Source: a virus. Taken from it: a DNA stretch of 64,000 bases. Numbering within the stretch: the first letter of the stretch is position 1; every line of letters starts with the position of its first letter. The stretch covers positions 1 to 64,000 of the IMG/VR virus record IMGVR_UViG_3300027631_000002; one strand, 5' to 3'. The notes under the pieces are model-generated. The model was not told the DNA's origin. It searched no databases and worked only from the letters and a program-made list of their open reading frames with translations. Shown one piece after another: positions 1 to 64,000 of this stretch. Made by a program: the position numbers and the translations under genes.

Positions 1-168
1 TCTTGGATTAGAAGGTGATGTTGCTGGTTTAACTGCATCAGTTCTTGGATTAGAAGGTGATGTTGCTGGTTTAACTGCATCAGTTCTTGGATTAGAAGGT
101 GATGTTGCTGGTTTAACTGCATCAGTTCTTGGATTAGAAGGTGATGTTGCTGGTTTAACTGCATCAGT
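1..168 (+). repeat. 42-bp coding tandem repeat, 4 copies visible (may continue beyond the window edge)
   Basis: Unit TCTTGGATTAGAAGGTGATGTTGCTGGTTTAACTGCATCAGT repeats exactly at 1, 43, 85 and 127. No spacers. Confidence 0.95.
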
Positions 169-298
169 TATTGATTTACAAAACACATTTAGTAATATAA
201 ATGGTAGTTTTAATTTCCTATTAAAAGTTGGTGGTGTTACACAGTCTGGAACATTTAGTTTTACAGATGGTATTTTAGCTACTTATAGTTTAGTATAA
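2..298 (+). CDS. 3' end of a coiled-coil fibre-like (tail fibre/fibritin-like) protein, partial
   Basis: Frame 2 reads (LGLEGDVAGLTASV)x4, a double heptad, then IDLQNTFSNINGSFNFLLKVGGVTQSGTFSFTDGILATYSLV*. Stop at 296-298. Confidence 0.6.
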   Translation, partial: LGLEGDVAGLTASVLGLEGDVAGLTASVLGLEGDVAGLTASVLGLEGDVAGLTASVIDLQNTFSNINGSFNFLLKVGGVTQSGTFSFTDGILATYSLV

Positions 299-318
299 TT
301 TTAAAAAATTTAAAAAAT

Positions 319-347
319 AAAAAAGAGACTTTAAAAGTCTCTTTTTT
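319..347. terminator. bidirectional intrinsic terminator
   Basis: AAAAAAGAGACTT-TAA-AAGTCTCTTTTTT between convergent genes. Confidence 0.85.
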
Positions 348-750
348 ATTTATATCCAAAGTCTGCTTCATTCTCACCCCATTTACCAGTTTCCCATTTA
401 TGAACTAACTTAAAATAACCAGGTAGTTTAGAAAGATGGTTCTCAGCTCTATTCATAAGATTTATTGAACGTTCCGTTCTAGCATTAGAAACTAATGTTG
501 ATTTTGATTTCTTATTTCTAACCCATGCAATTGCTGTTTGACTATCTGAATAAACATGTGTATATCCATTTTTAATTGCATAGTCAATTGCGTGAACTAA
601 ACCAATAAATTCTGCAATGTTATTAGTTGAGTCACCAATGTTTACATTGAAAATTTCTTTACCTGTTGCTAAATCTACTGCTTTATATCCAGCTGGACCT
701 GGATTACCACGACTAGAACCATCGACACAAATTCCTGATGTTGGTTTCAT
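346..750 (-). CDS. rnhA: ribonuclease HI (Bacillus halodurans/Bacteroidota type, no N-terminal hybrid-binding domain)
   Basis: CVDGSSRGNPG, TNNIAEF, YSDSQTAIAWV and KWETGKWGENEADFGYK catalytic motifs. Confidence 0.92.
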   Translation of the reverse strand: MKPTSGICVDGSSRGNPGPAGYKAVDLATGKEIFNVNIGDSTNNIAEFIGLVHAIDYAIKNGYTHVYSDSQTAIAWVRNKKSKSTLVSNARTERSINLMNRAENHLSKLPGYFKLVHKWETGKWGENEADFGYK

Positions 751-751
751 A

Positions 752-1114
752 TTATTCTTCTTCGTTTTTTAAAATTTCGTTAAGTTTCTTGTCTCTTATA
801 TATTCTAAGGTTGCTTCTTTAAATCTTGTTTCTGTGTATTCATATGGCTCCGCATGTGAAACTGAGTCCCAATCTGGAGAATCCCAAGAAGAGTATGAAC
901 CTTCTAAAAGAACATACATATTACACTCAATAAAGTGTAGTGCAATTGTCCATTCGTTTCCATCACCATAGTGTTGATCGTAAATAGTTGGTACTTCCTT
1001 ATGTAATTCCTTAATCCATTTACCTTCTACTTCCCCGTTATAAATTTCATAGAAAAAGTTTGTATCATTAGCTTTAACCTTTTCAATAATTTGTTCTCTT
1101 GTAAAAATTCCCAT
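752..1114 (-). CDS. hypothetical protein with C-terminal RDxKL motif
   Basis: 120-aa ORF ending YIRDKKLNEILKNEEE. Confidence 0.75.
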   Translation of the reverse strand: MGIFTREQIIEKVKANDTNFFYEIYNGEVEGKWIKELHKEVPTIYDQHYGDGNEWTIALHFIECNMYVLLEGSYSSWDSPDWDSVSHAEPYEYTETRFKEATLEYIRDKKLNEILKNEEE

Positions 1115-1118
1115 TGTT

Positions 1119-1832
1119 TTAATCTTTTATTGTTTTATATTGTTCGTAAAATTTTGAGTTTGTTGCATTCCAGTAATAATTATCCCAATTTTCGATAATA
1201 AAGTCTGATAACCAAACTGGATGTAATCTTGTTACTAGATTTTGTTGTGCCATATTATAAGCTGCCTTTGCTGGTAAATGTCCTAATCTTTCCATTGCAA
1301 TTACAAATGCTTCTTCATAAAGAACTTCTTTTCTTTCATCTTCTGTTAAATCATAGAACTTTTCTGGACTTGGATTTAGATCATTGACAATCATTTTCAG
1401 ATAAGTTGGTACAGGATTTAACATCTTATGTAAATCATCGTGATTTACTTTTCTCTTAACTCTATCATCAAAGAACTTACCTGGTTTAACTTCAAAGTCT
1501 GTTCTATGTTGTTCTCCGTGTACACTTACCCAATGTTCTCTTAATTGTGTAAGAAAAGATGGTATTACTTTACAACCTTTCATTTGTAGAAATCTAATGT
1601 CAGACATAGTTTTCTTCCAATTGATGTCATAAATTGCGTGACTTACTTTCAAAGTGTAAATCTCGTCGGCAGTCATTTCTCTATCAGGTGTATTTGGGAT
1701 AAAATAGTATTCCTCTTTTCCAACAATAGATTTTTTTAATTTAGTTATATCATTGGTAACCCAATCAATATCTTTAGGTTCTCTAAAGTCACTAAATAAT
1801 TTTTTGATAAGGTGTGATCCAAATAAATACAT
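1119..1832 (-). CDS. phage nucleotidyltransferase-fold-like hypothetical protein
   Basis: N-terminal FGS...DID pattern and LKVSH motif of a family I recall from large phages. Confidence 0.5.
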   Translation of the reverse strand: MYLFGSHLIKKLFSDFREPKDIDWVTNDITKLKKSIVGKEEYYFIPNTPDREMTADEIYTLKVSHAIYDINWKKTMSDIRFLQMKGCKVIPSFLTQLREHWVSVHGEQHRTDFEVKPGKFFDDRVKRKVNHDDLHKMLNPVPTYLKMIVNDLNPSPEKFYDLTEDERKEVLYEEAFVIAMERLGHLPAKAAYNMAQQNLVTRLHPVWLSDFIIENWDNYYWNATNSKFYEQYKTIKD

Positions 1833-2201
1833 TTATATTATGTTTGTTGTTATTCCAGACGTTGGAATATATTTTGTTTTAATTTGCTCTAAAGCCATAA
1901 AGTAAAGTTCTTCATAAACTTCTCTTACATTTTTACCACGATTTATCTCTTTGATAAAGGATAAAAATTCTGTATAAGGTAGTAAAAGTTTTCTACTACG
2001 GTGTGTGTCAAAATCATCTAAGATAGTAATAATCATTTCATACTTCATCTTCATATCAGCAGTTTCTAATAGGTATGAGATTCTTTCGTCAGAAGAGTTC
2101 TCTAAAGCTAGTTTAGTATCTTCAAACGTTTCACCTCTTACCCAATCTCTGTGAAGATTGATAATTTGATCTAATTCTTTCTGTCTATTTGTATCTAACA
2201 T
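1833..2201 (-). CDS. hypothetical protein
   Basis: 122-aa ORF abutting its neighbours. Confidence 0.65.
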   Translation of the reverse strand: MLDTNRQKELDQIINLHRDWVRGETFEDTKLALENSSDERISYLLETADMKMKYEMIITILDDFDTHRSRKLLLPYTEFLSFIKEINRGKNVREVYEELYFMALEQIKTKYIPTSGITTNII

Positions 2202-2485
2202 TATATTTTGCCTAAGATTGTTTGTTTCATTTCTCTAACTTCATCTTTGGTAAAACCATTGATTGTTAGACTGTCATTACCAGTAGTTTCAATTGTAATT
2301 GTTGAAAATCCAATTAGTGGACTATCAATATTTACTGATGCAATTTTAGAAAAAGGAATTGTTTTTTCTTTATTGTTGAATAATCCGGGTTCGATAATTG
2401 TAACAGAGCTATCAGTGATTGTAATTTTGTGTGGAAATACCTTACTTACTCCTGCCGCTAGTTTAGACGCTTGATATACTTTCAT
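2201..2485 (-). CDS. bacterial PH-domain protein
   Basis: GLFNNKEKTIPFSKIASVNI...FSTITIETTG pattern. Confidence 0.7.
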   Translation of the reverse strand: MKVYQASKLAAGVSKVFPHKITITDSSVTIIEPGLFNNKEKTIPFSKIASVNIDSPLIGFSTITIETTGNDSLTINGFTKDEVREMKQTILGKI

Positions 2486-2516
2486 ATTTAGTTATTTTAT
2501 TTCTACAAAGATACGA

Positions 2517-3974
2517 TTATTTTTCTAATTTCAAAATTTCTGAACTATTTTTTCTAATCTCTTTACATAATTCTTTATTATTATTTAAAGATTGTCCATA
2601 AGAAGGAATCATTTCTTTTAATTTTTCTGTCCAATCTTCATTCTTAAAACATTTCTCAATTAGATCTAACATAATAGATGTTGCTGTTGATGCACCGGGA
2701 GAGGCACCCAATAAACCAGCAATTGTTCCATCAGCAGAGGTAATAACTTCTGTACCAAACTCTAATATACCTTTTCCTTCACCATCTTTTTTAATAACCT
2801 GAACTCTTTGACCCGCGGTTTCTAAAATCCAATCTTTTGATTTAGCAGTTGGAACATATTCTCTTAAAACCATCATTCTATCTGCTCTAGATTGACGAAC
2901 TTGGTCAATTAGATACTTTGTTAGTGGAATGTTTTTTAAGCCAGCACCCATCATTGGGATGATGTTATTCAATCTAATTGATGTAAATAGATCCCAATAA
3001 GAACCATTTTTAAGAAATTTTGTTGAAAATCCAGCATAAGGTCCAAATAGTAACTCTTTTTTACCATTTATCATACGACTGTCTATGTGAGGAACAGACA
3101 TCGGTGGTGCACCAACTCCGGCTTTACCATATACTTTAGCATTGTGTTTTTCGATAACTTCTAAATTAGTACAACGTAACCATTGACCACTAACTGGAAA
3201 TCCACCATAACCTTCGATTTCTGGAATACCAGATTTTTCTAATAAATGAAGTGAACCACCACCTGCACCAATAAATACAAAGTCTGATTCTATTTTTCTT
3301 TTTTCATTGGTAGATAAGTCTTTAACTTTAATTACCCATTTACCTTCTTTATTTTTTAATTTTTTTACTTCGTGATTAAAATGTAGTTCTACACCATCTT
3401 GTGATTTAAGATAATCAAACATACTTCTGGTTAGATTACCAAAATTCACGTCAGTACCAATTTCATTTTTAGTCGCTGCAACTTTTTGATTTTCTTTACG
3501 ACCTTCCATAACAAGTGGTGCCCAAGATTTGATTGTATCAAAATCTTCTGTGTATTCCATATCTTGAAATAAAGTATTTGGTTTTAAAGTGCTATATCTT
3601 GTTTTTAGGAAGTTTACATTTTCTTGACCCCATACAAAACTCATATGTGGACTTTGTTTAATAAAAAATTCTGGTTTAACAATTAGGTTATTCTTAACTA
3701 AATAAGACCAAAATTGTTTAGATACTTCATACTGTTCGGCGATTTGAATTGCTTTATCTGGATTTATTGAACCATCTGGATTTTGTGGTGTATAGTTTAA
3801 TTCACAGAACGCTGAGTGACCAGTACCTGCATTATTCCAAGCATCGGAACTTTCTGCGGCTGCAGAGTCTAATCTTTCAAAGATTTGTATATTTAATTCA
3901 GGATCTAATTGTTTAAGGATTGTTCCTAATGTGGCACTCATAATTCCAGCACCGATAAGTGTTATATTTTTCAT
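2517..3974 (-). CDS. mqo: malate:quinone oxidoreductase
   Basis: LIGAGIMSATL FAD motif, ESSDAWNNAGTGHSAFCELNYTP, GAPPMSVPHID, AGQRVQVIK and LLGASPGAST. Confidence 0.97.
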   Translation of the reverse strand: MKNITLIGAGIMSATLGTILKQLDPELNIQIFERLDSAAAESSDAWNNAGTGHSAFCELNYTPQNPDGSINPDKAIQIAEQYEVSKQFWSYLVKNNLIVKPEFFIKQSPHMSFVWGQENVNFLKTRYSTLKPNTLFQDMEYTEDFDTIKSWAPLVMEGRKENQKVAATKNEIGTDVNFGNLTRSMFDYLKSQDGVELHFNHEVKKLKNKEGKWVIKVKDLSTNEKRKIESDFVFIGAGGGSLHLLEKSGIPEIEGYGGFPVSGQWLRCTNLEVIEKHNAKVYGKAGVGAPPMSVPHIDSRMINGKKELLFGPYAGFSTKFLKNGSYWDLFTSIRLNNIIPMMGAGLKNIPLTKYLIDQVRQSRADRMMVLREYVPTAKSKDWILETAGQRVQVIKKDGEGKGILEFGTEVITSADGTIAGLLGASPGASTATSIMLDLIEKCFKNEDWTEKLKEMIPSYGQSLNNNKELCKEIRKNSSEILKLEK

Positions 3975-4050
3975 TTATATTATATAAAATTATTGTACAA
4001 AGATACAAAAATTATCTAAAAACAACTAACTAATTTGGTATATAAGTGTT

Positions 4051-4320
4051 ATGAGTAAATTATTTAAAAAGTTAAGAAAATTCTTTTTTGGAGAAACATA
4101 TCAGGAGGTTCTAGATCGAAAATATGGTGGTTCAATTCCTACTAATATGTTTGTAAATGATAGAGAGTTAAGTAAGGCTGGAGAAAAAAGAACTTATAAG
4201 ATTACGATTACTAATACTCCTACTAGTACAGGAGCATCTCTATATAATGCTTTTTATCCACACTCTTTAAACAAACATATTTTTAGAAAAAGAAAAATTT
4301 CTAAATTATTTTCAATTTAA
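4051..4320 (+). CDS. hypothetical protein with C-terminal RxxKI motif variant
   Basis: Ends IFRKRKISKLFSI. Confidence 0.6.
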   Translation: MSKLFKKLRKFFFGETYQEVLDRKYGGSIPTNMFVNDRELSKAGEKRTYKITITNTPTSTGASLYNAFYPHSLNKHIFRKRKISKLFSI

Positions 4321-4349
4321 TTTTATATCTTTACTAAAATTATTTACAA

Positions 4350-4838
4350 ATGACACAAAAACAAATTTTCTTAAAAAATATAGTAGATTCAACTATGAGT
4401 ATTAGCTTAGATCAATCCGTTAGTGTTGAAACACTTGATGCATTTCATTTTAATAATAAAGCAATAAATGAGAAGTCTATTAAGTTTGAGTATATATTGA
4501 GAAATTCGGAGACAAAGTATTTTTTTAGTATTACTTTTTATAAGACAAGTAAAAAAGGTTTTTTCGGATCAGATAAAAGTCAATTTTATTTAAGAATCGA
4601 CACAAGAATGACTACACAGTATTCATCCTCTAGTGTAGGTACAGACTTCATTACTAATGAAACAGGTGATATTGAACTATTAAAAAGAATGTTTAATTTT
4701 TTAAATGATCGAATTGAAGAGAAGCGAATTAAGAAAGAAGAAGATTCATACTTATTAAGAAATAAAGAATTAGTTAAATTTATAGATAAAAGTTTAACTC
4801 GTGATGAGAAGCTAAAAGATTTACTACAAGATAAATAA
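4350..4838 (+). CDS. hypothetical protein with C-terminal RDxKL motif
   Basis: Ends LTRDEKLKDLLQDK. Confidence 0.75.
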   Translation: MTQKQIFLKNIVDSTMSISLDQSVSVETLDAFHFNNKAINEKSIKFEYILRNSETKYFFSITFYKTSKKGFFGSDKSQFYLRIDTRMTTQYSSSSVGTDFITNETGDIELLKRMFNFLNDRIEEKRIKKEEDSYLLRNKELVKFIDKSLTRDEKLKDLLQDK

Positions 4839-4869
4839 AAACTTATCTCACAAAATTCATATAACTACT

Positions 4870-5013
4870 ATGAAAACACTAGTAATTTTAATAGGTATAG
4901 CAGTAGTTATAATGATAGTCACATTATGGGTTAGTGGAATTGATTATATGAAAAAAAATCATCCCGACTATAAAGGAAAAGATTTATTTGGAGAAGATGA
5001 TGAAGATGAATAA
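4870..5013 (+). CDS. small single-TM membrane protein (47 aa, not in ORF track)
   Basis: MKTLVILIGIAVVIMIVTLWVSGIDYMKKNHPDYKGKDLFGEDDEDE*. Confidence 0.65.
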   Translation: MKTLVILIGIAVVIMIVTLWVSGIDYMKKNHPDYKGKDLFGEDDEDE

Positions 5014-5452
5014 GATACTAATTATATTCCTACTTGGAATAGTAACAACCTTTGCACAAACTACAAAGGTTATGGGAACAACTCTTACCTATAATAAAAA
5101 AACTAAAACAATGTTATTATCTATGTCAGATACTACTTTTTTAGTTTCAAATAATTCTGATTTAGATACAGAAGTAAAAATTGTTAGAGAGTATGATTTA
5201 ACAATGAAAATAAATGGTGTTGAATACTCTATGACAGAACCTTATTTCTGGACATATGGATATAGACATGATATGTTTTGGGCTTTTACAACTGAAAGAC
5301 CAGCGAATTGTAAAAGTATATCTAAGAGCGGAATTGATTATACTTATAAGTTTTCAAATGTAGTACCAGGTGAGTACATTCTTATAGTTACAAGAAGGTG
5401 TGATGAAAAATATGTACTTAAAAGATTATCAGGATCAATTATTGTAAGATAA
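5006..5452 (+). CDS. secreted hypothetical protein
   Basis: Signal-peptide-like MNKILIIFLLGIVTTFAQ. Start moved to the in-frame ATG at 5006. Confidence 0.6.
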   Translation: MNKILIIFLLGIVTTFAQTTKVMGTTLTYNKKTKTMLLSMSDTTFLVSNNSDLDTEVKIVREYDLTMKINGVEYSMTEPYFWTYGYRHDMFWAFTTERPANCKSISKSGIDYTYKFSNVVPGEYILIVTRRCDEKYVLKRLSGSIIVR

Positions 5453-5453
5453 T

Positions 5454-5849
5454 ATGGAAAAGAAACCTGATGCAGTCGTTTGGACTAGAGAGAATGGATA
5501 TGATGCTAAATTTAGATCATATCCAACCAGTGTTAGTGCACCATCTTTTGATTTACCAGATATACCAAAAATAAAAAATCTTGCAGCTAAAAAGATGTAT
5601 GATGTTTTTGATAGAGAACGTTTAGAACTTTTGGAAAAAGCAGAAAAATTATATGATGAATATAATATGTCTATAATGGTTTGGGAATCTAAGATTTCTT
5701 TTGAACCTGTTATAGGAGGTAAGTATCACTTATATGATTTTAGTGGCGAGAAAACTTTATCACTTATTGCACCAAATGAATGGAACAAAAGCGAGTATTT
5801 TATAGGTACTTTTATTCTAAACCATGATAATAAATGGATTAAAAAATAA
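5454..5849 (+). CDS. DUF2452-like protein (Bacteroidota family)
   Basis: YPTSVSAP, FEPVIGGKYHLY and LSLIAPNEW resemble DUF2452. Confidence 0.6.
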   Translation: MEKKPDAVVWTRENGYDAKFRSYPTSVSAPSFDLPDIPKIKNLAAKKMYDVFDRERLELLEKAEKLYDEYNMSIMVWESKISFEPVIGGKYHLYDFSGEKTLSLIAPNEWNKSEYFIGTFILNHDNKWIKK

Positions 5850-5880
5850 CTTTTTTGTTTTTTATAATATAAATTTTACT

Positions 5881-6336
5881 ATGAAAATAATTATTACACT
5901 AATACTTTTCTTGATTCTAGGTTGTTCTTCTGATTCAGAGATTATCCCACCTATTATGTCATATAATTACTCTAATAATGAGATTGGTCTTGTTGATTTA
6001 GTAAATAATTACAGAACTAATCAGGGACTTTCTACATTAGAAATAAATCAACATATTGGATATTTATGTTCTATACATAATCAAAATATGATTGAAACCG
6101 GTATTGTAGGACATCAAAATTTTGAATCGAGGACAAATAATTTAAAACTAACTATGCAAGTTACCTATGTTTCTGAATTGGTTGCAAAGAATTATTCTAC
6201 TAATCAATCTGTTTTAAACGCATTTTTAAATGTTCCCTCTTGTAAAGAAATACTTGATGGAGATAAAGATAGGATTGGACTCTCAATTGTAGAGTCTGGT
6301 GGTAAGAAATACTACACACTTATACTTATAAAATAA
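5881..6336 (+). CDS. CAP (SCP-like) domain lipoprotein
   Basis: Lipobox LGC, LVNNYR, HNQNM, GHQNF, ELVAKNY. Paralogue of 41809..42276. Confidence 0.8.
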   Translation: MKIIITLILFLILGCSSDSEIIPPIMSYNYSNNEIGLVDLVNNYRTNQGLSTLEINQHIGYLCSIHNQNMIETGIVGHQNFESRTNNLKLTMQVTYVSELVAKNYSTNQSVLNAFLNVPSCKEILDGDKDRIGLSIVESGGKKYYTLILIK

Positions 6337-6363
6337 AAATCCACTCATTGAGTGGATTTTTTT
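6336..6363. terminator. bidirectional intrinsic terminator
   Basis: AAAAATCCACTCA-T-TGAGTGGATTTTTT. Related CCACTC/GAGTGG stems recur near 28204, 32271 and 48290. Confidence 0.85.
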
Positions 6364-6739
6364 ATAGTATATTACTTTCTATTAAGAGTGCTTCCATTTT
6401 AACCCAGTCTATATAAGGATTTGTTGAATAACTCCAATTGTAGATTAAAGGGCAACCAATTGCAGTATCATCTATTATTAAATCGGCATGTGATTTAGGA
6501 GAATTGGTCCAAGATCTCTGTGTTGGATTACTATTTATTCCATAAAGTGTAATATCATTTTCTTTAAACCAATCAACTGCTTCTTTAAGATGTGAATTAT
6601 TACCTCTCATAGTAAATAAAATTAGTTGATGTCCTTTTTTAATCAATTTTTTTAATACAGGTACTGCACCTATGTCTTTTCCAACTAGTGGATAAGCGTG
6701 AGTTACAACAGAACCGTCAAAGTCCAGGTTTATAATCAT
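6362..6739 (-). CDS. HAD-superfamily hydrolase (capless)
   Basis: INLDFDGSV motif I, LFTMR motif II, ADLIIDD motif IV. Confidence 0.8.
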   Translation of the reverse strand: MIINLDFDGSVVTHAYPLVGKDIGAVPVLKKLIKKGHQLILFTMRGNNSHLKEAVDWFKENDITLYGINSNPTQRSWTNSPKSHADLIIDDTAIGCPLIYNWSYSTNPYIDWVKMEALLIESNIL

Positions 6740-7098
6740 AAGTAAAGTTTAATTAAATCTATTAAAACTAAGGATATTTTATATCCTGCAAATGCACCAA
6801 GTGCTGATGGTATTGGAAATACAATAAGTTTACCTAAGTCAGTTACATATTTTGGTCTATTTACAATTCTTCCCATAAAGAAGTAGTAAACTAGATAACC
6901 AATTAAAACTGCTATATCTGTTCTGGTTGCGATGAAAACTACTAGTGTAGCTCCTAAGAACCCAAATATAAAATTGTCCCTTAAACCTTCCCAAATCTCT
7001 TTATTGGTAGCATTTTTATACTCTTTGTATATTTTACTGTGTAATTTATGTTTTTTTGGTTTTGGTGTTACCGTACCGAAATCTGTTTTTTGTTCCAT
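6736..7098 (-). CDS. hypothetical membrane protein
   Basis: Several hydrophobic segments. Confidence 0.7.
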   Translation of the reverse strand: MEQKTDFGTVTPKPKKHKLHSKIYKEYKNATNKEIWEGLRDNFIFGFLGATLVVFIATRTDIAVLIGYLVYYFFMGRIVNRPKYVTDLGKLIVFPIPSALGAFAGYKISLVLIDLIKLYL

Positions 7099-7101
7099 TT
7101 C

Positions 7102-7272
7102 TTATATATAAGCAAGTTGTGTCCTTTTACTAACATTCCTTTTGTGAATATATTTTAGTAAAGGTGTTTTAAAGTGTATTCTTTCTTTTTCTGTTTTTAC
7201 TTCTTTTTTTATTTCTGTTATTTTACTTGATGAACAAGAAGTTATCAAAAGTAATAAAATTATGTATTTCAT
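7102..7272 (-). CDS. small putative lipoprotein (56 aa, not in ORF track)
   Basis: MKYIILLLLITSCSSSK... lipobox. Fills the gap between two genes. Confidence 0.5.
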   Translation of the reverse strand: MKYIILLLLITSCSSSKITEIKKEVKTEKERIHFKTPLLKYIHKRNVSKRTQLAYI

Positions 7273-7273
7273 A

Positions 7274-7555
7274 TTATTTAATATTTTCTAGTTTCTCGTC
7301 TCTGTAATATGGAATTAAATCAACATTGAAGTTACCACTATAATCATAATCACCTGCACCATATTTATATTCTACACTAATTGTATTTTCATCAATGATT
7401 ACACACTTATCATAGTGATGCCAACCTTGGTCAAATTTTTTAGGATCTCTAGGAAAATTCTCATTATATCTTGCTTTTGCAAAATCATCGAGTTTTTTTC
7501 TATCTTCTTTAACACTAATTAAATTTTTTACTGATTTTTGTAATTCTGAACTCAT
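7274..7555 (-). CDS. hypothetical protein with C-terminal RDxKL motif
   Basis: Ends YYRDEKLENIK. Confidence 0.7.
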   Translation of the reverse strand: MSSELQKSVKNLISVKEDRKKLDDFAKARYNENFPRDPKKFDQGWHHYDKCVIIDENTISVEYKYGAGDYDYSGNFNVDLIPYYRDEKLENIK

Positions 7556-7761
7556 TATTCGTCTTTATATTTGGTTGTTAAGTGATAGTAATCACATTGT
7601 TCACATCTATATGCTACTAATATTGTATCTTTTTTAGGATATTTTTTATTTAAGTATTCTGAATTTACTTGTGCCAGTGTAAGAGTTTCCCATCTTACTT
7701 TGGAAGTTCTATTTGCAGACATACAAACAACTTCACCGTTATCGTTTATTAAGTAATTCAT
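7555..7761 (-). CDS. small protein with possible Zn-ribbon
   Basis: AYRCEQCDYYHLTT. Confidence 0.6.
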   Translation of the reverse strand: MNYLINDNGEVVCMSANRTSKVRWETLTLAQVNSEYLNKKYPKKDTILVAYRCEQCDYYHLTTKYKDE

Positions 7762-8044
7762 TTATCTTTTCATTTCTTCGTTCATCTAAATGAATTTTAT
7801 CTCTCATCAACATTTCAACTGTTAAAGAAATAATACCTCTGTAGTATTCAATTCCTACGTCAGTATCATTTTTAAGTTCTTCTACTATCTGATCTGAGGT
7901 TAAACCTTGTCTACCAGTAATAAATATTCTATCTCCCACTTTTTCATAAGTAGAGATAAGTAAGTCTTTTAATTTTTGTTCTAATGTTATTTCTTCCATA
8001 TGTATTCTTGATTTCCTTGTAAAGACCAATTCATTTTTATCCAT
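7739..8044 (-). CDS. hypothetical protein with C-terminal RNEKI motif
   Basis: Ends RRNEKINELLNKR. Start MDKNE lies just after a TATCTTTG promoter box. Confidence 0.7.
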   Translation of the reverse strand: MDKNELVFTRKSRIHMEEITLEQKLKDLLISTYEKVGDRIFITGRQGLTSDQIVEELKNDTDVGIEYYRGIISLTVEMLMRDKIHLDERRNEKINELLNKR

Positions 8045-8104
8045 GTAGCAAAGATAATAAAAAAATCCCAAAAGAACTAACTTTTGGGATTTTTCTTTCT
8101 AAAT

Positions 8105-8190
8105 GGTGGAGCTCAACCTTCCATTCGCGGGAAGGTCTATCCACCTCGGTTACGTTTCCACGAAGGAAAGAGGCTTGACCGGCACCTGAG
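8105..8190 (-). ncRNA. unassigned GC-rich structured element in the 3' trailer of tRNA-Cys
   Basis: Nested stems GGTGGA/TCCACC and ACCTTCC/GGAAGGT in AT-rich context, followed by a terminator near 8059-8094. Confidence 0.4.
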
Positions 8191-8194
8191 ATAG

Positions 8195-8264
8195 AGGCGG
8201 AAAAAGGAATCGAACCTCTGTGTAGGAACTTGCGGTCCCTCGCCTAACACTCAGCCATTCCGCC
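8195..8264 (-). tRNA. tRNA-Cys(GCA)
   Basis: Acceptor GGCGGAA/TTCCGCC, U73, anticodon arm AGGGA-CCGCAAG-TTCCT, T-loop TTCGATT. Has C33 instead of U33, and no encoded CCA. Confidence 0.85.
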
Positions 8265-8306
8265 ATTTGTTCTACAAAGATAGAACTTTTTTTATATAAT
8301 AAAAAA

Positions 8307-8942
8307 TTATTTTGTTGTTAAAATCAATCTATCTATTCCAAGTGCGAAACCTATCCCAACATCATAGGAACCACCACCACAGATTTGTTTTTGTGCTCCT
8401 AACTCTGGACAAGCAATTTCAAATCCTTTACCACCAGTGTAGTAGTCAAGTCCTCTTGTTGCGTCTAAGTTTACTTCGTAGTTATCAGTTGCTAACTCAA
8501 TTAGTTTAGTTGCAATCTCTAACATTTCATCAGTCATATCTTCAGTTGGATTGATTACTTCAACACCAAATTGCGTGAATTCACGGTAACGCCCAGCTTG
8601 TGGTTTTTCTCCACGAAAACATTGTCCAATGTAAAATAACTTAACGTTCTTTGTCATTTTAAATGTTTCGTTAGCGAGCTGTTGTACGACTGCGGTATAT
8701 TCTGGTGCCAAACAGATGTCTCTGTTACCTCTATCGGTAAAAGTGTACATCATGTTGTTATTTTCTTCACCTACTTTACTAGCAAATGTTTCAGTTAGTT
8801 GAATAACTGGGATCATCATTTCTTGATAACCATAGGATTCCATAATATCAATCATTTGATTTAGTAATCTTCTTTTGTTTCTAGCTGTTTCACCAAAAAC
8901 TATCCTCGTACCTTTGTACGTTTTACTTGTCTTTATCTCCAT
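8307..8942 (-). CDS. hisS: minimal histidyl-tRNA synthetase-like protein (catalytic core only, 211 aa)
   Basis: KGTR, LAPEYT, FRGEKPQAGRYREFTQFGVE, RGLDYYTG, GGGSY and IGFALGIDRL. Ends right after motif 3. The track start at 8981 lies inside the terminator, so 8942 is used. Confidence 0.85.
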   Translation of the reverse strand: MEIKTSKTYKGTRIVFGETARNKRRLLNQMIDIMESYGYQEMMIPVIQLTETFASKVGEENNNMMYTFTDRGNRDICLAPEYTAVVQQLANETFKMTKNVKLFYIGQCFRGEKPQAGRYREFTQFGVEVINPTEDMTDEMLEIATKLIELATDNYEVNLDATRGLDYYTGGKGFEIACPELGAQKQICGGGSYDVGIGFALGIDRLILTTK

Positions 8943-8964
8943 TTTAATAATATATTTTTTTAAT

Positions 8965-8995
8965 AAAAAAGCCCAGATCATTATAATCTGGGCTT
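8965..8995 (-). terminator. attenuator terminator upstream of mini-hisS
   Basis: mRNA AAGCCCAGAT-TATAATG-ATCTGGGCTTTTTT. Confidence 0.85.
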
Positions 8996-9027
8996 ATGTT
9001 TAAATTAGCAATTTTTAAGACATATAC

Positions 9028-9084
9028 TTACGACCCAGATTTCTCTGTGTGATGATGTAGTTTATATGTTGTTTTCATTTTCAT
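9028..9084 (-). promoter_or_regulatory. histidine attenuator leader peptide MKMKTTYKLHHHTEKSGS*
   Basis: Three consecutive His codons. The leader 3' end AAATCTGGGT is complementary to the terminator 5' arm. TATATTTG (-7) box at 9089-9096. Confidence 0.8.
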
Positions 9085-9151
9085 ACTGCAAATATATAAC
9101 TTTTTATTTAATTATACAAGTAAAGTTTAATTTTTCATCAAATATTATTGT

Positions 9152-9856
9152 TTACTCTTTAATTTTATTATCAATTGCCCAATCATTATTAGCAGGGAAA
9201 TATAAATGTGTAGAAATCCCATCAAAGTATATACTACCACTTCCATCTGAAAATGGTGATTGAGAACTCCAAGTTCCACCTATTATAGATGCTATATGAT
9301 TACCTGTACTATCAATAAATGTAGTATTTGATGATGTTACTGATAATAGTAAGTTTGTTTCTGTGTAGCTCATTGGATTTAATGGTGTTGTTGATGGTGT
9401 AAAATTACCATTATATTTTGCAATACCTTTCAAAAAGTGGAAGTTAGTTAAGTAACCATTAAATTTTTGACCAACACCACCACCAATTTGTAAATCACTT
9501 GTATTATCTTCTATTAGTCTGTTATTATTAGCATTAATAACTCTTGTACCATTATAATAAAGTTGTAAAACATTGTTATTTCTAACTATTGCAAAGTGTA
9601 CCCAAGTATTATATAAATTTGATATAGTAGAGAATATATAATCTGGTGAGCCATCTGTCCAAACTGCTAGTACATTTCCTTGAAATTCCTCACTAAATCC
9701 AATTTGATCAGTTGGATTATCACCAACATTAAATAATCTATCAAAACTACCAGCACTTGCTGTCATTTTTTGCCACCATTCTACTGTAAAGTTATTTTTA
9801 GGTGTAGGTGGTGTACCACCACCAGTAAAACTACTTCCTATTATTGATTGTATCAT
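9152..9856 (-). CDS. LamG/concanavalin A-like domain protein, probably virion/tail-associated
   Basis: FTVEWW, WVHFAIVRNNNVLQLYYNG and FNGYLTNFH. Shares N-terminus MIQSIIG with 10797..11909. Confidence 0.8.
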   Translation of the reverse strand: MIQSIIGSSFTGGGTPPTPKNNFTVEWWQKMTASAGSFDRLFNVGDNPTDQIGFSEEFQGNVLAVWTDGSPDYIFSTISNLYNTWVHFAIVRNNNVLQLYYNGTRVINANNNRLIEDNTSDLQIGGGVGQKFNGYLTNFHFLKGIAKYNGNFTPSTTPLNPMSYTETNLLLSVTSSNTTFIDSTGNHIASIIGGTWSSQSPFSDGSGSIYFDGISTHLYFPANNDWAIDNKIKE

Positions 9857-10490
9857 AGTTTATTTTTTTCATAAAATATTTTTCAATTCTTTTACTTAAT
9901 CTAACATTAGGATCTTCATCAGTTCTTCCTAATACACTATATGGTGTTAAAAAACCCATACTTAGAAAAATTCTTCTTGATGTAAAAGGTTCTGTCCAAT
10001 GTTTATATAAAGAAGCTTCAAAACAATACATATCTGTAGCTTTTACTTCAAAAACATCTTTATCTATATAAAAGTTATAATCTTCTGCTAAAACACTTAT
10101 ATTACATTTATAGTTTATATATCCTTCTTTAGATACATCATAATGTGCATTTATTTTTCCGCCTTTATTCATATCAACAACTTGTACAAATGAATTATCT
10201 GTTGGTAAATTCATTTCATTGGCAACTCTTTTAATAATTGATTTTAAAAAGTCAGGTAATTCTTCTTTATGAATTTCTGATGCAGATTGAAATGTTGTAA
10301 TATAATTTGTTAGTGGTGTATCTGATATATCAAACATATGAGATTTACCTTTTAATTCTTTAGAAAGTTCAGTAATATAATAATTACTTTCTCTACTTTT
10401 GAAATCAATAGTATTAACCCATTCAGTTATTAATTTTACTTCTTCATTTGAAATAAAATTTCTTTTTATTTTATAATTTTTAGATTCCAT
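9831..10490 (-). CDS. 2OG-Fe(II) oxygenase
   Basis: HYD...H (AHYDV, LYKHW) and RR motif in the last strand. Confidence 0.75.
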   Translation of the reverse strand: MESKNYKIKRNFISNEEVKLITEWVNTIDFKSRESNYYITELSKELKGKSHMFDISDTPLTNYITTFQSASEIHKEELPDFLKSIIKRVANEMNLPTDNSFVQVVDMNKGGKINAHYDVSKEGYINYKCNISVLAEDYNFYIDKDVFEVKATDMYCFEASLYKHWTEPFTSRRIFLSMGFLTPYSVLGRTDEDPNVRLSKRIEKYFMKKINYDTINNRK

Positions 10491-10780
10491 TTTGATAAAA
10501 ATTCTTTTGGTGATCCTTCTTCTATTACTGAATGTTCTTGAACAGATAATAACTTATCATAACCTGTTTGGTCAACATTAATAAAACAAAACCAATGTGT
10601 TGCAGGTAATTGACCTGTCTCAGAAACTGGAATACTTAAATGTCCTTTAGGTAATGTTTCTTTATATGCTTGTAAACCTGGATGTAATATAACAGGTTTA
10701 TTGGTAGTTACTAATACACCTTTACTATTTTCTCTTGCTAACTCTACTTTAGAGTCTTCACATAATATACATAACTTCAT
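10466..10780 (-). CDS. hypothetical protein
   Basis: 104-aa ORF within the structural cluster. Confidence 0.6.
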   Translation of the reverse strand: MKLCILCEDSKVELARENSKGVLVTTNKPVILHPGLQAYKETLPKGHLSIPVSETGQLPATHWFCFINVDQTGYDKLLSVQEHSVIEEGSPKEFLSKWNLKIIK

Positions 10781-10796
10781 ATTATTTTACTTATTT

Positions 10797-11909
10797 TTAT
10801 TTATTTATAATATTTGTATATAAATATTCACCTCCTTCAACAGCTAAAGCAACAGAATATAAGTAATCTGCTTCACCAGTTTCTACATTTAATTCTCCAA
10901 TACATTGAAGTGAATTATTTGTTTCTTTATCATTCACAATTAAATTACAATATATTCTACCATCAACATTTATAGCACTAATAATAAACCAAACTTTTGA
11001 CATACTAATACCTGGAATATCATTTATAAAAACTTCATTTGTTAATTCAGTATTAAATACTCCAGCATTAATATCATACCTACCTATAGATGACAGAAAA
11101 CCACCTGTTCCAGTACATACACCCCATGTATAACCATTATATTCAAATAAACTTGTTGGATAATAATCATCATCAACACTATGTACAGATAATAATGTTG
11201 TGGTTTGATTAAATGTATCTACCATATAAGTTTTGGGTAGAATAAAGTTATTTTGGTTATCTAAAAATAAAAATCTATCTAAACAAACAAATTGATTATT
11301 ACCTAAGTAATGCATGGATGTTGGTGATGATGATGCGTTAACACTATCTACTGTTATGGTAATACTTTGTGATGATGTACCACTAAAATTATCAGCACTT
11401 ATAGTAATTGTATCTCCAGATTTATATAAATCACCTGTATTATTAGTAGAAACACTTGAGACCGTTCCTCCACTAACAATAATATCAAAAATTGCAGCAT
11501 AACCAGAACTTGTTCCACTTCCTGTTAATCCAATATAAGTACCCGATTGCAAACCTGCAAGGCTAGTAAAACTGAAATCATCAATAGCACCTCCAATACT
11601 TCCTAATATATCAATATCTAAATATGTAAGATTTCCAAAATCATCCATCTTACCAAATAAAATTGAATTTGTTGGACCCGAAATATCTCTACTTGAAAAA
11701 TATTTGAATCCATCATTTGGATTATTTGCAAATACTGTAGGTCCATAAAAAATACCATTTGTTGTAAATGCAGTAACTGTATTATTGGATTGTAAGTTAA
11801 ATAACATATAATCATCTGGTGGTGTAGTTGGTGTACTTTTTAATCCAAATATTAAAAAGTCTGTTGTAAATCCTCCTTTAAAACTTGTTCCTATTATTGA
11901 TTGTATCAT
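10797..11909 (-). CDS. putative virion structural/tail-associated protein
   Basis: Gly/Ser/Thr-rich module (GGTVSSV...GDLYKSGDTITI) similar to repeats in 11989..16269. TAATATATA box at 11914-11922. Confidence 0.55.
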   Translation of the reverse strand: MIQSIIGTSFKGGFTTDFLIFGLKSTPTTPPDDYMLFNLQSNNTVTAFTTNGIFYGPTVFANNPNDGFKYFSSRDISGPTNSILFGKMDDFGNLTYLDIDILGSIGGAIDDFSFTSLAGLQSGTYIGLTGSGTSSGYAAIFDIIVSGGTVSSVSTNNTGDLYKSGDTITISADNFSGTSSQSITITVDSVNASSSPTSMHYLGNNQFVCLDRFLFLDNQNNFILPKTYMVDTFNQTTTLLSVHSVDDDYYPTSLFEYNGYTWGVCTGTGGFLSSIGRYDINAGVFNTELTNEVFINDIPGISMSKVWFIISAINVDGRIYCNLIVNDKETNNSLQCIGELNVETGEADYLYSVALAVEGGEYLYTNIINK

Positions 11910-11988
11910 ATATTATATATTATTTTTAATAAAGAAGCAATTGTTTAAATTAGACAATTGCTTCTTATTTTATTACATTTTCTTATTT

Positions 11989-14900
11989 TTAATCAATGTT
12001 TAATCCTGCACCACTTACCATCCATTTATCTATACCAATTTTCAATAGTGTTGCCATTGAATTACTTGGAATATAGAAGTTAGTACTATAATCATCAAAT
12101 CCTGCACCCCATAATTTAGTAATATTGGAGTCATTTATATAGAAATATGTATTACTATTACCGCTAACAATAGTAATTGCAGTTCCGATAGGGAAAGCAA
12201 CATTTTCATTTGTAGGAATATAAATTCCATAACCATCACCATCATCTTTATAGATATGTTTCCCAATATCACTAAGTTGTAAGTAATAATCTTCATTGTG
12301 AGGTCTATAGTTTTGTGGAATTACTCCAGCACTTGATGTTTGTTTTGTTCCATCACCAAATATTATACAACTTTCTTCATTTATTTTATCTATATTATTA
12401 TCTATATAATAGTTATTTTCAAATATATATTTATCTCTAGTATATGTTATTGAGTGTGTTCCAGTTTGAGGTGTTATTGATTCATAAAAACTAGATGTTA
12501 CTGATTGTATTACATATTCTCCTTTTACATAACTTGTTATTCCACTAAATTCTTGATCATCGGTTTGTTCTAATGATAAAGTTCCATCGGTTGGTAGATT
12601 TGCAACAAACGCATTATAATAATTATCCGCCATTACATAGGTATAACCAGCAATAGCAATTCTTTCATTTTTAATAGAAATATTGTTTATATAGAAATTT
12701 TCTCTACCACCAATAGTATTATTCCAAACTATGACACCATCACTATTAAGTTTAAATAATCTAATTGAGGTTCTATTAAAATTATTATCATAATTATCTA
12801 CTGCTATATAAATACCCGTACTATCTGTAGCTACTGCAGAATTATTATTTATAAAAGTTCTTTTTTGCCATATCAAATTGCCACCAAATGTTAGTTTGGA
12901 AATAATAACTTCTTCATCATAATCACTATAGTGAGTTGTTATTACACTATTAGTTCCAAATATTGCAACTGATTCGCCATAACAATCATGTTCTAATTCG
13001 TTTAAAACTTTTGTCCATTGTTGAACACCATTTTGATTAAACTTAGTGATAATAGCTTTATCATAATTATAATTACCACCTTTATAACCAACACAATAAA
13101 TATTATTATTCTCATCTGTTATAACTGATTCAAATGTATCACCTTGTACATCACCGATAAGTGTTCTTTCCCAGTTTTCTGTGTAAATATAAGCTTCTCC
13201 ATTAAGAGATTTATAAATAGACCAAGTTCCTGATGCACTAAAATTAACATTTGTTGATATTGTAAAATGTAAGCTTGCTGTAGAACCTGTTCCAGATATA
13301 GATACACCTTGAATACCTCCACCAGTTACTTCAGTAACTGTTAAGATACAATTGTTTGAACTAGTTCCACCAAGTTTACTACCAGGTATAGTAATAATAT
13401 CATTTAAAACATAACTAGATTGTTGTCCCTGAATACTATTCATAAAGTAAGCACCGTTTCCTTGACCTTTGTAAATAATAAAGTTAGCACCGTTTCCTTC
13501 TATTATTGAACCAGTTACTCCTGAAAAACTTTGAGTTCCTGTTCCAACAAGTGCAGTACCCGTTATTTCTGCACTTACTATACCACCATTTAACACATCT
13601 GTTTGTAGAATTGTAGCATCATTATCAGGTGTAATACCACCTAAGCTTGTACCTGGTATAACTATTGGTTTAAGTACATTTATATTATATCCTGTACCAG
13701 GAGTATCTACACTAATAATTGTGTATGATTGATTATCATAGTCTGTTAAAATCGTAAATGATGCACTACTTCCTCCTGGTGTTAGTGATCCTGTTACTCC
13801 ACTAAAAGTATTTATATATTGTAAATTTTCATCTCCAATAATTCCTGTTCCTGCAATAGACCAATTATTTGTATTTAAAGGAATGTCGTTATTAATACTA
13901 CTAGGTGATATTACTAAAGTACTTACTGTACTACCTGCAAGAGCTAAAGAAGTTGTTATTGTCCAAGCTAAATAGTCTGTAGTTTTTTCACCAACTATAA
14001 TTAATTCATTATCAGAGTTAAAGGTCACATCATTTAGATAAATATCACCTTGTTCTGCCAAATCATTAATATCTTTTAGTCTATTTGATATTATAATACT
14101 ACCAGTTTCTGAATCAATTCTTACAATTAAACCTTCTGTGTATTCTGGATAAACTTCACATACAACTACTAAATCTCCATTTACTGGATCTATTGTTATT
14201 GATTTTGCCTCAGTATCATATCCATTATTTTGATAAATTGTTTTTGACCAAAGTTTATCTCCTGCTTTATTAAATTTTACTACAATTGCATCACCATCAT
14301 TGATTTGATAACCTGCAGCATATGTATTTCCATCATCATCTATTACAACTGATGTAAAAACAATATCATCATCATTATTATAAAGTGGTCCTAACACTGA
14401 CATCCATCCTAAAGTATCATTTTCTGGTAAAATTAAATCTTTATTAGATAGTTCTAATTTTTCCTCACCAAAAGATAATGAATTATCATCTGCAATTAAA
14501 ACATTTACTTGTTTTTTAGTATCACTATTCCCATCTGATCCAGAATCACCTGTATACCAAACTTTATCAATGTCAGTATTGATTGCAACCATTGCAAAAA
14601 TACTTTCATCATATAATGTAATATAACTACTTCCAGTACCAAATTTGTTATTTTCTACTACTTCACCACCACCATAATTAATACCATATATTGTGAAGAT
14701 TTGTTCAGATATATCATTATCATAAAAACTATTAATACTGTATGTTCCTACACCACCATTTGTTGTTCCTGTTAATATTTCATATTCACCTTGATTATGT
14801 CTAATTGTTTGACCAACTGATATTGTTCCTGATATAACTTCTGTTACTGTAAGAATATATTCATTTTGATTATTTAATTGGACTTGCTCAACTGAACCAA

Positions 14901-16269
14901 TAACTTTAGTAATACTCTTATCTGTTGTTATATAGTTACCATTATCATACTGATCATCACCACCATCTGATATTTTCATAACTGGCCATGTATTTTCATT
15001 ATTTCTATATGGACTATGATAATCTGGTTTTCCAACCATATCATATGAATTAATAACACCATTCCTTATAGATGTGACTAAAACTGATGCATTATCATTC
15101 CCGCCATCAATAATGTATCCTTCTCCTAAATCAATAGTATAATTTGTTCCACCATAAAGTAATTTTACACTAGTAACTGAACCTGTTGCACTTGTTGTTA
15201 TATAAACATTAGCCCAGCTTCCACCAGGACTCTGTACACCATAATATCCATCGGTATATCCAGTACCTGTACTAAAAAGTTCAAATGTTTTAATAACGCC
15301 ATTGTTGACACTGTTTACGTAGATTGTTGCATCATTATCTGGTGATTGCCCACCAAGAGCAGTACCTGAGATTGTAACTATTTCATCTACTTGAAATCCT
15401 TGTGTAAAATTAGTATTAGCAGGACCACCTTCGCCAAGACTATATCCATAATCTACTAATTTATAGAAACTAAATGTTCCAGATCCTGTTGCACTAGTTT
15501 CATATGGTACATTACTATATTCTATTGCTTTATCTTGAAATACAAAATTCTTATATAATGATCCTGATGGTAAAGAAGACGTTAATACTCCTATATTATC
15601 ATAGAATAAATCTCTTATTACTGTAAGATCTGTGTTAAGAGTGTTATCGGTATGTAATACAATATCAACAAACTTTTCAACAAAATTTCTAATGTCTTTA
15701 ATTTTTAATGGTCTTTTTGTATCAGCACCATATATATTTAAGATAACTACTGTATCACTACCACTAAGTCCAGTTACGTAAAAATCATCATTCTCAGTTT
15801 CTGTAGTTTCATTTTTATAAGAAGCATTTTTACTTTTACTTATAAATACTTGTGTTATATTAGCATCTTCTCCAGATAATCTGTTGATTCCAGCATAAAA
15901 CCCTTTATATCCACCACCATTTAATGTTAATTTGTTATTATCATCTGCAGATAAAATTAAAGGAGATGCAGTTGTTCCTAAATTAATACTGTTTATAACT
16001 AATGATCCATCATGAGTTGATATAGGAACACCACCAACGTAAATCGTTTGTCCAGAAACGTGTAAACTTTTCCATTGTGATGCACTTGATCCTAAGTTAT
16101 ATACACTATCCTCTGCAGGAATAATATCTGTTTCTAGTGTCGTTAAATCTATAGCACTTACTGTACCAGAAATTGCTAATTCTTCTAAATACAAGAAGTT
16201 ATTATCCATTTCTGCAATAGTTAATCTACTATTTTTTTCGCTTCTTAAAGTTAGTGAGTAAGTTGACAT
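11989..16269 (-). CDS. large tail fibre/baseplate-attached structural protein (1426 aa)
   Basis: N-terminal LTIAEMDNNFLYL anchor motif, repeated GxxLGG..P.ND.TI modules, beta-propeller-like segments, C-terminal VAFPIGTAITIV...LLKIGIDKWMVSG domain. Confidence 0.7.
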   Translation of the reverse strand: MSTYSLTLRSEKNSRLTIAEMDNNFLYLEELAISGTVSAIDLTTLETDIIPAEDSVYNLGSSASQWKSLHVSGQTIYVGGVPISTHDGSLVINSINLGTTASPLILSADDNNKLTLNGGGYKGFYAGINRLSGEDANITQVFISKSKNASYKNETTETENDDFYVTGLSGSDTVVILNIYGADTKRPLKIKDIRNFVEKFVDIVLHTDNTLNTDLTVIRDLFYDNIGVLTSSLPSGSLYKNFVFQDKAIEYSNVPYETSATGSGTFSFYKLVDYGYSLGEGGPANTNFTQGFQVDEIVTISGTALGGQSPDNDATIYVNSVNNGVIKTFELFSTGTGYTDGYYGVQSPGGSWANVYITTSATGSVTSVKLLYGGTNYTIDLGEGYIIDGGNDNASVLVTSIRNGVINSYDMVGKPDYHSPYRNNENTWPVMKISDGGDDQYDNGNYITTDKSITKVIGSVEQVQLNNQNEYILTVTEVISGTISVGQTIRHNQGEYEILTGTTNGGVGTYSINSFYDNDISEQIFTIYGINYGGGEVVENNKFGTGSSYITLYDESIFAMVAINTDIDKVWYTGDSGSDGNSDTKKQVNVLIADDNSLSFGEEKLELSNKDLILPENDTLGWMSVLGPLYNNDDDIVFTSVVIDDDGNTYAAGYQINDGDAIVVKFNKAGDKLWSKTIYQNNGYDTEAKSITIDPVNGDLVVVCEVYPEYTEGLIVRIDSETGSIIISNRLKDINDLAEQGDIYLNDVTFNSDNELIIVGEKTTDYLAWTITTSLALAGSTVSTLVISPSSINNDIPLNTNNWSIAGTGIIGDENLQYINTFSGVTGSLTPGGSSASFTILTDYDNQSYTIISVDTPGTGYNINVLKPIVIPGTSLGGITPDNDATILQTDVLNGGIVSAEITGTALVGTGTQSFSGVTGSIIEGNGANFIIYKGQGNGAYFMNSIQGQQSSYVLNDIITIPGSKLGGTSSNNCILTVTEVTGGGIQGVSISGTGSTASLHFTISTNVNFSASGTWSIYKSLNGEAYIYTENWERTLIGDVQGDTFESVITDENNNIYCVGYKGGNYNYDKAIITKFNQNGVQQWTKVLNELEHDCYGESVAIFGTNSVITTHYSDYDEEVIISKLTFGGNLIWQKRTFINNNSAVATDSTGIYIAVDNYDNNFNRTSIRLFKLNSDGVIVWNNTIGGRENFYINNISIKNERIAIAGYTYVMADNYYNAFVANLPTDGTLSLEQTDDQEFSGITSYVKGEYVIQSVTSSFYESITPQTGTHSITYTRDKYIFENNYYIDNNIDKINEESCIIFGDGTKQTSSAGVIPQNYRPHNEDYYLQLSDIGKHIYKDDGDGYGIYIPTNENVAFPIGTAITIVSGNSNTYFYINDSNITKLWGAGFDDYSTNFYIPSNSMATLLKIGIDKWMVSGAGLNID

Positions 16270-16362
16270 ATTTTTATAATAATTTTTTTTATAGAGTATA
16301 TATTTTTTATTAAAAATGTATTTTTGTTATAAAATAAAAAAAGAGAGCTAAAGCTCTCTTTT

Positions 16363-17640
16363 TTATCTTAATATTGTTTGTTTTCTGTCAGGTCCAACAG
16401 AAACTATCTTAATTGGTGTTTCTAATTCTTTTTCTATAAACTCAATATATTCCTTTAGTTCTTCGGGTAAATTATTAAAGTCTTTAATATTAGTTATATC
16501 TTCTGACCAGCCATCAAATCCTATATAAATAGGTTCTAAGTTTTCTGGCTCAATGTTATAAGGAAAGTGTGTAATTATCTCACCTTTATATTTATAACCA
16601 GTACAAATCATTATTTTATCAAATCCAGACAGTACATCACCTTTCATCATCATAAGTTCTGTTACACCATTTATTTGACAAGAATATTTAAGAGCAACTA
16701 AATCTAACCAACCACATCTTCTAGCTCTACCAGTAACAGAACCAAATTCGTTACCAATTTTTGCCATTTGTTCACCTACCTCATCAAATAATTCTGTAGG
16801 AAATGGTCCACTTCCTACTCTTGTTGTATAAGCTTTGAAAATACCATAAACATCTTTGATTTTATTAGGTGCAATACCCAATCCTGTACAAGCACCAGCT
16901 GCAGTTGTATTAGAAGAAGTAACAAATGGATAAGTTCCAAAATCAACATCTAATAATGAACCTTGTGCACCTTCACATAAAATAGATTTACCTTCTTTTT
17001 GAGCTTGATGTAAATACTCTTCACTATCAATAAAAGTAAATTGTCTTAGATAAGCAAGTGCATCCAAGAATTCTTCTTCCATATCTTCATAATTGGTGTT
17101 AAATTGTTTGATAACACTCCAATCTATTAGTTCATCATGTTTCTTTTCTAACTTAGTAAATCTTTTGTGAAAGTCTGGTAATTCTAAGTCACCAACTCTG
17201 ATTCCGTTTCTACCAGTTTTATCCATATAAGTAGGTCCAATTCCTTTAAGAGTAGAACCAATTTTATCTTTACCTTTTGCAGTTTCTGAGGTAGCATCTA
17301 AAAGTTTATGAGTAGGTAGAATTAAGTGAGCTTTTCTTGATATAAGTAATCTTTTTTTAACATCCATATCAAATTTTGCTAGAGCTTCTACTTCTTGTCT
17401 GAATACAACAGGATCAAGTACAACACCATTACCAATTATATTTATTGTGTCTTTATGAAAGATACCAGAAGGTATAGTTCTAAGTACGTGTTTTCTTCCT
17501 TCAAATAGAATTGTATGTCCAGAATTTGGACCACCTTGAAATCTTGCTATTATATCATATTTTGAAGTCATTACATCAATTATCTTGCCTTTTCCACAAT
17601 CTCCCCAACTTAATCCAACTAAAACGTCTACTTTACTCAT
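16363..17640 (-). CDS. purA: adenylosuccinate synthetase
   Basis: GLSWGDCGKGK, RFQGGPNSGHT, EGAQGSLLDVDFGTYPFVTSS, TTRVGSGPFPTE and VTGRARRCGWLD. Confidence 0.97.
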   Translation of the reverse strand: MSKVDVLVGLSWGDCGKGKIIDVMTSKYDIIARFQGGPNSGHTILFEGRKHVLRTIPSGIFHKDTINIIGNGVVLDPVVFRQEVEALAKFDMDVKKRLLISRKAHLILPTHKLLDATSETAKGKDKIGSTLKGIGPTYMDKTGRNGIRVGDLELPDFHKRFTKLEKKHDELIDWSVIKQFNTNYEDMEEEFLDALAYLRQFTFIDSEEYLHQAQKEGKSILCEGAQGSLLDVDFGTYPFVTSSNTTAAGACTGLGIAPNKIKDVYGIFKAYTTRVGSGPFPTELFDEVGEQMAKIGNEFGSVTGRARRCGWLDLVALKYSCQINGVTELMMMKGDVLSGFDKIMICTGYKYKGEIITHFPYNIEPENLEPIYIGFDGWSEDITNIKDFNNLPEELKEYIEFIEKELETPIKIVSVGPDRKQTILR

Positions 17641-17819
17641 TTTTCTTGTTTATTTTTTCTTTTAATATATTTTATCCACATAATAATTATCTGAAGTATA
17701 ACCATACTTCTCTGCTGACAATCTAGCCAATTCCTGTGTCTTAAAAGGTTCCAATATAATACCATTTGCTTCACTACCATGAGCAGGTACTTTTTCATAA
17801 ACTGCATATTGTTCTTTCA

Positions 17820-18053
17820 TTATTCCTCTATTTTTATAAATCGTTGTTCAATTCCACCTCTTTTATTCTCAACAGTTTCACACCATATTGATAAAGGTCT
17901 TGCATAGGTTGACCCAAATGATAGTGATTGGTAAATAACTAAAGGTTCTTTAGTTTCTGTGTGATTTGCTAAAGTGATGATTTTATATCTACCACCTTTG
18001 TAGTGTTGCCAAGTTTCTCCTGGCATAATTCCGTAGTTTAATTCTTGTTCCAT
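17820..18053 (-). CDS. DUF1653-like protein
   Basis: WQHYKGGRYKI...HTETKEPLVIYQSL...ARPLS. Confidence 0.8.
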   Translation of the reverse strand: MEQELNYGIMPGETWQHYKGGRYKIITLANHTETKEPLVIYQSLSFGSTYARPLSIWCETVENKRGGIEQRFIKIEE

Positions 18054-18055
18054 AT

Positions 18056-18439
18056 TTAGTTTGTAAATTGTATCATGTCACCATTATTGAATATTATTCT
18101 AGTTCCATATGAGTTATCATCAAAAATTTGTAGGTAAACTGTTAAAGTTGATCCTTGTTCTGTGAATGTTGCAGATTGATATTTCATACCACCTGTGGTT
18201 TCTCCTTCTAATAGATCTGTCTTTTGATCAAAAAATCTTATACTTCCATCATTCATAATTATTTTAAAGGTTGCTGAGTCTTGATAATTGAAGATAATTT
18301 TATTTTCTGCAGAATTCCATTGAGGTTCTTTATCTTTCTTAATAACACAAATTTTTGAGTAGATTCTGGTAAATTGTGATTGTGCGGAAGAAATTGTTAC
18401 AGTGAATAGTAACAACATAGTAAGTAATAGGTTTTTCAT
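18056..18439 (-). CDS. secreted hypothetical protein
   Basis: Signal peptide MKNLLLTMLLLFTVTISSAQ. Confidence 0.7.
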   Translation of the reverse strand: MKNLLLTMLLLFTVTISSAQSQFTRIYSKICVIKKDKEPQWNSAENKIIFNYQDSATFKIIMNDGSIRFFDQKTDLLEGETTGGMKYQSATFTEQGSTLTVYLQIFDDNSYGTRIIFNNGDMIQFTN

Positions 18440-18456
18440 CGATTGTCTGTTTTTTA

Positions 18457-18726
18457 TTATACTAATTGATGTAACATATGTTGTCTTCTATATTGAATAA
18501 ATATTTTTTTACATTGTTCTATTACTAAATCGCCTTCACTATCAGTATAATGTAAGCTACTGAGCTCTAATTCATATGAAGAATTTTCAGAGTCTATAAT
18601 TAAAATAGGACCTATTGGTATCAAGTTTGTAACGTCAGATTTATAATGATAATCCAAATAAACTATATTATTTGGATATAGTAGTTTAATTTCGTCTAAG
18701 AATTTATTTATTAGTTTATGTTCCAT
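18457..18726 (-). CDS. hypothetical protein with C-terminal motif variant
   Basis: Ends YRRQHMLHQLV. Confidence 0.6.
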   Translation of the reverse strand: MEHKLINKFLDEIKLLYPNNIVYLDYHYKSDVTNLIPIGPILIIDSENSSYELELSSLHYTDSEGDLVIEQCKKIFIQYRRQHMLHQLV

Positions 18727-18792
18727 ATGTATATAATATAAAAAAGTCGAAACTTAGTTTCGACTTTTTTAATTTTATTCTAAAGTTATTTA

Positions 18793-19353
18793 TTAGAATT
18801 TGTAGATTACTCCAAATGTAGGTGTTGTGGTAGTAAATGGATTTTTAACACCATTGAAACCTACATTAAATGTAGAGGTTTGATCATTGTAACTAGCCAA
18901 ACTTGTTAAACTTGTAGTAAGTGCTAAGTTTTGAGTTACAAAGTAGTTTAAACCTAATCCTAAATCTGCAGAAACATAAGATTTAACATCTGCATCATTG
19001 TTGTTATTAACTCCTAATTGAGAATAAACTTTAAAGTTCTGTCCTACATTTAAGAAATAATGTCTAGCAAATAAGCCAACAGAAGTAGAACTACCCGTAG
19101 CATCTTTACCAGTTTCAACTGAGATACCTACTGCAGTTTTGTCAGTTACAAAGTAACCCACAGTTGGTGCAAATGTGTAAGTTGCGTCAACATCTTTTGT
19201 TTTTGTGTAAGATACTGAACCTTCAACAAATTTGTCAGATTTTTTAAATCCTGTTTGAGCAGTTGCGGTTAAGCCTAAAGCTGCTACTAAAATTAATAAA
19301 ATTTTTTTCATTTTTAATTTATTTTTTTTTAATGTGTGGAAAATTCCAGACAC
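18793..19353 (-). CDS. outer-membrane beta-barrel protein (Flavobacterium-type)
   Basis: Signal peptide from MKKILL, alternating beta strands, FAPTVGYFV, GLGLNYFV and C-terminal Phe (GVIYKF). Confidence 0.85.
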   Translation of the reverse strand: MSGIFHTLKKNKLKMKKILLILVAALGLTATAQTGFKKSDKFVEGSVSYTKTKDVDATYTFAPTVGYFVTDKTAVGISVETGKDATGSSTSVGLFARHYFLNVGQNFKVYSQLGVNNNNDADVKSYVSADLGLGLNYFVTQNLALTTSLTSLASYNDQTSTFNVGFNGVKNPFTTTTPTFGVIYKF

Positions 19354-19383
19354 TTCTATTTATATAGAAAAGTTTAAAAAAGT

Positions 19384-20265
19384 TTAGTTTATTGCTAATC
19401 TTTTTGTTGATGTTTTACCATCTTCTGTAATTTTTACGATGTACATACCTGTTACTAAACTACTTACGTTTAATTGACTTTGTATATTTTCTACTAAAAC
19501 TTTTTTACCAATCATATCATAAATCTCTACATCTTTTGTAGAATTTAGATCAGTTGTGATATTTAAAATATTTTTTGTTGGATTTGGATAAACTTGTAAT
19601 CCAGAAATTTGATTTTGATTAGTAGATAGTACTAATGCACCATTTGATACGGTAAAGTTGTCGATTCTCCAAGCACCAGCCGCAGAATAGTTTGCAGGTG
19701 TTGTTGCAGCATAACCAACTGCAGAGTAGTCTGTTCCTGTTGGATTAAAAATTGATACTATTCTGAAAGCAAATCCAGATTGATTACTAGCATTAGTTGG
19801 CATTACAAGTGTAACCATTGGAGTTGAGGTAAATGAATTAGTCAATAGTCCACCATTATTACCGAATACTGTCCAAGTTGTTCCGCCATTTATACTATAT
19901 TCATATTGTTGAAATCTTGATGAAGTATTTGAACCTCTTGGATCAAAAGTTACATTAATTGCATCTGTGAATCCAAGTGTACTAACTGCAAATTGAAATC
20001 CAGCAGTACCTGATCCTGTTAGTGTTAAAGGAAATGTTTTAATGCTATACCCAAGATTGGTAGTTGCTGTACCATTACCTAATGGCATAGAACCAGCTGT
20101 ACTAAGATTATCAACAACTCCACCTATCGGTGTGAATGTTCCTGTTCCAGTAGTAGGTAACATAGCAGTTGCTGGGATTGCATTGTCAAAATTCCATTGT
20201 GTGATGTTTTGACCAAAAGAAATTGTTGTCATAAGTAAGACAACTAAAGTTAAAAGTTTTTTCAT
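19384..20265 (-). CDS. type IX secretion system (T9SS) type A CTD-containing protein
   Basis: Signal peptide plus C-terminal VYPNPTKNILNI...IYDMIGKKV...LNVSSLVTGMYIVKI...STKRLAIN. Confidence 0.92.
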   Translation of the reverse strand: MKKLLTLVVLLMTTISFGQNITQWNFDNAIPATAMLPTTGTGTFTPIGGVVDNLSTAGSMPLGNGTATTNLGYSIKTFPLTLTGSGTAGFQFAVSTLGFTDAINVTFDPRGSNTSSRFQQYEYSINGGTTWTVFGNNGGLLTNSFTSTPMVTLVMPTNASNQSGFAFRIVSIFNPTGTDYSAVGYAATTPANYSAAGAWRIDNFTVSNGALVLSTNQNQISGLQVYPNPTKNILNITTDLNSTKDVEIYDMIGKKVLVENIQSQLNVSSLVTGMYIVKITEDGKTSTKRLAIN

Positions 20266-20339
20266 GTTTTTATAAGTTTTTATTTTTTTACTTTCTTTAT
20301 AGATTGATAGAAAGAAAAGTTTATAAACTTATATAAATA

Positions 20340-20372
20340 AAAAATCCCCTAACTACTCAAAGTTAAGGGTTT
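20340..20372 (-). terminator. terminator downstream of the large ncRNA
   Basis: mRNA AAAACCCTTAACT...AGTTAGGGGATTTTT. Confidence 0.7.
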
Positions 20373-20399
20373 TATTTCACATGTATTTGTTTGTTTAAT

Positions 20400-21235
20400 A
20401 AGGGGCTGAGATTATGCCATCTTGTAAGAATCTTTTGAAGAATTATTGTTTCTCTTCGTATCCACAATCTTTTGGATTGTAATTCTCATTGAGGATTAGT
20501 TAGACTAATCACTTCTTGAGGCTTCAACTACTCTCTTATTACTCAACTCTCTTCAAACTTGCGGTCTGATTAAGGGTTCGACCCCTTAGAGGTTTTTGGC
20601 AAGAATACGTCTCAACTTGCGGTCTTGACGTGCACTGGACGGCCCAGTACTATGTACTCAACTTTCGTTGAAGCCTGACAGACACTTTTGCTTTTTAGTT
20701 TTTAAATTTTACTTCAAATGTAAATTGCTTTAGTGTTGTGGATATGTCGAAGAAGTGGTCTGTCGTAAGCTTCGTTATCTTTTGAACAACGAAATACTAA
20801 ACTCCTTCGTGAAGCCTCCCAGCCTCCATATTTTAAGACAACTTCAAACTAACACCTTGGTAGATGTTTAGTAGGGATAGTAGCAGCACCACCTGTTCTC
20901 TACCATTACCTTTCGGTTTTAAGTCACCTCTTATATTGGAAGTCGCAATCATATGGTTGGAGCCATACTTCTCGCAAAAATCCTATGAGTTATTCTTATT
21001 GGTGTTCCCACCTCAACCGGACAATCCACATTGCCGCGGTTACTCAACCACTTTCTCTACAGTGTTACCCTCGATAGTAAAGGTTGCGTAATATCTCACT
21101 TGTGTACTCGAGCTCTTACAAGCCGCAGAACCATTTAACGTTGATTCCACTTTATCCTAAGTTTCCCTAGGTTATTTAACGACGATACACCGCCGATTAT
21201 CATTTTACTAGCCACCGAAGTGATTAGTTGGATAA
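20400..21235 (-). ncRNA. large structured ncRNA, GOLLD-like (~830 nt)
   Basis: GC-elevated, no convincing ORF, many minus-strand hairpins with GNRA/UUCG loops (CCTAGG-GAAA-CTTAGG, TCAAC-GAAA-GTTGA, ACC-GAAA-GGT, CAC-TTCG-GTG, two GCAA loops). Adjacent to the tRNA cluster. Confidence 0.6.
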
Positions 21236-21241
21236 TACAAT

Positions 21242-21256
21242 ATTTTCAAAGAACGT
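21242..21256 (-). promoter_or_regulatory. rrn-type boxA-like antitermination element
   Basis: ACGTTCTTTGAAAAT between the promoter (TATCTTTG at 21281-21288) and the large ncRNA. Confidence 0.55.
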
Positions 21257-21340
21257 AATCTTTTTGTTTTTATTATAGTACAAAGATAATATAAGTTGTT
21301 TAAACTACCAAAATTATTTTTACTTTTTTTAAAAAAAATT

Positions 21341-21441
21341 AAGACCCTATTACAGGCAGTTGATTACCCCATTCTATTTGGACTTGGATGTTATAGCTTT
21401 CACTAATAAATTAGCTAGAATGCGTCAGCTCATTGAGTCTT
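21341..21441 (-). ncRNA. unassigned ~100-nt structured RNA
   Basis: Closing helix AAGACTC/GGGTCTT, internal CATTCT/AGAATG and TAGCT/AGCTA pairings. Confidence 0.4.
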
Positions 21442-21449
21442 AATTTTAG

Positions 21450-21546
21450 TAGTCTGTACGGGATTCGAACCCGTGTGACCAGCCGCCCCGAAGGACCGCT
21501 ACCCGTCCTGACCCACCGAAGTGAGTATCCGCTAGACGAACAGACC
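21450..21546 (-). ncRNA. tRNA-Glu-scaffold RNA 1 (anticodon arm capped by UUCG, D-loop hairpin insertion)
   Basis: GGTCTGT/ACAGACT-A acceptor, ACGGG-TTCGAAT-CCCGT T-arm, D-loop insert ACTCAC-TTCG-GTGGGT, anticodon arm GTCC-TTCG-GGGC. Confidence 0.85.
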
Positions 21547-21577
21547 GATAAGTAGTTGCCTACCTAGGTTTTATTTG

Positions 21578-21666
21578 TAGTCTGTACGGGATTCGAACCC
21601 GCGTTACCTCCTTCGAAGGGAGACGTCCTGACCCACCGAGGTGAGTATCCACTAGACGAACAGACC
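21578..21666 (-). tRNA. tRNA-Glu-scaffold RNA 2 with TCG (Arg) anticodon and D-loop hairpin insertion
   Basis: Same acceptor, near-identical T-arm. Anticodon arm TCTCC-CTTCGAA-GGAGG. Insert ACTCAC-CTCG-GTGGGT. Confidence 0.8.
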
Positions 21667-21749
21667 GAAGTGTCGTGTTTAATTACACTAAAGATGAATA
21701 CTTAAAAGTACCAACTTGTCAACATTACAGAAATGACATTTACACTTAG

Positions 21750-21822
21750 TAGCGGGAGAAGGACTCGAACCTCCGACCTTATGGTTATGAGCCACACGAG
21801 CTGCCAACTGCTCTATCCCGCG
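21750..21822 (-). tRNA. tRNA-Met(CAT), initiator-like
   Basis: C1:T72 mismatch, A11:U24, loop CTCATAA. Only two of the three initiator G-C pairs (TGTGG/CCATA). Confidence 0.88.
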
Positions 21823-21835
21823 ATATATTTTGTTG

Positions 21836-21951
21836 TAGTCTGTACGGGATTCGAACCCGCGTTCCTCTCTCGTGACTAAGAGAATGTCCTGTTTACCTTA
21901 CTTTAATGCCGAAGCTTTTTGTTCAGTAAACGTCCACTAGACGAACAGACC
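21836..21951 (-). ncRNA. tRNA-Glu-scaffold RNA 3 (43-nt D-loop insertion, enlarged anticodon loop containing GTC)
   Basis: Same acceptor, near-identical T-arm. Insert GTTTAC...GC-TTCG-GC...GTAAAC. Arm TTCTC-TTAGTCACGA-GAGAG. Confidence 0.82.
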
Positions 21952-21995
21952 GAAGAGTGTCGGAATTAAAACGCGCATCACTCTTATTTGTTTGA

Positions 21996-22027
21996 CAAAG
22001 ATACGGTGACTTTTTTAATCTACCAAA
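21996..22027 (-). promoter_or_regulatory. Bacteroidota sigma-A-type promoter (repeated unit)
   Basis: TTTG-N20-TATCTTTG. Near-identical copies at 22294, 22611, 22690, 22818 and 34685, and a looser one at 21281. Most share TTTGGTAGATTA. Confidence 0.85.
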
Positions 22028-22123
22028 TCTTTTTTAATTTATTTTGTACCCCAGCCAGGATTTTCACCTGTATCTCTGTTTTAGTTAAAACAATGACTTT
22101 ATTCATCCAATGGAGTGTATTTG

Positions 22124-22224
22124 TAGTCTGTAAGGGATTCGAACCCATGTTTTCTCCTTCAATGCCATTACGCAGTAATCGGGAAATGTCCTATCACCGA
22201 AGTGAACCGCTAGACGAACAGACC
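22124..22224 (-). ncRNA. tRNA-Glu-scaffold RNA 4 (24-nt anticodon loop with internal hairpin)
   Basis: Same acceptor. Insert TCAC-TTCG-GTGA. Arm TTTCC-[CGATTACTGCGTAATGGCATTGAA]-GGAGA. Confidence 0.82.
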
Positions 22225-22344
22225 GAAAGAGTTGTGCTATCGTACACCACTAGGCCGGAATTTCACACGACACCTACTCTTATTTTATTTTGACAAAGAT
22301 ACGACGACTTTTTTAATCTAACAAATCTTTTTTCATTTATTTTG

Positions 22345-22483
22345 ACCGCATTGAGGGAGTCGAACCCAAATGTAAATACATTTACTAGTATTTATATTTA
22401 TAATAACAAGATTAGAACCTATCCCGACTTCATACTAGAATATTAAATTATTATCTAGTTTACTAACTACTTGTTCAACGCGA
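22345..22483 (-). pseudogene. degenerate tRNA-like element with long AT-rich interior
   Basis: Acceptor TCGCGTT/AATGCGG and GGG-TTCGACT-CCC T-arm core. D and anticodon arms are not canonical. Confidence 0.45.
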
Positions 22484-22488
22484 ATGTG

Positions 22489-22593
22489 TAGTCTGTAAGG
22501 GATTCGAACCCATGTTTACAATCTCTCCATATACCAGGATATTTGAGATTGTCGTCCTATCACCAAAGTGATATACCGCTAGACGAACAGACC
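22489..22593 (-). ncRNA. tRNA-Glu-scaffold RNA 5 (8-bp anticodon stem, 19-nt loop)
   Basis: Same acceptor. Insert ATCAC-TTTG-GTGAT. Arm ACAATCTC-[19 nt]-GAGATTGT. Confidence 0.82.
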
Positions 22594-22892
22594 ATTTTAT
22601 TTTTGTTTGACAAAGATAAGGACAATTTTTTAATCTACCAAATCTTTTTTTTCAATCTTTTTGAGAGTTTGTTTCTCTCATTTGTTTTACAAAGATACGG
22701 TGACTTTTTTAATCTACCAAATCTTTTTTAATTTTTTTTATTTTCTTCCCCAGATCATATATCCGATTAAAATCCCAACTATTATACCTGAACCCATATT
22801 ATTTCTTTATTAGAGTACAAAGATACAAAAGTTTTCTAATCTACCAAATTTTTTTAGAAAAAAAAATGATAAAATAATTTAATATATACATT

Positions 22893-23318
22893 ATGATATA
22901 TCCAGGAACACACTCACTAAAATTAAGGGAAGACAAAGAAACACGTCTTTCTGTATCAGAATTAGATGGTAATTTTAAATACCTAAATAATCTAGCTTCT
23001 TCATCTGCATCACAAGAGTCTTATAGAAATTTAACTTTATCTGACTTTGTTACTAATTCATTTACTGCATCAACTACAGATACTTATTTATTTGTAGAAT
23101 GTCCAATTGCACAATATTTAAACATTTATCTTCCTGATCCAGCGGATATGCCAGGGAAGAAGTTATCTTTTGTAAAAACTGATAATAATTATGAAAATGA
23201 GGTTACATTACACGGAACATTTAATGTTGAGACTTTTTATTCTTTATATGGTTCGGGTTCTACTGCGACATTTGTTAGTAATGGTATTGCTTGGTGGTTG
23301 GTGCATAACTGGGGCTAA
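22893..23318 (+). CDS. small tail-fibre-type structural protein
   Basis: N-terminal LSVSELDGNFKYL matches the anchor of 11989..16269. C-terminal LPDPA...GKKLSFVKTD...FVSNGIAWW beta domain. TAATATATA at 22880-22888. Confidence 0.65.
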   Translation: MIYPGTHSLKLREDKETRLSVSELDGNFKYLNNLASSSASQESYRNLTLSDFVTNSFTASTTDTYLFVECPIAQYLNIYLPDPADMPGKKLSFVKTDNNYENEVTLHGTFNVETFYSLYGSGSTATFVSNGIAWWLVHNWG

Positions 23319-23346
23319 CAAAATTTAATTAAAAATAAATAGAATT

Positions 23347-23955
23347 ATGAAATACTATATAACACAACATTATACAATAGAACATAAAGAATTATATGAT
23401 TTAACAAGTCCTATAAATAAAAAGTATGCAGAGGATAACACATTTGAATATGTTTCAAGTGATATTAAAAGATGTCCTGAAAGAGCTGCTTGGTGGGAGA
23501 AAATTGCATGGTTGAAAGAATTTTTATCTTCAATTGAAGACGGTAGTTATGTTGTTTATCAAGATTGTGATAGTATTAGTGTAGGTGGTGATTTGAAATC
23601 TTTATTACACGAAGGTTCTGAATGGGGTCAAGTTGAACTTAGATCAGGTTTTGGTGGTAGAACACCAAATGGTTGGTTCAACGCAGGTGTTATTATTTTA
23701 ATAAACACGCAGGATGTTAGAGATTTTCTACAAAGAGTATGGGATAGAAATGATGATACCGATGAAACATCTATAAATAAAGAGATTAAGTCTCAAAATG
23801 GAACTATTGGTAGAGGTAAAAAAGTTACTAGTTTAGATGTTGAACTTAATTGTTGGAACAATAATAAACACTTAGCATCTGATATAATAATAAAATCTTG
23901 GCACGGTATAACATACCAAGATAAAATCAATTTAATTAGAGATTATATAAAATAA
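23347..23955 (+). CDS. glycosyltransferase (GT34/GMA12-MNN10-like)
   Basis: WEKIAWL, YQDCDS (DxD), WFNAGVIIL and DETSIN. Confidence 0.7.
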   Translation: MKYYITQHYTIEHKELYDLTSPINKKYAEDNTFEYVSSDIKRCPERAAWWEKIAWLKEFLSSIEDGSYVVYQDCDSISVGGDLKSLLHEGSEWGQVELRSGFGGRTPNGWFNAGVIILINTQDVRDFLQRVWDRNDDTDETSINKEIKSQNGTIGRGKKVTSLDVELNCWNNNKHLASDIIIKSWHGITYQDKINLIRDYIK

Positions 23956-23988
23956 AAAACCCCGTCAGAAGATGGGTTTTTTGTTTAA

Positions 23989-25053
23989 TTATCCTGAGAT
24001 ATATCTAAATAATAGAAATAATCCACAAGAAACTGCAATTGTTACTGGTAGTGTAAGAATCCATGCAGATAATATTGTTTTTATTGTTTTTGTTTTTAAA
24101 TTATTTACTCCTTTTGATGCAACCATTGATCCTGCAATACCAGAACTTAATATGTGTGTTGTTGATACTGGTAGTTTAAATGCGGTTGATAATCCAATTG
24201 TAATTGCTGCAACTAATTCAGAAGAAGCTCCTTGTGCATAAGTTAAATGTTGTTTACCAATTTTCTCTCCAATTGTAACTACAATTCTTTTCCATCCAAT
24301 CATGGTTCCTAATCCTAATGAAGTAGCAATCATCCACATAACCCACATTGGTGGATTAGAAACATTGTCTAATGTAAAAGTAAGTGGTAAGAAAGCCATA
24401 AGAATAATCATAGCTAAACCGATTCCTTTTTGACCATCATTTCTTCCGTGAAAGAATGAAACTAACGTACAAGTGGATATAAGTATTGTTCTAATCCAAA
24501 ATGGTGGTGGGTTATCTCCATTGGGTTCTTCAAATACGTCTTTTCTTTTAACAACCTTGTTCAAAAACCACATTAAAAGAATTACCATAGTAAATCCTAA
24601 TAAAGGTGAGAAAGCTAGAGCTTTTCCTATATCAATAATTTTGCCCCAATTAGTATAATCTACTCCTGTTATAATAGAATAACCAACAGAAACTCCAATA
24701 ATTGATCCAATTAAGGTATGAGAAGAAGAGGCAGGGATTCCTTTATACCAAGTTGCTAAGTTCCAAAAAATAGCAGTAATTAAGATTGACATAACCATAC
24801 CCATCGTATGATAGATGTTACTATCTGTAAGTATTTCTTTAGGAATAAGTGTTACGATACTTAATGCAACACCTACACCACCAGTAATGAGACCGAGGAA
24901 ATTCATAATTCCTGACCAAACAACTGCTTGTTTAGGCTTTAAAGATTTTGTATAGATTACAGTGGCAACTGCATTTGCGGTATCGTGAAATCCATTGACG
25001 AATTCAAAGATACAAACCGCGAGTAAAGCTAAAATTAGCAAAGTTGTTAACAT
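23989..25053 (-). CDS. pitA: PiT-family inorganic phosphate transporter
   Basis: NGFHDTANAVAT, GIPASSSHTLIG, HGRNDGQK and PVSTTHILSSGIAG. Confidence 0.93.
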   Translation of the reverse strand: MLTTLLILALLAVCIFEFVNGFHDTANAVATVIYTKSLKPKQAVVWSGIMNFLGLITGGVGVALSIVTLIPKEILTDSNIYHTMGMVMSILITAIFWNLATWYKGIPASSSHTLIGSIIGVSVGYSIITGVDYTNWGKIIDIGKALAFSPLLGFTMVILLMWFLNKVVKRKDVFEEPNGDNPPPFWIRTILISTCTLVSFFHGRNDGQKGIGLAMIILMAFLPLTFTLDNVSNPPMWVMWMIATSLGLGTMIGWKRIVVTIGEKIGKQHLTYAQGASSELVAAITIGLSTAFKLPVSTTHILSSGIAGSMVASKGVNNLKTKTIKTILSAWILTLPVTIAVSCGLFLLFRYISG

Positions 25054-25093
25054 AATAGTTTTTTTAGTATAGTTTTAAAAAAATAAAAGTTAT

Positions 25094-26500
25094 TTATTTT
25101 TTGATCATATGACTACATATTTCATCCATCCAACCGAGTTTCTGTGCAACCTGTGCTCCACTACATCCTTTAATAAAATCATTTCTAGTATTATATTTAA
25201 GTGCCTCTTCTTGACATCTTTCTTTTGTCCAATACCCAACTGGTCTTTTTTTAACTATCATGTGTGAACATATTTCATCCATCCAACCATTTCTACCAGC
25301 TACTTGTCCAGAAGGAGATCCTTTAATATAACTACTTCTGGTATTATATTTAAGTGCTTCTTCTCTACATCTTTCTTTTGTCCAATATCCTCTAGGTTTT
25401 ATATCTCGTATTTCCATATGACTACATATTTCATCTATCCAGCCATTTCTTTGTGCCGCTGCTGCCGCACCACCAGCACTTGTTTTAAAATCATTTAAGT
25501 TATTGTATTTAAGTGCTTCTTCTCTACATCTTTCTTTTGTCCAAGAACCGGCAGGATTAGTTTGTTTATCCATATGTGCACATATTTCATCCAGCCAACC
25601 ATTTTTATATGCTGAACTTTGTGCACCCCTAGATCCTAATTTGAATTTATAACGTTTATCATATTTTAGTGCTTCTTCTCTACATCTTTCTTTAGTCCAA
25701 TAGAAATCTCTTATAACCTTATCATAATCTTTACATATTTCATCGATCCATCCATATTTATATGCTGCAGCTATTGCACCTGGTGAACCTTTAGTAAAAT
25801 CAATTTTATTTTTATATTTAAGAGCTTCTTCTTTACATTTCTCTTTAGTCCATATAAGATAGTTACCACCAACATCTCCACCATTAGAAGTATTTAAAAC
25901 CTTATAGTTTCTATCTCTATATTCTTTAATAAGATTAATTTCCATCTTCACAGCATCATCAAGAGGTATAGGTTCTGGTGTTAATAATTTAGAAGTTGGT
26001 ATAAGTCCTGTTAATTTGATATAATCATATACTGAGGATTTTCTACTATTTTCAAGGGTATGTTGTATATTTCTACGTTTAAAGTCAGATGTTAAACCTA
26101 TATATACTGCATTATCTGGAAATGTATATATATATACAAATCTCTTTACACGATTACCTAAATAGCTCATATGGTCACATACCTCTTTTAACCAACCTCT
26201 TATTCTTGCTATACTATATGCAGTAGGTTCATTATTTCCAAATTCACTTCTACTATTATATTTAAGAGCAATTTCTTGACATCTTTCTTTTGTCCAATAT
26301 CCTTTAAAGTTTCTAAGTGGAATCATATGACTACACACTTCATCTAACCAGCCGTTTAAACGTGATGAATTATATGCTCTCTCCGAGAGTTTACGAAATT
26401 CACTTCTACTAGAATATTTTAAAGCTTCTTCTTGACATTTTTCTTTTGTCCAAATTTTTTTACCTTCGTTTATCTCATTAAAATTTTTTAAATGCTTCAT
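25094..26500 (-). CDS. GIY-YIG endonuclease embedded in seven ~50-aa WTKExCxEEALKY repeats
   Basis: FVYIY...VYIGLT...R...H core with 2 repeats before and 5 after. N-terminus MKHLKNFNEINE. Confidence 0.75.
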   Translation of the reverse strand: MKHLKNFNEINEGKKIWTKEKCQEEALKYSSRSEFRKLSERAYNSSRLNGWLDEVCSHMIPLRNFKGYWTKERCQEIALKYNSRSEFGNNEPTAYSIARIRGWLKEVCDHMSYLGNRVKRFVYIYTFPDNAVYIGLTSDFKRRNIQHTLENSRKSSVYDYIKLTGLIPTSKLLTPEPIPLDDAVKMEINLIKEYRDRNYKVLNTSNGGDVGGNYLIWTKEKCKEEALKYKNKIDFTKGSPGAIAAAYKYGWIDEICKDYDKVIRDFYWTKERCREEALKYDKRYKFKLGSRGAQSSAYKNGWLDEICAHMDKQTNPAGSWTKERCREEALKYNNLNDFKTSAGGAAAAAQRNGWIDEICSHMEIRDIKPRGYWTKERCREEALKYNTRSSYIKGSPSGQVAGRNGWMDEICSHMIVKKRPVGYWTKERCQEEALKYNTRNDFIKGCSGAQVAQKLGWMDEICSHMIKK

Positions 26501-26519
26501 AGTATTATATATAAAGTTA

Positions 26520-26550
26520 AAGAGATTGATATTATAAATATCAGTCTCTT
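26520..26550 (-). terminator. terminator after rnpB-like gene
   Basis: AAGAGACTGATAT-TTATA-ATATCAATCTCTT. Confidence 0.7.
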
Positions 26551-26559
26551 TCTTAAATA

Positions 26560-26754
26560 TAAGTAAGTGAGCTTAGCCGCGATTTTGTTCTATCCCATCA
26601 TTTATCTTTGCATCAACCCGTTCTCAAAGGGAAACCGACACCCTCGAATTGTTTGACTTGCTACTTCCTTAGTACAATCGACATTAGTCTCCTAAGTTAG
26701 GTTTTGTAGTCGCGAACTTCCTCTGTTTCCAGCGATAGGTTCTCTGCTTACTTA
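26560..26754 (-). ncRNA. rnpB: minimal RNase P RNA (~195 nt)
   Basis: P1 AAGTAAG/CTTACTT. P4 GAGGAAGTTCGCGA pairs with ACAAAATCGCGGCTAA, with the bulged U. TAGCAAGTCAAACAA and AGATAAATGA conserved-region motifs. P5 CTAC/GTAG encloses only ~40 nt. Confidence 0.85.
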
Positions 26755-26773
26755 TTGTAAAAGTACAAGATAG

Positions 26774-35497: not shown

Positions 35498-36757
35498 TTA
35501 GTTTAATTTTGTTCGGATTCCAGGCATGTAAATCTCAATCAATTGTATCAATTCTTCTTTACATTCCGTAGTCAATGATTTATTTTTATTTTGGTTCATC
35601 AAAATCATAAATGAACTTACTACTTTATTAAATTTAAAAGCATCTGTAAAGTCAAATATAGTTTTCTTAAATGATTCTATATCAATAGTTTCTTCACCTG
35701 TTTTATCCAACCACGTTTTCATTCTATTTATAAATCTTCTAATTCCAATTATATTTTCATCAGACCAAGAACCACCATCAAAGTAGTGACCAATAAACAT
35801 CAAGTAAAATCTAATTTCATCTGGATCATAACCATCTAAACTAACTACATTTCCTTTAGACTTAGACATTTTTTCTCCTTCACTCAATATCATTCCTTGG
35901 TGTACCAATTTAGTAATTGGTTCTTCAAAGTCAATAAAGCCAATATCATACAAAAACATTGTAATAAATCTAATATAAATCAAGTGCATACAAGCATGTT
36001 CTGATCCACCAACATACAAATCAACTGGTTTTGGTTTGATACCTTTCATCAAGCAGTATATAATAGTGTAGATAGAACTATCTACGAACGTATCCATTGT
36101 ATCAGTTTCTCCTTCAATAGGAATAGGACAACCCCAACTTCTTTGTCTTGATACACACCAGTCGTGTTGGTTTTCCAACCAATTTCTTTGTGACTTTATT
36201 GTAGATTCTGGAAAGTCAATCTTATCCAAACCGGCAATCAATCTATCTTTATAGTCGGTAATTTTGAAATACCATTGATTCAATGTTTTCTTCTCTACTT
36301 CTGTAGAACATCTTTCACATTTACCTTCTTTTACTTGTTCTCTAGCCAATACAGTTTCACAACTATTACAGAAGTCAACTTCACCATCTTTTTTATAAGC
36401 CAAATCTTTATCATACAATTGTTTAAACAACCATTGTGTGTACTCAATATAGTTGGGATCTGAAGTAATCAACATTTCCTCATATTGAGTATTCATGTTA
36501 TCCATCTGTATTCTAAAATTTTCTATATTCTCGTAGGTAACTTCTCTTGGATCTCTACCTACTTTCTTAGCATAGTTTTCCGCTGGCAATCCAAATGAAT
36601 CATATCCAAATGGTTGAAAAACCGTTTCGCCTTTGTATCTCAAGTATCTGCAGTAGCTATCCATAATCGCATAGTTATACCAATGTCCACAGTGCAAACC
36701 ACTACCTGAAGGATATGGAAACATCACAGTTACATATTTATAGTTGTTATCATTCAT
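35498..36757 (-). CDS. leuS: minimal leucyl-tRNA synthetase (419 aa, no CP1 editing domain)
   Basis: MFPYPSGSGLHCGH, GYDSFGLPAEN, Zn knuckle, QRNWL directly followed by HDWCVSRQRSWG, DTMDTFVDSS, YVGGSEHACMHL and KMSKSKGN. Confidence 0.92.
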   Translation of the reverse strand: MNDNNYKYVTVMFPYPSGSGLHCGHWYNYAIMDSYCRYLRYKGETVFQPFGYDSFGLPAENYAKKVGRDPREVTYENIENFRIQMDNMNTQYEEMLITSDPNYIEYTQWLFKQLYDKDLAYKKDGEVDFCNSCETVLAREQVKEGKCERCSTEVEKKTLNQWYFKITDYKDRLIAGLDKIDFPESTIKSQRNWLENQHDWCVSRQRSWGCPIPIEGETDTMDTFVDSSIYTIIYCLMKGIKPKPVDLYVGGSEHACMHLIYIRFITMFLYDIGFIDFEEPITKLVHQGMILSEGEKMSKSKGNVVSLDGYDPDEIRFYLMFIGHYFDGGSWSDENIIGIRRFINRMKTWLDKTGEETIDIESFKKTIFDFTDAFKFNKVVSSFMILMNQNKNKSLTTECKEELIQLIEIYMPGIRTKLN

Positions 36758-36820
36758 CTTATTTATAGTCTTTATTATAGTTTAGTTGCAAATATAATAA
36801 TTATATTTAATATATAAACT

Positions 36821-37864
36821 ATGAAGTACATTAAAACGATAAATGATTATGATATTGTCAATGAAGAGTTAGATATTAGTTGGAGACAACTTTTAATTGG
36901 AATTGGAATTATGTGTACTTTGAGATATTATCTTAAAGATCATAAAATTACTACTAAGGAAACTGACAAGATTATTTATGATATAAGTAATAAACCAACT
37001 ACAAAAGAAGGAGTTTTAATAACTAAATTTAAACAAAATTTAATAGATGATATTTTATCAACTAATCAATTAGATTCAATAAAGAAAGATTTGATTGTAT
37101 CTAAAATTAAAGAGATTAGATTTGTGTGTGTTGATACCGAAACTATGGAGTTTATAGGTGGTGAGAAAGGTGTTATGGCATGTTATATGAGACACTTTGA
37201 TGAAAGAGGTAATAAGGTAAAGGCAATTATTGTTGATAAACAAAGACTTAATTCATTAGGATCAGAACAGGTTGTAAATCATGAACTTAGACACTTAGTT
37301 GATGATATTATGAGAGATTCTAATAGTTCATTACCATATAGTGAATTTACTAATATTGTTGATATTTTGGACAAGGATATAGTTCTTCAAAACGATAAAG
37401 GTAAGAAAAAACTACAAAGTAAGATAGATTTTTATTCAAAGCAATTAGTTGAAATAGCGATTAAAAATAAAATAAGTGATATTAAGAATCCCGAAGGTAA
37501 AAAAACTGCAATTGATGCGGTAGATAGTTTTAGAGATCAGTTTCAAAGTATGTTTGATGATAAACATACTACCGACTATTTAACTTCACCCGCAGAGGTT
37601 TATGTTAGATTTCACGGATTAAAAAGATGGATGATACAAAATGGTTATCTAATGGATATGAATGATGTTATAACTCAAGAGAAAATAATTCAAATTTTAT
37701 CAGATACGAAAATTATAACTACTGCTAATAAATATAATTTAGACTTTGTTGAATTACTTTTTTATTTAGATGTTGATTTTACTGGTAAAGAACCACATGA
37801 TTTCAAAAAAGTAAATTCAATAGTAGCAAACTATACAGATTATCTAAATAAACCTACAGTTTAA
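36821..37864 (+). CDS. HExxH zincin-like metalloprotein with capsid-targeting-like N-terminus
   Basis: VNHELRHLVD, downstream YLTSPAEVYVR, N-terminus MKYIKTINDY. Confidence 0.6.
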   Translation: MKYIKTINDYDIVNEELDISWRQLLIGIGIMCTLRYYLKDHKITTKETDKIIYDISNKPTTKEGVLITKFKQNLIDDILSTNQLDSIKKDLIVSKIKEIRFVCVDTETMEFIGGEKGVMACYMRHFDERGNKVKAIIVDKQRLNSLGSEQVVNHELRHLVDDIMRDSNSSLPYSEFTNIVDILDKDIVLQNDKGKKKLQSKIDFYSKQLVEIAIKNKISDIKNPEGKKTAIDAVDSFRDQFQSMFDDKHTTDYLTSPAEVYVRFHGLKRWMIQNGYLMDMNDVITQEKIIQILSDTKIITTANKYNLDFVELLFYLDVDFTGKEPHDFKKVNSIVANYTDYLNKPTV

Positions 37865-38338
37865 TTACAAGATATATTTTTTTATCATATCTGGACCACC
37901 AAATTGTTCAATCTTTCTAATTGCAGAAGACGAAATATGTTCAAACTCTTGGTCACAAGTAATGTAAACTACATTTATATCTTTTTTAAAGTCATTTATA
38001 AATCTCATTTGATTTACTTCGTAATCTAAATCAACACCATTTCTTAAACCTCTAATTATAACTACATTATAACCTTCTTTTTCATAATCTTCTACAAGTT
38101 CGTGTAAGAATTTACTATAAGTTATTACAGTTCTGTTTATTTTTTGAGAAATAAGTTTTGCTTTATTATCTTGTTCAAATAGGTAAGTTTTATCGTTAGT
38201 ATTTACTTTATCTGGATTGATACCTATTGCAGTAATGACGTTTCCTCTTCCAAAAATACGCTCTGCTTTCTCTAAAATGTTTAAATGACCTACGTGCATA
38301 GGATTAAAAGAGCCTGGATAAATTGCGATTGTTTTCAT
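37865..38338 (-). CDS. coaD: phosphopantetheine adenylyltransferase
   Basis: AIYPGSFNPMHVGH, IIRGLRNGVDLDYE and ISSSAIR. Confidence 0.92.
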   Translation of the reverse strand: MKTIAIYPGSFNPMHVGHLNILEKAERIFGRGNVITAIGINPDKVNTNDKTYLFEQDNKAKLISQKINRTVITYSKFLHELVEDYEKEGYNVVIIRGLRNGVDLDYEVNQMRFINDFKKDINVVYITCDQEFEHISSSAIRKIEQFGGPDMIKKYIL

Positions 38339-38406
38339 AAGTTGAAATTATATACAAAGATATAGAAATTATATTATATTTAATAAAATTGTTTTATATT
38401 TGTAGT

Positions 38407-38841
38407 ATGAATACACATAGTAAATTGCGAGAGATAGGTTTTACAAGAACTGATTTTCATAAACCTTATGAATACATGGATGGTGGTACTAATAATATGG
38501 TACTAGATAATGTTGTAAAAAAATGGGCTCAGAGAAAAGACGGCACTTATGGTTGGATAGAAATATCTAAGATACATCCAAAGTCTAATTCGTTTTGGAA
38601 ACTAGTTTTTAATGAAAGACATACAATTTGGATTTCTGTTGTGAATAATATTATAGATAAGGTTTGGTTAGAAGATAAAGAAATAAAAAGACCGATTGGT
38701 TATAGTAGTAGAGATGAAAGTCCATTGAAAACTATTTATACTTATGAAACTATAAATAAAATAACAAGCAAAAGACAAATAATCAATTTACTACCAGCTG
38801 CCATAAAAAGAGATTTTGTAATTAGAGATTTATTAAAATAA
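38407..38841 (+). CDS. hypothetical protein with C-terminal RD motif
   Basis: Ends IKRDFVIRDLLK. TATATTTG box just upstream of the 38407 ATG. Confidence 0.65.
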   Translation: MNTHSKLREIGFTRTDFHKPYEYMDGGTNNMVLDNVVKKWAQRKDGTYGWIEISKIHPKSNSFWKLVFNERHTIWISVVNNIIDKVWLEDKEIKRPIGYSSRDESPLKTIYTYETINKITSKRQIINLLPAAIKRDFVIRDLLK

Positions 38842-39044
38842 TGAAAGATATAGTAATAGTTGATCATAACTCTGGTGTAAACCAAGCATATGTTGATAGA
38901 TTTGGACCAATCATCGGTACTGAATTAGATGAGGATACACAGAAATCATATCAGACTATGGCCAAACGACTTAAAGAATTAGCAAAACGAAATATGAGAG
39001 TACTTAAAAGAAAAGAAAAAATAAAAAGAATATGCCAGAATTAG
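38841..39044 (+). CDS. small hypothetical protein with C-terminal RxEKI motif
   Basis: Ends LKRKEKIKRICQN. Confidence 0.6.
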   Translation: MKDIVIVDHNSGVNQAYVDRFGPIIGTELDEDTQKSYQTMAKRLKELAKRNMRVLKRKEKIKRICQN

Positions 39045-39832
39045 CAGAAGTAAGAATTATGAGTGATTATATAAATCATCACTCAAAGAAAAGAAAATTT
39101 ACAAAATTATATCATGTTCAGAAAGGTAATATTCCAATCGACTCTGAACTAATCGAAGATTTTGAAGTAATTGCAGAATCTTTTGGTAAAGAACTACAAT
39201 TAAAAACAACAAATGATACAAAAACATTAGACTTCTCTGTATTTATGGGTATGTCTGGTAATTGGAAGTTTGTTCCTACTGAAAACTGGAATGATACTAA
39301 GTTTGTTAGAATGAGAATTGACACGGATGATGGTAATTCCTTATTACTTTATGGTTCATATATGGGACCAAGATACCGATTAGGTGCATTCACTGGTGTG
39401 AAAAGAGGACCAGACCCTACAAAAGAGTTTGATAAATTTAAAAGTAATGTTTTAGATAATTTAAAACTGAAAGCATTTGATAAACCAATTTGTGAGGTTC
39501 TTTTAAATCAAAAATACTTTAATGGAATCGGTAATTACTTACGTTCTACTATTCTTTATTATATAAATGTAAATCCATTTGAATCTGCTAGAACCATTAT
39601 CCTAGAGAATCCAGATATATTAGATTTTTGTAGAGATGTTCCAATTAAAGCTTACACATTAAATGGTGGTCAGCTTACTGATTGGACTAATCCATTCGAT
39701 TCTGATTATGAAGAGTTTAAGAAGTGGGTATTTTATCAGAAAGGTTTATCTTGTAGAGATAATACTGGTAGAACTTTCTGGTATGATGAGAAATGGGATT
39801 CTTATTCCATATATAAAAGTAAAACTAAATAG
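39032..39832 (+). CDS. nei: Fpg/Nei-family DNA glycosylase (NEIL1-like, no zinc finger)
   Basis: N-terminal PELAEV, H2TH LLNQKYFNGIGNY and C-terminal GRTFWY with no CxxC finger. Confidence 0.9.
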   Translation: MPELAEVRIMSDYINHHSKKRKFTKLYHVQKGNIPIDSELIEDFEVIAESFGKELQLKTTNDTKTLDFSVFMGMSGNWKFVPTENWNDTKFVRMRIDTDDGNSLLLYGSYMGPRYRLGAFTGVKRGPDPTKEFDKFKSNVLDNLKLKAFDKPICEVLLNQKYFNGIGNYLRSTILYYINVNPFESARTIILENPDILDFCRDVPIKAYTLNGGQLTDWTNPFDSDYEEFKKWVFYQKGLSCRDNTGRTFWYDEKWDSYSIYKSKTK

Positions 39833-40017
39833 TGAAGATTGAGTTTGATAAAAATCATTATGTTGTTTGTGAAGGAATTACTTTACCTTTAACAAGGGAA
39901 CAGATTATGGATATGCAATCATATGGTTATGATGCTCAAAATGTCATAGAAGATTTTTATAGAAAAAGTACTGCATATGTTAGGGATCAAAAGATTGATT
40001 TAATACTAAAAAAATAA
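39832..40017 (+). CDS. small protein with C-terminal RDxKI motif
   Basis: Ends YVRDQKIDLILKK. Confidence 0.65.
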   Translation: MKIEFDKNHYVVCEGITLPLTREQIMDMQSYGYDAQNVIEDFYRKSTAYVRDQKIDLILKK

Positions 40018-40043
40018 AGAGAGACTTTCGTCTCTCTTTATTT

Positions 40044-40898
40044 TTATACTACATCTTGCATTAATTCAAATGCTTCTTTTTCTATTTCTTTTTGAAGTAA
40101 CTCCATAGCTCTTGCTAATCTTGTTAAACCAATTCCTGCACCAAATCTTGGAAAGAAGTCAAATTTTAAGAAATCTTCTAATTCTTTTTCTACTCTTTCT
40201 TTTCCAAATAATTCAAATAGTTTTTCAGAATATCCACCATTTTCTATTGTATAAAACATTTTTCTCATAGAGTCAACTTCACAACTTCTTTCTGCCGCAC
40301 CTATTGTTTCTTGTCCATATAATATTACATCAACTTTGTTGAATAAATCATCTTGTTGATTTTTCATATTCCAAAATGGATTAGTTCTTAATGGAAAGTT
40401 TTGAAGAGAAACGCAATGACTTACTTCATTCCACATTTTACTTTCATGTTCATTTTCTAAAATTGATACGTCTCCATATTCTTTACAAGTTTTATTGTAA
40501 TCCATTTCAACAGGTGATCCAAATCCTAAATACTCAAGAAGTTCTTTTTCTAATAGAATTAAATCTTTATATTTACCTTTTGATTCAAACTCAAACATTG
40601 GAAAGATTAGTTCATGTCTTCCAGGAATTGGATTTTTTTCTGCTCTGTAGCTTGTAGATACACAGAAAACTCCTTCCCAAGTAGGATTTTTTAGAAGTTC
40701 ATACTCGAGCCACATTTGCCCTGTTTGTGGTAAAGGCCATATCTCACCATTGTATTCAAAGGTTGATACTGAGTGTGGGTTTTCACAAGCTGCTAAAATT
40801 GATAGTCTAGATTGTGTTGGTACTTCTACGAAGTTTTTTTCCAAAAAAAATTCTCTTAGTTTCTGAACTAGAGAATTGTACATTAAAGTGTTTGTCAT
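40044..40898 (-). CDS. class IIb (Asn/Asp/Lys) aaRS-like catalytic domain without the OB-fold anticodon domain
   Basis: LREFF..KNFVEVPT motif 1, LPQTGQMWLE, SYRAE...RH...F.MFEFE motif 2, GQETIGAAER and FGAGIGLTRL motif 3. Confidence 0.8.
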   Translation of the reverse strand: MTNTLMYNSLVQKLREFFLEKNFVEVPTQSRLSILAACENPHSVSTFEYNGEIWPLPQTGQMWLEYELLKNPTWEGVFCVSTSYRAEKNPIPGRHELIFPMFEFESKGKYKDLILLEKELLEYLGFGSPVEMDYNKTCKEYGDVSILENEHESKMWNEVSHCVSLQNFPLRTNPFWNMKNQQDDLFNKVDVILYGQETIGAAERSCEVDSMRKMFYTIENGGYSEKLFELFGKERVEKELEDFLKFDFFPRFGAGIGLTRLARAMELLQKEIEKEAFELMQDVV

Positions 40899-41001
40899 AT
40901 AAGATTTTTTTTTTAATCAAAGTATAAATACCCTGATTAAAATTTATTCTTGATATATATAAAAAAAATCCACTTTTGTTTAGTGGATTTTTAATTTTTT
41001 T

Positions 41002-41340
41002 TTATGTCAATAGATCAATTTTTAAATCTCTTCTATTTTCTATAGTATCATATGTAGCTTTTTGTGTAAACCAATCGTGTACCACATCAATGTCTGTTTT
41101 TTGGTAGTCTAACCAACAGTTATCCTGTGTACTATACTTCATAAACTTTGTAAGTTCTTCGCTAGTATATTTTTTAAGTTTCATTTCTCTGATACGGTTA
41201 CCTTCTAATGTAATTATTATACCATTATCGGTTATATCTAAAATTCCTAACCAAAATGTTAGCATTTCTTGAAAAATCATTCCTTTTTCAAATAGTCCAT
41301 TGAAAACTATTTCATTTGTTTTATCGTTTATCTTACTCAT
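41002..41340 (-). CDS. hypothetical protein with C-terminal RDxKI motif
   Basis: Ends NRRDLKIDLLT. Confidence 0.7.
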   Translation of the reverse strand: MSKINDKTNEIVFNGLFEKGMIFQEMLTFWLGILDITDNGIIITLEGNRIREMKLKKYTSEELTKFMKYSTQDNCWLDYQKTDIDVVHDWFTQKATYDTIENRRDLKIDLLT

Positions 41341-41375
41341 ATCTATTTATATAAAACAAATATACAAAATAAATA

Positions 41376-41759
41376 TTAAACTCCAATAGAATTTAATTTT
41401 TCATTTCTAAAATAAGAAACAAGTTTTTCCGATAATATTTCAAATGCTTTTACTTCAAAGTCTTCAAGTCTAGAAACTTTGTATCTTAGTGAACTACCAG
41501 AATTTTTCTTTGAAAGAAGTTCTTGATAAATTTGTATCATTTCTTCTTCACTAGGTTCTAATTCCTCTTTAAAATTAGAGAAATCTAGTTGTGAAATATG
41601 TGTACTATTGTGGTATAAATCTTGTGTTAGTTCTGCGGATATTCTACCTGATAATGTAATAAATTGGTTCCTCGAATGCTCATAAAAAATTGCGGTTAAA
41701 GTGTTTTTAAGTGATTCTTGTTGATAAGTGATCTTGCAATTTATTAGTATGTTTTTCAT
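41376..41759 (-). CDS. hypothetical protein with C-terminal RNEKL motif
   Basis: Ends YFRNEKLNSIGV. Confidence 0.7.
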   Translation of the reverse strand: MKNILINCKITYQQESLKNTLTAIFYEHSRNQFITLSGRISAELTQDLYHNSTHISQLDFSNFKEELEPSEEEMIQIYQELLSKKNSGSSLRYKVSRLEDFEVKAFEILSEKLVSYFRNEKLNSIGV

Positions 41760-41808
41760 CGTAGGAATTTATTTTTCATTATATATTCAATAGTGAAATT
41801 CCTTTTCC

Positions 41809-42276
41809 TTAAATTTTAACAAAAATAAAGGTATAGTACTTACGTCCAATAGAATCTTGTTTTATTGCAATACCAAAGTTAGTAAAATCACCTTCTATTA
41901 TTTTTTTATGTGATGGTGAATTTATCCACGCATTTAAAACAGACTGCGGATAATTATAATTATAAGCTAGAACTTCACCTACACGTTCTGCGTGTAATGT
42001 TCTAATTAGGTTATCTGATCTTTGTTGAAAATAGTCATGTGTCATTGTATCTTGTTCAATCATATAAATATTGTGTTCTTCACTTATATAACCAATATGT
42101 TGAATCTTTTTTAAAGTATCTAGTCCTATTTGATTTCTATAAACATTAGTAACATTCATTACATCAATCTCTTGTTGACTAAAATTATAAGGGTATTGTG
42201 GATATATTTCTTGATCTTTTGATTTTGAGCAAGATATGAATAATAATGATATAAGTAGAAATATTTTTACTTTCAT
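41809..42276 (-). CDS. CAP (SCP-like) domain lipoprotein
   Basis: Lipobox ISC, TNVYR, EHNIYM, GEVLAYNY and AWINSPSHKK. Confidence 0.85.
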   Translation of the reverse strand: MKVKIFLLISLLFISCSKSKDQEIYPQYPYNFSQQEIDVMNVTNVYRNQIGLDTLKKIQHIGYISEEHNIYMIEQDTMTHDYFQQRSDNLIRTLHAERVGEVLAYNYNYPQSVLNAWINSPSHKKIIEGDFTNFGIAIKQDSIGRKYYTFIFVKI

Positions 42277-42297
42277 TATTTATATATTAAGAGAGTA

Positions 42298-42573
42298 TTA
42301 TTCCTCTTTCAATATATTTTCTAACTTTTCTTCTCTTTTAACCGCAAGCTCCCACACCATGTAATCTTCTTCTGACATTAGTTCAGATTCTTTAAAAAGA
42401 CGCGCATTTCTATTATACTTTGTAACAACGTCAGCGAGGCAACCACTATACTCACAATCATATTGATTTTCTGTATCTGGTTCATCTAGGTTAGCTTCTA
42501 AATAACGTTGTATAGACATTTTACCATAAGATTTATGATAAACGGGTTTATTAAGGTCAAATTTATTTCTCAT
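42298..42573 (-). CDS. hypothetical protein with C-terminal REEKL motif
   Basis: Ends VKREEKLENILKEE. Confidence 0.7.
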   Translation of the reverse strand: MRNKFDLNKPVYHKSYGKMSIQRYLEANLDEPDTENQYDCEYSGCLADVVTKYNRNARLFKESELMSEEDYMVWELAVKREEKLENILKEE

Positions 42574-42624
42574 ACTACAAAGTTACATTTAATTTTTAAT
42601 ATATACAAAAAAGTAATTTTTATA

Positions 42625-43323
42625 ATGAGATTTATTAAAGAGTTTAAAATATTTGAAGGAGTTGAAGCTATGCCAGAACTTGGTACTAAATGGATCAATG
42701 ATAAAGGTGAAAAGATATTTATATTAAAGTCAGACCAGTATAATGAATTTATTGGTTATTATAAGTTATCTGATCCAGGATCTAAAAAATATATCGAACC
42801 TAAGAAGTTTTATTCAGAGTATAAACCATTAGATAAACACATTTATAGAGATGATATTGAATTTGATTTTGATAAAGCTACTTATTTATCTGATGAAAGA
42901 GCTATAATTGGTGCCTATTTTATTACTAAACAAAATGAGAAGTCAATTGAAATCTTGAATATAAAAGAGTTTGCACCAGATACTGCAACTTTTGGTGATA
43001 ATGCAAGACCTTATTCTGTTACTTTCCACAAGGGTACTTTACCAACTTCACAAATTGAAATTTTAGGAGAAGTTCCTGAGAAAGAAGGATTTTTCTATGT
43101 TAAAGTTCCTTATTGGTTATACAAAGAAAATCCAGAGTTAAATATTAAAAGAATAGTTGGTGATTTTCATCATATGAAAAGATTAGATCTTAGAGATCAT
43201 AGTTTACGTAATAATGAATTGATGTCTAATTTCAAAAATCCTGATGTAATAAAATACTTTGCTGCTTCTGATAAAGATGATAGAACTCAACAACAAGTAA
43301 TAAATTATGGAAGACGTTCATAA
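42625..43323 (+). CDS. hypothetical protein with capsid-targeting-like N-terminus
   Basis: Start reassigned to MRFIKEFKIFE, after TAATATATA at 42597-42605. Confidence 0.7.
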   Translation: MRFIKEFKIFEGVEAMPELGTKWINDKGEKIFILKSDQYNEFIGYYKLSDPGSKKYIEPKKFYSEYKPLDKHIYRDDIEFDFDKATYLSDERAIIGAYFITKQNEKSIEILNIKEFAPDTATFGDNARPYSVTFHKGTLPTSQIEILGEVPEKEGFFYVKVPYWLYKENPELNIKRIVGDFHHMKRLDLRDHSLRNNELMSNFKNPDVIKYFAASDKDDRTQQQVINYGRRS

Positions 43324-43796
43324 GTTAGATAACTAAAGTCATATTTGTGTCTTTCATCTACTGGATGGTATTCTTCTTTAACTAATTCCCACTCTTCCCC
43401 AATTTCTGGAAAGAAAGTATCTGCTTCAAACTCTGAATGAACTCTTGTTAGTTCAATTCTATCCGCAATTTCCATTGATTGTTTGTAGATTTCTCCGCCA
43501 CCTATTATCCAAATATTATTATCCGAATGTTCCAATACTTCATCTAATGCAGATTGAATACTATCAAATGTGAAACATTTTTCTGGTACTGAATAGTCAT
43601 TTTGTCTTGTTATAATTAGATGTGTTCTATTAGGTAAAGGTTTAGGGAATGTTTCAAACGTCTTTCTACCCATAAGTATATGATTACCTGATGTAAGTTC
43701 TTTAAATCGTTTAAAATCGTCTGGTAAGTGCCAGACTAAGTCATTGTCTTTACCTAAAGAATTGTTTTCTCCGGCTGCAGCTATAATTGTTATCAT
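43305..43796 (-). CDS. folA: dihydrofolate reductase
   Basis: MITIIAAAGENNSLG...WHLPDDFKRFK, MGRKTFE, PLPNR, IIGGGEIY and ADTFFP. Start reassigned to 43796. Confidence 0.96.
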   Translation of the reverse strand: MITIIAAAGENNSLGKDNDLVWHLPDDFKRFKELTSGNHILMGRKTFETFPKPLPNRTHLIITRQNDYSVPEKCFTFDSIQSALDEVLEHSDNNIWIIGGGEIYKQSMEIADRIELTRVHSEFEADTFFPEIGEEWELVKEEYHPVDERHKYDFSYLTYERLP

Positions 43797-43825
43797 AAAT
43801 ATTTTATGAAAAAAAATTAAAAAGT

Positions 43826-44371
43826 TTAATCTTCTGATATTGGAGAAGTGTAACAATCATTACTAAATGTAAACTTAATACATTCGGTGGTTGTAAAGAA
43901 GTCTTCTTTATGTGCTCCACCACTAGGAATTGAATGTATTGATAAAGTTACATATTTATAATCGGTTAGTCTTAGTAATTTAATTGCAGATTCAAATCCT
44001 ATGTAACGAAGATACTCTTGTTCTTTAGGAATTTCATAGTTTTTCTTTCTCCAAACATTACCATATTGAAATCCACTATAGTCTCCATTTCTTTCGATAC
44101 CGGTCGCTTGTAAAATCCATCTTCCTTTATCACTTGGTACGTTAAATCTATCAGTTCTTTCATTTTTATTAGTATCACATCTTCTAACAAATGAAAGCAT
44201 ATTCACTGGTGTGCTCGAAAATCGCACTGTACTAGTAAAGTTAAAGTGTGCAATCATTTTAGAAAGATCTCCATTAAAAGTAAAACCTTCATCCAATATT
44301 TCTAATACTGAATAAGTTACATCATCTTCTGTAAGTCTTTTAGACTCATTAAATTTCTTCAAGTATATCAT
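43826..44371 (-). CDS. hypothetical protein with capsid-targeting-like N-terminus
   Basis: MIYLKKFNES. Confidence 0.7.
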   Translation of the reverse strand: MIYLKKFNESKRLTEDDVTYSVLEILDEGFTFNGDLSKMIAHFNFTSTVRFSSTPVNMLSFVRRCDTNKNERTDRFNVPSDKGRWILQATGIERNGDYSGFQYGNVWRKKNYEIPKEQEYLRYIGFESAIKLLRLTDYKYVTLSIHSIPSGGAHKEDFFTTTECIKFTFSNDCYTSPISED

Positions 44372-44374
44372 AAT

Positions 44375-45772
44375 TTAGTTACATTCATAACAATCAACTC
44401 TACCACTACCTCCACATTCATCACATTCTGATGTTCCATCACCATCACATCTTCCACATTCTTCTAGACCACGACCTCCACATTCTTTACATTCTACTGT
44501 ACATTCTCCGTCACATTTATCACAAGTTGATCTACCATCACCATGACAATCATCACATGATTTTTTCCCATTTCCTTCACAGTCAGTGCATTCTTCACCT
44601 TCTTCATCAGTTCCGTCTCCATCACAAGTTTCACACTCTACTTCGCCATAACCATCACAATCACGACACTCTACTTCACCATCTCCATCACATTTTGGAC
44701 AGTTCTCTGTTCCATCACCTTCACATTCAGAACATTCTTGTTCTCCTTCTCCATCACATCTGTAACATTGTCTTTCTCCTGCATCACATTCTTCACATTC
44801 AAAACTACCTCTTCCACCACAATTATCACAAGAACCATCTCCACCATCGGTACTAGTTAGTTCTGCATCGTAGTTTGAGTTATAGTTTGTACTAAGTTGT
44901 CCTTTGTCTCTTAGAAGATATTTCAGTGTATCCATATAAGGATAATCATCAAAATTTGATTGTTCTAATGTAACATAAACCCAGCTATCTTCTCTTTCAA
45001 GTTGTTCTCCATTAAACATAATAGGATCACCTGTGTGGAATGTTTGATTCATTTTATAATAGAATTCGTTTTCTTTTGCAAAGTCTATAAATAATTCAGT
45101 ATCAGAATGGTTTATAATATAAACTCGGTCCATAAATTTTCTTCCTTTATCATCTAACCAAAGAAGTGCTCTAGCTGTAATTTTATCTGGATTCTCTACA
45201 GATCTTAATATAATAAGTGATACTCTATCCGGATTATCGGAATAGATTGATAAGAATTGTTGACATTTTGGATATCTCATGCAGGAAGAACCTAGTGTTC
45301 CTAATTCTTTATCGTAATTTTCTACGTGATACCATTTTTTAATATCGTTACCATTAACTATTTCAAATCTTGTAAAAGATTCTTTCTCTATTAAGATAGT
45401 TGCTTTATATTTACTTACAAAATCTTCAAGATCTTTTGGTTTAACTTCGATGCCTGCTTTGGTTAGAATTGCTCTTACAAATCTACCAACATTCATGTCA
45501 GATTTTTTAATTGTTTTAGGATCTTCTACTTTTTTTGCTTTATCATCTGGTGTAAAGAATACTTTATCTTCTTTATCTACATCATATGAGATATAGTTAT
45601 AGTTAGTATCTACCTCTTCACCGTCTAATTTTAATAATTCAGATGCAACTGGAGATTTTATTTTTTTCAATAAGTCATAAAACTTATCATCTAGTACAAT
45701 TGTTGCTTCTAATAAAAGCATCATGTCTTTTTCTAGTAAAAATTCGTCGTATTTTGATATTTTATTATTCAT
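44375..45772 (-). CDS. SCM/DRVY-family phage protein with 14 CxxC (DnaJ-like CxxCxGxG) C-terminal array
   Basis: LGSSCMRY, ARALLW, FMDRVY and YPYMDTLKY. Paralogue of 55738 and 57360. Start at MNNKISKYDEFLLE. Confidence 0.8.
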   Translation of the reverse strand: MNNKISKYDEFLLEKDMMLLLEATIVLDDKFYDLLKKIKSPVASELLKLDGEEVDTNYNYISYDVDKEDKVFFTPDDKAKKVEDPKTIKKSDMNVGRFVRAILTKAGIEVKPKDLEDFVSKYKATILIEKESFTRFEIVNGNDIKKWYHVENYDKELGTLGSSCMRYPKCQQFLSIYSDNPDRVSLIILRSVENPDKITARALLWLDDKGRKFMDRVYIINHSDTELFIDFAKENEFYYKMNQTFHTGDPIMFNGEQLEREDSWVYVTLEQSNFDDYPYMDTLKYLLRDKGQLSTNYNSNYDAELTSTDGGDGSCDNCGGRGSFECEECDAGERQCYRCDGEGEQECSECEGDGTENCPKCDGDGEVECRDCDGYGEVECETCDGDGTDEEGEECTDCEGNGKKSCDDCHGDGRSTCDKCDGECTVECKECGGRGLEECGRCDGDGTSECDECGGSGRVDCYECN

Positions 45773-45830
45773 AATGTATATATTATTTTTTTTTATGTGA
45801 AAAGTCAATTATTTTTTTAATATATAGTTT

Positions 45831-47555
45831 ATGAGAGTTTTAAAGTATCTTAAATTTTTTGAAGAAGTTGAACTTAACCTAGGTGAGTTAGAAAAGAGTA
45901 GAGGTGGTGAAAAGAGGGGTAATGCTTTAATAAAGAAATTACAAGAGCCAGAAGTTAAATTAACTATAAAAGGAGAAGGTGAACGAACTATTGATCATAT
46001 AAAAGTTGATGGTGAGGATGTAGTTCCTAGTATTGCAGCAAATGCTATTAAGAAAGGAAATACTAATACTTATGATGATATTAAAGGTGCTAAGTTATTC
46101 GGTAAGCCTAGATATAAAGATGTTTTTGTTTCTGGTAAAGAAGAATTTAGACTAAATCAAATAAAGAAAACTACAGAATTTGGTGCAGTTGGTCCAGGTG
46201 TTTTAACTAGGGAATATGAAGCAATTCAATGTTTATTTATAGCATATAAGTTAAAGTATCCTGAAAAACCTATCCTTATTTCTGAAGTTTTAGATTTTTG
46301 GGAAAGTTATTGTAACAAAGATGCGGAAGCATTAAAAAGAATTCATATTTATTTAGATAGTAATGTTGTAATCACAGAAGATATGTTAGATAGTTTATCT
46401 TCTAATAGAGATTGGTTCAATACTTTTGTTAAAGTACCTGAGGAGTTATTAAAATTTAGAGGTAAGTTTTCAACGGGAAAGAGTTATTCTGTTTTTCATG
46501 AGTCTAATAATGATAAACAGTCACCTGTTCGTTTATTGATAGAAAAGTTCAATGAGTTAAAAAATAAAAAAGTGGTTGGTAAAAATAAAAATGGTTCAAA
46601 TAAGACAGCTTCTATTAATTTTTCTAAATTTTGTCCAGCAGATGTTTATATTATACAGACAGACTTTATTACAGAATTAAATAAAGCAATTGAGGATTGT
46701 AAGATTAGTATAGATTCTTTGAAACCCTTAGAGAATTTAATAAATATTATGGATGATTATTTTGATCGTAATATTTTAATACCAATATCACTTAAAAAGA
46801 TAAAATCTGGTAAGGAAACATTTCAAATAATTGTAAATAAAGAAAGAAATAAAAAACTACCTGATTTTGATATTAAATATTTTAGAATAACACAAGATCC
46901 TACTAAAGGAATTGGGTCAAAAATTTCTACCATATCTAAATGGAGTGAAGAACGTACTACAGATGGAGAAGAAAATACAATTAGAAAAAATAGAGATATT
47001 ACTATTGACTCATCAAATACTGGCAACTCTGTAAATGTTGATGGTGAGGTAATTGGTTCTTCGTCGAGACATGGAAAAATATCTTTTACTGCAATAAAAT
47101 CTATATTAGATATTTATAAAGATGATAAAAGGTTTAATTTAGATGAGATAGAGAAGCATTCTGAACTTAAAAAAAGAACTCTTATGGATTTAAGAAATTC
47201 TATTAGTATTTTATACAATGAATTACTTAGTCTAAGAGAATTTGCAAATGGTGTTGATATTATGGAAATGCCTTCTACTCAGCAAATTCCAAATATTAAA
47301 AAAGGTGAATTTACTGGTACTTCTTGGGATAAAGTTATTAAATATACTGATTTATCTAAAACTGAAGAGGAAGATGGTAATATTAAAAATAAATTAATAT
47401 CCAAATTACAATCTTTACAAATATTAGTTTCTATCGCAACGATATATAAAGTGGATCCAAATTTAGGTAATGATATTATTACCAAAATGATGAGACACGC
47501 CCTTTCTATTCAAACTTATGATTTTGAAACTCCTAGATATTTAAGAATAATTTAA
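45831..47555 (+). CDS. large protein with capsid-targeting-like N-terminus and putative PD-(D/E)xK nuclease fold
   Basis: MRVLKYLKFFEE, then EAIQC, CPADVY and IPISLKK pattern. Confidence 0.5.
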   Translation: MRVLKYLKFFEEVELNLGELEKSRGGEKRGNALIKKLQEPEVKLTIKGEGERTIDHIKVDGEDVVPSIAANAIKKGNTNTYDDIKGAKLFGKPRYKDVFVSGKEEFRLNQIKKTTEFGAVGPGVLTREYEAIQCLFIAYKLKYPEKPILISEVLDFWESYCNKDAEALKRIHIYLDSNVVITEDMLDSLSSNRDWFNTFVKVPEELLKFRGKFSTGKSYSVFHESNNDKQSPVRLLIEKFNELKNKKVVGKNKNGSNKTASINFSKFCPADVYIIQTDFITELNKAIEDCKISIDSLKPLENLINIMDDYFDRNILIPISLKKIKSGKETFQIIVNKERNKKLPDFDIKYFRITQDPTKGIGSKISTISKWSEERTTDGEENTIRKNRDITIDSSNTGNSVNVDGEVIGSSSRHGKISFTAIKSILDIYKDDKRFNLDEIEKHSELKKRTLMDLRNSISILYNELLSLREFANGVDIMEMPSTQQIPNIKKGEFTGTSWDKVIKYTDLSKTEEEDGNIKNKLISKLQSLQILVSIATIYKVDPNLGNDIITKMMRHALSIQTYDFETPRYLRII

Positions 47556-47845
47556 AAATATCTTTTAATATTTCCTACTTTATCTATAAGAACATTTTTA
47601 CCATCTTTCTTACGAACTAGAATATCTGTTCCTGAAAATCTTGCTTCTAATACACCGTGTGATAAAACTCTTATCGGATTACCACCAATATCTTTAGTTT
47701 CTAATTTACCATCTATACTGGTTATTAAAAAAATATTCTGTGATTCATCATATGTACCAAAGGCAACATTTTCAGATATTTTTCTACCAAGATTCCCCAT
47801 AGTATCACATATGTATAATGATTGATTTAGTATTTTAAACATCAT
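47552..47845 (-). CDS. hypothetical protein
   Basis: 97-aa beta-rich ORF. Confidence 0.6.
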   Translation of the reverse strand: MMFKILNQSLYICDTMGNLGRKISENVAFGTYDESQNIFLITSIDGKLETKDIGGNPIRVLSHGVLEARFSGTDILVRKKDGKNVLIDKVGNIKRYF

Positions 47846-47879
47846 AACTTTTATATAATTTTATTATATATATAATAAT

Positions 47880-48026
47880 ATGGAAAAGAAAAATATATTT
47901 CTTTTATTAGATGATGAAATTGTTACACGTTACAAAGAACATCTAGATAAGGTAGGATATGATAAAAATAAGTTATTTGAAAGAATAATTATTGATTTTT
48001 TGAAGAAAAACACAATAAAGTCTTAA
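47880..48026 (+). CDS. small ribbon-helix-helix-like DNA-binding protein (48 aa, not in ORF track)
   Basis: MEKKNIFLLLDDEIVTRYKEHLDKVGYDKNKLFERIIIDFLKKNTIKS*. Confidence 0.5.
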   Translation: MEKKNIFLLLDDEIVTRYKEHLDKVGYDKNKLFERIIIDFLKKNTIKS

Positions 48027-48077
48027 AAAGGTACTTTTAGGTAATTTTTATTTATATATAGCATAAGGAAAATAATT

Positions 48078-48287
48078 ATGAGGTACTTGAAAGAATTTAA
48101 CGAAAATAAGGATGTATTCATGGAATACCTACTTGAGTTTACTGAGAACGGTAAGCCAGAGGAGTTGTATAGTAGTAGATTAACTAAATTACTTAGATTT
48201 GTGAGAATGGAAGGCCTTAAAGATTATACTATAAAAGGAATAACTCGTTCAGCAGAACATAAGATAATTTTAAAAATAGGAAAATGA
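48078..48287 (+). CDS. small protein with capsid-targeting-like N-terminus
   Basis: MRYLKEFNEN. Confidence 0.65.
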   Translation: MRYLKEFNENKDVFMEYLLEFTENGKPEELYSSRLTKLLRFVRMEGLKDYTIKGITRSAEHKIILKIGK

Positions 48288-48312
48288 AGAACCCACTCGA
48301 AAGTGGGTTTTT

Positions 48313-49281
48313 TTAGTTCATATACTCTGTGAAAAATTGTTCAAAGATAGCTTGCATTACTGGAACACATATTGAATTTCCAGCTAGTGCTACGTGTTGT
48401 TTAGTTGTTAAACTTGTAGTTAGTAAATTATCAATATCCTCATCTTTAACTCCCATAAAACGATAACCTTCTCTTGCAGTTAAAGTTCTAATTTTCTTAT
48501 CATCTAACATAATTTGTGGTGAACCTGATGTAGTTAAACAAGGTGAACAACCATCTATTGAGTAGATTCTTCTTGTTTGATCATATTTTATATCACTTCT
48601 TCGAGCAATCATTCTACAAACAGAGTTTAGTTTAGGCGTATTTATTTCATAAGGTGGTGTAATAAATAAACTATTATCCGCAGTTGTATCAATAAATGGT
48701 TTCATTGGAACTCTAGTTTTTTTATGATTGTGAACACTCATCATTTTATTAGAAACATCTAAAGAAGATTCTCCTAATACTGAAAACATGAAAACTCTTT
48801 CTCTATTTTGAGGACAGCCGAAGTCGGCACCATTAAGTACCATCCAAGCTGAACCATAACCTAAAGAGTTAAGTTTTTCAATGTAATCATTAAATTTTTT
48901 GATGTGATTTTTTGAAACTAAATTTTTCACATTTTCCATTAGTAGATACTTTGGTTTATTATGTTCTACGATTCTTTCTACTTCGTATAATAAACCACTT
49001 CGTGTTCCTTTTTCAATACCACGTTGTACACCAGAGATAGATATATCTTGACAGGGAAATGAGTATGTTAAAAAATCACAATGTGGGAAAGTTTTTTCAT
49101 CAACTTTAGATACATCACCTAAATTACCTTGTTCGGTAGTGTGTAGTGAGTCGTACGCTTCGTTTGCTGATTTAAGAATGTCACAATTTGCGACGTTACG
49201 GTATTTAATACCACTATACTTTAGTGCTAGTTCTTGAGTGCCATACCCTGAGAATAGGCTTATAATTTTTAATTCTTCCAT
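48313..49281 (-). CDS. dcm: DNA (cytosine-5)-methyltransferase
   Basis: SLFSGYG, SFPCQDIS, MENV, PQNRERVF and AGNSI. Confidence 0.95.
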   Translation of the reverse strand: MEELKIISLFSGYGTQELALKYSGIKYRNVANCDILKSANEAYDSLHTTEQGNLGDVSKVDEKTFPHCDFLTYSFPCQDISISGVQRGIEKGTRSGLLYEVERIVEHNKPKYLLMENVKNLVSKNHIKKFNDYIEKLNSLGYGSAWMVLNGADFGCPQNRERVFMFSVLGESSLDVSNKMMSVHNHKKTRVPMKPFIDTTADNSLFITPPYEINTPKLNSVCRMIARRSDIKYDQTRRIYSIDGCSPCLTTSGSPQIMLDDKKIRTLTAREGYRFMGVKDEDIDNLLTTSLTTKQHVALAGNSICVPVMQAIFEQFFTEYMN

Positions 49282-49311
49282 ATTAGATTATATGTGAGAA
49301 TTAAAAAATGT

Positions 49312-49785
49312 TTAGTCTAAGTGTCTAATATCTTTATGTGAAGATTTTTCGTTACCGTTGTGAGACCACAATCTTGCAAATGGTGTAGTAAAGTAATCAT
49401 TATAACATAAAGTATCATCAATATGAAGGTCTATATTATTTTCTTTACAATATTCTGCTTTTGTTGAATCCCATAAAACATCATCGAATTTTTTCTGAAT
49501 AGTTCCATCCGGAAATTCAATCTCACCTAAGATTTCTGCGGTTTTTAATAGGTGATCATAAACTGAGAATTTATGAGTATAGTTTATACCGTGTAGTTGT
49601 TTTTCTAATTTATCTGTCCATTCCCCTCCAGTGATTACATGCACTTCACCACCATTTTTTATAACAGAGTCTGCTAAAAATACAAAGAATTCTGGAATTG
49701 CATCGATTACTCCGTGTATATCGATACCAATTTTGAATTTTGCTGTTGAACTTTCGTTCACTATACTACTAAATTTTGTTATCAT
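49312..49785 (-). CDS. HAD-like phosphatase/nucleotidase
   Basis: IGIDIHGVID, VITGG and LHIDD. Confidence 0.65.
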   Translation of the reverse strand: MITKFSSIVNESSTAKFKIGIDIHGVIDAIPEFFVFLADSVIKNGGEVHVITGGEWTDKLEKQLHGINYTHKFSVYDHLLKTAEILGEIEFPDGTIQKKFDDVLWDSTKAEYCKENNIDLHIDDTLCYNDYFTTPFARLWSHNGNEKSSHKDIRHLD

Positions 49786-49795
49786 AATTTATATA

Positions 49796-50188
49796 TTAAA
49801 TTATTTCTTCAATTTTCTTATCTCTCATTTCTGCAGTAGATAAAATTTCTTTTACAAAGATATGAAAATTACTCGTAAAAGTAATCAAGTTGAATGAAAT
49901 ATTTGTACTCATTCCGGCACCACTTGATTGACTATCTAAAGTTGGATTTGTCTTTGTAATACTTCCCCAATAGTTAAATCCAAATGATGGTTCATAAATA
50001 GCACTATTACTACTTCTTTCATTCCAAAATTCTATTACAAATGTTTTGCTTTCTGTTTCGTTACTGTCATATTCATATAAAATTGTAAATTGATCATTGT
50101 CATAAAATATATTTAAAATCTTACTGTAAGCAGGTAAATGAAAGCTTGCTTGATTATAACTGGTGTGTGTTGATTGTGTTGTTATCAT
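49796..50188 (-). CDS. hypothetical protein with C-terminal RDKKI motif
   Basis: Ends EMRDKKIEEII. Confidence 0.7.
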   Translation of the reverse strand: MITTQSTHTSYNQASFHLPAYSKILNIFYDNDQFTILYEYDSNETESKTFVIEFWNERSSNSAIYEPSFGFNYWGSITKTNPTLDSQSSGAGMSTNISFNLITFTSNFHIFVKEILSTAEMRDKKIEEII

Positions 50189-50550
50189 ATTCCTAATTTA
50201 CTTAAAATTTTATCTCTATAGAAACTTATATCATCAACAATAAAAAGGTTTGAATCTGTAATAATTAGATCATCAATAATCTCAATAATCTTTGATGTTT
50301 TTTGTAGTGACATAATTCCTACATTTTGATTACTTGTAACTATTTGATCTATTTCTAATAAATCTACATTAGCTGGTTCTTGATTTACAATACCTTTACA
50401 TCTTTGTATAGAATACTTATCTATAAATTCTTTATTATTTAATATTTTTTTATAGAATTTATTTTCAGTATCTACCATAACATAGGAAACCTCGGTAGAT
50501 TTCCCACCGAGGTGATTATGAATTAAATCTCCTACCTTAATTAGTTTCAT
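50185..50550 (-). CDS. hypothetical protein with C-terminal RD motif
   Basis: Ends FYRDKILSKLGI. Confidence 0.65.
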   Translation of the reverse strand: MKLIKVGDLIHNHLGGKSTEVSYVMVDTENKFYKKILNNKEFIDKYSIQRCKGIVNQEPANVDLLEIDQIVTSNQNVGIMSLQKTSKIIEIIDDLIITDSNLFIVDDISFYRDKILSKLGI

Positions 50551-51383
50551 TATAGTATTTTAGTGCCTGGTTTGGCATTTACCACAAATACTGGTGTACC
50601 ATTTTCTAATTCACCTGGCATAATCATCGCGTGTGACTCAATCCCCATCATCTTAACAGGTTTTAAATTTGTTATGAACAAGAAAGAGTACCCTTCTAAT
50701 TTATCAACGTAGTTCTCACCTAAAGAAGGTTTAATGTTTGTTACAACAACTCTCGGTGTATCTTCACCAAAATCAACTTCTAACTTAATAAGTTTATCTG
50801 ATTTAGGTACATCTGTTACTGATATAATCTTACCTGTTTTAATTTCTAATTTAGATGAAGCATCTAAAAATTCCGAAAATTCTATTTTATCTTTCATGTT
50901 TAATATATTTATTGCTTTAATTTTACATTCTTCTTTTAGTCCTGGAATTCCTAATTTCCAAGGTTTTACTGGTTCTCCTGTTGAACAATTTACAAAATAA
51001 TCTTGTTGTTCGTCCAGGAAATCTTGTATATCATCAAATATAACATACTGGGTTACTTCTGGGTGTCTATCTAACCAAAGTTTAATTTCATGACCTCTTT
51101 TTACTTGGTCATAATAAACTATATTGGTTGATTCACATACATCTACACAATCTGGTGTTACATCAATAATTTCACCTGGTAGTTGACGTTCTTTCCATAG
51201 ATCTAACATTCTTTGAATACCTTTATCTTTCCAAGTGGAAGAGATAACGATTTTCGCACCTGTTTTTTCAATAATTTCCTTTAAGTTCTGGACGTATTCA
51301 TCCCTGAAGATATGACCGAATTGGTCTTTATCATCATAATCTACGTTTAGAACGCCGTCTATGTCAAGAAATATTGTTTTCAT
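50550..51383 (-). CDS. fusion of an RNA-repair-type HAD domain and a Trbp111/MetRS-C-like tRNA-binding OB domain
   Basis: IFLDIDGVLN, IVISSTW, RGHEIK.WL and YVIFDD, followed by GKIISV..VPKSDKLIKLEVDFG and NLKPVKMMGIESHAMI. Confidence 0.85.
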   Translation of the reverse strand: MKTIFLDIDGVLNVDYDDKDQFGHIFRDEYVQNLKEIIEKTGAKIVISSTWKDKGIQRMLDLWKERQLPGEIIDVTPDCVDVCESTNIVYYDQVKRGHEIKLWLDRHPEVTQYVIFDDIQDFLDEQQDYFVNCSTGEPVKPWKLGIPGLKEECKIKAINILNMKDKIEFSEFLDASSKLEIKTGKIISVTDVPKSDKLIKLEVDFGEDTPRVVVTNIKPSLGENYVDKLEGYSFLFITNLKPVKMMGIESHAMIMPGELENGTPVFVVNAKPGTKIL

Positions 51384-51400
51384 AATAGCAAAGATAAGAA

Positions 51401-51643
51401 TTATTTTTGATTTATTAGAGAAATTTTTTGAATTCTTGTTAGTTGTTTAATTCTCCACTCTTCTTTTGCTGCCAAAGATTTTGTTTCAAATTCACACTGA
51501 TACATCAGTTTTACTGGTGTTCTTGTCTTGGTGTATTTAGCACCTTTCTTCTTATTATGTGTATCAATTCTCTTTTCTACGTTATTGGTTATACCGGTAT
51601 ATAACGTCAAATCACTACACTCTAAAATATAAACATACCACAT
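51401..51643 (-). CDS. GIY-YIG nuclease (UPF0213/YhbQ-like)
   Basis: WYVYILEC...YTGITNN..KR...HN...GAKYT. Confidence 0.9.
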   Translation of the reverse strand: MWYVYILECSDLTLYTGITNNVEKRIDTHNKKKGAKYTKTRTPVKLMYQCEFETKSLAAKEEWRIKQLTRIQKISLINQK

Positions 51644-51730
51644 TATCTATATATTCACTTTCATGCAACATCATGATATATAACTAAATAATAATATAAT
51701 TTTTGTTTTTAAAATTTAATATATACTCTT

Positions 51731-52168
51731 ATGAAATACATAAAATTATTTGAGAATGCTATACCTCTACGACAGCCTTCTTATAAGAAAGGTGAGATAA
51801 TAATTTGGTCGGATCAGATTAAAAATAAAGATGTTGATTATGATTTTGCTAAGAAATTGCTTGATCGAGTAGGTCTTAAATTAGTAGGAGAACCTTATGA
51901 TGGTGGATTTTTAGTAGAATGTGAACCAGGTAAAGAAGTAGAAAGTGCAGAAATGGCAATTTCTAGGTTTCCTGAATTTTTTGATAGTTACCAAAGAGAA
52001 GATATAAGAATGCCATTTATTTGGGATAAAATGGAAGAAATAACCGATAAAGTTGCGGGTATAGAAGATTTCTTTGAAAGAATTGATAAGAAATTTGTAA
52101 ATATTAAAAAGTATAATGATTATCTTGATGATATAATAAGTGAACTTGATAATTTAAAAATAAAATAA
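51731..52168 (+). CDS. hypothetical protein with capsid-targeting-like N-terminus
   Basis: MKYIKLFEN, preceded by TAATATATA at 51717. Confidence 0.7.
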   Translation: MKYIKLFENAIPLRQPSYKKGEIIIWSDQIKNKDVDYDFAKKLLDRVGLKLVGEPYDGGFLVECEPGKEVESAEMAISRFPEFFDSYQREDIRMPFIWDKMEEITDKVAGIEDFFERIDKKFVNIKKYNDYLDDIISELDNLKIK

Positions 52169-52456
52169 AAAATGAAACCCTTACTCTTTCAAGTAAGGGT
52201 TTCATATAATAAGTAAAGTTGTGTTACTCACTAACCATCGCTTCACGAATTTTTCTTTTTCATAATTATCTACATTCACCAATTTTAGGAATTTGCGAAG
52301 CAACTGTTGTCGTATGATTTCTTTCCCTCTGAACTCCTGTACAGTCATTAATTGTTATATAATAAGTAGAAAAATTCATCGCTGGATTCTGTGGTGTACC
52401 CACAACATTGAAGGTAGTTGCCTAAATATATCTGAGTATCGTTATACATAATATTT

Positions 52457-52891
52457 TTAATTATTACTATACCAAATTTTTTCTATTTCTTCGATATCAT
52501 TAAAAGGTATTATAAATGCAAATGAATTTTTGTTTTTACTTCTATCAAAAAATAGTCTATGATGTCCATCCATTATCCACAAATTCTGATGTTTATCCTC
52601 AACTAAAATTATATCAGACTTTTTGTATGTTTGGTCATCTAAACTATCGATAAAATTTTTAGATAGGTATTTTTGTGTAGTGAGTAGTGGTATTGATTTA
52701 TCTATTTCTTCTTTTTCATAAGGAAACGCTTCTAATGTATCATCCCAATAGTTTATTGAAGTATCACGAATATTGTATAGGTAATCTGGTAATCTCTCAA
52801 GAAAGATTATGTTATGATATTTTTTAGATAAATCTATTTTATCATCTGAGATGTTTTCATTGAAACTAAAAAATTTTTTTATTAAACTCAT
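52457..52891 (-). CDS. ParB/Srx-like N-terminal domain protein
   Basis: IILVED...WIMDGHHRL. N-terminus MSLIKKFFSFNEN. Confidence 0.65.
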   Translation of the reverse strand: MSLIKKFFSFNENISDDKIDLSKKYHNIIFLERLPDYLYNIRDTSINYWDDTLEAFPYEKEEIDKSIPLLTTQKYLSKNFIDSLDDQTYKKSDIILVEDKHQNLWIMDGHHRLFFDRSKNKNSFAFIIPFNDIEEIEKIWYSNN

Positions 52892-53355
52892 AAAATATTA
52901 ACTTTTTTATAATCCCCATATACTAAAAGTTTTCCCGTTAGAGTTTCATACCAGAATCTCAATTTTTTGTTGTTCTCATCATAACATTGAAGAATCATTT
53001 CTTTTTTAACATAAAAAATAGATGTTGCATTGATAAAATTTGTTCTCTTTATTTCCATATCTTATATATATTAAAAACTGAATATAACAAATGATAAACA
53101 ACATTAAAACGATTGTTTATCATCAGACGTTATACACAATACTACATTAGTGTTTCAAATTAAGTTCCGTGTAAAAAACTTTTAAAAATTATGGTTTAAT
53201 CGTTCTTTGATACCAACTTTCCAAAATAACAACATCTTCTTTTCTTGCTTCAACTTCACCACCAAACATTCTAATCCAAGTAAAATCGCCAATCTAAAAA
53301 TAAAATAAAAAGTCCTCATATGAGGACTTTTTATTAAACAATAAGTGAAGTTGTG

Positions 53356-53673
53356 TTACTCACTAACCACAACTTCACGAATTTTTGTGAATTCACCATT
53401 ACTTACAGCTTTGCTGATCCACCTGTTTAAATCTGAACCTTTCATTTCTGACTCGAATGTAGTTGTGCCTAAATCAGAAGATAATCTGGTTTCTAATACT
53501 TCGTCACCTTTATTATCAAATCCACAATTTCCAACTTCAACAGTAGCGATAGGAAATTGATAAACACCGTCAGCTAACTCTACTGTATAGTAAAGATTAC
53601 CACTAACATAGTGACTTAATTTTGCCATTGCTTTAGATTTGTATAAATCTTTTTTAATATCGTTTAATTCCAT
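53356..53673 (-). CDS. phage hypothetical protein
   Basis: 105-aa ORF downstream of tRNA-Met. Its 3' end is duplicated at ~52207-52254. Confidence 0.7.
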   Translation of the reverse strand: MELNDIKKDLYKSKAMAKLSHYVSGNLYYTVELADGVYQFPIATVEVGNCGFDNKGDEVLETRLSSDLGTTTFESEMKGSDLNRWISKAVSNGEFTKIREVVVSE

Positions 53674-53695
53674 TTTGAATTTTTATTTTTAATTG

Positions 53696-53774
53696 TGGTG
53701 GCGATTGAGGGATTTGAACCCCCGACCTTCTCGTTATGAGCGAGCTACTACTTACCAGACTGAGTTAAATCGCC
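53696..53774 (-). tRNA. tRNA with CAT anticodon (elongator Met or Ile2), CCA encoded
   Basis: Acceptor GGCGATT/AATCGCC, A73-CCA, loop CTCATAA, T-arm GGGGG-TTCAAAT-CCCTC. Confidence 0.88.
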
Positions 53775-53889
53775 TATCATTCTACAAAGATATATATATA
53801 TACTTGTATTTCGTATTTGTTTTACAAAAGTACAAAAAATAATTGAAAAAAAAATTAAATAAATAGGAAAAATATACTATCTTTGTGAA

Positions 53890-54255
53890 ATGGAAATTAT
53901 ACAGCGACATGGCATTGCCTTTAAAGTAATAGAAAGAAAGATGAATTTCCCTTTCATAACTGATTGTGATGATATGTTATGTGAAGATATAAGTTCATTT
54001 TATTCAGACCCAAACACACAATCTATTGTTCTAATTAGAGATAACTATTCTAAACCTATTATGACTTATCAAGATGTTCTTGATGAGATAGAGTATCTAT
54101 ATGATAATAGTATTCGTTGGAGAAGTGAAGAAAGAAGAGATAGTTTAAGAACTTACTATCATAAAGTCTCTAATATAATGAAAACTTACAAAAGACAAGA
54201 ACAAATAAATAAGGTATTAAATAGTAACGAATGTACATTTCACCTAGCATGTTAA
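53890..54255 (+). CDS. hypothetical protein with RQEQI motif variant near C-terminus
   Basis: YKRQEQINKVL. TATCTTTG promoter box immediately upstream. Confidence 0.65.
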   Translation: MEIIQRHGIAFKVIERKMNFPFITDCDDMLCEDISSFYSDPNTQSIVLIRDNYSKPIMTYQDVLDEIEYLYDNSIRWRSEERRDSLRTYYHKVSNIMKTYKRQEQINKVLNSNECTFHLAC

Positions 54256-54767
54256 AAAACAAATTATACTTATTCGATAAGTGGTTATACAAAGATAGAA
54301 ACTCATTACTTGTTTTACTATTAGTTGTTGGTTCTACATTTATGATTAGTTATGAACCTACTATTTTTTATGGTATTGGATTATTATCTATCATATGTTT
54401 TTATGTTGTCTTTATAAAAGCAAAAATTTTAGGTCAAGATTGGAAACTAGATAAGTCAGTATATGATGTACCACAAGAACAAGAAATTATAGTAACGACA
54501 AAAGATTTTTATTGGGATGGTTATGTCAAATCAAATCACATACATAGTCATACTAGTAAACCTAATACACTTTTTGTAAAGAAAGGAACAGAATTTAAGA
54601 TTATTGATTTAAAAGAAGAGAAAGAAGATTGGAGACTAATGCTAAAAAAAGGTAATGGTGAAATGATTATTACGGTAGGTTACTTTGAATCAAGAAAGTA
54701 TTATAAAACAAAGTCTCAAATTAGAGAAGAAAAATTAAAGAAATTATTAAGTAAAAAAATATGGTAA
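54249..54767 (+). CDS. membrane protein with C-terminal REEKL motif
   Basis: Two N-terminal hydrophobic segments. Ends QIREEKLKKLLSKKIW. Confidence 0.65.
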   Translation: MLKNKLYLFDKWLYKDRNSLLVLLLVVGSTFMISYEPTIFYGIGLLSIICFYVVFIKAKILGQDWKLDKSVYDVPQEQEIIVTTKDFYWDGYVKSNHIHSHTSKPNTLFVKKGTEFKIIDLKEEKEDWRLMLKKGNGEMIITVGYFESRKYYKTKSQIREEKLKKLLSKKIW

Positions 54768-55471
54768 AATTACTACCCGCAACATTCAAATGGGTTCCCA
54801 AATTAGATGATGTTATCAAGATTTCCGGTCTACATCCAAGTCGAGTATTTAACGTAACTATTTTTGGTTCACGTGTTTATGGTAATTATGATTCAGCATC
54901 TGACTGGGATATTATTATAGTTGCAAATAATTCAGTAGAAGCAATTGAGTTAAAAGAAACTGTGCAAGACGAGTATTCTTATAATATGAATCATAGATTT
55001 ATTACATATAACATTCACATTTATACACCAGATAGATTTCAAAAGGATTTAGATTGGCATCGTATGAATAATCTTGAATGTATCTTTGCACCAGACTGGG
55101 CTAAGTTAAAAGAAGATAAAAAATATGAGTTTAACTTAGACTTAAAAAAATTAAGACATGCTTCATCACATATTAGTTCTAATTCTTGGATAAAATGTAA
55201 GAAAAAACTATTGATTGATGATCAGTATCGTACTGCTATAAAATCATTCTATCATTCTATAAGAATACCTATGTTTGCAACACAAATTGCTAGAAGTGGT
55301 AGAATAACTGACTTTACAACTGCTAACTTTATTTGGAGAAGACTTATGTTTGATGAAGTTCCTAGTTATCAAAAGAAAGATAGTAAATGGGATTGGGATT
55401 CTTTAAATTTAGAGTTTAAAATTACATATAATCTAATGTTAAGTTTATTTAGAAAAGTAACTGATAAATAA
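54761..55471 (+). CDS. nucleotidyltransferase (Pol-beta superfamily)
   Basis: IFGSRVYG...SDWDIIIV. Confidence 0.8.
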   Translation: MVKLLPATFKWVPKLDDVIKISGLHPSRVFNVTIFGSRVYGNYDSASDWDIIIVANNSVEAIELKETVQDEYSYNMNHRFITYNIHIYTPDRFQKDLDWHRMNNLECIFAPDWAKLKEDKKYEFNLDLKKLRHASSHISSNSWIKCKKKLLIDDQYRTAIKSFYHSIRIPMFATQIARSGRITDFTTANFIWRRLMFDEVPSYQKKDSKWDWDSLNLEFKITYNLMLSLFRKVTDK

Positions 55472-55707
55472 TGGAAGAAGAATTAGAAAAATTATATCAA
55501 GATTTACTTACAAATAGACAAACCTATAGAGGTCAAGGTTTATTACAAGTTAGTCCGCCACAACCACATCAGAATTTAATTGATAATCCAACGGTTATAA
55601 ATTATGATTTTGCTTCTTTGTATCCAAGTGTTCAGAAAAAGTATTATTATAAAATAAGTATGAAAGTTTCTATTAGAAAAAGAAAGATTAGAAATATATT
55701 ACAATAA
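55471..55707 (+). CDS. short ORF carrying family-B DNA polymerase motif A and a C-terminal RxRKI motif
   Basis: VINYDFASLYPSV, ends SIRKRKIRNILQ. Confidence 0.55.
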   Translation: MEEELEKLYQDLLTNRQTYRGQGLLQVSPPQPHQNLIDNPTVINYDFASLYPSVQKKYYYKISMKVSIRKRKIRNILQ

Positions 55708-55737
55708 AAAAACACATCGTTAAGATGTGTTTTTTGT

Positions 55738-57291
55738 TTAATTACATTCTGGACATCCAACTTCACCTCGTCCATTACATATATCACAAGATTCTTCACC
55801 TCGTCCATCACAGTTATAACATTCTCCTCTTTTCTCACCTTCACAGGTTTCACATTCATTTTTACCTGTTCCCGAACAAGTAGCACATTCTACTTCACCA
55901 GATAATAATTCTATTGTTCCGGTTCCAGAACATTCATTACAATCTACTTCACCATGTCCTTCACATTCAGAACAATCTGATTCACCAGTACCATGACAAA
56001 CACGACAATTTGTAGTACGTTCTCCTTCACATTCAGGACAATCAACTATTCCACTACCTTCACATATATCACAACCTTGTCCATTAGAACCATTAGTTTG
56101 AGTTAGTGTATAATATGTTGTGTGATTCGACCAGGGGAACTCTCTATTAGAGATTATACCAAGATCTGGGCTATAATACTTCATAGTATCCATATAAGGA
56201 TAATAGTCATAATATTCTCTTCTAAGTTTGACTGTTACTACACTTTCTTTACCATATACTTCATTTCCGTTAAAAACTAAACTAGAATCTTCTTCATAGC
56301 TTTGTTCTGATTTGTGATAATAATCATGTTTATAACAATACTCTTTGAATAGAAGTATATCAGAATTTCTAATAGTGTATATTCTGTCCATAAATCTTCT
56401 TCCTTCTTCATCTAACCAAAGAATAGCTCTACCAGAAATTTTAGTAGAATCTTCTTCACTTATTAAAATAATCATTGATACTTTATCAGAATTTTCAGTA
56501 TAAATATCAAAATATTTTTGACATTCTGAATGTCTCATACAAGATCCACCTAATGGTCCTCCAATTTTTTCATAATTATCTTCTAAATACCACTTTTTTA
56601 TTTCATCACCTTTAACTTCTTTAAATCTTTTAAAAACATTCTTTTGTAATTCTAATACTTTTTTATATTTATCAACAAAGTCTTCAATCTCTTTATCTTT
56701 ATATTCTAATCCTAAATTTTTTAGAAAGGCTCTAACAAATCTTCCAACATTTACCTCAGTAGGGGTAATTTTAGAAACATCTTTCACAAGATAATTGTCT
56801 AAGACTATTGCTTCATAGGTTTTACCTCTTTCTTCAAATTGAAAAACAAATAATTGTTGGTTATTATCGTACATATAAGACCAAACACCTGGATTATTTG
56901 GTGAAATTTTTAGAACTTCTTCTAAAGTAAACTTTTTTATAACCGTCCCGGTTTGACCATCAGATGGCTCTTTCCAACCGTGTATAATACCCATATTATC
57001 TGCTACCTTAGATAGATTATCATAAACACCTCCATTACTACGTAATGTGTATATAGCTTTATCAATTTTATCTTGAGGTTTAAAAAATATACTATCAGTT
57101 TTATCTCTATTTATATCAATATAGTTTCTGGTAACATCCATATCTCTACCCTTATATGATAAAATTTGAGCGGCTATATTAGAATCTATCTTATCTAATA
57201 CATCTAAAAATTGTTGTGTATAAACTATTTTAGCTTCTAAAAGAAGTTCTAGTTTACTTTCTGTAATAAAATCTAAGTAATTTGAAATCAT
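55738..57291 (-). CDS. SCM/DRIY-family phage protein with 10 CxxC C-terminal array
   Basis: LGGSCMRH, GRAILW, FMDRIY and YPYMDTMKY. N-terminus MISNYLDFITES. Confidence 0.8.
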   Translation of the reverse strand: MISNYLDFITESKLELLLEAKIVYTQQFLDVLDKIDSNIAAQILSYKGRDMDVTRNYIDINRDKTDSIFFKPQDKIDKAIYTLRSNGGVYDNLSKVADNMGIIHGWKEPSDGQTGTVIKKFTLEEVLKISPNNPGVWSYMYDNNQQLFVFQFEERGKTYEAIVLDNYLVKDVSKITPTEVNVGRFVRAFLKNLGLEYKDKEIEDFVDKYKKVLELQKNVFKRFKEVKGDEIKKWYLEDNYEKIGGPLGGSCMRHSECQKYFDIYTENSDKVSMIILISEEDSTKISGRAILWLDEEGRRFMDRIYTIRNSDILLFKEYCYKHDYYHKSEQSYEEDSSLVFNGNEVYGKESVVTVKLRREYYDYYPYMDTMKYYSPDLGIISNREFPWSNHTTYYTLTQTNGSNGQGCDICEGSGIVDCPECEGERTTNCRVCHGTGESDCSECEGHGEVDCNECSGTGTIELLSGEVECATCSGTGKNECETCEGEKRGECYNCDGRGEESCDICNGRGEVGCPECN

Positions 57292-57359
57292 AGGTTATAT
57301 ATTAAATTAGTATCATGAAAAAATCCCTTTAGAAAGGGATTTTTTTTAATTTTTATTTG

Positions 57360-58787
57360 TTAGTAATCACCTTCACAGTCTGGACAAGTAATCTGATCAT
57401 CACCATCACATTGTGAACAAGTTTTCTTACCTTCACCACCACATGTTTCACATTCCATATCATCTATTTCACCATCTCCATTACATTCAGTACAAACTTC
57501 TTCACCATCTCCATTACAAGTTGGACAAGTAATAGTACCATCTTGTTCACAAGTTGCACAAAGTTTATCATAATAACCTTCAGTTGATTCACAATAATAA
57601 ACTACTCCACTTTCTGAATTTTCATTTGATATAATTCCAGTTTCAGGACTATAGTATTTTAAAGTATCCATATAAGGAAAATTTTCATGTCTTTTATGTA
57701 ATTGAACTTGTGCAGTAAAATAGTTTTCCTGTTGACCTTCTGGTCCAATAGCATTTATAGTTGAAGAACTATTATTATTTGATTTATACCACCAACCACT
57801 ATCTTGTGCAAATTGTTTGAACAGTTCAACATCAGAATCAGAATTAGTATAAACCCTATCCATTAATTTTTTACCATTTAAACATTCCCAAAGAATTGCA
57901 CGTCCAATAATTTTACTATCATCATCTTGTGATTTATAAATAATTAAAGATACAGTGTTGTTTTCAGTATATGGATCTAACCAACTAGATTCAGCTTCTG
58001 CCATACAAGAATTTGCTAATGTACCACTTGGATCATAGTAATTATCATACTGATATTTATAATAAATATCATCACCTTGAACAACATCAAAGAATGAGAA
58101 TTTATCATTGAATTTATCCATCTGAGCTTTATATAAATTCACAAAGATTTCAATATCTCTTGCTGTAAATTTGGCAGTATCATCTTCTCTAGCAGCTAAA
58201 GTTAAAAGAGCATTCATTGATCTACCAACTCTAACATCTTGACGATTTTTTGACCAAACCAATTTGTTTCTATCATCAACTGGTCTCAATTTCTCTAAAT
58301 TAAAAACACCTTGACCATTTGCAAATTTTAACCAAATCCAAGTTTTACCAGATTTTTCAGAAACTATCTTTTCAACAACTTCACCAACTTCTGCTGATGT
58401 AGGTTTATAAACATCTCCTTCTGGTACATATCCTAATCTACCAAAAATTCCATTATTTGCTTCACCGTGAGTTAGCCATCCACCATTATTTCCTACAAAA
58501 CGATATAATTCTTTTGGATCATTTAAAATCTCTTGAGCTTTTCTATCTGCAGTAAAGTACAAATAATCATTTCTTACTGGATCTATATCAAAGTAGTTAG
58601 CAACTACTGGTAAGTCTTTCTTTTCTAATCCTAGAATCTTTTTAGCAACAGGACTATCAATTTTACCTAATACTTTCTTAAAATTATCTGAAAACATTAC
58701 ATCCGACTCTAATAAAAGTTCAATCAATTGAGATTCTGTTATTAAATCATGTGATTCTGTTATAAAATCAATATATTTTTTTAACAT
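57360..58787 (-). CDS. SCM/DRVY-family phage protein with 6 CxxC C-terminal array
   Basis: LANSCMAE, GRAILW, LMDRVY and FPYMDTLKY. N-terminus MLKKYIDFITES. Confidence 0.8.
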   Translation of the reverse strand: MLKKYIDFITESHDLITESQLIELLLESDVMFSDNFKKVLGKIDSPVAKKILGLEKKDLPVVANYFDIDPVRNDYLYFTADRKAQEILNDPKELYRFVGNNGGWLTHGEANNGIFGRLGYVPEGDVYKPTSAEVGEVVEKIVSEKSGKTWIWLKFANGQGVFNLEKLRPVDDRNKLVWSKNRQDVRVGRSMNALLTLAAREDDTAKFTARDIEIFVNLYKAQMDKFNDKFSFFDVVQGDDIYYKYQYDNYYDPSGTLANSCMAEAESSWLDPYTENNTVSLIIYKSQDDDSKIIGRAILWECLNGKKLMDRVYTNSDSDVELFKQFAQDSGWWYKSNNNSSSTINAIGPEGQQENYFTAQVQLHKRHENFPYMDTLKYYSPETGIISNENSESGVVYYCESTEGYYDKLCATCEQDGTITCPTCNGDGEEVCTECNGDGEIDDMECETCGGEGKKTCSQCDGDDQITCPDCEGDY

Positions 58788-58847
58788 TATTATAATATAA
58801 TTTTTTATTATATATTATTATTTCATTCTCATAAATTATACTTATAT

Positions 58848-59222
58848 TTGTTCAAATTATATAAAATGAGTACATTCGGTAAGAAAGCGTTAGTTTTTTG
58901 GAATTACGATTCTAATGAAACAAATCGTTTTAGTAAAACACCAATAGAAATACAACTAAAGATACTAGAGAAATGGTATCCAATTGGATATATGTGTAAA
59001 TTTTTTCCACCGACTTATCCTTCTGATCGAGTCTATCAAATAAAAGACTACTTATTACATGTAGGTGGTTTTTATACAGTACTTATAGAGCAAAAGATTA
59101 CAGAAGGATATTCATCGATGATAGTAAAGAATGGATATAATCCTTTAAGATTAGATATGATAGATAAACAGATACTATTAAGAGATTATAAATTAGAGAG
59201 AATATTAAAAAACCCATCTTAA
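58848..59222 (+). CDS. hypothetical protein with C-terminal RDYKL motif
   Basis: Ends LLRDYKLERILKNPS. Confidence 0.7.
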   Translation: MFKLYKMSTFGKKALVFWNYDSNETNRFSKTPIEIQLKILEKWYPIGYMCKFFPPTYPSDRVYQIKDYLLHVGGFYTVLIEQKITEGYSSMIVKNGYNPLRLDMIDKQILLRDYKLERILKNPS

Positions 59223-59240
59223 TTAAGATGGGTTTCTTTG

Positions 59241-59981
59241 TTATGCTTTTCTTAAAACTTCTTTAGTATAGTAATCTTCAAAACCATCTAGGTAAGTAGT
59301 AATCGGTGTTGATTTATCAGTGATAATGATTTCATCAATAAATCCAAAGTCTAAAGCTTCTTGTGAGTTTAACCAATTATCTCTTCTAGCACTTTCAAGT
59401 ACATAATCAAAATCTCTACCACTATTCTCTGCAAGCATCTTGAATAATATATAGTTGTATTTTTCTGATTCCATTTGAGAAATACGATTATCTTCAACGT
59501 GTCCTGATGCACCAGAAGAAACTTGATGTATCATTACTTTAGAGAAGTTTAATGATGCTCTTTTACCTTTAGTTCCTGATGATAATAAGATAGAACCCAT
59601 TGATGCTGCCATACCTGTATTGATAGTTTCAACATCCGAATTGATATATCTCATAACATCAACCATACCTAATCCAGCTAAAACTGAACCACCTGGTGAG
59701 TCAATGTGCATCTTAATATCTTTTTTCTCAACAGAGTCTAAATACATCAATTGAGCTTGAACAACGGTTGACATTTGTGTGTTTACAACACCAGCAACCC
59801 ATAATATACGATCACGCATGAGTCTACTAAAAATGTCCATCTGCGTTACTCTCATTTCTCTTTCTTCAAGAATATATGGTGTCATACTATTCTCTACTAA
59901 ACCTTTTTCAAAGTAGTCTAAGTTTAAAGAAGAAATTCCTTCACTTAAAGCATACTTTTTAAAATCTTTTCCAAAATCCAT
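59241..59981 (-). CDS. clpP: ATP-dependent Clp protease proteolytic subunit
   Basis: DIFSRLMRDRI, IDSPGGSV, GMAASMGS (catalytic Ser), VMIHQ and RDNWL. Confidence 0.96.
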   Translation of the reverse strand: MDFGKDFKKYALSEGISSLNLDYFEKGLVENSMTPYILEEREMRVTQMDIFSRLMRDRILWVAGVVNTQMSTVVQAQLMYLDSVEKKDIKMHIDSPGGSVLAGLGMVDVMRYINSDVETINTGMAASMGSILLSSGTKGKRASLNFSKVMIHQVSSGASGHVEDNRISQMESEKYNYILFKMLAENSGRDFDYVLESARRDNWLNSQEALDFGFIDEIIITDKSTPITTYLDGFEDYYTKEVLRKA

Positions 59982-60099
59982 TTTTTATAATTTAAAGTTA
60001 TTAAACTGATATGTCAAAAAGTGATAAAAGTTTATCAATAATAATTTTTTAGTTTCACTTATTTATACATATCTTTGTCTTTTAAACTAAAAAATATAT

Positions 60100-60717
60100 A
60101 TGAAAAACGCTTTTAAGTTATTTGACTTTATGGGAACTCCAGTTTATTTGAAATACTGGTTCTTTATCTTACTTCCTTTATTTATGTTACAATCTGGTGG
60201 ATTTACAGAACAAGGATTTCTAACTGGGTTAGATTGGTTCTTATCAATCTTTGCCGCAGTCTTATTACATGAATTGGCACATACTGCAGTTGCTAAAAAA
60301 TTGAATCATCCAGTAGATCATGTTTATTTAGATGTGTTTAATGGTGCGGCCGCAATTGATACAACCTACTCTTCTTATAAAGATACTATTCTTATTGTAT
60401 TGGCCGGCCCACTCTCAAATTTAGTATTATGGATTATTGGTTCTTATTTAGGACTGGATATATTTGTACAAGTGAATATGTTTTTATTCATATTTAATAT
60501 TTTACCTATTTATCCAATGGATGGTGGTCGAATTTGTAAAGCAATTTGTCAATGGATGACTAAACCTTCGCTCGGAAGAAAAATAAATGGATATATCTCG
60601 ATCATTTTTAGTTCATTACTATTTATTGCATCGATTATGACTACTAATGTTATTATGGCTATATTTGCAGTCTTTTTTATCTTTCTTTCATATAAGGAAA
60701 TAGAACAAAAATATTAA
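60100..60717 (+). CDS. M50-family (site-2) intramembrane metalloprotease
   Basis: LHELAH, LAGPLSN and NILPIYPMDGG. Confidence 0.92.
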   Translation: MKNAFKLFDFMGTPVYLKYWFFILLPLFMLQSGGFTEQGFLTGLDWFLSIFAAVLLHELAHTAVAKKLNHPVDHVYLDVFNGAAAIDTTYSSYKDTILIVLAGPLSNLVLWIIGSYLGLDIFVQVNMFLFIFNILPIYPMDGGRICKAICQWMTKPSLGRKINGYISIIFSSLLFIASIMTTNVIMAIFAVFFIFLSYKEIEQKY

Positions 60718-60719
60718 AA

Positions 60720-61238
60720 ATGTTAGACATTGGTAAAACAAATCTTTTCCTAAATGACAAAGCTAAATATGTTGTTAGTAAACTAATAGACGATTATGAT
60801 CTTATGGGTCAAAATTGTTTGTTTTTAACTCATAAGAATGACACGTTACAACTTAAATGTGCTTCTTGTACTTATACTACTTATGATTCAATACCAGATA
60901 TTTTATCTGAGAATTTATTTAGAGTAAATATTATTATTGTCGAGTCAAATAGAAAATTTAATTTTTTACTTGATTCTATAAGAGAAGTAACAGATTTACC
61001 AGTTATTGTAGTTACTGATGATTTATCATATGATTATCCAGATTATAGATTTGATTATATTTATAAACTTTATAGACAAGAAAGAGATATAAATTTCCCA
61101 TTAAATATAGATAGATTTGAAGAAGAATTTTTAAATAGTTCACATATAACAGATGTTAAAAATAATTGGAGCACATCTTTGGCAGATTTAAGAACACAAT
61201 ACATTAGAGATAAAAAAATTAACGATTTATTAAAATAA
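60720..61238 (+). CDS. hypothetical protein with C-terminal RDKKI motif
   Basis: Ends YIRDKKINDLLK. Confidence 0.72.
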   Translation: MLDIGKTNLFLNDKAKYVVSKLIDDYDLMGQNCLFLTHKNDTLQLKCASCTYTTYDSIPDILSENLFRVNIIIVESNRKFNFLLDSIREVTDLPVIVVTDDLSYDYPDYRFDYIYKLYRQERDINFPLNIDRFEEEFLNSSHITDVKNNWSTSLADLRTQYIRDKKINDLLK

Positions 61239-61240
61239 AA

Positions 61241-61666
61241 ATGAAAGCACACGTAATTGTAAAAAAAGGTTATGAGTATGATGATAGCATCTATACTGAG
61301 TCAGAGGGTGGAAATCCTGAATTGATTTGTTTCTCAAAAGAGGATGCGGATAATAAAGTAAATGAATTAAATAAACAGGAGTTTAAAACAACTTCACTTA
61401 GTTATTATTCATATGAATTAGAAGACATATTAAATGTTGATATTGAAGAATATGAAAAGTTCAATCAATCCTTGGTTGAAAAGTATGGTAAGATAGCGAA
61501 AAAAGATTCTTGGAATGATGTTGAAAATACTTTACATCCAATGGCAAATGATGAAGAGATTGAGAAATATATAAAGATGGTTAGTATAAGTTTTTATGAA
61601 GTAAAACCGACAGACATTGATGTTCAAAGTTTTAGAGATTATAAAATTGATGAAGTATTAAAATAA
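61241..61666 (+). CDS. hypothetical protein with C-terminal RDYKI motif
   Basis: Ends SFRDYKIDEVLK. Confidence 0.72.
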   Translation: MKAHVIVKKGYEYDDSIYTESEGGNPELICFSKEDADNKVNELNKQEFKTTSLSYYSYELEDILNVDIEEYEKFNQSLVEKYGKIAKKDSWNDVENTLHPMANDEEIEKYIKMVSISFYEVKPTDIDVQSFRDYKIDEVLK

Positions 61667-61692
61667 GAAAATGAAGAAAGAATATATATGTT

Positions 61693-62571
61693 ATGAGATA
61701 TATATTCTTTCTTTTTCTATTTATATTATTTTCTTGTAAAACTACAAAGAATACAATTGTGTTACCTACACCTTTAGAAACTTTTTGTGATAGTGATGAG
61801 GATGGTGTTGATGATATGTATGATAAATGTCCTGATATAAAAGGTAGAGTAGAAAATATGGGTTGTCCTGATATTGAGGAAAATGAAAAGTATTCCGGAA
61901 CAAAAGATGATATTGAAATTGTTGGATCACCAAAAGAGCCAGTTCCTGTAATAGTTGCTAAAGATAGAAATACTAAAACTGGTACAAAAAAAAATGATCC
62001 ACTGGTAATTAAACCTAAAGAGGTTAGACCTAGAGGTTTAATAGCTTATTCTGTACCAAATGAAATGCAAGTTGGTGATGATTATTTAGTAAAAGTTAGA
62101 ATAAGTAAACTGAATGATAGAACTGTTTTATTAGTTGGTGATAGAGAGATTCCTATATCTGATAATTTAGAGGATGTTAAAGTTGAATCAATTACAGTTT
62201 CTCCAATAATGTCTGCGAGTTTATTATCAAGTAAAAGAGATTTTGAGATAACTACATTATCAACAGAAATTCAAAATATAGATGATGAAGGATATACTGA
62301 ATGGAGTTGGAGTGTAATTCCTTTACAAGGTGGTGAAAATAATTTAAAACTTAATGTAAAAATTAGAATACAAGAAGAAGGTAAAGACTATTATAAGGAT
62401 ATTACCGTCTTTGAAAGAAAGATAAAAGTCAAGTCTAATATTGGTTCCAGTATAAAAGACTTCATATTCAAAAACTGGGAGTGGTTTATGGGAGTGGTTT
62501 TTATCCCGATTTTTCAATGGTTTTGGCTATTGTGGAAGAGGAAAAAAGAAGATAAAAAAGAAGATGTTTAA
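61693..62571 (+). CDS. lipoprotein with thrombospondin type-3-like Ca-binding repeat and C-terminal TM anchor
   Basis: Lipobox LFSC, DSDEDGVDDMYDKCP...GCP, C-terminal WEWFMGVVFIPIFQWFWLLW followed by basic residues. Confidence 0.7.
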   Translation: MRYIFFLFLFILFSCKTTKNTIVLPTPLETFCDSDEDGVDDMYDKCPDIKGRVENMGCPDIEENEKYSGTKDDIEIVGSPKEPVPVIVAKDRNTKTGTKKNDPLVIKPKEVRPRGLIAYSVPNEMQVGDDYLVKVRISKLNDRTVLLVGDREIPISDNLEDVKVESITVSPIMSASLLSSKRDFEITTLSTEIQNIDDEGYTEWSWSVIPLQGGENNLKLNVKIRIQEEGKDYYKDITVFERKIKVKSNIGSSIKDFIFKNWEWFMGVVFIPIFQWFWLLWKRKKEDKKEDV

Positions 62572-62638
62572 TTACATCTTTTTTTATTTTATAAACATAA
62601 TTGTATAATTTGAATACAAATAAAAATAAAAAAATATT

Positions 62639-64000: not shown

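Follow-up and report, generated by a model that had tools for sequence, protein, structure and literature searches.

Tagged open reading frames in the window

The 64-kb stretch of DNA analyzed here (the window) is the start of a 179.6-kb contig, itself a fragment of a Lak/Mahaphage-type megaphage. Thirteen ORFs of the window end in a common tail with the core R-[DNE]-x-K-[IL]-x-x-[ILV]-[LIF], and each of the 13 was confirmed at the place given in the preliminary description. Each tail was scored independently by a 12-column matrix built from two other genomes, with a cut-off of 7.2 bits (the 99.99th percentile of internal windows).

At the left end, the ORF at 752..1114 (- strand, 120 aa) carries the tail YIRDKKLNEILKNEEE (motif 770-796; 25.9 bits); its R107, D108 and K110 do not vary among orthologues of as little as 50% identity, and the residues after the motif vary in length. 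The ORF at 4350..4838 (+, 162 aa) ends in TRDEKLKDLLQDK (motif 4800-4826; 20.4 bits), retained as VRDEKLNDLLSDK in its L009/L010 orthologue. Nearby lie 7274..7555 (-, 93 aa; YYRDEKLENIK, motif 7277-7303; 13.7 bits) and 7739..8071 (-, 110 aa; RRNEKINELLNKR, motif 7751-7777; 23.2 bits). In the middle of the window, 39832..40017 (+, 61 aa; YVRDQKIDLILKK, motif 39982-40008; 21.4 bits) has a terminator-like hairpin downstream, and further tagged ORFs are found at 41002..41340 (-, 112 aa; NRRDLKIDLLT, motif 41005-41031; 9.1 bits), 41376..41759 (-, 127 aa; YFRNEKLNSIGV, motif 41382-41408; 15.9 bits), 42298..42573 (-, 91 aa; VKREEKLENILKEE, motif 42310-42336; 20.4 bits) and 49796..50188 (-, 130 aa; EMRDKKIEEII, motif 49799-49825; 22.1 bits). 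The right-hand part holds 54231..54767 (+, 178 aa; QIREEKLKKLLSKKIW, motif 54723-54749; 22.6 bits), whose post-motif extension varies in relatives (...KLLK or ...KLLSKKIW); 58848..59222 (+, 124 aa; LLRDYKLERILKNPS, motif 59181-59207; 21.8 bits), which adjoins ClpP; 60720..61238 (+, 172 aa; YIRDKKINDLLK, motif 61206-61232; 25.7 bits); and 61241..61666 (+, 141 aa; SFRDYKIDEVLK, motif 61634-61660; 21.9 bits). ORF starts are as called here, so that 54231 and 38389 correspond to 54249 and 38407 of the preliminary description.

Seven looser variants had also been proposed, and these fared unevenly. Three pass the matrix: 4051..4320 (+, 89 aa; IFRKRKISKLFSI, motif 4285-4311; 10.4 bits, above 99.99% of internal windows), 55471..55707 (+, 78 aa; SIRKRKIRNILQ, motif 55675-55701; 11.9 bits) and 38389..38841 (+, 150 aa; IKRDFVIRDLLK, motif 38809-38835; 7.4 bits). 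Three others are borderline, namely 38841..39044 (+, 67 aa; LKRKEKIKRICQN, 39009-39035; 3.2 bits, the 99.98th percentile of internal windows), 50185..50550 (-, 121 aa; FYRDKILSKLGI, 50191-50217; 3.8 bits) and 53890..54255 (+, 121 aa; YKRQEQINKVL, 54193-54219, 20 aa before the end; 4.0 bits). The seventh, 18457..18726 (-), was rejected, its best tail (YRRQHMLHQLV) scoring -7.4 bits. One borderline tail absent from the earlier list was found at 51401..51643 (-, 80 aa; LTRIQKISLINQK, 51410-51436; 0.1 bits), with TRNQKILLINQN in the L002-L006 orthologues.

Position and geometry of the tail

Positions were counted over the whole 179.6-kb contig with a strict pattern, R[DNE].K[ILV]..[ILV][ILV]. Eleven of its 12 matches sit 9-17 aa from the stop (binomial p 9.4e-12), and none falls within the first 20 aa of an ORF. 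Shuffling the last 20 residues of each ORF gave a mean of 0.07 matches and a maximum of 1 (200 trials), and the matrix tagged 19 of the 222 ORFs of the contig against 0.3 expected; the proposed C-terminal excess thus holds against both shuffled tails and internal windows. In tagged genomes internal copies of the motif are 5-6 times as frequent as in untagged ones, which makes the C-terminal position a preference and not a requirement.

The full consensus reads hydrophobic-R-[D>E,N]-x-[K>Q,N,R]-[I/L]-x-x-[I/L/V]-[L>I,F]; in most cases 0-2 polar residues then precede the stop. The tail starts 9-11 aa before the C-terminus (0-2 residues after the motif) in 65 of 90 tagged proteins; the motif-to-stop distance ranges over 9-20 residues, and since some proteins have up to 11 residues after the motif, the distance to the free C-terminus is not fixed. 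At C-termini, position 0 is Arg in 69 cases and Lys in 0, and position 4 is I or L only. Arg0, Lys3, Ile4, Ile7 and Leu8 share one face of a helical wheel. AlphaFold2 predicted a helix at residues 103-119 of ORF 752, and the tail is modeled as a helix preceded by a low-confidence linker; it would thus be a short C-terminal amphipathic helix.

Selection on the peptide and the proteins that carry it

Comparison of close orthologues gave 21 synonymous and 5 non-synonymous differences at the six conserved positions of the motif, against 117 synonymous and 171 non-synonymous in the 30 codons upstream of the motif (motif vs upstream p 1e-4). The synonymous codon variety among tails is as had been claimed, and because codon changes within the motif are mostly synonymous, selection acts on the tail as a peptide.

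The bodies of the tagged proteins are small and fast-evolving, and their mutual unrelatedness, also proposed at the outset, was borne out. With tails masked, BLAST left 85 singletons among the 90 tagged proteins of two genomes, and in all-against-all BLAST of tagged proteins the alignments cover the tails only. No Pfam or PHROG family was shared among 80 tagged proteins, in which the only known domains were GIY-YIG, MazG-like and L12-CTD-like. The tagged proteins do not behave as a paralogous family with a conserved C-terminal domain, there being no similarity beyond the motif and no common Pfam/PHROG family in these comparisons. With a pattern tolerant at position 3, no tagged ORF exceeds 250 aa, in keeping with the view that large enzymes lack the motif; the sole large ORF with a weaker tail, counted by the stricter pattern and the matrix, is one of 936 aa and unknown family in genome G001. 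Most tagged genes belong to dense arrays in which small genes share one strand, well away from the head genes.

Distribution among megaphages

Four related genomes of 385-635 kb have this tail at the end of 9-16% of their ORFs; in them the matrix tagged 124 of 768, 93 of 599, 93 of 642 and 42 of 459 ORFs (expected 0.3-1.6 across all five tagged genomes). The genome with 42 tagged ORFs is G005, which is 95% complete. Two other megaphages, G010 and W03, lack the tail. G010, a 270-kb relative that is 100% complete, has 0 of 326 ORFs tagged, and its homologue of ORF 752 ends in ...EYVKVNEITFE, with no R-D-x-K. The untagged W03 has another motif, DPYGEE-x-W, on about 90 proteins. A G001 micro-protein consists of three copies of a head-protease 13-residue repeat plus the R-D-x-K tail, and a 207-aa W03 protein combines three copies of the same repeat with DPYGEE-x-W, which suggests, from the sequences, that the two motifs are interchangeable modules. 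The occurrence of a different motif on the same kind of protein in a sister lineage suggests an overlooked general principle of large phages.

All tagged genomes belong to one clade of Lak/Mahaphage-type megaphages, and the tail is restricted to this lineage; every co-occurrence is therefore a single evolutionary contrast. The same confinement makes it probable that a reader of the tag is phage-encoded or has co-evolved with the clade. A literature search found no description of the motif.

Alternative explanations for the tail

The preliminary description had proposed the phage ClpC/ClpP as a possible hub, in which case the tail would be a degron or adaptor-docking peptide for a phage ClpC-like unfoldase acting with phage or host ClpP in the scheduled clearance of early accessory proteins. 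The window encodes such an AAA+ unfoldase (30208..32268, +, 686 aa), a candidate tag reader without Clp_N and with a UVR/M-domain and a VGF loop, and a ClpP protease (59241..59981, -, 246 aa), its candidate partner, which adjoins three tagged genes. A ClpC-like ATPase of this architecture, the VGF being a ClpP-docking loop, occurs in all five tagged genomes, whereas the ClpC of untagged W03 has Clp_N and neither M-domain nor VGF, and W03 is without ClpP. However, the co-occurrence with a protease expected of an ssrA-type degron breaks down across genomes: the complete G010 encodes ClpP and an N-less, UVR-positive, IGF-loop ClpC yet has no tagged ORF, and G005 carries its 42 tags with no detectable ClpP. 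Nor does the tail resemble the element's own tmRNA tag, the tmRNA of tagged G001 (83.6 bits) encoding AKSKTTATQVEELEIA. These observations, with the unfixed distance to the C-terminus, leave ClpC/ClpP unsupported as the hub; moreover, none of 179 unique ORFs flanking eight ClpC-like loci (GC at least 37%) is tagged, and we regard the degron reading as unlikely. Equally unlikely is a cargo-loading signal by which small effectors would dock to the prohead interior, a scaffold or the protease, to be packaged and injected with the DNA. As expected of a capsid- or scaffold-docking peptide, the tail is a terminal peptide common to unrelated proteins. Its two basic residues, which stand at i and i+3 of a helix at the C-terminus, may parallel R293 and K296 of the P22 scaffolding protein, which bind acidic residues of the coat N-arm (PMC9965877). 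The micro-protein built of head-protease repeats points the same way, as does the alternative motif of W03, which occurs on pieces of the portal, capsid, sheath and protease proteins and on 9 of the 15 proteins whose N-terminus is T4-CTS-like, and numerous, small, fast-evolving clients would fit injected counter-defense proteins. On the other hand, an N-terminal MKY[IL]K[IL]FE class, possibly capsid-targeting, shows zero co-occurrence with the tail, no change in the capsid-protein N-terminal region tracks the tag in an alignment of four tagged and two untagged genomes, and the arrays of tagged genes are remote from the head genes.

A self-association helix (dimer or tetramer) that makes small binding domains multivalent would need no common receptor and would yield identical sequence statistics; the tail has an amphipathic hydrophobic stripe (i/i+3/i+4) next to Arg and Asp, from which salt bridges between helices could arise, and the presence/absence screen described below identified no partner. 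Yet a near-identical interface on about 100 co-expressed proteins would lead to promiscuous hetero-oligomers, the absolute Arg-not-Lys and I/L-only rules are stricter than is usual for short coiled coils, and the extreme C-terminal preference is left unexplained, all of which makes this quite unlikely. Membrane targeting by an amphipathic helix of the MinD/FtsA type, suggested by a terminal, short, amphipathic tail with basic residues, is very improbable: MinD-type helices tolerate Arg/Lys swaps, whereas here Arg is never replaced by Lys, an acidic residue is conserved directly after it, and helical-wheel reasoning places the Arg centrally on the hydrophobic face. We give hardly any credence to a signal at the level of DNA, RNA or the nascent chain (promoter, terminator cassette, recoded stop codon or ribosome-arrest peptide). 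The position of the motif relative to the stop is roughly fixed, and in G001 and W01 a TGA stop is commoner in tagged ORFs than in untagged small ORFs; but the TGA stops are mostly ATGA start/stop overlaps, read-through reaches the next stop after 4 codons (median), the motif may lie anywhere between 9 and 20 residues from the stop, synonymous codons are used interchangeably, and the DNA that follows is mixed (the start of the next gene in some cases, a hairpin in others).

A putative address tag

We consider a portable address or docking tag the best reading of the tail, with a probability of about 0.5. Terminal enrichment, purifying selection, the use of Arg and never Lys, the unrelated bodies and conservation across five genomes, all properties of the sequences, probably favor a tag for a common partner. 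The face formed by Arg0, Lys3, Ile4, Ile7 and Leu8 would fit a groove, with an acidic pocket in it, of a single conserved partner, and the tag would thereby gather many small, fast-evolving, unrelated accessory proteins to be handled as one class. Both the binding of the tail by one partner and the later fate of the tagged proteins are parts of the mechanism that we infer. The most concrete destinations would be the phage ClpC-like unfoldase, for timed removal or unfolding, and the prohead interior, for packaging and co-injection, each of them rather unlikely when taken singly.

A presence/absence screen of three tagged against two untagged genomes returned 47 partner candidates (present in the former and missing from the latter), of which the best conserved are enzymes, namely a HAD-like hydrolase, an M28 peptidase and a ligase, and none could be identified as the partner of the tail. 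The earlier proposal of a portable docking tag that routes diverse effectors to one hub is therefore upheld for a portable, peptide-selected tail on diverse small proteins and unsupported for a ClpC/ClpP hub; with no hub identifiable, a single hub is a supposition.

More speculatively, and with considerable doubt, megaphages may use proteome-scale, lineage-specific peptide address codes, the R-D-x-K tail in one clade and DPYGEE-x-W in another. Each code would route at least a tenth of the phage's proteins, most of them small effectors that evolve fast, to a phage machine of its own; such a machine might clear its clients on a timetable, driven by ClpC, or load them as cargo for injection together with the DNA. 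If this is true, address codes are a sorting system without a described phage counterpart. Small proteins without a known function make up the bulk of megaphage genomes, and the tail assigns about 100 in each genome to a single functional class. A peptide of 12 residues, for which mutation provides clear negative controls, offers an experimental handle on the reading machine. If a reader exists, it would show how a 0.5-Mb virus organizes, times or delivers its accessory proteome, and the tail would be a portable tag for engineering.

Comparison with known systems

Recognition tags of ClpX, ClpA and ClpC include ssrA, the MuA C-terminus and the SspB XB tail. Like these, the megaphage tail is a C-terminal peptide on diverse proteins, which the known tags mark for one AAA+ machine, and the window has genes for a ClpC-like ATPase and for ClpP. 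Unlike them, the tail is (as predicted) helical, its distance to the carboxylate is variable, and it is not tied to the presence of ClpP or ClpC.

T4 gp43, gp33 and gp55 have C-terminal tails that bind the sliding clamp (PMC2988020, PMC7892883). These tails and the PIP-box are likewise short, interchangeable C-terminal peptides on unrelated proteins, theirs being read by one hub, and the PIP-box, Q-x-x-[ILM]-x-x-[FY]-[FY], shares the hydrophobics at i, i+3 and i+4 that come behind a polar position. The T4 tails, however, are hydrophobic and acidic and occur on few replication and transcription proteins, including the polymerase, whereas the megaphage tail is basic with an invariant Arg and is carried by 9-16% of ORFs, almost all of which are small, with no polymerase among them. 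The position-3-tolerant pattern and the domains of 80 tagged proteins gave no sign of carriage by the replicative polymerase or DNA enzymes, as would be expected of clamp peptides. A search of four genomes with the PF02767 and PF09116 profiles matched no clamp gene, although these profiles could miss a divergent clamp and a host clamp lay outside the search.

The C-terminal helix-loop-helix of P22 scaffolding protein also has a basic pair three residues apart, which is essential for docking (PMC9965877). There it is a feature of one protein, whereas the tag is found on about 100 megaphage proteins, and no covariation with the capsid protein was seen in the alignment of four tagged and two untagged genomes. 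By analogy, the tail may also be likened to other short terminal peptides on unrelated cargo, those of T4 and the encapsulins, which suffice for routing into an HK97-fold shell. The T4 capsid-targeting sequence (CTS) is N-terminal and is cleaved off, and encapsulin cargo-loading peptides are rich in Gly, Ser and Leu; the megaphage tail, in contrast, is C-terminal and reads R-D-x-K-I.

Position of the tail within proteins and genomes

All of the tails named in the preliminary description, which had proposed a shared C-terminal helix R-[DNE]-x-K-[IL]-x-x-[IL]-L (hereafter R-tail; "tagged" ORFs end in it), were recovered by mechanical ORF calls, in which some start codons are possibly wrong and C-termini are unaffected. 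A scan of the whole contig for the strict form R[DNE].K[ILV]..[ILV][ILV] gave 12 matches, 11 of them at 9-17 residues from a stop codon (p 9.4e-12) and none near an N-terminus. When shuffling was confined to the final 20 residues of every ORF, the mean was 0.07 matches and the maximum 1 (200 trials); the C-terminal excess over shuffled and internal sequence on which the preliminary description had staked the motif is thus present. A 12-column scoring matrix was trained on two other genomes only, with the 99.99th percentile of internal windows as threshold, and 19 of 222 contig ORFs exceeded it (0.3 expected). Among the seven looser variants proposed earlier (ORFs named by their start in the window), 4051, 55471 and 38389 passed the matrix, 38841, 50185 and 53890 were borderline, and 18457 did not fit. 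An exact DNA-pattern scan of IMG/VR returned 12 matches, all on megaphage-like contigs.

The only nucleotide relatives among deposited phages were uncultured genomes of 635-735 kb (LR745206, LR756502, LR756501/3/4). Six relatives were fetched whole or in large part, the window's own contig (G000) and the fetched part of LR745206 being incomplete. ORFs with a tail above the matrix threshold numbered 124/768 in G001 (508 kb), 93/599 in LR745206 (400 kb of 635 kb fetched), 93/642 in G004 (476 kb) and 42/459 in G005 (385 kb), with 0/1019 in LR756501 (735 kb) and 0/326 in G010 (270 kb, 100% complete). The tail is thus conserved within one clade, whose ClpC proteins are only ~48-50% identical, and does not mark AT-rich phages generally. 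In tagged genomes, internal windows exceeded the threshold at 5-6 times the rate of untagged ones, and the C-terminus is therefore strongly preferred, not obligatory.

Anatomy of the tail and selection on the peptide

The anatomy was derived from 90 tails of two genomes, with the consensus hydrophobic-R-[D>E,N]-x-K-[I/L]-[N,K,D,E]-x-[I/L/V]-[L>I,F]. The motif begins at residue 9, 10 or 11 counted from the C-terminus in 65 of the 90, so that 0-2 residues follow it; extensions reach 11 residues. When one position was varied at a time, position 0 was Arg in 69 cases and Lys in 0, position 3 accepted Q, N, R and T, and position 4 was I or L only. By our own helical-wheel reasoning, R0, K3, I4, I7 and L8 would lie on one face. 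AlphaFold2 predicted a helix at residues 103-119 of the ORF 752 family, after a low-confidence linker, which is weak support because the mean pLDDT is 69.7. No match to the ORF 752 model was found in the PDB by Foldseek, and an ESM Atlas query with the tail gave no usable match.

Within the tails, Arg is encoded by AGA, CGT, AGG or CGA, Leu by TTA, CTA, CTT or TTG, Ile by ATT or ATA and Lys by AAA or AAG, and the DNA 3' of the stop varies by gene, being the next start codon in some and a hairpin in others. Between close orthologues at 85-90% identity (loci L001-L007 and L046), the six conserved motif positions held 21 synonymous versus 5 non-synonymous differences, and the 30 codons upstream of the motif 117 versus 171 (odds ratio 6.1, p 1e-4). 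Across the ORF 752 family, R107, D108 and K110 stay unchanged even in members of only 50% identity, while the residues after the motif differ in number and kind. From this codon variety, varied downstream DNA, synonymous excess and residue invariance we conclude, as the preliminary description had, that selection acts on the peptide and not on a DNA repeat. A DNA repeat, promoter or terminator cassette was rejected on the codon variation and heterogeneous downstream DNA, and recoding of the stop codon, by which the motif would become internal, was likewise rejected, all window tags ending in TAA. TGA stops are 2-3 times commoner in tagged than in other small ORFs (G001 and LR745206, genome-wide), and no open read-through follows them. 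The excess comes from ATGA stop/start overlaps, and tagged genes therefore lie preferentially in translationally coupled arrays. We give next to no weight to a signal at the nucleic-acid or nascent-chain level.

Gene content and carrier proteins

The 64-kb window opens a viral contig of 179,626 bp (GC 28.9%), and the data agree with a fragment of a megaphage of ~600 kb. The window encodes a ClpC-like AAA+ ATPase, ClpP, an M50 peptidase, NusA and a C5 methylase. Two full-length auxiliary metabolic genes, for malate:quinone oxidoreductase (Mqo) and adenylosuccinate synthetase, lie at 2517-3974 and 16363-17640 (minus strand). Truncated, catalytic-core-only aminoacyl-tRNA synthetase genes are numerous (window 8307-8981, 35498-36757 and 40044-40898, and several in G001); they are of HisRS, class I, Asp/Lys/Asn, Phe, Ala and Ser/Thr types, several being restricted to the tagged clade. 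Three paralogues of ~480-517 aa with C-terminal DnaJ/BSD2-type CxxCxGxG zinc-finger repeats (44375-45808, 55738-57291 and 57360-58787, all minus strand) have homologues in tagged and untagged megaphages.

With tails masked, 85 of 90 tagged proteins were BLAST singletons, which agrees with the earlier view of the carriers as unrelated. A hidden paralogue family was rejected on these singletons and on Pfam and PHROGs searches, which found no family common to carriers and, on 80 of them, returned only a GIY-YIG nuclease, a MazG-like pyrophosphatase, an L12-C-terminal-domain-like segment, DUF6501 and two unnamed PHROGs. Carriers have a median length of 104 aa, with 0 above 250 aa (pattern allowing non-Lys at position 3), and match other small ORFs in isoelectric point and hydrophobic-segment content. 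In the 97%-complete G001, 41 of 74 tagged genes fall within the last 88 kb, in tightly spaced runs of small genes on one strand, with frequent ATGA start/stop overlaps. Tagged genes turn over faster: 11% have a homologue in G004, versus 27% of untagged small ORFs. Most homologous pairs nonetheless retain the tail (10/13 and 10/12). Fragments of core proteins were not significantly enriched among R-tagged proteins (2/94 versus 1.2% of untagged).

A second peptide in an untagged relative

Across the whole 735-kb genome of LR756501.1 (L058-L094), which has no R-tail, ~91 proteins carry [L/I/F]-DPYGEE-x-W-[D/E/N]: 39 copies are C-terminal and the remainder lie within the protein or at 10-20 residues from its N-terminus. 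This peptide was not found in the R-tail genomes, and we found no literature describing it in phages, nor the R-tail or any Lak/megaphage C-terminal motif. The 736-aa head maturation protease (L095:4430-6637; G000 132430-134640) has a tract of 13-residue repeats (YSEYxAExLDKxI), three copies of which also form small stand-alone proteins, one of 65 aa in G001 (271117-271314) ending in the R-tail and one of 207 aa in LR756501 ending in DPYGEE-D-W. Because this repeat protein carries a different peptide in each lineage, the comparison suggests that the two may be interchangeable modules. In LR756501, free-standing pieces of portal, capsid, sheath and protease proteins bear DPYGEE-x-W as well.

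The N-terminal sequence MKY[IL]K[IL]FE, which resembles the T4 capsid-targeting sequence, defines a class present in all lineages (window 45831-47555 and 51731-52168; G000 91717, 115065, 120209 and 166613). It never coincides with the R-tail; in LR756501, 9 of 15 such proteins also carry DPYGEE-x-W.

Candidate hubs and interpretation

The preliminary description had named phage ClpC/ClpP as a possible hub. ClpC-like ATPases occur in two architectures (window 30208-32268; L035:2219-4345; L108:8444-10546; L075:12514-14745). Those of 5/5 tagged genomes lack Clp_N and have a UVR/M-domain and VGF loop, whereas that of LR756501 has Clp_N without M-domain or VGF loop, in a genome also lacking ClpP, and this difference fits ClpC-mediated handling of tagged proteins. 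However, the co-occurrence fails in both directions, in that G010 encodes ClpP and a UVR-positive ClpC without N-domain and with an IGF loop yet has 0 tags, and in tagged G005 ClpP went unmatched even at E < 10; such arguments rest on very few independent contrasts because all tagged genomes belong to one clade. Nor were tags found among 179 unique ORFs flanking eight ClpC-like loci of GC at least 37% (pooled motif discovery around 80 ClpC loci was confounded by orthologues and left out). G001 encodes a bona fide tmRNA (83.6 bits; L051:1501-1894, G001 59955-60348, minus strand); the same model gave only sub-threshold tRNA-like matches in G000. The predicted tmRNA tag, AKSKTTATQVEELEIA, bears no likeness to the tail. 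ClpC as the hub is thus not borne out, and we regard ClpC-mediated handling as unlikely. Prohead loading of tagged proteins is about equally doubtful. When the major head proteins of four tagged and two untagged genomes were aligned, nothing in their N-terminal part (N-arm) was seen to vary with the tag. Self-association through the tail is rather less probable again, and membrane binding by it highly improbable. The sliding-clamp hypothesis found no support: searches of four genomes with PF02767 and PF09116 detected no DnaN-like or gp45-like gene, and no polymerase is tagged.

A screen for proteins present in G001, G004 and G005 and absent from LR756501 and G010 yielded 47 candidates, with nothing resembling a peptide-binding module. 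The most conserved one with a window copy (49312-49785, minus strand; 157 aa; 455 metagenome homologues) adjoins tagged genes, is 55-69% identical across tagged genomes (lowest in G001), which exceeds ClpC conservation, and is absent from both untagged megaphages. It was rejected as hub, being a HAD-like hydrolase with D-x-H replacing D-x-D in motif I. Further candidates included an M28 peptidase, an NAD-dependent DNA ligase and a PLP-dependent enzyme.

The best-fitting reading, to which we assign a probability of roughly 0.5, is that the R-tail would act as a docking or address peptide. This reading draws on the statistics of position, on selection at the level of the peptide, on an Arg that Lys never replaces and on protein bodies that share no kinship, and the exchange of tags between lineages points in the same direction. 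In principle its nearest counterpart is the set of C-terminal peptides by which T4 gp43, gp33 and gp55 interchangeably bind the clamp (PMC2988020), and in chemistry the R293/K296 helix of the P22 scaffolding protein (PMC9965877). The tail has the defining features of neither family.

Follow-up and report, generated by a model that had tools for sequence, protein, structure and literature searches.

tRNA-centred genes and RNAs on a fragment of a huge Bacteroidota phage: one machine or separate modules?

When a phage carries aminoacyl-tRNA synthetases cut back to their catalytic cores, a shortened RNase P RNA and a family of tRNA-shaped RNAs, do these parts form one machine, or are they separate acquisitions? 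The question is raised by a 64,000-nucleotide stretch (the window) at the start of the IMG/VR record IMGVR_UViG_3300027631_000002, a fragment of a huge Bacteroidota phage in which the parts occupy a 43-kb span; all of them lie on the minus strand. The first-pass annotation had listed HisRS, GluRS and an Asp/Asn-like synthetase without anticodon-binding domains, a LeuRS without CP1 editing, an RNase P RNA without most of its specificity domain, five tRNA-like RNAs with varying anticodon arms, a PseT and RNA ligase pair, a HAD-Trbp111 fusion and a PTH2-like hydrolase, and had read them as a single co-evolved system. Nearly all of these parts were confirmed. The parts, their conservation and their distribution are read directly from the sequences, and the function of every part is what we infer from them.

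The record is 180 kb long and is estimated to be 30% complete, and because of this "lacks" is said below of a gene and not of the whole phage. We assign the host to the Bacteroidota because TTTG...TAnnTTTG promoters are enriched (13 found in a motif scan, 4.3 expected), the phage encodes a T9SS sorting domain, and genomes above 634 kb are predicted to replicate in Bacteroidetes (PMC7162821).

Four synthetase genes, for His, Glu, Leu and an Asp/Asn-like enzyme, are reduced to the catalytic core, as profile and motif comparisons agree. The HisRS core (8307..8981; a 224-aa open reading frame whose true start is perhaps slightly downstream) keeps motifs 1, 2 and 3, the RGLDYY motif and the motif-2 loop that contacts the acceptor end, and lacks the insertion domain (chain residues ~150-250) and the C-terminal anticodon-binding domain; it scores 168.6 bits against hisS (cut-off 286.75), its relatives have frames of 180-264 aa, and a tRNA-Cys(GCA) gene (8194..8264; ARAGORN, and 45.3 bits in Rfam) lies just downstream. 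The GluRS core (29208..30044; 278 aa) keeps HLGT and KLSKR and is missing ~75 aa of the acceptor-binding insert and the entire anticodon-binding domain. It scores 204.3 bits against gltX_bact (cut-off 289.95) and 119.8 against GluQRS (276.7), and its AF2 model (pLDDT 89) is closest in fold to bacterial GluRS (TM 0.77-0.80, as against 0.56-0.63 for YadB); the family comprises more than 120 clusters of 225-284 aa, and in LR745206.1 and the related phage G027 a full-length GluRS is encoded alongside. The LeuRS core (35498..36757; 419 aa; 367.7 bits against leuS_bact, cut-off 548.4) keeps HCGH and KMSKS, lacks the CP1 editing domain and has little beyond the KMSKS region, most of the C-terminal tRNA-binding part being gone; its relatives have frames of 421-504 aa. 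The class II Asp/Asn-type core (40044..40898; 284 aa; PF00152 55.3 bits, phrog_29758 319.6 bits) lacks the N-terminal OB domain and belongs to a very common viral family: at least 8000 candidates pass E 0.001 (8000 of 8000 scored), it occurs in at least 597 IMG/VR stretches, many on small contigs, its atlas clusters are 75-100% viral, and identity is 72-79% among the relatives listed, which come from many viral contigs that are otherwise unrelated.

The cores all stay below every NCBIfam equivalog cut-off, and all score much nearer to true synthetases than to HisZ, GluQRS or EpmA. Their lengths are conserved over dozens of contigs at 39-96% identity, the same short frames recur in complete relatives, and all four are under purifying selection (dN/dS 0.07-0.19 in pairs with estimable dS). 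Given that the motifs for ATP and the amino acid are kept, we read the cores as working enzymes and not as debris. Activation of His, Glu, Leu and Asp or Asn with ATP has very probably been retained. The His and Leu cores could plausibly pass the amino acid on to the 3' end of a tRNA-shaped RNA; for the Glu core, whose acceptor-binding insert is lost, this is less plausible. Acceptor-only charging by individual cores is possible.

Natural counterparts exist for such reductions. The best solved match of the LeuRS core is 3ZIU (leucyl-tRNA synthetase), which we take to be the naturally CP1-less enzyme of Mycoplasma mobile; the phage core shares the HIGH and KMSKS motifs and an apparent CxxC...CxxC zinc module, but at 419 aa against 637 it retains little of the anticodon-binding and C-terminal tRNA-binding parts. 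GluQRS/YadB, HisZ, EpmA and AsnA are paralogues truncated in the same way and kept beside full-length enzymes, whereas the phage cores are nearer to genuine synthetases in score and fold, and YadB has the acceptor-binding insert that is gone from the Glu core.

The RNase P-like RNA (26559..26755; ~197 nt) consists of the catalytic domain only. It matches RNaseP_arch end to end at 18-26 bits, far under every Rfam RNase P gathering score, but it has CR-I, CR-IV and CR-V-like motifs and belongs to a conserved family in which, over eight homologues, 33 of 51 predicted pairs show compensatory changes; among the homologues, one matches archaeal RNase P at 34.8 bits (E 7e-7) and a second lies within an array of 12 tRNAs. 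In size (~200 nt) it resembles the Type T RNase P RNA of Thermoproteaceae (Pyrobaculum; as modelled in PMC3579882), and it shares with that RNA and with the laboratory C-domain-only bacterial RNA (PMC5839562) the retention of P1-P4, P15, CR-I, CR-IV and CR-V and a specificity domain that is essentially missing. It differs from both in being phage-encoded and of bacterial flavour, accompanied in some relatives by a bacterial-type RnpA. RnpA genes above the Pfam cut-off, with the RNR motif, occur in G009, G010, G013, G021, G027 and LR745206.1, and the RNA most likely partners RnpA, the phage's own in such relatives and otherwise the host's, and together with it would remove 5' leaders from phage tRNA and tRNA-like precursors.

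The repair genes proved to be as listed, by Pfam and PHROG matches. A PNKP of PseT type (27260..28165; HAD_PNKP 146 bits plus AAA_33; phrog_505 281.8 bits) adjoins an RNA ligase (28487..29131; 214 aa; PF09414 nucleotidyltransferase 97.9 bits; phrog_24030, labelled "RNA ligase"). The arrangement resembles that of T4, in which PseT and RNA ligase repair anticodon-nuclease damage, but the ligase here is of the short PF09414 type and not Rnl1. The HAD-Trbp111 protein (50550..51383; HAD_SAK_2 92.7 bits, tRNA_bind 60.9 bits) has PDB matches to Trbp111 and MetRS C-terminal domains; its phosphatase is like the Swiss-Army-Knife RNA repair HAD proteins, except that it is fused to the Trbp111 tRNA-elbow-binding domain. 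A stand-alone SpoT-type HD hydrolase resembling small alarmone hydrolases (32830..33420; HD_4 56.8 bits; spoT_relA 64.1 bits over the hydrolase part) is also encoded. Of the putative PTH2-like hydrolase, a 291-aa protein (33462..34337), residues 1-68 match PF01981, marginally (24.1 bits against a cut-off of 23); PDB 2ZV3 matches at E 0.06, and the protein falls in phrog_14850, whose function label is "unknown". The tRNA repair set fits the idea of countering anticodon cleavage, and together with the SpoT-type hydrolase this heal-and-seal set (PNKP, ligase and HAD-Trbp111) would act in counter-defence against tRNA-damaging host enzymes.

The five tRNA-like RNAs are shaped like tRNA-Glu, with R1 scores of 65.4-88.2 bits, and their folds bear out the varying anticodon arms. 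One acceptor stem and A73 are common to all five. Each carries a hairpin in the D loop and retains the D helix of tRNA-Glu and its 4-nt variable loop, which are GluRS identity elements in E. coli. In the first (22489..22593; R1 68.4 bits, Rfam tRNA 37.8 bits, fold z-score -3.0) the anticodon arm consists of an 8-bp helix capped by a 19-nt loop; in the second (22124..22224; 75.9 bits) it is enlarged and irregular; the third (21836..21951; 65.4 bits) has a 43-nt D-loop insert and an anticodon stem capped by an 8-nt loop. Only in the fourth (21578..21666; 88.2 bits; Rfam tRNA 27.8 bits, below 29) is the arm regular, a 5-bp stem closed by the 7-nt loop CUUCGAA, in which the anticodon would be UCG; in the fifth (21450..21546; 73.5 bits) a long GC-rich hairpin with a UUCG loop stands in place of the arm. 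An ordinary tRNA-Met(CAT) (21749..21822; ARAGORN, Rfam 58.7 bits) lies inside the array. Retention of the acceptor, T arm and D stem with other helices replacing the anticodon arm recalls YrlA/Y RNA-like RNAs, the mascRNA processing module, plant t-elements and engineered tRNA scaffolds, and by analogy with these non-decoding classes the phage RNAs could recruit RNase P, RNase Z and CCA addition. The D-loop hairpin and the linkage to GOLLD described below are, however, foreign to those classes; the phage RNAs have no match to Rfam YrlA, the record contains no Ro (TROVE) gene, and we found no description in the literature of a tRNA-Glu-derived class with a D-loop hairpin.

If the parts formed one system, related phages might be expected to carry them together, and co-occurrence had been set as the test. 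Many related records are fragments, and associations were examined in 27 related contigs at least 90% complete. The four cores were not positively associated with one another, nor was any of them with the D-insert RNAs (p of 0.27 or more throughout, except for His versus class II, the only significant pair, which is negative), in a panel whose members were each chosen for at least one part, which biases against positive associations, and with statistics that ignore phylogeny. The complete set occurs in only two lineages, that of the window and LR745206.1, where the parts lie at about 23, 345, 405, 421 and 502 kb. A functional link within these two lineages is possible, but almost every combination of the parts is met with among related phages, which makes the parts look like separate modules. 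The reductions in the first-pass annotation are genuine and length-conserved and the repair set is encoded, but its single system largely failed the test. Our preferred reading, held with modest confidence, is that the span comprises several separately inherited tRNA-centred modules of a ~0.6-Mb Bacteroidota phage, the four core-only paralogues each coming from its own widespread phage family. Against it, the shared direction of trimming in all four cores would be a striking coincidence under full independence.

On the reading of the first-pass annotation, the core-only synthetases would have co-evolved with the mini RNase P RNA and the five RNAs for charging by acceptor stem alone, whether for translation under anticodon attack, for decoys or for non-ribosomal aminoacyl-RNA. 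In its favour, every reduction removes anticodon-reading, editing or elbow-reading parts, while the catalytic motifs are kept in cores under selection, the whole set is found together in two lineages, and the RNAs retain tRNA-Glu features. We nevertheless consider it improbable, given the independent assortment in near-complete relatives, the D-insert RNAs in complete phages (G002, G003 and G005) that encode neither a truncated GluRS nor a truncated LeuRS, the class II core in at least 597 viral stretches, many of which are on small contigs, and the ~480-kb scatter in LR745206.1. Moreover, the five RNAs share one acceptor stem and A73 and therefore offer one identity, not four, and the Glu core has lost its acceptor-binding insert and the Leu core its C-terminal tRNA-binding domain. 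Restricting the pairing to the GluRS core, which would glutamylate the tRNA-Glu-shaped RNAs whatever their anticodon arm for a non-ribosomal or GOLLD-linked use, accounts for their tRNA-Glu body and for a core that is a paralogue beside full-length GluRS, as bacterial GluQRS is; both partners occur in the window lineage, LR745206.1, G025 and G027. This seems, if anything, slightly less probable still, since overlap in near-complete contigs is 2/4 against 5/23 (p = 0.27), G010 and G029 join the three complete phages in carrying the RNAs and not the core, G016 and G024 carry the core and not the RNAs, and the deleted insert counts here as well.

A better, though still unlikely, alternative is that the cores charge no RNA at all, being paralogues in the manner of HisZ, AsnA, GluQRS and EpmA that activate an amino acid for some other acceptor or serve in regulation, or modulators of host synthetases, for example by heterodimerising. 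To our knowledge, every natural synthetase paralogue without an anticodon-binding domain has a non-canonical role; the unreached equivalog cut-offs, the full-length enzyme coexisting with the Glu core, and a class II core spread like a metabolic enzyme all fit. On the other side stand scores much closer to true synthetases than to those paralogues, the retained acceptor-end contact of HisRS, and the aminoacylation activity that HisRS, GluRS and LeuRS keep when truncated in the laboratory. It is very improbable that the short genes are in decay, are one half of a split gene or are artefacts of assembly: domains missing from a record ~30% complete could be elsewhere, but no anticodon-binding Pfam domain occurs anywhere in its 180 kb, and the conserved lengths, low dN/dS and equally short frames in complete relatives argue against it.

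On the preferred reading of separate modules, the tRNA-shaped RNAs belong with their neighbour. A GOLLD RNA (20403..21275), missed in the first-pass annotation, adjoins the five; its 3' domain (20403-20809) scores 322.7 bits against RF02032 (gathering score 150), and we place its 5' part up to the promoter motif at 21281-21312, a stem and T run following 20403. Against the preferred reading, the GOLLD of the window has a promoter and terminator of its own, which makes the RNAs there neighbours rather than flanks. By position, nevertheless, the tRNA-shaped RNAs go with GOLLD and not with any synthetase: LR745206.1, G027 and G029 have the order tRNA-like, GOLLD, tRNA-like with a 10-nt gap after GOLLD, the two copies in LR745206.1 being identical 95-nt repeats; G001, G004, G005 and G010 have a copy 100-150 nt downstream of GOLLD, and the window, G006, L007 and L008 have theirs upstream. 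The promoter-driven RNAs of the array would have arisen from the tRNA-Glu of the phage itself by insertion of a hairpin after G18G19 of the D loop, with anticodon arms diversified in the window lineage. Four of the five would be unable to decode; tRNA-processing enzymes would mature them into stable tRNA-shaped RNAs that may partner GOLLD as cargo, as attached handles or as processing signals that define ends. GOLLD is known from tRNA islands, with tRNAs in its linker, and as a nanocage by cryo-EM (bioRxiv 10.1101/2024.12.08.627333), and the phage 3' domain near tRNA-type genes, including tRNA-Met, agrees with this (RF02032; Weinberg et al. 2009; bioRxiv 10.1101/2024.12.08.627333). It differs in having as neighbours one specific class, derived from tRNA-Glu and marked by the D-loop hairpin, which in relatives flanks GOLLD on one side or on both.

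Four synthetase-like genes of the window encode catalytic cores only. The first-pass annotation had described a HisRS, a GluRS and an Asn/Asp-like synthetase without anticodon-binding domains and a LeuRS without CP1 editing, and our searches bore this out, the motifs being kept and the domains missing. The HisRS-like ORF (8307-8981, on the minus strand like the window's other tRNA-handling genes and RNAs) keeps motifs 1, 2 and 3 and RGLDYY and has neither the insertion domain nor the C-terminal anticodon-binding domain, PF03129 (the HGTP anticodon-binding domain) being found neither in this gene nor in the whole record. The GluRS-like ORF (29208-30044) keeps HLGT and KLSKR; its anticodon-binding part is entirely absent (no PF19269 in the record searched), and the acceptor-binding insert has lost ~75 residues (chain residues about 100-177). 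The LeuRS-like ORF (35498-36757) keeps HCGH and KMSKS and ends soon after the KMSKS region; PF08264 was absent in the record searched, and the best match was the leucyl-tRNA synthetase 3ZIU, with an alignment that stops near residue 482 of 637. We take 3ZIU to be the Mycoplasma mobile LeuRS, which naturally lacks CP1. Lacking the N-terminal OB domain (PF01336 absent, record searched), the class II ORF (40044-40898) amounts to a distant core of Asp/Asn type.

None of the four cores reached the NCBIfam equivalog cut-offs for true synthetases, HisZ, GluQRS or EpmA. The HisRS core scored 168.6 vs 286.75 for hisS (TIGR00442) and 111.3 vs 271.65 for hisZ (TIGR00443), the GluRS core 204.3 vs 289.95 for TIGR00464 and 119.8 vs 276.7 for GluQRS (TIGR03838), and the LeuRS core 367.7 vs 548.4 for TIGR00396, while the class II core was far below the AsnRS, AspRS and EpmA cut-offs (best 34 vs 353, 30.2 vs 342.6 and 17.8 vs 286.9, respectively). 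The last belongs to the viral family phrog_29758 (319.6 bits). At least 597 stretches of viral contigs carry it, and in a protein search every one of the 8000 candidates scored passed E 0.001. Its AF2 model had a pLDDT of 57 and was therefore too poor for a structure search. The AF2 model of the GluRS core (pLDDT 89) gave TM scores of 0.77-0.80 to bacterial GluRS vs 0.56-0.63 to YadB/GluQRS, and the predicted fold is thus nearer GluRS than YadB.

We considered whether these frames might be pseudogenes or fragments and rejected this on the conservation of the short frames in relatives, at 39-96% identity, and on dN/dS values of 0.07-0.19 wherever dS could be estimated. Nor do they look like halves of split genes, as no anticodon-binding Pfam domain was found anywhere in the record, which is ~30% complete. 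The literature search returned nothing specific on truncated phage synthetases. Families of such cores, maintained by selection in huge phages, appear to be undescribed in the literature searched; they are nature's counterparts of the minimal synthetases built in the laboratory and speak to how much of the enzyme suffices for function. Upstream of the HisRS core, at 9028-9084 (minus strand), lies a short ORF, MKMKTTYKLHHHTEKSGS, followed by a terminator-like hairpin; of 31 related loci, only that of the nearest relative retains the His run (one further locus is doubtful), and we therefore did not count this leader as evidence.

Over its full length, an RNase P-like RNA at 26559-26755 matches the archaeal RNase P model, at only 18-26 bits and with the specificity (S) domain positions deleted. 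Compared with Rfam clan CL00002, 36 nt take the place of ~117 S-domain (P7-P12) model positions, in agreement with the first-pass description of an RNase P RNA lacking most of this domain, and in all homologues aligned (n = 8) a single variable hairpin stands where the domain would be. The CR-I, CR-IV and CR-V blocks are recognisable as GAGGAAGUUCG, AGAUAAAUGA and AGAACAAAAU..GGCUAA when matched against what we take to be the E. coli RNase P RNA sequence. In the eight-sequence alignment 33 of the 51 predicted pairs, including pairs in P1, P4 and P15, show compensatory changes, the P4 pairs occur as 2-4 pair types, and the P1-P4 core and P15 helices are supported by covariation. Homologues of 195-250 nt are present in at least 12 related records, one of them inside a 12-tRNA array; the search model was the 109-nt 3' half and may miss divergent homologues, as perhaps in the related contig G010, which has RnpA and no match to this model.

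Bacterial-type RnpA with the RNR motif (PF00825, 46-51 bits vs 22.3) is encoded in six related records (G009:C1:440379-440669; LR745206.1:76444-76752; G027:C1:37476-37682; also G010, G013 and G021), three of which have the mini RNase P RNA as well; this 180-kb record (30% complete) yielded no RnpA. The RNaseP_arch scores, 18-26 bits for the window and 34.8 bits (E 7e-7) for a homologue, lie below the gathering score of 84. Given the covariation, the CR blocks and the RnpA genes of relatives, we accept the RNA at 26559-26755 as a probable minimal RNase P RNA, although it does not formally qualify as a member in Rfam. The literature search found nothing specific on phage-encoded RNase P RNA, and a phage RNase P RNA without the specificity domain, accompanied in some relatives by RnpA, appears to be undescribed in the literature searched; it would be a natural equivalent, of bacterial type, to the minimal RNase P of Pyrobaculum. 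Adjoining the 3' side of the window's mini RNase P RNA on the same strand, at 25094-26500 (minus), is a gene for a GIY-YIG-domain protein with about seven ~153-nt internal repeats.

The five tRNA-like RNAs at 21450-22593 share the acceptor stem GGUCUGU/ACAGACU with A73, the D arm of tRNA-Glu (GUCU-AGYGG...A-GGAC), a variable loop of 4 nt and the T loop TTCGAAT, and every copy has a hairpin of 14-43 nt inserted after G18G19 (D-insert RNAs). ARAGORN detected none of the five, and Rfam RF00005 passed one (37.8 bits) with another just under (27.8 vs 29). Given that ordinary 72-73-nt tRNA-Glu(UUC) genes of other viral contigs have the identical acceptor and T arm, the five RNAs derive from phage tRNA-Glu. 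In IMG/VR a pattern scan located 17 contigs with D-insert versions, whose acceptor stems differ and are always fully paired. For the acceptor and T helices, an alignment of 34 distinct sequences has 98% of its cells paired and shows changes on both sides at 10 of the 12 pairs, a level of covariation reached by none of 500 shuffles. The G1-U72 wobble (alignment columns 1 and 173) occurs in 31 of the 34 distinct tRNA-Glu-type sequences, ordinary and D-insert alike.

The first-pass annotation was right that these RNAs share an acceptor and T arm and differ in their anticodon arms, of which only that of 21578-21666 has a 5-bp stem and a regular 7-nt loop, but the arms are not drifting: each paralogue's own arm is kept in orthologues of close relatives with compensating changes, which argues that the arms are selected. 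A reading of the RNAs as Y RNAs bound by Ro was rejected, there being no TROVE gene in the record and, up to E 1, nothing that matched YrlA. No CCA-adding enzyme was found in the record, and the literature search gave nothing specific on D-loop-insert tRNAs.

The window holds further RNA elements. Two weaker tRNA-like modules with paired ends and a T-arm-like hairpin lie behind RNAs no. 1 and no. 2 (22344-22484 and 22046-22121, minus strand), with fold z-scores of only -1.9 and -1.3. A 59-nt RNA at 34598-34656 (minus strand) consists of an acceptor stem and T arm, matches the tmRNA tRNA-like domain at 27 bits, has been retained by four close relatives (L011-L014), and has a promoter at 34685-34715 of the same extended type as the tRNA-shaped RNAs. 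This extended promoter-like motif, TTTGGTAGATTAAAAA...TATCTTTG, precedes RNA genes in seven copies (21281-22848 and 34685-34715, minus strand), which suggests that the RNA genes behind it form one regulatory class.

A GOLLD RNA, absent from the first-pass account, comes next downstream after the five RNAs and has its own promoter (21281-21312) and terminator; it occupies 20403-20809 (minus strand), probably to ~21275, and matches RF02032 at 322.7 bits vs a gathering score of 150 over model positions 1-416, the conserved 3' domain. In the uncultured phage LR745206.1 the GOLLD 3' domain (420875-421280) is flanked by identical 95-nt D-insert copies as direct repeats (420096-420190 and 421291-421385), and a third copy follows this pair. 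D-insert copies flank GOLLD likewise in the related contigs G027 and G029, with a 10-nt gap after GOLLD, while in four others (G001, G004, G005 and G010) a copy lies 100-150 nt downstream and in the window, its lineage G006 and two further relatives (L007 and L008) arrays lie upstream. Altogether a D-insert RNA adjoins GOLLD in 11 of ~15 independent records with genomes of 130-635 kb, and D-insert RNA position tracks GOLLD. The occurrence of GOLLD near tRNA islands, and of tRNAs in the linker, is already known (10.1101/2024.12.08.627333), but the D-insert tRNA-Glu class is not described there, and tRNA-Glu-derived RNAs with a D-loop hairpin beside or around GOLLD appear to be undescribed in the literature searched. 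They provide a concrete, testable lead on what the GOLLD nanocage RNA does and how it is processed. The anticodon-stem loops of the flanking copies in LR745206.1 read CUUUUCGG (8 nt; 6 nt with an extra pair), and their UUUUC motif is seen again in distant members of the family.

The first-pass annotation had read the reduced parts as one anticodon-blind charging system, by its own terms one whose parts co-occur in related huge phages. We searched part by part 50 large related contigs together with LR745206.1 and LR756501.1, and based the statistics on 27 contigs at least 90% complete, a panel selected for carrying at least one part and association tests that ignore phylogeny. The Leu core was present in 6 of the 27, the Glu core in 4, the His core in 15, the class II core in 6, the mini RNase P RNA in 5 and D-insert RNAs in 7, in almost every combination. 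In these 27 contigs neither the four cores with one another nor any core with the D-insert RNAs showed a positive association (all p ≥0.27), and the only significant pair among these, His vs class II core, was negative (p = 0.003). Three contigs (G002, G003 and G005) have D-insert RNAs and no truncated GluRS or LeuRS, and four (G009, G011, G015 and G018) combine the Leu core with a full-length GluRS in place of the Glu core. The complete set occurs only in the window lineage and in LR745206.1, where the parts are dispersed at about 23, 345, 405, 421 and 502 kb and the Glu core is accompanied by a 498-aa GluRS-like frame. The one-system reading is only partly supported: the reduced parts are real and conserved, but the expected co-occurrence failed. 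Several of the parts are nonetheless new forms of known kinds. Attractive as it is, the single-system account should be repeated only once biochemical evidence backs it. The idea that the S domain was lost because the D-loop hairpin blocks elbow reading was likewise unsupported by co-occurrence (2/5 vs 5/22, p = 0.58).

We favor instead a mosaic of four modules, whose functions we infer throughout from anatomy, conservation and distribution, these alone being observed. GOLLD and the tRNA-shaped accessory RNAs would borrow tRNA processing; the minimal RNase P would serve phage tRNA-type precursors; a heal-and-seal tRNA repair set would act in counter-defence; and the four core-only synthetases would be independent paralogues that, judging by their motifs, very probably retain amino-acid activation. 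A more integrated alternative is that huge Bacteroidota phages possess a private pathway, in which elbow-hairpin tRNA-Glu-derived RNAs flank or accompany GOLLD, a C-domain-only RNA with phage RnpA would mature them with no need for elbow reading, and the GluRS paralogue would glutamylate them regardless of anticodon arm. Taken jointly we regard these steps as improbable; if true, they would supply the GOLLD nanocage, not the ribosome, with aminoacylated handles or cargo.

The PNKP of the repair module joins a kinase P-loop and a HAD phosphatase in one protein (PF25109 146.3 bits, plus AAA_33), and ~320 nt from its gene lies an RNA ligase nucleotidyltransferase gene (PF09414, 97.9 bits), so that the two-domain PNKP and adjacent ligase that define the T4-type pair are both present. 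Pfam and phrog matches agree with the PseT plus RNA ligase pair and HAD-Trbp111 fusion first noted, the HAD_SAK_2 plus Trbp111 assignment being clear. Assignment of the PTH2-like ORF is marginal (PF01981 24.1 vs 23, profile positions 3-76 of 115; NCBIfam 19.2 vs 82; PDB E 0.06). The ORF at 30208-32268 (686 aa) is a ClpB-type ATPase outside the tRNA set.

The window covers the opening 64 kb of a virus record of 179,626 bp (28.9% G+C; completeness only ~30% by CheckV). A 96%-identical copy of one record protein, the class II core, lies on a 611,835-bp contig, and the closest relative in annotated collections is LR745206.1 (634,780 bp), with LeuRS-like proteins 70.8% identical. The promoter-like motif TTTG-N17-21-TAnnTTTG (13 found vs 4.3 expected), an encoded T9SS sorting-domain protein and the prediction that phage genomes >634 kb replicate in Bacteroidetes (PMC7162821) point to a Bacteroidota host.

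Outside the window, at ~159,630-159,680 of the record, a perfect 19-bp hairpin interrupts the PolB motif-B region, with an in-frame stop and then an A run; the D-loop hairpins are not copies of this 48-nt hairpin and are unrelated to it in sequence. Perfect 42-nt tandem repeats occupy the record start (1-210), and three paralogous proteins (44375-45808, 55738-57291 and 57360-58787, minus strand) contain many 33-nt (11-aa) cysteine-rich repeats, one of them with a weak BSD2/DnaJ-type zinc-finger match.

Follow-up and report, generated by a model that had tools for sequence, protein, structure and literature searches.

A probable ribosome-mediated attenuator upstream of a minimal HisRS-like gene in a huge phage

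Organization of the mini-HisRS locus

The window analyzed here is a stretch of 64,000 nucleotides of viral DNA, taken from a 180-kb record (IMG/VR record IMGVR_UViG_3300027631_000002, positions 1 to 64,000). On its minus strand, a Bacteroidota-type promoter is followed by an 18-codon open reading frame (ORF), a strong intrinsic terminator and a gene for a 211-aa catalytic core of histidyl-tRNA synthetase (HisRS), referred to below as mini-HisRS. A preliminary description of this DNA, made from the letters alone, had listed a promoter, a leader with three tandem His codons, a terminator and a HisRS core, and each of these elements was found on the minus strand.

The promoter comprises a -33 element, TTG (9117..9119; TTTG in close relatives), located 20 nt upstream of a -7 box of the Bacteroidota sigma-A type (TAnnTTTG, 9089..9096) that ends 4 nt before the leader ATG. 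The leader ORF occupies 9028..9084, with the ATG at 9084-9082 and, after 18 codons, the stop codon at 9030-9028. Within it lie three consecutive His codons, CAT CAT CAC (9049..9057), the presumed regulatory codons. In the MFE fold, these codons are enclosed by a predicted upstream hairpin (9020..9069; -7.8 kcal/mol for the hairpin alone), the segment 1:2 or putative anti-antiterminator structure, which also holds part of a 10-nt antiterminator segment (9033..9042) that stops 3 nt short of the leader stop codon, within reach of a ribosome positioned there. The intrinsic terminator (8965..8995) is made up of a 12-bp stem with a 3-nt loop (8995-8969; -16.8 kcal/mol) and a run of six T (8970-8965).

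The mini-HisRS gene (8307..8942) starts 22 nt downstream of the T run, and no promoter box fits in this 22-nt gap. A longer ORF of 224 aa, starting inside the terminator loop, was rejected, since the homologues all start at a conserved Met 13 codons later. Downstream, a gene for tRNA-Cys(GCA) (8194..8264), also on the minus strand, belongs to the same terminator-bounded unit: no terminator was found between 8307 and 8264, and the next one after both genes, which closes the unit, is located at 8059..8096. The tRNA gene additionally has a promoter box of its own (8282-8275).

Promoter and host type

In Flavobacterium, the TAnnTTTG-type box spans -12 to -5, and both leaderless mRNAs and transcriptome evidence for leader-peptide attenuation have been described in flavobacteria (PMC9723704). 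Applied to the window, this box position places +1 at the A of the leader ATG, and the leader ORF probably sits on a leaderless mRNA. The 4-nt spacing between box and ATG also occurs in the related contigs L096, L097, L024, L037 and L028. In an alignment, the block common to four relatives extends upstream as far as the -33 element; beyond it the sequences are unrelated, and the upstream genes differ.

The 180-kb record contains 316 TAnnTTTG boxes, by our own estimate about the number that base composition predicts, so the count alone is uninformative on the host. Only 4 of these 316 matches are followed by a short ORF and a terminator. The host had been guessed to be Flavobacterium in the preliminary description; the evidence supports a Bacteroidota-type host, and the genus is a narrower assignment than can be sustained.

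The 211-aa mini-HisRS

The 211-aa protein was matched by the Pfam family tRNA-synt_His (4.6e-28) and by TIGR00442 hisS (1.7e-49; 168.9 bits, below the cut-off of 286.75). The HisRS profile aligns only to residues 6-140 and 232-315 of a 420-aa HisRS. The protein is without the insertion domain and without the anticodon-binding domain, and no HGTP_anticodon domain was found in the 180-kb record. An AF2 model (pLDDT 90.5) had the HisRS of E. coli and of T. thermophilus as its best PDB matches (TM 0.83-0.86). Profile and fold comparison thus bear out the earlier reading of a catalytic-core-only HisRS. That reading had named the anticodon-binding domain as the missing part, which is indeed absent, and it requires correction in that the insertion domain is missing as well.

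The active-site residues of the class II and His-specific motifs are kept, and among the columns without variation are the Arg/Glu of motif 2, the Arg-Gly-Leu-Asp-Tyr-Tyr motif, the Gly triplet and the Arg of motif 3. An identity as HisZ was rejected on the basis of the TIGR00443 score (111.7 bits against a cut-off of 271.65) and of the invariant catalytic residues; HisG was not found in the 180-kb record, which is a fragment only. Proteins of about 210 aa like this one form a natural, conserved, widespread and mostly viral family (ESM Atlas clusters of 185, 52 and 194 members), for which PHROGs offered no informative family.

A homodimer was predicted with a score of 0.87, compared to 0.00 for the best control; three runs agreed in at least 98% of contacts, with a partner pLDDT of at least 86. 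In the benchmark for this prediction, 20 of 30 proteins solved as pairs and 1 of 23 solved as single chains scored as high. HisRS dimers are themselves among the solved structures, so the result for mini-HisRS may indicate no more than resemblance to them.

In the solved HisRS-tRNA complex, the insertion domain clamps the acceptor stem (PMC4357726), and tRNA charging by an enzyme without this domain is therefore uncertain. The residues that contact G-1 in the same complex correspond to invariant or conservatively substituted positions in mini-HisRS. In other phages, tRNA-His genes often directly adjoin the mini-HisRS gene, and 28 of 33 distinct phage tRNA-His genes encode G-1 with C73; the 180-kb fragment itself holds no tRNA-His gene. 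The preliminary description had considered an acceptor-only enzyme plausible, and the retained G-1-contact positions, together with the G-1 and C73 encoded by neighboring phage tRNA-His genes, support that opinion: aminoacylation that relies solely on the acceptor stem is plausible, the activity being inferred. E. coli HisRS fragments, or 'urzymes', of 119-145 residues have been assayed for histidine activation (PMC3060492), so that a natural core of 211 aa could plausibly be active. Urzymes are engineered fragments, whereas mini-HisRS represents a natural family whose activity is inferred at most.

Histidine codons in the leader

The leader is identical in the 96-97% relatives, and L022, L096 and L176 have it unchanged. 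A run of three His was found in only 11 of 1437 random short ORFs of the 180-kb record. Across nine leaders, His accounts for 28 of 155 residues (18%), compared to 4.0% in random short ORFs (P about 3e-11) and 1.4% in the proteome, and is the most enriched residue. The CAY triplets of the leaders are predominantly in frame (28, compared to 9 in each of the two remaining frames; P = 1e-4), and in every lineage there are CAY triplets in frame within an ATG-to-stop ORF. Additionally, the His share of the leaders is 10.5% where the gated unit includes a His gene and 1.7% where it does not (Fisher P = 5e-4). The triplets often repeat at a spacing of 3 or 6 nt. The His codons sit in a pairing segment, and constraints from RNA structure could contribute to their presence.

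Antiterminator pairing and constrained folds

The leader segment 9042-9033 pairs at 9 positions with the 5' arm of the terminator, at -14.3 kcal/mol, a value reached by 0 of 500 shuffles; the pairing of about 9 bp that had been proposed for these two segments is thus upheld. Among 95 terminator-like hairpins, the terminator ranks 3rd for 5'-arm bases paired with upstream RNA, an observation that is notable and by itself not decisive.

In folds of the nascent window RNA, the MFE is -13.1 with the antiterminator formed. A ribosome placed at the stop codon abolishes the antiterminator, as expected from the earlier proposal that a ribosome at this codon would cover the segment, and a ribosome at the first His codon leaves it intact. 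Hairpins analogous to the upstream hairpin, likewise involving the His codons, were found in L102, L105, L028, L113 and L037. When folds without a ribosome, with a ribosome on the His codons and with a ribosome on the stop codon were compared, L105, L028 and L113 displayed textbook switching, and in these same three the classical expectation that a hairpin including the regulatory codons leads to termination in the absence of translation was clearly met. For the nascent RNA of the window and of lineage E, the antiterminator is the most stable structure even when no ribosome is present, so termination without translation would have to be kinetic.

Recurrence in related huge-phage contigs

Among related huge-phage contigs, at least six diverged lineages have a His-rich short ORF of their own before the mini-HisRS gene. 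Leaders with a run of three His and one more are found in L102, L103 and L128, and a three-His run with one further His also characterizes L105 and L109. His and Phe codons alternate in the leader of L028, L113 has 4 His in 13 codons, L037 has 3 His in 14 codons, and L042, L044, L130 and L116 have yet another leader in common. Lineage E (L001, L029, L031, L104, L106 and L110) has only 1-2 His codons in a leader that is otherwise conserved.

Each lineage has a segment, in most cases located at or across the leader stop codon, that pairs with its terminator 5' arm. Measured from this codon, the best duplex begins 9-14 nt upstream in lineages A, B, C and E, and 2-5 nt downstream in lineage D. With two exceptions, the shuffle p for this duplex is at most 0.014. 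The leaders pair better with their own terminator arm than with the arms of other lineages (-11.3 vs -7.0 kcal/mol, P = 6e-6), and compensatory changes were observed in L042 and L116. Apart from the His codons and pairing segments, neither peptide nor RNA is conserved between lineages. The position of the cassette is constant, always directly upstream of the mini-HisRS gene or of His-related tRNA units.

Some relatives deviate from this pattern, and two variants did not fit the stop-codon geometry. In L097 and L098, which are 90% relatives of the window, a 1-nt insertion puts the stop codon just before the terminator and the third His is replaced by Asn. In L042, the stop codon is located 34 nt beyond the antiterminator segment, and moving the ribosome makes no difference in the fold model. 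The T run of L096 is interrupted. Furthermore, roughly four in five homologue loci have no leader. Conservation of leaders with three His upstream of homologues had been put forward in the preliminary description as a check: His-rich leaders recur in the lineages described above, most homologues have no leader and lineage E has only one or two His codons.

Within the same phage, no leader was found before the stripped-down GluRS-like and LeuRS-like synthetase genes, which indicates that the device is not used for all synthetases of this phage. A search of IMG/VR with a signature of a His run and both pairing segments returned three matches, namely one known relative before a mini-HisRS gene and two GC-rich chance matches in coding DNA. 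This result is consistent with specificity and low-powered.

Attenuation model and alternative explanations

We interpret the locus, with a probability of roughly three in four, as a classical leader-peptide (ribosome-mediated) transcription attenuator of a huge phage that gates a minimal HisRS-like enzyme. In the proposed mechanism, host RNA polymerase would use the Bacteroidota-type promoter and start transcription at the A of the leader ATG or immediately beside it, and a ribosome would translate the 18-codon leader while the polymerase moves on. When charged tRNA-His is scarce, the ribosome would stall on the three His codons, the upstream hairpin would melt and 9042-9033 would be freed; this segment could then pair with the terminator 5' arm, allowing read-through into mini-HisRS and probably on to tRNA-Cys. 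When His-tRNA is plentiful, the ribosome would reach the stop codon and cover 9042-9033, so that the terminator would form and transcription would end. The phage thus probably makes mini-HisRS only when ribosomes lack charged histidine tRNA. It is an inference that the leader is translated, that ribosome and polymerase are coupled, that the switch responds to His-tRNA charging and that the enzyme charges tRNA-His through G-1:C73. The attenuation logic invoked in the preliminary description gains support from the recurrence of the leaders, the in-frame His codons, the co-variation of the arms and the constrained folds, all of which come from sequence analysis only. Contigs of the one public metatranscriptome, X19, cover 8081-8450, 8595-8838 and 9278-9428; none lies over the leader, and such contigs show neither transcript ends nor levels, so that they count neither for nor against the model.

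The alternative that survives best, though we consider it unlikely, is an attenuator that reports general translation status and is not specific for histidine, with any slow or failed translation of the leader resulting in read-through. The His codons would then be incidental, or partly a by-product of a C-rich strand that pairs with the G-rich antiterminator segment. Their location within pairing segment 1, the sufficiency of one or two of them in lineage E and the preference of the untranslated window RNA for the antiterminator are all compatible with such a device. It does not account for the enrichment of His above all other residues across lineages whose segment sequences differ, for the strong frame bias of the CAY triplets or for the higher His content of leaders whose gated unit includes a His gene. 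Moreover, sister leaders that precede tRNA arrays contain different codons, in keeping with the content of the respective array, which also argues against incidental His codons.

Less probable again is an independent small gene or small RNA upstream, with mini-HisRS expressed by leaky read-through or from an unrecognized phage promoter. A promoter, about 120 nt and a strong terminator are indeed the anatomy of a small RNA gene too, but the lack of conservation between lineages outside the His codons and pairing segments is not what an independent gene would suggest, and the fixed position of the unit upstream of mini-HisRS or His-related tRNA units, the mere 22 nt from T run to gene start and the location of a mimic of the terminator 3' arm at the leader stop codon count against it as well.

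Direct sensing without a ribosome, in which uncharged tRNA-His or an RNA-binding protein would read the CAY triplets and stabilize the antiterminator in the style of a T-box or of HutP/TRAP, can draw on the 3- or 6-nt spacing of the triplets and on a UGGG in the antiterminator segment of most lineages that is complementary to the CCCA 3' end of tRNA-His, but we regard it as very improbable given that the UGGG is accounted for by terminator-arm pairing, that every lineage keeps CAY in frame in an ATG-to-stop ORF, that the leader has no T-box (Rfam scan at E up to 1) or other Rfam match, and that the only about 90 nt of RNA upstream of the terminator are far too short for a T-box Stem I.

Rfam His_leader (RF00514) did not match the leader. 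The sole RF00514 match in the analysis lies on the opposite strand (7993-8099; 26.9 bits against a gathering score of 49). Matches to Thr_leader (23.5 bits) and to a Streptococcus sRNA were rejected, being far below gathering and driven by the terminator hairpin.

Relation to known attenuators

In bacteria, the control of amino-acid operons and of a few synthetase genes by leader-peptide attenuation is textbook knowledge, and hisL (his operon of E. coli and Salmonella) and pheM (pheST synthetase operon of E. coli) are classical examples. The phage unit resembles both in its short ORF with a run of cognate codons, its predicted mutually exclusive hairpins (1:2, 2:3, 3:4), its intrinsic terminator and the deciding role proposed for ribosome position, and it resembles pheM in that the regulated gene encodes an aminoacyl-tRNA synthetase. 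In contrast to hisL and pheM, with which it has no sequence or Rfam similarity, it is phage-borne and has a Bacteroidota-type promoter and a probably leaderless ORF. It has three His codons, compared to seven in hisL, and the enzyme it would regulate is a 211-aa core and not a full synthetase.

His leader peptides have been predicted in bacilli upstream of a hisS paralogue (hisS*) and of hisZ (Naville and Gautheret 2010, PMC2965389). These share with the phage unit a short ORF with a stretch of His codons, a premature terminator and a target of the HisRS family, but they are chromosomal in Firmicutes, concern full-length paralogues or HisZ, have no phage context and remain predictions only (PMC2965389). 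In Flavobacterium psychrophilum, transcriptome data provided evidence for leader-peptide attenuation and for synthetase mRNAs with structured 5' UTRs (PMC9723704). The promoter type of this presumed host phylum is that of the phage leader, whereas the F. psychrophilum attenuators are located on host amino-acid biosynthesis operons, and the paper describes neither a His leader of a synthetase nor a phage element (PMC9723704). No published phage case of leader-peptide attenuation logic was found in the literature, in line with the earlier statement that no attenuator-controlled phage aminoacyl-tRNA synthetase was known.

Codon-matched leaders and significance

A phage-borne attenuator would mean that phages keep watch on the charging state of the host translation system and match their own supply of synthetases and tRNAs to need. 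It bears on the still unanswered question of why the genomes of giant phages contain so many translation genes. The element, short and self-contained, lends itself to direct testing, and with mini-HisRS one could ask what minimum of a class II synthetase is needed for specific tRNA charging. A broader view, which we offer tentatively and for which the odds fall somewhat short of even, is that giant phages sense demand by placing synthetases and tRNA arrays behind codon-matched attenuators, so that each component would be produced only upon ribosome stalling for lack of the matching charged tRNA, such as might follow depletion or cleavage of host tRNAs. The present locus would then be a His-tRNA switch for an anticodon-blind, insertion-less HisRS dimer that charges through G-1:C73 only.

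Loci related to the mini-HisRS locus also hold leaders whose codons mirror the downstream tRNA arrays, as confirmed by an unbiased test. The units with tRNA arrays are like that of the window in their cassette (short ORF, antiterminator and terminator), in phage group and in having codons that match the downstream content. They differ in that the window unit is monovalent, with His only, and in that its first gated gene encodes a protein enzyme and not tRNAs. In several of the related loci (L058, L078, L084 and L087), the mini-HisRS gene lies inside such a codon-matched leader unit together with tRNA-His.

Organization of the region upstream of the mini-HisRS gene

The 211-aa ORF encoding the mini-HisRS, a HisRS-derived catalytic core, is located on the minus strand (8942-8307) and is preceded there by a promoter, a leader with three His codons and a terminator, an order claimed in the preliminary description and confirmed by the coordinates read in the window. 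A -33 TTG (9119-9117) lies 20 nt ahead of a -7 box of the Bacteroidota sigma-A type (9096-9089), and the leader ATG (9084-9082), 4 nt past this box, starts an 18-codon ORF with three consecutive His codons (9057-9049) and a stop codon at 9030-9028. The terminator call comprises a 12-bp hairpin (8995-8969) and a run of six T, from which the mini-HisRS start is 22 nt distant. Since the TAnnTTTG box of Flavobacterium occupies positions -12 to -5 (PMC9723704), the leader mRNA is inferred to be leaderless, with +1 on the A of the leader ATG; leaderless mRNAs make up 5.5% in that Flavobacterium species, for which there is also evidence of leader-peptide attenuation (PMC9723704). The IMG/VR source record (179,626 bp) is estimated to be ~30% complete and the closest database relatives of the 211-aa ORF are in two uncultured phages of 634 and 642 kb, indicating that the source is a huge-phage fragment.

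The interpretation of these elements as ribosome-mediated attenuation was supported by comparative sequence evidence and, in the absence of expression data, we consider it likely (probability of roughly 0.75) that a His-codon attenuator gates the mini-HisRS gene. The mechanism would be that of classical leader-peptide attenuators and is itself already known, the window case being a new variant of it. The classic attenuator-controlled synthetase is the pheST operon of E. coli. The leader matched no Rfam family, and in the full-text literature searched, whose coverage was incomplete, no phage attenuator of this kind was described, nor one controlling synthetase or tRNA genes of phages. Among published work the closest parallel comes from bacilli, where a His leader is predicted ahead of hisS paralogues (PMC2965389).

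Chance expectation and alternative folds

Within the record, a three-His run was found in 11 of 1437 random short ORFs, and a short ORF with a terminator followed only 4 of 316 promoter-box matches. As had been proposed, the terminator 5' arm pairs with leader segment 9042-9033 through 9 base pairs (-14.3 kcal/mol; none of 500 shuffles was as strong), and this antiterminator excludes the terminator hairpin. By the number of 5'-arm bases paired with upstream RNA, the window terminator ranked third of 95 terminator-like hairpins in the record, which is suggestive only.

The full leader RNA was predicted to fold into an upstream hairpin around the His codons plus the terminator (-24.9 kcal/mol, z = -3.1), and before the terminator 3' arm is made the best fold contains the antiterminator and an inner hairpin (-13.1). 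A ribosome footprint on the first His codon left the antiterminator intact and one on the third left 6 of its pairs, while a footprint on the stop codon removed it (-0.2), in agreement with the covering effect previously suggested. Two weak points of the model are that the His codons sit inside a pairing segment and that the untranslated nascent RNA already prefers the antiterminator, so that termination without translation would require kinetic trapping by the first hairpin. The constrained folds of three related loci (L105, L028 and L113) were of the textbook kind, giving the terminator without a ribosome, the antiterminator with a ribosome on His and the terminator again with a ribosome on the stop codon.

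His-rich leaders in related loci

The upstream regions of loci encoding the same ~210-aa protein were inspected, initially in 16 and then in 74 IMG/VR and 80 metagenome loci. On the suggested check for conservation of three-His leaders before homologues, His-rich leaders occurred in several lineages, but most loci lack a leader, the gene coming after other genes or tRNAs. Where an intrinsic terminator lies just upstream, a His-rich short ORF nearly always ends at it (exceptions: L076, L118, L143 and L161). The leader is identical to that of the window in L022, L096 and L176; it has two His codons and a shifted stop in L097 and L098, a three-His run plus one further His in L102, L103 and L128 and likewise in L105 and L109, alternating His and Phe codons in L028, 4 His in 13 codons in L113, 3 His in 14 codons in L037, and three His amid Lys, Phe, Ser and Trp codons in L042, L044, L130 and L116. 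Only 1 or 2 His codons are present in lineage E (L029, L031, L001, L104, L106 and L110), which is a weak point, as is the departure of L097/L098 and L042 from simple stop-codon geometry.

In nine pooled leaders His was the most enriched residue, accounting for 28 of 155 residues, compared with a share of 4.0% among random short ORFs and of 1.4% across the proteome (P about 3e-11). CAY triplets occurred 28 times in frame and 9 times in each of the other two frames, a bias that favours a coding signal over a purely structural one. In four lineages the leader segment with the best pairing to the terminator 5' arm begins 9-14 nt upstream of the stop codon; in a fifth it begins 2-5 nt past that codon. 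Additionally, leaders paired more strongly with their own arms than with those of other lineages (-11.3 versus -7.0 kcal/mol, P = 6e-6), compensatory changes separate L042 and L116, and close relatives share a conserved block from the -33 element through the terminator with unrelated upstream flanks.

One lineage carries a conserved, Lys/Arg-rich 65-aa ORF between the leader-terminator and the mini-HisRS gene (L001:2745-2945, with homologues in L104, L106, L108 and L110).

Codon-matched leaders before tRNA arrays

When the fetched loci were scanned generically for terminators preceded by short ORFs with residue runs, units emerged whose leader codons mirror the tRNA genes behind them, sometimes together with the mini-HisRS gene (L032:2329-2406, L001:1185-1259, L111:2556-2630, L078:1118-1216, L058:706-789, L087:1237-1299, L084:313 onward, L007:968 onward, L119:23-103 and L033:1401-1454). 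Ser and Arg codons precede tRNA-Arg and tRNA-Ser genes in L032, L001 and L111, and His and Pro codons precede tRNA-His and tRNA-Pro in L119. In L078 the leader combines four distinct CGN codons with codons for Trp, Asn and His, and the array downstream of it comprises tRNA-Trp, the mini-HisRS gene, two tRNA-His, four tRNA-Arg with four different anticodons, and tRNA-Asn. These units look like multivalent leader-peptide attenuators gating tRNA arrays.

In an unbiased test, which took every terminator directly upstream of a tRNA gene and the nearest short ORF of any composition, the downstream array could read a fraction of 0.232 of the leader codons, versus 0.143 +/- 0.025 when permuted (0 of 5000 permutations reached 0.232). 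Leader His content was 10.5% with a His gene in the gated unit versus 1.7% without.

Other elements near the gene and elsewhere in the record

Downstream of the mini-HisRS ORF are a tRNA-Cys (8264-8194, minus strand) and, past a GC-rich stretch of ~95 nt (8097-8196, minus strand), a second terminator (8096-8059, minus strand). This stretch has a hairpin of 6 bp whose 7-nt loop resembles a T-loop, and CCA at its end; it is conserved with 100% identity in the closest relatives (L004, L022, L096 and L176) and gave no ARAGORN call or Rfam match; it may be a non-canonical tRNA-like RNA. A weak Rfam His_leader match at 7993-8099 on the plus strand (26.9 bits versus a gathering score of 49, E = 0.14) lies opposite the gene strand and overlaps the 8096-8059 hairpin; it is almost certainly due to chance, with this hairpin behind the score. 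Outside the window, near position 134884 of the record (minus strand), an ORF of 8 codons, three of them for His, has a promoter box overlapping its start and no terminator after it.

The mini-HisRS and its putative substrate

Pfam and NCBIfam placed the protein in the HisRS family, nearer hisS than hisZ and under both full-length cut-offs. The family profile aligns with residues 6-140 and 232-315 of a 420-aa HisRS, which bears out the claimed absence of the anticodon-binding domain and indicates that the insertion domain is missing too. In a 75-sequence alignment the active-site residues in motif 2, in the His-specific motifs and in motif 3 are invariant. The AF2 model was confident (pLDDT 90.5, pTM 0.88), with E. 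coli and T. thermophilus HisRS as its best PDB matches (E about 1e-17, TM 0.83-0.86). Homodimer prediction scored 0.87 versus 0.00 for the best control, a mark met by 20 of 30 proteins whose solved structures are pairs and by 1 of 23 whose solved structures are single chains, with contact agreement of at least 98% and partner pLDDT of at least 86 across runs; because HisRS dimers are solved, this may only mirror likeness to them.

In the solved structure of HisRS bound to tRNA, two motif 2 arginines and a Gly-containing loop from the partner subunit hold G-1; the anticodon contributes only weakly to identity, and small acceptor helices can serve as substrates (PMC4357726). When the alignment was mapped onto this structure, one G-1 arginine and the Gly loop fell at invariant columns; the other arginine is mostly Lys in the family and variable in some members. 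Neither HisG nor a separate anticodon-binding domain was found in the 180-kb fragment. Because the mini-HisRS has lost the insertion domain that clamps the acceptor stem, its charging of tRNA is plausible but unproven, and we hold the odds that it charges tRNA-His to be about even.

tRNA-His genes directly adjoin the mini-HisRS gene in many phage contigs, and 28 of the 33 distinct tRNA-His genes combine G at -1 with C73. The bases A, T and then G at -1 precede nearly all phage tRNA-His genes (e.g., L001:109-183, L058:1314-1403 and L078:2023-2098), a conserved context ahead of G-1 that may play a role in RNase P processing. The cultured 469-kb Sinorhizobium phage Phosso (PV764938; locus L003), a tractable system for enzyme tests, carries at 2609-3549, in order, a tRNA-His, a small ORF and a homologue of 196 aa that bears the annotation histidyl-tRNA synthetase.

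Follow-up and report, generated by a model that had tools for sequence, protein, structure and literature searches.

Non-coding RNAs built on a tRNA plan include the Y RNAs, in which a long Ro-binding stem is combined with a rearranged tRNA module. Phage tRNAs are known to act against tRNA-cleaving defences (bioRxiv 10.1101/2023.03.15.532788; PMC11455837). GOLLD RNA reportedly occurs close to tRNA islands and downstream of tRNA-Met, and its linker sometimes contains tRNAs (PMC12286853). For GluRS, the pairs U11-A24 and U13-G22-A46 together with a missing residue 47 are the major identity elements outside the anticodon, and in E. coli the strongest determinants lie in the anticodon loop (PMC9976931). 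tRNA mimics as such are already known; the phage tRNA-Glu mimic family reported here matches no Rfam family, since no Rfam 15 family except tRNA scored above its gathering threshold for the mimics, and a literature search, mostly of papers outside subscription, gave no description of the family or its partners. The RNA family is apparently undescribed.

The mimics were found in the window, a 64,000-nt stretch of viral DNA (positions 1 to 64,000 of the IMG/VR record IMGVR_UViG_3300027631_000002). The whole record is linear, 179,626 bp long, with 29% G+C and an estimated completeness of about 30%. It carries a T4-like Gp23 capsid gene, and the source of the window is a fragment of a T4-like jumbo phage. 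A protein with a T9SS sorting domain encoded in the record and promoter motifs of the form TTTG-N19-21-TAnnTTTG point to a Bacteroidota host. The uncultured phage genome LR745206.1 (634,780 bp) encodes a mini-GluRS 85% identical to that of the window; Al-Shayeb et al. placed their genomes larger than 634 kb with Bacteroidetes hosts (PMC7162821). Metabolic and surface genes of host type lie in the window at 2517-3974, 16363-17640, 19384-20265 and 23989-25053 (malate:quinone oxidoreductase, PurA, the T9SS sorting-domain protein and a PHO4 phosphate transporter). Genes for RNA repair and translation control, encoding Pnkp, an RNA ligase, a SpoT-type HD hydrolase, a Pth2-domain protein and NusA, were observed at 27260-29131, 32830-34337 and 62639-63871; the NusA gene fits the boxA-like motif ahead of GOLLD.

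The sequence-only reading of the window had proposed five tRNA-Glu-like loci, and all five proved real, at the coordinates it gave and on the minus strand (Table 1). The first 15 nt of the mimics occur exactly five times in the record, also when two mismatches are allowed. The common tRNA-Glu-type body was confirmed, with 46-50 of 50 body positions identical between copies, as were the hairpins inserted after G18G19, present in all five copies and capped in copies 1-5 by UUUG, UUCG, UUCG (within a larger stem), CUCG and UUCG. With these inserts of 14-43 nt, the D loop is of abnormal size for tRNA-Glu. CCA is encoded in none of the five copies. ARAGORN in default mode called none of them and reported three ordinary tRNAs only in the window (Cys and two CAU); the Rfam tRNA model exceeded its threshold for one of the five, copy 1. 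The anticodon arms all differ, as had been claimed: copy 1 has 8 bp and a 19-nt loop, copy 2 a 24-nt loop containing an inner hairpin, copy 3 a GUC-containing loop (7 bp + 8 nt) and copy 5 a long stem with a UUCG cap. The arm of copy 4, however, is fully canonical (5 bp and a 7-nt loop, UCG), and so a non-decoding geometry does not hold for all five.

Table 1. Features of the mimic-GOLLD region and the mini-GluRS gene in the window (numbering from the first nucleotide of the window).
Feature	Coordinates	Strand	Remarks
GOLLD RNA	20403..21230	-	Rfam 3′ domain 20403-20809, 322.7 bits; 5′ end inferred
GOLLD promoter motif	21281..21312	-	boxA-like motif at 21254-21244
Long closed stem, then U run	21331..21447	-	after copy 5
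Mimic copy 5	21450..21546	-	19-nt insert 21528-21510; 25-nt arm
Leader hairpin	21549..21566	-	5′ of copy 5
Mimic copy 4	21578..21666	-	19-nt insert 21648-21630; 17-nt arm
Canonical tRNA-Met(CAU)	21749..21822	-	within the array
Mimic copy 3	21836..21951	-	43-nt insert 21933-21891; 20-nt arm
Closed leader hairpin	21953..21985	-	5′ of copy 3
Promoter motif	21996..22027	-	ahead of leader 3, copy 3, tRNA-Met and copies 4 and 5
Degenerate cloverleaf	22047..22116	-	after copy 2; altered T loop; overlooked by the sequence-only reading
Mimic copy 2	22124..22224	-	14-nt insert 22206-22193; 34-nt arm
Closed leader hairpin	22227..22281	-	5′ of copy 2
Promoter motif	22294..22325	-	precedes leader 2 and copy 2
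Second kind of tRNA-like RNA	22347..22481	-	directly 3′ of copy 1; overlooked by the sequence-only reading
Mimic copy 1	22489..22593	-	17-nt D-loop insert 22575-22559; 35-nt arm 22552-22518
Promoter motif	22611..22642	-	ahead of copy 1; more at 22848-22818 and 22721-22690
Mini glutamyl-tRNA synthetase	29208..30044	-	278 aa; catalytic core without anticodon-binding domains

Of the 21 matches to the Bacteroidota-type promoter motif in the 180-kb record, six fall inside the 1.6 kb that holds the mimics: three before copy 1, one each before copies 2 and 3, and one for GOLLD; their promoter function is assigned from the known consensus. A sigma-70 promoter scan, whose model does not cover Bacteroidota promoters, gave hits at chance level. 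Of the closed hairpins 5′ of several bodies, also part of the earlier reading, those of copies 2, 3 and 5 are clear, and that of copy 4 is weaker. The leader hairpin of copy 2 is 78-90% conserved in eight other loci, where it precedes different mimic types. The tRNA-like RNA next to copy 1 has an acceptor-like stem, a T arm and a multi-hairpin core, its ends are closed on folding, and it is conserved at 91-99% in four related loci (L004, L006, L007 and L043); the degenerate cloverleaf has a single homolog, in L038 (77%). Judged by its fold, the stem after copy 5 is a possible end of the array transcript; a terminator scan made no call there. A hydrophobic small ORF of 19 codons lies behind the first promoter motif (22797-22738, minus strand) and is conserved in L007, L029 and L043. 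Elsewhere in the window, a short tRNA-like element (34666-34601, minus strand), whose T arm is well formed and whose D and anticodon region is reduced, has its own promoter motif (34715-34685) and lies 0.8 kb downstream of a LeuRS-like gene. Another non-canonical tRNA-like RNA, with its own promoter motif, stands first in the arrays at L003:960-1050 and L004:9060-9150; it is missing from the window, although L003 and L004 are close relatives.

Relatives were first searched for with the exact 5′ body pattern and a gap of 12-40 nt. This pattern matched 4 viral and 39 metagenome stretches and, among 185,579 prokaryote genomes, a single 5.9-kb MAG contig that also carries GOLLD and is probably mis-binned phage DNA. 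Judged by this distribution of sequence matches, the mimic family is restricted to phages. A second pattern, blind to the acceptor stem, added members with different acceptor sequences. After cleaning, the family comprised 93 distinct members on about 50 contigs, with up to 11 per contig; the canonical tRNA-Glu genes L054, L098 and L106 were left out of the 93. A covariance model run on whole genomes added further members, three in LR745206.1, two in G007 and two in G018. The wider family expected across phage genomes was thus recovered by both kinds of search. A BLAST search against isolate phages returned partial tRNA-Glu or tRNA-Met matches only, with no full member, and no cultured host-phage system carrying mimics was found, LR745206.1 being uncultured. 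Several mimics in multi-copy contigs have a promoter motif of their own. We regard it as very probable that the family is real and under selection. Its recurrence in about 50 other phage contigs, together with the lack of a usable anticodon in four of the five window copies, indicates tRNA look-alikes kept for a job besides codon reading. One further element escaped the search patterns: a 174-nt Glu-body element directly after a boxA-like motif (L020:1718-1891, plus strand), in which the D insert is very long, the arm measures 43 nt and the T loop is altered.

Arms with 5 bp and a 7-nt loop occur in 8 of the 93 members, window copy 4 among them, and none of these reads UUC; their anticodons are UCG (three), UAG, CUC and UUU with C37 (three). 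YUC at positions 34-36 followed by a purine at 37 in such an arm was found in none of the five window copies and in one family member (L138, CUC). The commonest arm type is 18-21 nt long, with a stem of 6-7 bp and a loop of 4-5 nt, and it has UUC at the tip in 35 of 42 cases. Copy 4 (UCG, A20) may represent a tRNA of Arg type. Collapsed-arm Glu bodies that lack an insert are present in G006, G019/G020 and G022. Given these insert-less, anticodon-collapsed sister forms in other jumbo phages, loss of decoding is a common theme, and the insert is an addition to it.

Among canonical isotypes Glu was the nearest by far, in agreement with the scaffold named in the earlier reading: scored over body positions against 434 canonical tRNAs of the fetched loci, the mimics reached 57.5 for Glu(UUC), 32.9 for Asp and 4.3 for Arg. 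Arg ancestry was rejected on its best score of 4.3 against 57.5 for Glu, and the set contained no host Arg-UCG gene. In two phage UCG tRNAs, a Glu-like D arm is combined with acceptors that differ from those of the mimics. The canonical tRNA-Glu(UUC) of phage G023 has an acceptor stem and T arm identical to those of copy 5, and the acceptor end of Prevotella tRNA-Glu (G1.U72, G2-C71, U3-A70, A73) is the same as that of the mimics. [quoted passage not shown] Since the search patterns fixed D-arm letters, the invariance of the D arm is partly due to ascertainment, a bias avoided only by the secondary copies and by the covariance-model hits in whole genomes.

Pairing is maintained throughout the molecule. 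In 50 aligned members, the named tRNA pairs were paired in 95.9% of cases, compared to 81.6% after shuffling and at most 52% when slid. The acceptor stem was 100% paired, with double-sided changes at six of its seven pairs, and pair 51-63 alternates freely among G-C, A-U and U-A. Covariation counts are inflated by related sequences; nonetheless, the contrast with the controls is large. The inserts range from 13 to 109 nt across the family, commonly with a UUCG cap, and 74 of 78 distinct ones are more stable than their own dinucleotide shuffles (mean -6.5 vs -2.7 kcal/mol). The insert stem, which nearly always starts 1-3 nt past G19, shows all six pair types at its base. Based on the folding above shuffles, the six pair types and the fixed start, the insert is a structural element of free sequence and length. 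Covariation of the acceptor, T, anticodon and insert stems speaks against decay, and the earlier argument from maintained pairing is upheld. The cloverleaf core is kept (U8, A14, G15-C48, G18, G19 and the T loop); the pairs of the T stem are of mixed identity and form no consistent EF-Tu antideterminant.

In the window, the 3′ domain of GOLLD lies 641 nt downstream of copy 5 and a terminator-like hairpin for GOLLD lies at 20369-20339. GOLLD is found on the same strand within about 2.5 kb in 27 of 51 mimic loci, and in 11 of the 14 loci whose flanks extend 2 kb or more on each side. Four distant GOLLD lineages show the adjacency, and at least three changes are forced by well-supported branches of the GOLLD tree, which was midpoint-rooted with partial rows left out. 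When GOLLD loci were sampled independently by a GOLLD pattern, 1 of 97 had a mimic and 96 had none, and in the complete genomes G006 and G007 mimics are present but GOLLD is absent. The link is therefore one-way, and GOLLD is not required for mimics. The separate promoter in the window and the single mimic-bearing locus among the 97 argue against the mimics being part of GOLLD RNA itself. In L244, L269 and L170, the slot right after the GOLLD 3′ end is taken by a collapsed tRNA-like RNA with a different D arm.

The mini-GluRS of the window is one of a large, conserved family of proteins some 275 aa long, on which the literature search found no paper. HIGH- and KMSKS-type motifs are kept, glutamate-site positions are invariant across 30 homologs, and the predicted structure is confidently a GluRS core (pLDDT 90); about 75 residues of the acceptor-binding insertion domain are missing. 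Mini-GluRS and mimics occur together within the clade of the window (G000-G003, LR745206.1 and G018), and G022 has a collapsed Glu body 0.7 kb away from the enzyme gene. Mimics were found without the enzyme in G005 (84% complete), G006 and G007 (both 100%), and the enzyme without mimics in G017 (98% complete) and G013 (89%). As each occurs without the other in near-complete genomes, the enzyme is not an obligate partner, and the dedicated partnership suggested from the sequence alone is weakened. On the minus strand of the window, three synthetase-like proteins are too short for anticodon-binding domains: the GluRS core (29208-30044, 278 aa), a LeuRS-like core (35498-36757, 419 aa) and a class II D/K/N-type core without an NCBIfam name (40044-40898, 284 aa).

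On structural grounds, the two places that vary, the elbow and the anticodon arm, would be needed by the ribosome and left untouched by a synthetase core. Because the acceptor and D core are kept and the places needed by the ribosome vary, we tentatively favour the view that the mimics are non-decoding RNAs, made in abundance, that serve as tRNA-Glu decoys or as ligands for a protein recognising the tRNA-Glu body, a reading that is quite plausible while falling somewhat short of probable. The five genes are very probably selected members of a phage-restricted, tRNA-Glu-derived family of non-coding RNAs. Strong transcription from a stack of host-type promoters would be followed by RNase P trimming and CCA addition, as for tRNAs, and the RNAs would take on an L-shaped fold. 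The hairpin at the elbow and the changed anticodon arm may exclude them from the ribosome, and the surface recognised by GluRS-type proteins (G1.U72, G2-C71, A73; U11-A24; U13-G22-A46; no residue 47) would stay intact. The putative target is GluRS itself, of the host or the phage, or a host defence enzyme acting on tRNA-Glu or the GluRS-tRNA complex, and the effect may be to protect or redirect glutamate charging during infection. The mimics would then belong to a phage translation counter-defence kit with the RNA ligase, Pnkp, Pth2, the SpoT-type hydrolase, the stripped synthetases and GOLLD. Against this decoy reading, the likeness of the bodies could have come about through paralog homogenisation, and copy 4 and a few other members (UCG, UAG, CUC) look decoding-competent. 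Since the strongest E. coli determinants are in the anticodon loop, a full-length host GluRS may also bind the mimics poorly. A more elaborate and rather improbable version is a ribosome-independent tRNA-Glu circuit of Bacteroidota jumbo phages, in which the stripped phage GluRS would charge or bind mimics that work with, or load into, a GOLLD nanocage for counter-defence or glutamate delivery.

The position of the mimics beside GOLLD allows another role, which we consider unlikely though worth weighing: that of tRNA punctuation, with the mimics serving as RNase P and 3′-trimming signals that cut a long non-coding transcript, mature GOLLD and free leader hairpins and spacer RNAs, the dead anticodon preventing mistranslation. 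Trailer tRNAs in rRNA operons and mascRNA for MALAT1 are analogues. In seven loci or genomes (L001, L013, L024, L028, L042, LR745206.1 and G018), about 6-11 nt separate the 3′ end of GOLLD from the start of a mimic; in the last two, GOLLD has mimics on either side, and in about 12 mimic-free GOLLD loci the same 3′ slot holds a tRNA-Met, a tRNA-Leu or another anticodon-collapsed tRNA-like RNA. The recurrence of the link in distant GOLLD lineages and the boxA-like motifs, which make the layout resemble an rRNA operon, also agree with punctuation. This slot pattern supports a processing role in those lineages but not in the window, where all five mimics precede GOLLD, which has a promoter and a terminator to itself. 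Most sampled GOLLD loci are without mimics, and G006 and G007 have mimics without GOLLD; moreover, a cutting signal has no need of a Glu-specific body or of 5-11 copies under separate promoters, and the elbow hairpin could hamper RNase P. The mimics may instead be dedicated glutamate carriers, charged by the mini-GluRS to provide Glu-RNA for a non-ribosomal reaction such as host tetrapyrrole synthesis or protein glutamylation. The retained motifs, glutamate site and core fold of the enzyme, its co-occurrence with mimics and the neighbouring collapsed body in G022 are consistent with this, but the genomes with one partner only and the missing part of the acceptor-binding insertion are not; glutamyl-tRNA reductase (HemA) was not found in the five genomes searched, and the stripped LeuRS and class II core of the window have no matching mimic family. 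Overall, a carrier function appears improbable.

Still more doubtful is a loop-display library, in which the stable body offers anticodon-like loops of several kinds (Arg UCG, Asp GUC, Thr GGU-like, Leu UAG and shifted Glu UUC) as bait for anticodon nucleases of differing specificity. Each arm type of the window is conserved as a separate lineage in related phages, that of copy 1 in L002, L003, L004, L006, L007, L012, L026, L029, L030 and L043, that of copy 2 in L043 and that of copy 3 in L002, L004 and L029; the copy 1 loop retains a 12-nt motif while its flanks change, and UUC lies near the tip in 57 of the 93 arms. This motif has no antisense target in the window's genome. However, most lineages carry one sealed arm in all copies (L017, L020), anticodon nucleases generally require the native loop and its modifications, and chance matches of short loops to anticodon loops come easily. 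The loop display or cargo of the sequence-only reading is further weakened by insert loops that are mostly generic UUCG caps and by the commonest arm being a sealed stem with a UUC tip, and its anticodon-nuclease decoy by conservation that lies in the acceptor and D core and not in an anticodon loop. The proposal that these are intron-containing or decaying tRNA genes, for which we see hardly any chance, draws on the Pnkp and RNA ligase genes of the phage, on the intron mode of ARAGORN, which forces calls on all five, and on L138, with its canonical CUC arm plus insert. Yet the inserts are plain hairpins without a shared splice motif, their removal still leaves non-decoding arms in 85 of 93 members, the forced calls give unrelated isotypes and occur all over the genome, and covariation is strong; this reading is already largely refuted. 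Equally slight is the prospect that the mimics act as Y RNAs for a Ro60 encoded by the phage. Y-like RNAs have been described from phages (PMC12135203), and Ro60/TROVE genes are present in three of the five genomes checked, namely G005, G007 (about 3 kb from the mimics) and LR745206.1, the genome of the window being represented by 30% only. Against it, neither the complete G006 nor this available 30% has a TROVE gene, no Rfam Y RNA matched, and the mimics have ordinary tRNA topology with free acceptor ends and no long Ro-binding stem closing the molecule.

Because tRNA finders miss the mimic genes, a conserved multi-copy phage RNA family has stayed unannotated, even in the published LR745206.1. 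The family suggests that phages retain tRNA bodies for a non-decoding purpose, which bears on why phages carry tRNA genes. The mimics are also concrete, synthesisable candidates for tests of GOLLD maturation or cargo, and their body is a natural tRNA scaffold tolerating 13-109 nt at the elbow.

Compared to known systems, the mimics share with bacterial and phage tRNA-Glu (RF00005, Bacteroidota type) the acceptor G1.U72, G2-C71 and A73, C9, the D-stem pairs U11-A24 and U13-G22, the 4-nt variable region with A46 and no residue 47, the T arm and the non-encoded CCA. They differ in the D-loop hairpin, in an arm that is sealed, lengthened or replaced so that no mimic reads UUC in canonical geometry, and in their tandem arrays. 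The mini-GluRS resembles GluQ-RS (YadB) as a GluRS paralog of similar size without anticodon-binding domains, but scores far below GluQ-RS cut-offs, is nearer to GltX and is without a large part of the insertion domain. The Y RNAs of bacteria and phages (YrlA type, Ro60 partners) are likewise non-coding tRNA mimics, phage-encoded ones included (PMC12135203; PMC7824862), whereas the phage tRNA-Glu mimics have normal tRNA topology and occur without Ro60. Allo-tRNA, tRNA-Sec and tRNA-Pyl (PMC7609411), as well as viral tRNA-like structures, also combine a tRNA shape with altered arms and are recognised by part of the tRNA machinery; PMC7609411, as far as searched, shows no D-loop hairpin insert and no phage example, and the viral structures are 3′ ends of RNA virus genomes. 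The T5 tRNA-Tyr acting against a retron and tRNA-Lys against PARIS resemble the decoy reading in that phage tRNA genes serve counter-defence, but they are decoding tRNAs that replace a cleaved host tRNA, and most mimics cannot decode. Finally, like the tRNAs associated with GOLLD (RF02032), the mimics adjoin GOLLD on the same strand; unlike those reported tRNAs, which are ordinary, they are non-canonical, lie outside GOLLD in the window and are missing from most GOLLD loci.

Follow-up and report, generated by a model that had tools for sequence, protein, structure and literature searches.

A predicted RNase P RNA of class A ancestry, encoded by a phage and lacking a functional specificity domain

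The locus considered here raises the question of whether a phage can encode an RNase P RNA from which the specificity domain (S-domain) has been almost entirely lost and, if so, with which protein and on which substrates such an RNA would act. The window, which is the whole stretch of DNA analysed, corresponds to the first 64 kb of a 179,626-bp IMG/VR virus record. This record is rated only about 30% complete by CheckV and is, thus, a fragment of a very large phage.

A 193-nt RNA gene and its anatomy

The minus strand at positions 26561-26753 carries the gene for a 193-nt miniature RNase P RNA, extending from the 5' end of P1 to the 3' end of P1 (RNA position p corresponds to window coordinate 26754-p). 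An earlier note on this DNA had described an RNase P RNA of about 195 nt at 26560-26754; its ends are correct to within 1 nt, and the strand is the minus strand. P1, P4 with its bulged U, P5 and the catalytic motifs named in that note are each present in 26561-26753, and the approximately 40 nt that it saw at the site of the S-domain are, more exactly, 41 nt (RNA 49-89). The overall reading, that the RNA is homologous to RNase P RNA, with the catalytic domain (C-domain) intact and the S-domain vestigial, is therefore supported, and P2, P3, the P6 pseudoknot, P15, P16, P17 and an invariant GGGU in L15 can be added to the features listed (Table 1).

A search with RNase P covariance models, which the earlier note had proposed as a check, gave an end-to-end match. 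The RNaseP_arch model (RF00373, model positions 1-288) matches the minus strand at 26563-26751 with a score of 26.1 bits and an E-value of 1.1e-5 (permissive thresholds, 501 nt searched at 26400-26900), with the S-domain columns deleted and 36 nt in their place; this score is far below the gathering threshold of 84, and below those of all other RNase P models in Rfam. At Rfam gathering thresholds, no RNase P match was found in the whole window, the only matches being GOLLD RNA and tRNAs, and RF00010 (threshold 100) had no match in the whole 179-kb phage record. The best score obtained for any member of the family described below was 52.2 bits (locus L239), again below the RF00010 threshold. 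These low scores, and the resulting failure of formal membership, are due to the missing S-domain, and current annotation pipelines miss all the genes of the family because the scores fall below the Rfam thresholds. A covariance model of the family itself (R1) finds exactly one copy in the window's own record, at 26573-26740, with 186.4 bits. Single-sequence folding was no better than for shuffled sequences on either strand (z of +0.44 and -0.65), a result expected to say little about a pseudoknotted RNA such as this one. A plus-strand reading was rejected, with no RNase P match on that strand and only weak chance matches to sRNA/miRNA families on an AT-rich hairpin at 26492-26554. A scan of the minus strand for sigma-70 promoters and intrinsic terminators found nothing, Bacteroidota promoters being outside its reach.

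Table 1. Elements of the miniature RNase P RNA and neighbouring features in the window (percentages paired are shares of alignment cells; R1 is the family covariance model)
Feature	Window position	RNA position	Strand	Remarks
P1 5' strand	26742-26753; partner 26561-26571	1-12; partner 183-193	minus	1-7 pair with 187-193 and 10-12 with 183-185; 8 of 10 pairs change on both sides (14 homologues)
P2 5' strand	26734-26739; partner 26594-26599	15-20; partner 155-160	minus	98.1% paired; 6 of 6 pairs change on both sides (89 sequences)
P3 hairpin CUG-GAAA-CAG	26723-26732	22-31	minus	Two modelled pairs 100% paired; P3 longer in relatives
CR-I-like motif / J3/4 and P4 5' strand	26710-26722	32-44	minus	AGGAAGUUCGCGA; P4 98.0% paired
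P5 5' strand	26706-26709; partner 26661-26664	45-48; partner 90-93	minus	99.7% paired; 3 of 4 pairs change on both sides
Vestigial S-domain	26665-26705	49-89	minus	41 nt, between the P5 strands
P6 5' strand, in stub	26700-26703	51-54	minus	AACC, after P5
P7-like stem, in stub	26692-26696 with 26668-26672		minus	95.3% paired; 4 covarying pairs
Small hairpin, in stub	26680-26689		minus	Conserved GGAGA and UCG flanks
J5/15 GCAAG		93-97	minus
P15-P16-P17 arm with L15	26612-26657	97-142	minus	P15, P16 and P17 95.5-96.6% paired, covarying
P15		97-100 with 139-142	minus
P16		105-108 with 131-134	minus
P17		110-113 with 123-126	minus
P6 3' strand, in P17 loop	26633-26636	118-121	minus	GGUU; 97.6% paired
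L15 GGGU	26616-26619	135-138	minus	At least 97% conserved; aligns with E. coli L15 CGGGU
J18/2 (CR-IV-like)	26600-26607	about 147-155	minus	AGAUAAAU; nearly invariant, conserved form AGAUAAAUG; aligns with E. coli UAGAUGAAUGA
CR-V-like motif and P4 3' strand	26574-26588	166-180	minus	ACAAAAUCGCGGCUA; aligns with ACAGAACCCGGCUUA of E. coli rnpB (R1) and with the Rfam consensus; covaries with 5' strand
Protein with type IX secretion C-terminal sorting domain	19384-20265		minus
GOLLD RNA	20403-20809		minus	Rfam, 322 bits; follows the tRNA-like array
Five tandem tRNA-Glu-like units	21505-22593		minus
PHO4-family phosphate transporter gene	23989-25053		minus
GIY-YIG-domain gene	25094-26500		minus	Directly downstream of the RNA; Pfam GIY-YIG E 2.8e-5
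HNH/NUMOD4 homing-endonuclease gene	26774-27193		minus	Directly upstream of the RNA; Pfam HNH_3 E 7.7e-14, NUMOD4 E 1.1e-9
T4-type polynucleotide kinase-phosphatase (PNKP), RNA ligase, Glu/Gln-tRNA synthetase catalytic domain	27260-30044		minus	Upstream of the RNA

In P4, RNA positions 36-38 pair with 177-179 and positions 40-44 with 172-176, the bulged nucleotide being U39 (26715) or U38 (26716), each a U in at least 97% of 89 sequences. This layout of 3 bp, a bulged U and 5 bp is presumably the same geometry as that of E. coli P4. P6 is built from different letters in LR756501, in which both strands read AGCU. The GCAA of J5/15 is nearly invariant and aligns with GCAAGG of E. coli, and the GGGU of L15 probably pairs with the 3' CCA of tRNAs; the tRNA genes of the window do not encode CCA. 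The P18 helix is absent from the window copy, and the P18-region insert is missing in 58 of 89 family members. Across the family, 40 to 129 nt separate the two strands of P5 (median 52), the 41 nt of the window copy being among the smallest values. Rfam aligns no S-domain in either the window RNA or the 301-nt RNA of locus L239: its columns are deleted or the nucleotides stand as unaligned inserts, and no counterpart of the bacterial CR-II and CR-III could be aligned. The remaining stub is not random in the family: besides one strand of P6, it has a P7-like stem that covaries and a small hairpin between conserved flanks.

A large family restricted to phages

At least 89 distinct relatives of this RNA were found in viral and metagenome contigs. 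Homologues detected with blastn lie in published huge phages, LR745206 (634 kb) and LR756501 (735 kb), and pattern scans yielded 15 viral loci, 47 viral loci (with a 3' pattern) and 90 metagenome loci. A looser pattern, consisting of TGTCGGTT, a gap and CGGGTT, was rejected, with only two true members among at least 117 loci. R1 was built from 14 hand-bounded sequences, from P2 to the 3' strand of P4, with P1 left out and without pseudoknots; in the 90 metagenome loci it gave 84 hits, of which 75 were full length, and it matched all 35 new viral loci. The large alignment consists of 99 R1 hits, representing 89 distinct sequences. One 1145-bp metagenome contig contains two full-length copies of the mini RNA (L188:67-707).

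The cultured Stenotrophomonas phage DLP6 carries an unannotated member (L276:1313-1535, KU682439.2 at about 105785-106007; R1 83 bits, E 1.3e-17), between a hypothetical gene and a tRNA-Arg gene, 18 nt upstream of the latter. For the divergent members L261 and L239, blastn gave no match among GenBank phages. A scan of 185,579 prokaryote species, each represented by one genome, gave four pattern matches; the one real member lies on a 3-kb contig binned as a Roizmanbacteria MAG, and the matches in Algihabitans, Kiloniellales and Vicinamibacterales were rejected as not being true members. The family is, as sampled here, large and phage-restricted.

The proposed structure is maintained throughout this family by compensatory changes. 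In the seed alignment of 14 homologues, made with MAFFT and not fitted to structure, 94.4% of cells are paired, versus 30-41% in slid controls; 34 of 55 pairs change on both sides, and none of 500 shuffles reached any of these measures. In the 89 distinct homologues, 97.4% of cells are paired, versus 29-45% in slid controls. The cleanest test is provided by P4 and P6, because R1 contained neither pseudoknot. P4 is 98.0% paired, with three pairs changing on both sides (CG63/AU15/GC6, GC65/CG13/UA7 and GC74/CG8), and P6 is 97.6% paired, also with three covarying pairs (AU72/UA9, AU68/GC16 and CG67/UA11). The motifs GAGGAA, UUCG, GCAA, GGGU, AGAUAAAUG, ACA-AA and CGG-UA are 90-100% invariant in the 89 members; the conserved nucleotides thus cluster where RNase P function requires them. 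The P4 sequence AAGUUCG, a shared derived form, occurs both in phages of Bacteroidota-type hosts and in phages of Stenotrophomonas.

The bridge to bacterial RNase P is provided by locus L239, the RNA of which matches RF00010 over its full length with an E-value of 1.9e-15. It is in register with class A RNA at P1-P5, P15-P17, L15 (CGGGU), J18/2 and CR-V, with about 120 unalignable nucleotides at the S-domain. Other members match RNase P models with E-values ranging from 2.3e-8 (L147) to 1e-3, and RNase P is the only non-tRNA family matched by the relatives. In the reverse direction, a search of a 1-kb E. coli locus with R1 gave its best match inside rnpB, on the right strand (13.2 bits, E 0.004), with an alignment covering P15/L15, J18/2, the 3' strand of P2 and CR-V. 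As each of the steps from the window RNA to the family, from the family to L239 and from L239 to class A RNase P is significant, homology of the window RNA to the class A C-domain can be regarded as secure. The comparative evidence, taken together, indicates that the window RNA is a true RNase P RNA of class A ancestry, encoded by a phage, kept by selection and lacking a functional S-domain.

The sequence is also present in RNA libraries. Contigs from four lake and freshwater metatranscriptome libraries (four studies) cover 26544-26755; they carry no strand information and may reflect DNA carry-over. None of the four libraries covers the flanks at 26300-26540 and 26756-27000. The contigs include relatives with different stub inserts, and one of them continues for 240 nt into sequence resembling the upstream region of a relative. 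This is a hint of expression, and a discrete transcript is not thereby proven.

Genomic setting, protein partner and substrates

Arrays of ordinary tRNA genes are the usual setting of the family. ARAGORN detects 446 tRNA genes at the loci of the 89 distinct members, and every one of them is on the same strand as the RNA; a tRNA gene lies within 30 nt of the model core for 27 of the 89 RNAs and within 1 kb for 42. At locus L012, the RNA starts 3 nt after a tRNA-Cys and ends 6 nt before a tRNA-Leu. The context of the window RNA is weaker than that of the family, as the nearest canonical tRNA found by ARAGORN (tRNA-Met, 21749-21822, same strand) is 4.75 kb downstream and the immediate flanks are homing-endonuclease genes. 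PNKP, RNA ligase and the synthetase constitute a tRNA repair and handling neighbourhood upstream; the Glu/Gln-tRNA synthetase, of 278 aa, consists of the catalytic domain and has no anticodon-binding domain. Type IX secretion sorting domains are a hallmark of Bacteroidota. The presence of a protein with such a domain in the window points to a probable Bacteroidota host, and a published prediction gives the same host group for the largest huge phages (PMC7162821).

The endonucleases appear to have a history with this RNA. At L014:8600-9330 (minus strand), the RNA gene is split between the 5' strand of P16 and P17 by about 490 nt, and L247 is arranged alike. The L014 insert, enclosed by a 9-bp helix (CGCUAAAUU with AAUUUAGCG), contains a gene for a 136-aa HNH/NUMOD4 endonuclease; a group I intron reading was dropped, the Rfam search giving no match. 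P4 still covaries between the two halves, and the L014 RNA may therefore tolerate the insert as a peripheral extension, although some copies, such as this split one, may be inactive. The endonuclease encoded at 26774-27193 in the window is 64% identical (E 2e-58) to the one encoded inside the L014 RNA gene (L014:8704-9114), suggesting an endonuclease lineage that targets the mini RNA gene or its surroundings.

The earlier note supposed that the RNA borrows the host RnpA protein. The Pfam family Ribonuclease_P (PF00825) was not found in the window's partial 179-kb record (about 30% complete). Among seven complete or near-complete carrier genomes, it was found in two, LR745206 and a 476-kb IMG/VR genome (97% complete, L267), with 49 bits each, and rnpA is absent from the other five (four genomes at least 95% complete and the 735-kb LR756501). 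The phage RnpA-like proteins are 115-119 aa long and have an RNR motif. The LR745206 copy (76408-76755; L003:1465-1812) matches a solved RNase P protein and lies hundreds of kb from the mini RNA gene of that phage. Borrowing is, thus, plausible for most relatives, those without rnpA; the other two encode an RnpA of their own. With rnpA present in only two of the seven genomes, most carriers would need host RnpA or no protein at all, and some would bring their own.

The explanation that best accounts for these observations, to which we assign a probability of about 0.78, is that the RNA is a catalytically competent RNase P RNA of class A ancestry, free of its S-domain, and that it processes phage tRNA transcripts, in most cases together with the RnpA of the host. 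Cleavage of pre-tRNA at its 5' side is predicted from the co-orientation with tRNA genes and from the published activity of the C-domain alone (PMC5839562), and catalysis on phage pre-tRNAs is a prediction with good, if indirect, support. During infection, the mini RNA would bind RnpA, supplied by the host in most phages and encoded by the phage in some, and the complex would remove the 5' leaders from the phage's own tRNA transcripts. Substrates would be recognised through the C-domain, mainly by the acceptor stem, the cleavage site and the 3' end, the elbow formed by the T- and D-loops going unmeasured. Where the RNA is wedged between tRNAs, an RNase P cut at the downstream tRNA would also free the 3' end of the RNA itself. 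In the window phage, the tRNA-Glu-like units downstream would probably be substrates too.

These five units, hereafter mimics, have an invariant acceptor stem and T-arm; a hairpin is inserted in the D-loop after AGYGG, and the anticodon arm is replaced by sequence that differs between units. The first (22489-22593) lies about 4 kb downstream of the mini RNA on the same strand, and the tRNA-Met gene is located between the third and fourth. The upstream three are each preceded by a TATCTTTG motif. The Bacteroidota -7 promoter consensus is TAnnTTTG, and the motif, as judged by its letters, fits it. RNase P without an S-domain does not measure the tRNA elbow. As they retain the acceptor stem and T-arm, the mimics are likely substrates of the mini RNase P in the window phage.

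In this phage lineage, the mini RNase P, the five mimics, the catalytic-only Glu/Gln-tRNA synthetase, PNKP and RNA ligase might together form a tRNA toolkit blind to elbow and anticodon, in which the ribozyme would mature look-alikes that host RNase P handles poorly, creating a private pool of acceptor-stem RNAs for a non-decoding purpose; this remains speculative and, in our view, doubtful. The reading that follows from the earlier note, namely that the S-domain was lost to process RNAs with an abnormal elbow, the mimics being the main and preferred substrates, seems improbable. The mimics do lie 4 kb downstream on the same strand with an invariant acceptor stem and T-arm, they accompany the mini RNA in the window's record as well as in the two relatives nearest to it, and an enzyme lacking the S-domain is blind to the elbow (an established feature of RNase P; see also PMC5839562). 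The mini RNA is, however, far more widely spread than the mimics. A descriptor of the D-loop hairpin finds mimics in the window's record, in its two closest relatives and once in LR745206, and the exact 15-nt motif at the 5' end of the mimics occurs in just 2 of 267 collected loci, the window's closest kin. Most family members sit among ordinary tRNAs. The strict mimic descriptor found none in five carrier genomes that are at least 95% complete, and none in the 735-kb LR756501, so that S-domain loss in general is not explained by the mimics. Moreover, as read from the sequence, the elbow need not be distorted by a hairpin that follows the conserved GG of the D-loop.

Another possibility is that the RNA does not cleave at all and is instead a mimic of RNase P that ties up or diverts the RnpA of the host, or competes for pre-tRNA, thereby disturbing host tRNA maturation. 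The regions of the C-domain that bind protein (P3, CR-IV, CR-V and P15) are indeed kept, most of the complete relatives have no rnpA of their own, and the RNase P-like RNA of camelpox and other orthopoxviruses, the only earlier viral case found, does not cleave pre-tRNA in vitro and has been discussed as a possible decoy (PMC3001073). A decoy would nevertheless need no invariant bulged U, J5/15 GCAA, L15 GGGU or P6, all of which serve substrate docking and catalysis and all of which are conserved or covarying here; the RNA is co-oriented with, and wedged among, the phage's own tRNA genes, and two relatives supply rnpA rather than merely consuming that of the host. We consider such a role unlikely. 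That the RNA is a functionless, decaying fragment of host rnpB picked up by a phage is hardly credible: half of the normal molecule is missing and mobile endonuclease genes flank the RNA, but covariation in at least 89 distinct copies contradicts decay, the derived P4 form is common to phages of Bacteroidota-type hosts and of Stenotrophomonas, and the survey of prokaryote species yielded a single member, on its 3-kb contig.

Significance and comparison with known RNase P RNAs

No account of a phage RNase P RNA, or of the mini RNA family, turned up in a full-text literature search, and RNase P is not mentioned in the paper on huge phages whose genomes carry the family (PMC7162821). As far as could be found, RNA-based RNase P has been reported in print from cells and organelles only, and the inactive camelpox RNA is the sole viral precedent. 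If the predicted maturation of phage tRNAs by the mini RNA is correct, phages equipped with large sets of tRNAs supply the maturing ribozyme as well, widening the viral takeover of translation. The idea is directly testable with the copy in DLP6, a cultured phage. The family would amount to a natural deletion experiment run many times by evolution, with an outcome, P6 kept and P18 dispensable, that agrees with the behaviour of engineered C-domains. It would, thus, help to define the minimal functional bacterial RNase P, and the 193-nt copy would offer structural studies and ribozyme engineering a natural class-A-type ribozyme of very small size.

The closest relative among known systems is class A RNase P RNA (RF00010; E. 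coli M1/rnpB, 377 nt). The phage RNAs share with it P1-P5, P15-P17, the P4 and P6 pseudoknots, the CR-I-, CR-IV- and CR-V-like strands, the J5/15 GCAA, the L15 GGU and, in some relatives, a gene for a putative RnpA partner. Unlike class A RNA, the window RNA has no P8-P14, CR-II, CR-III or P18, with only 41 nt between the P5 strands; its J3/4 is one A shorter, a U-G pair adjoins the bulge, and it is encoded by a phage.

The camelpox RNA is similarly virus-encoded and resembles RNase P RNA. The resemblance is described as some similarity in secondary structure only, with no mention of covariation in the review concerned (PMC3001073), and it belongs to a eukaryotic virus without tRNA arrays.

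A natural precedent for the loss of the S-domain is provided by the type T RNase P RNA of Pyrobaculum and other Thermoproteaceae, which, at about 200 nt, has lost nearly all of this domain and is still the enzyme of the cell (Lai et al., 2010; PMC3012483). The window RNA resembles type T RNA (RF02357) in being natural, about 200 nt in length and nearly devoid of an S-domain. Type T RNA is, however, archaeal and cellular and works with archaeal proteins, whereas the phage RNA has bacterial P6, P16 and P17 elements and the L15 GGU. Membership of type T was rejected: this model was never the best in clan CL00002, the window RNA being assigned to RNaseP_arch and L239 to RNaseP_bact_a.

The C-domain of E. 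coli RNase P RNA is catalytic on its own, needs a P6-like contact and derives no benefit from P18 once the S-domain has gone (Mao et al., 2018; PMC5839562). This engineered RNA (Eco CP RPR) and the phage family represent one and the same half of class A RNase P RNA; the family likewise keeps P6 and lacks P18 in 58 of its 89 members. The Eco CP RPR is man-made and of reduced efficiency, whereas the phage family is natural and selected, and has a conserved stub of its own, with a P7-like stem and a hairpin.
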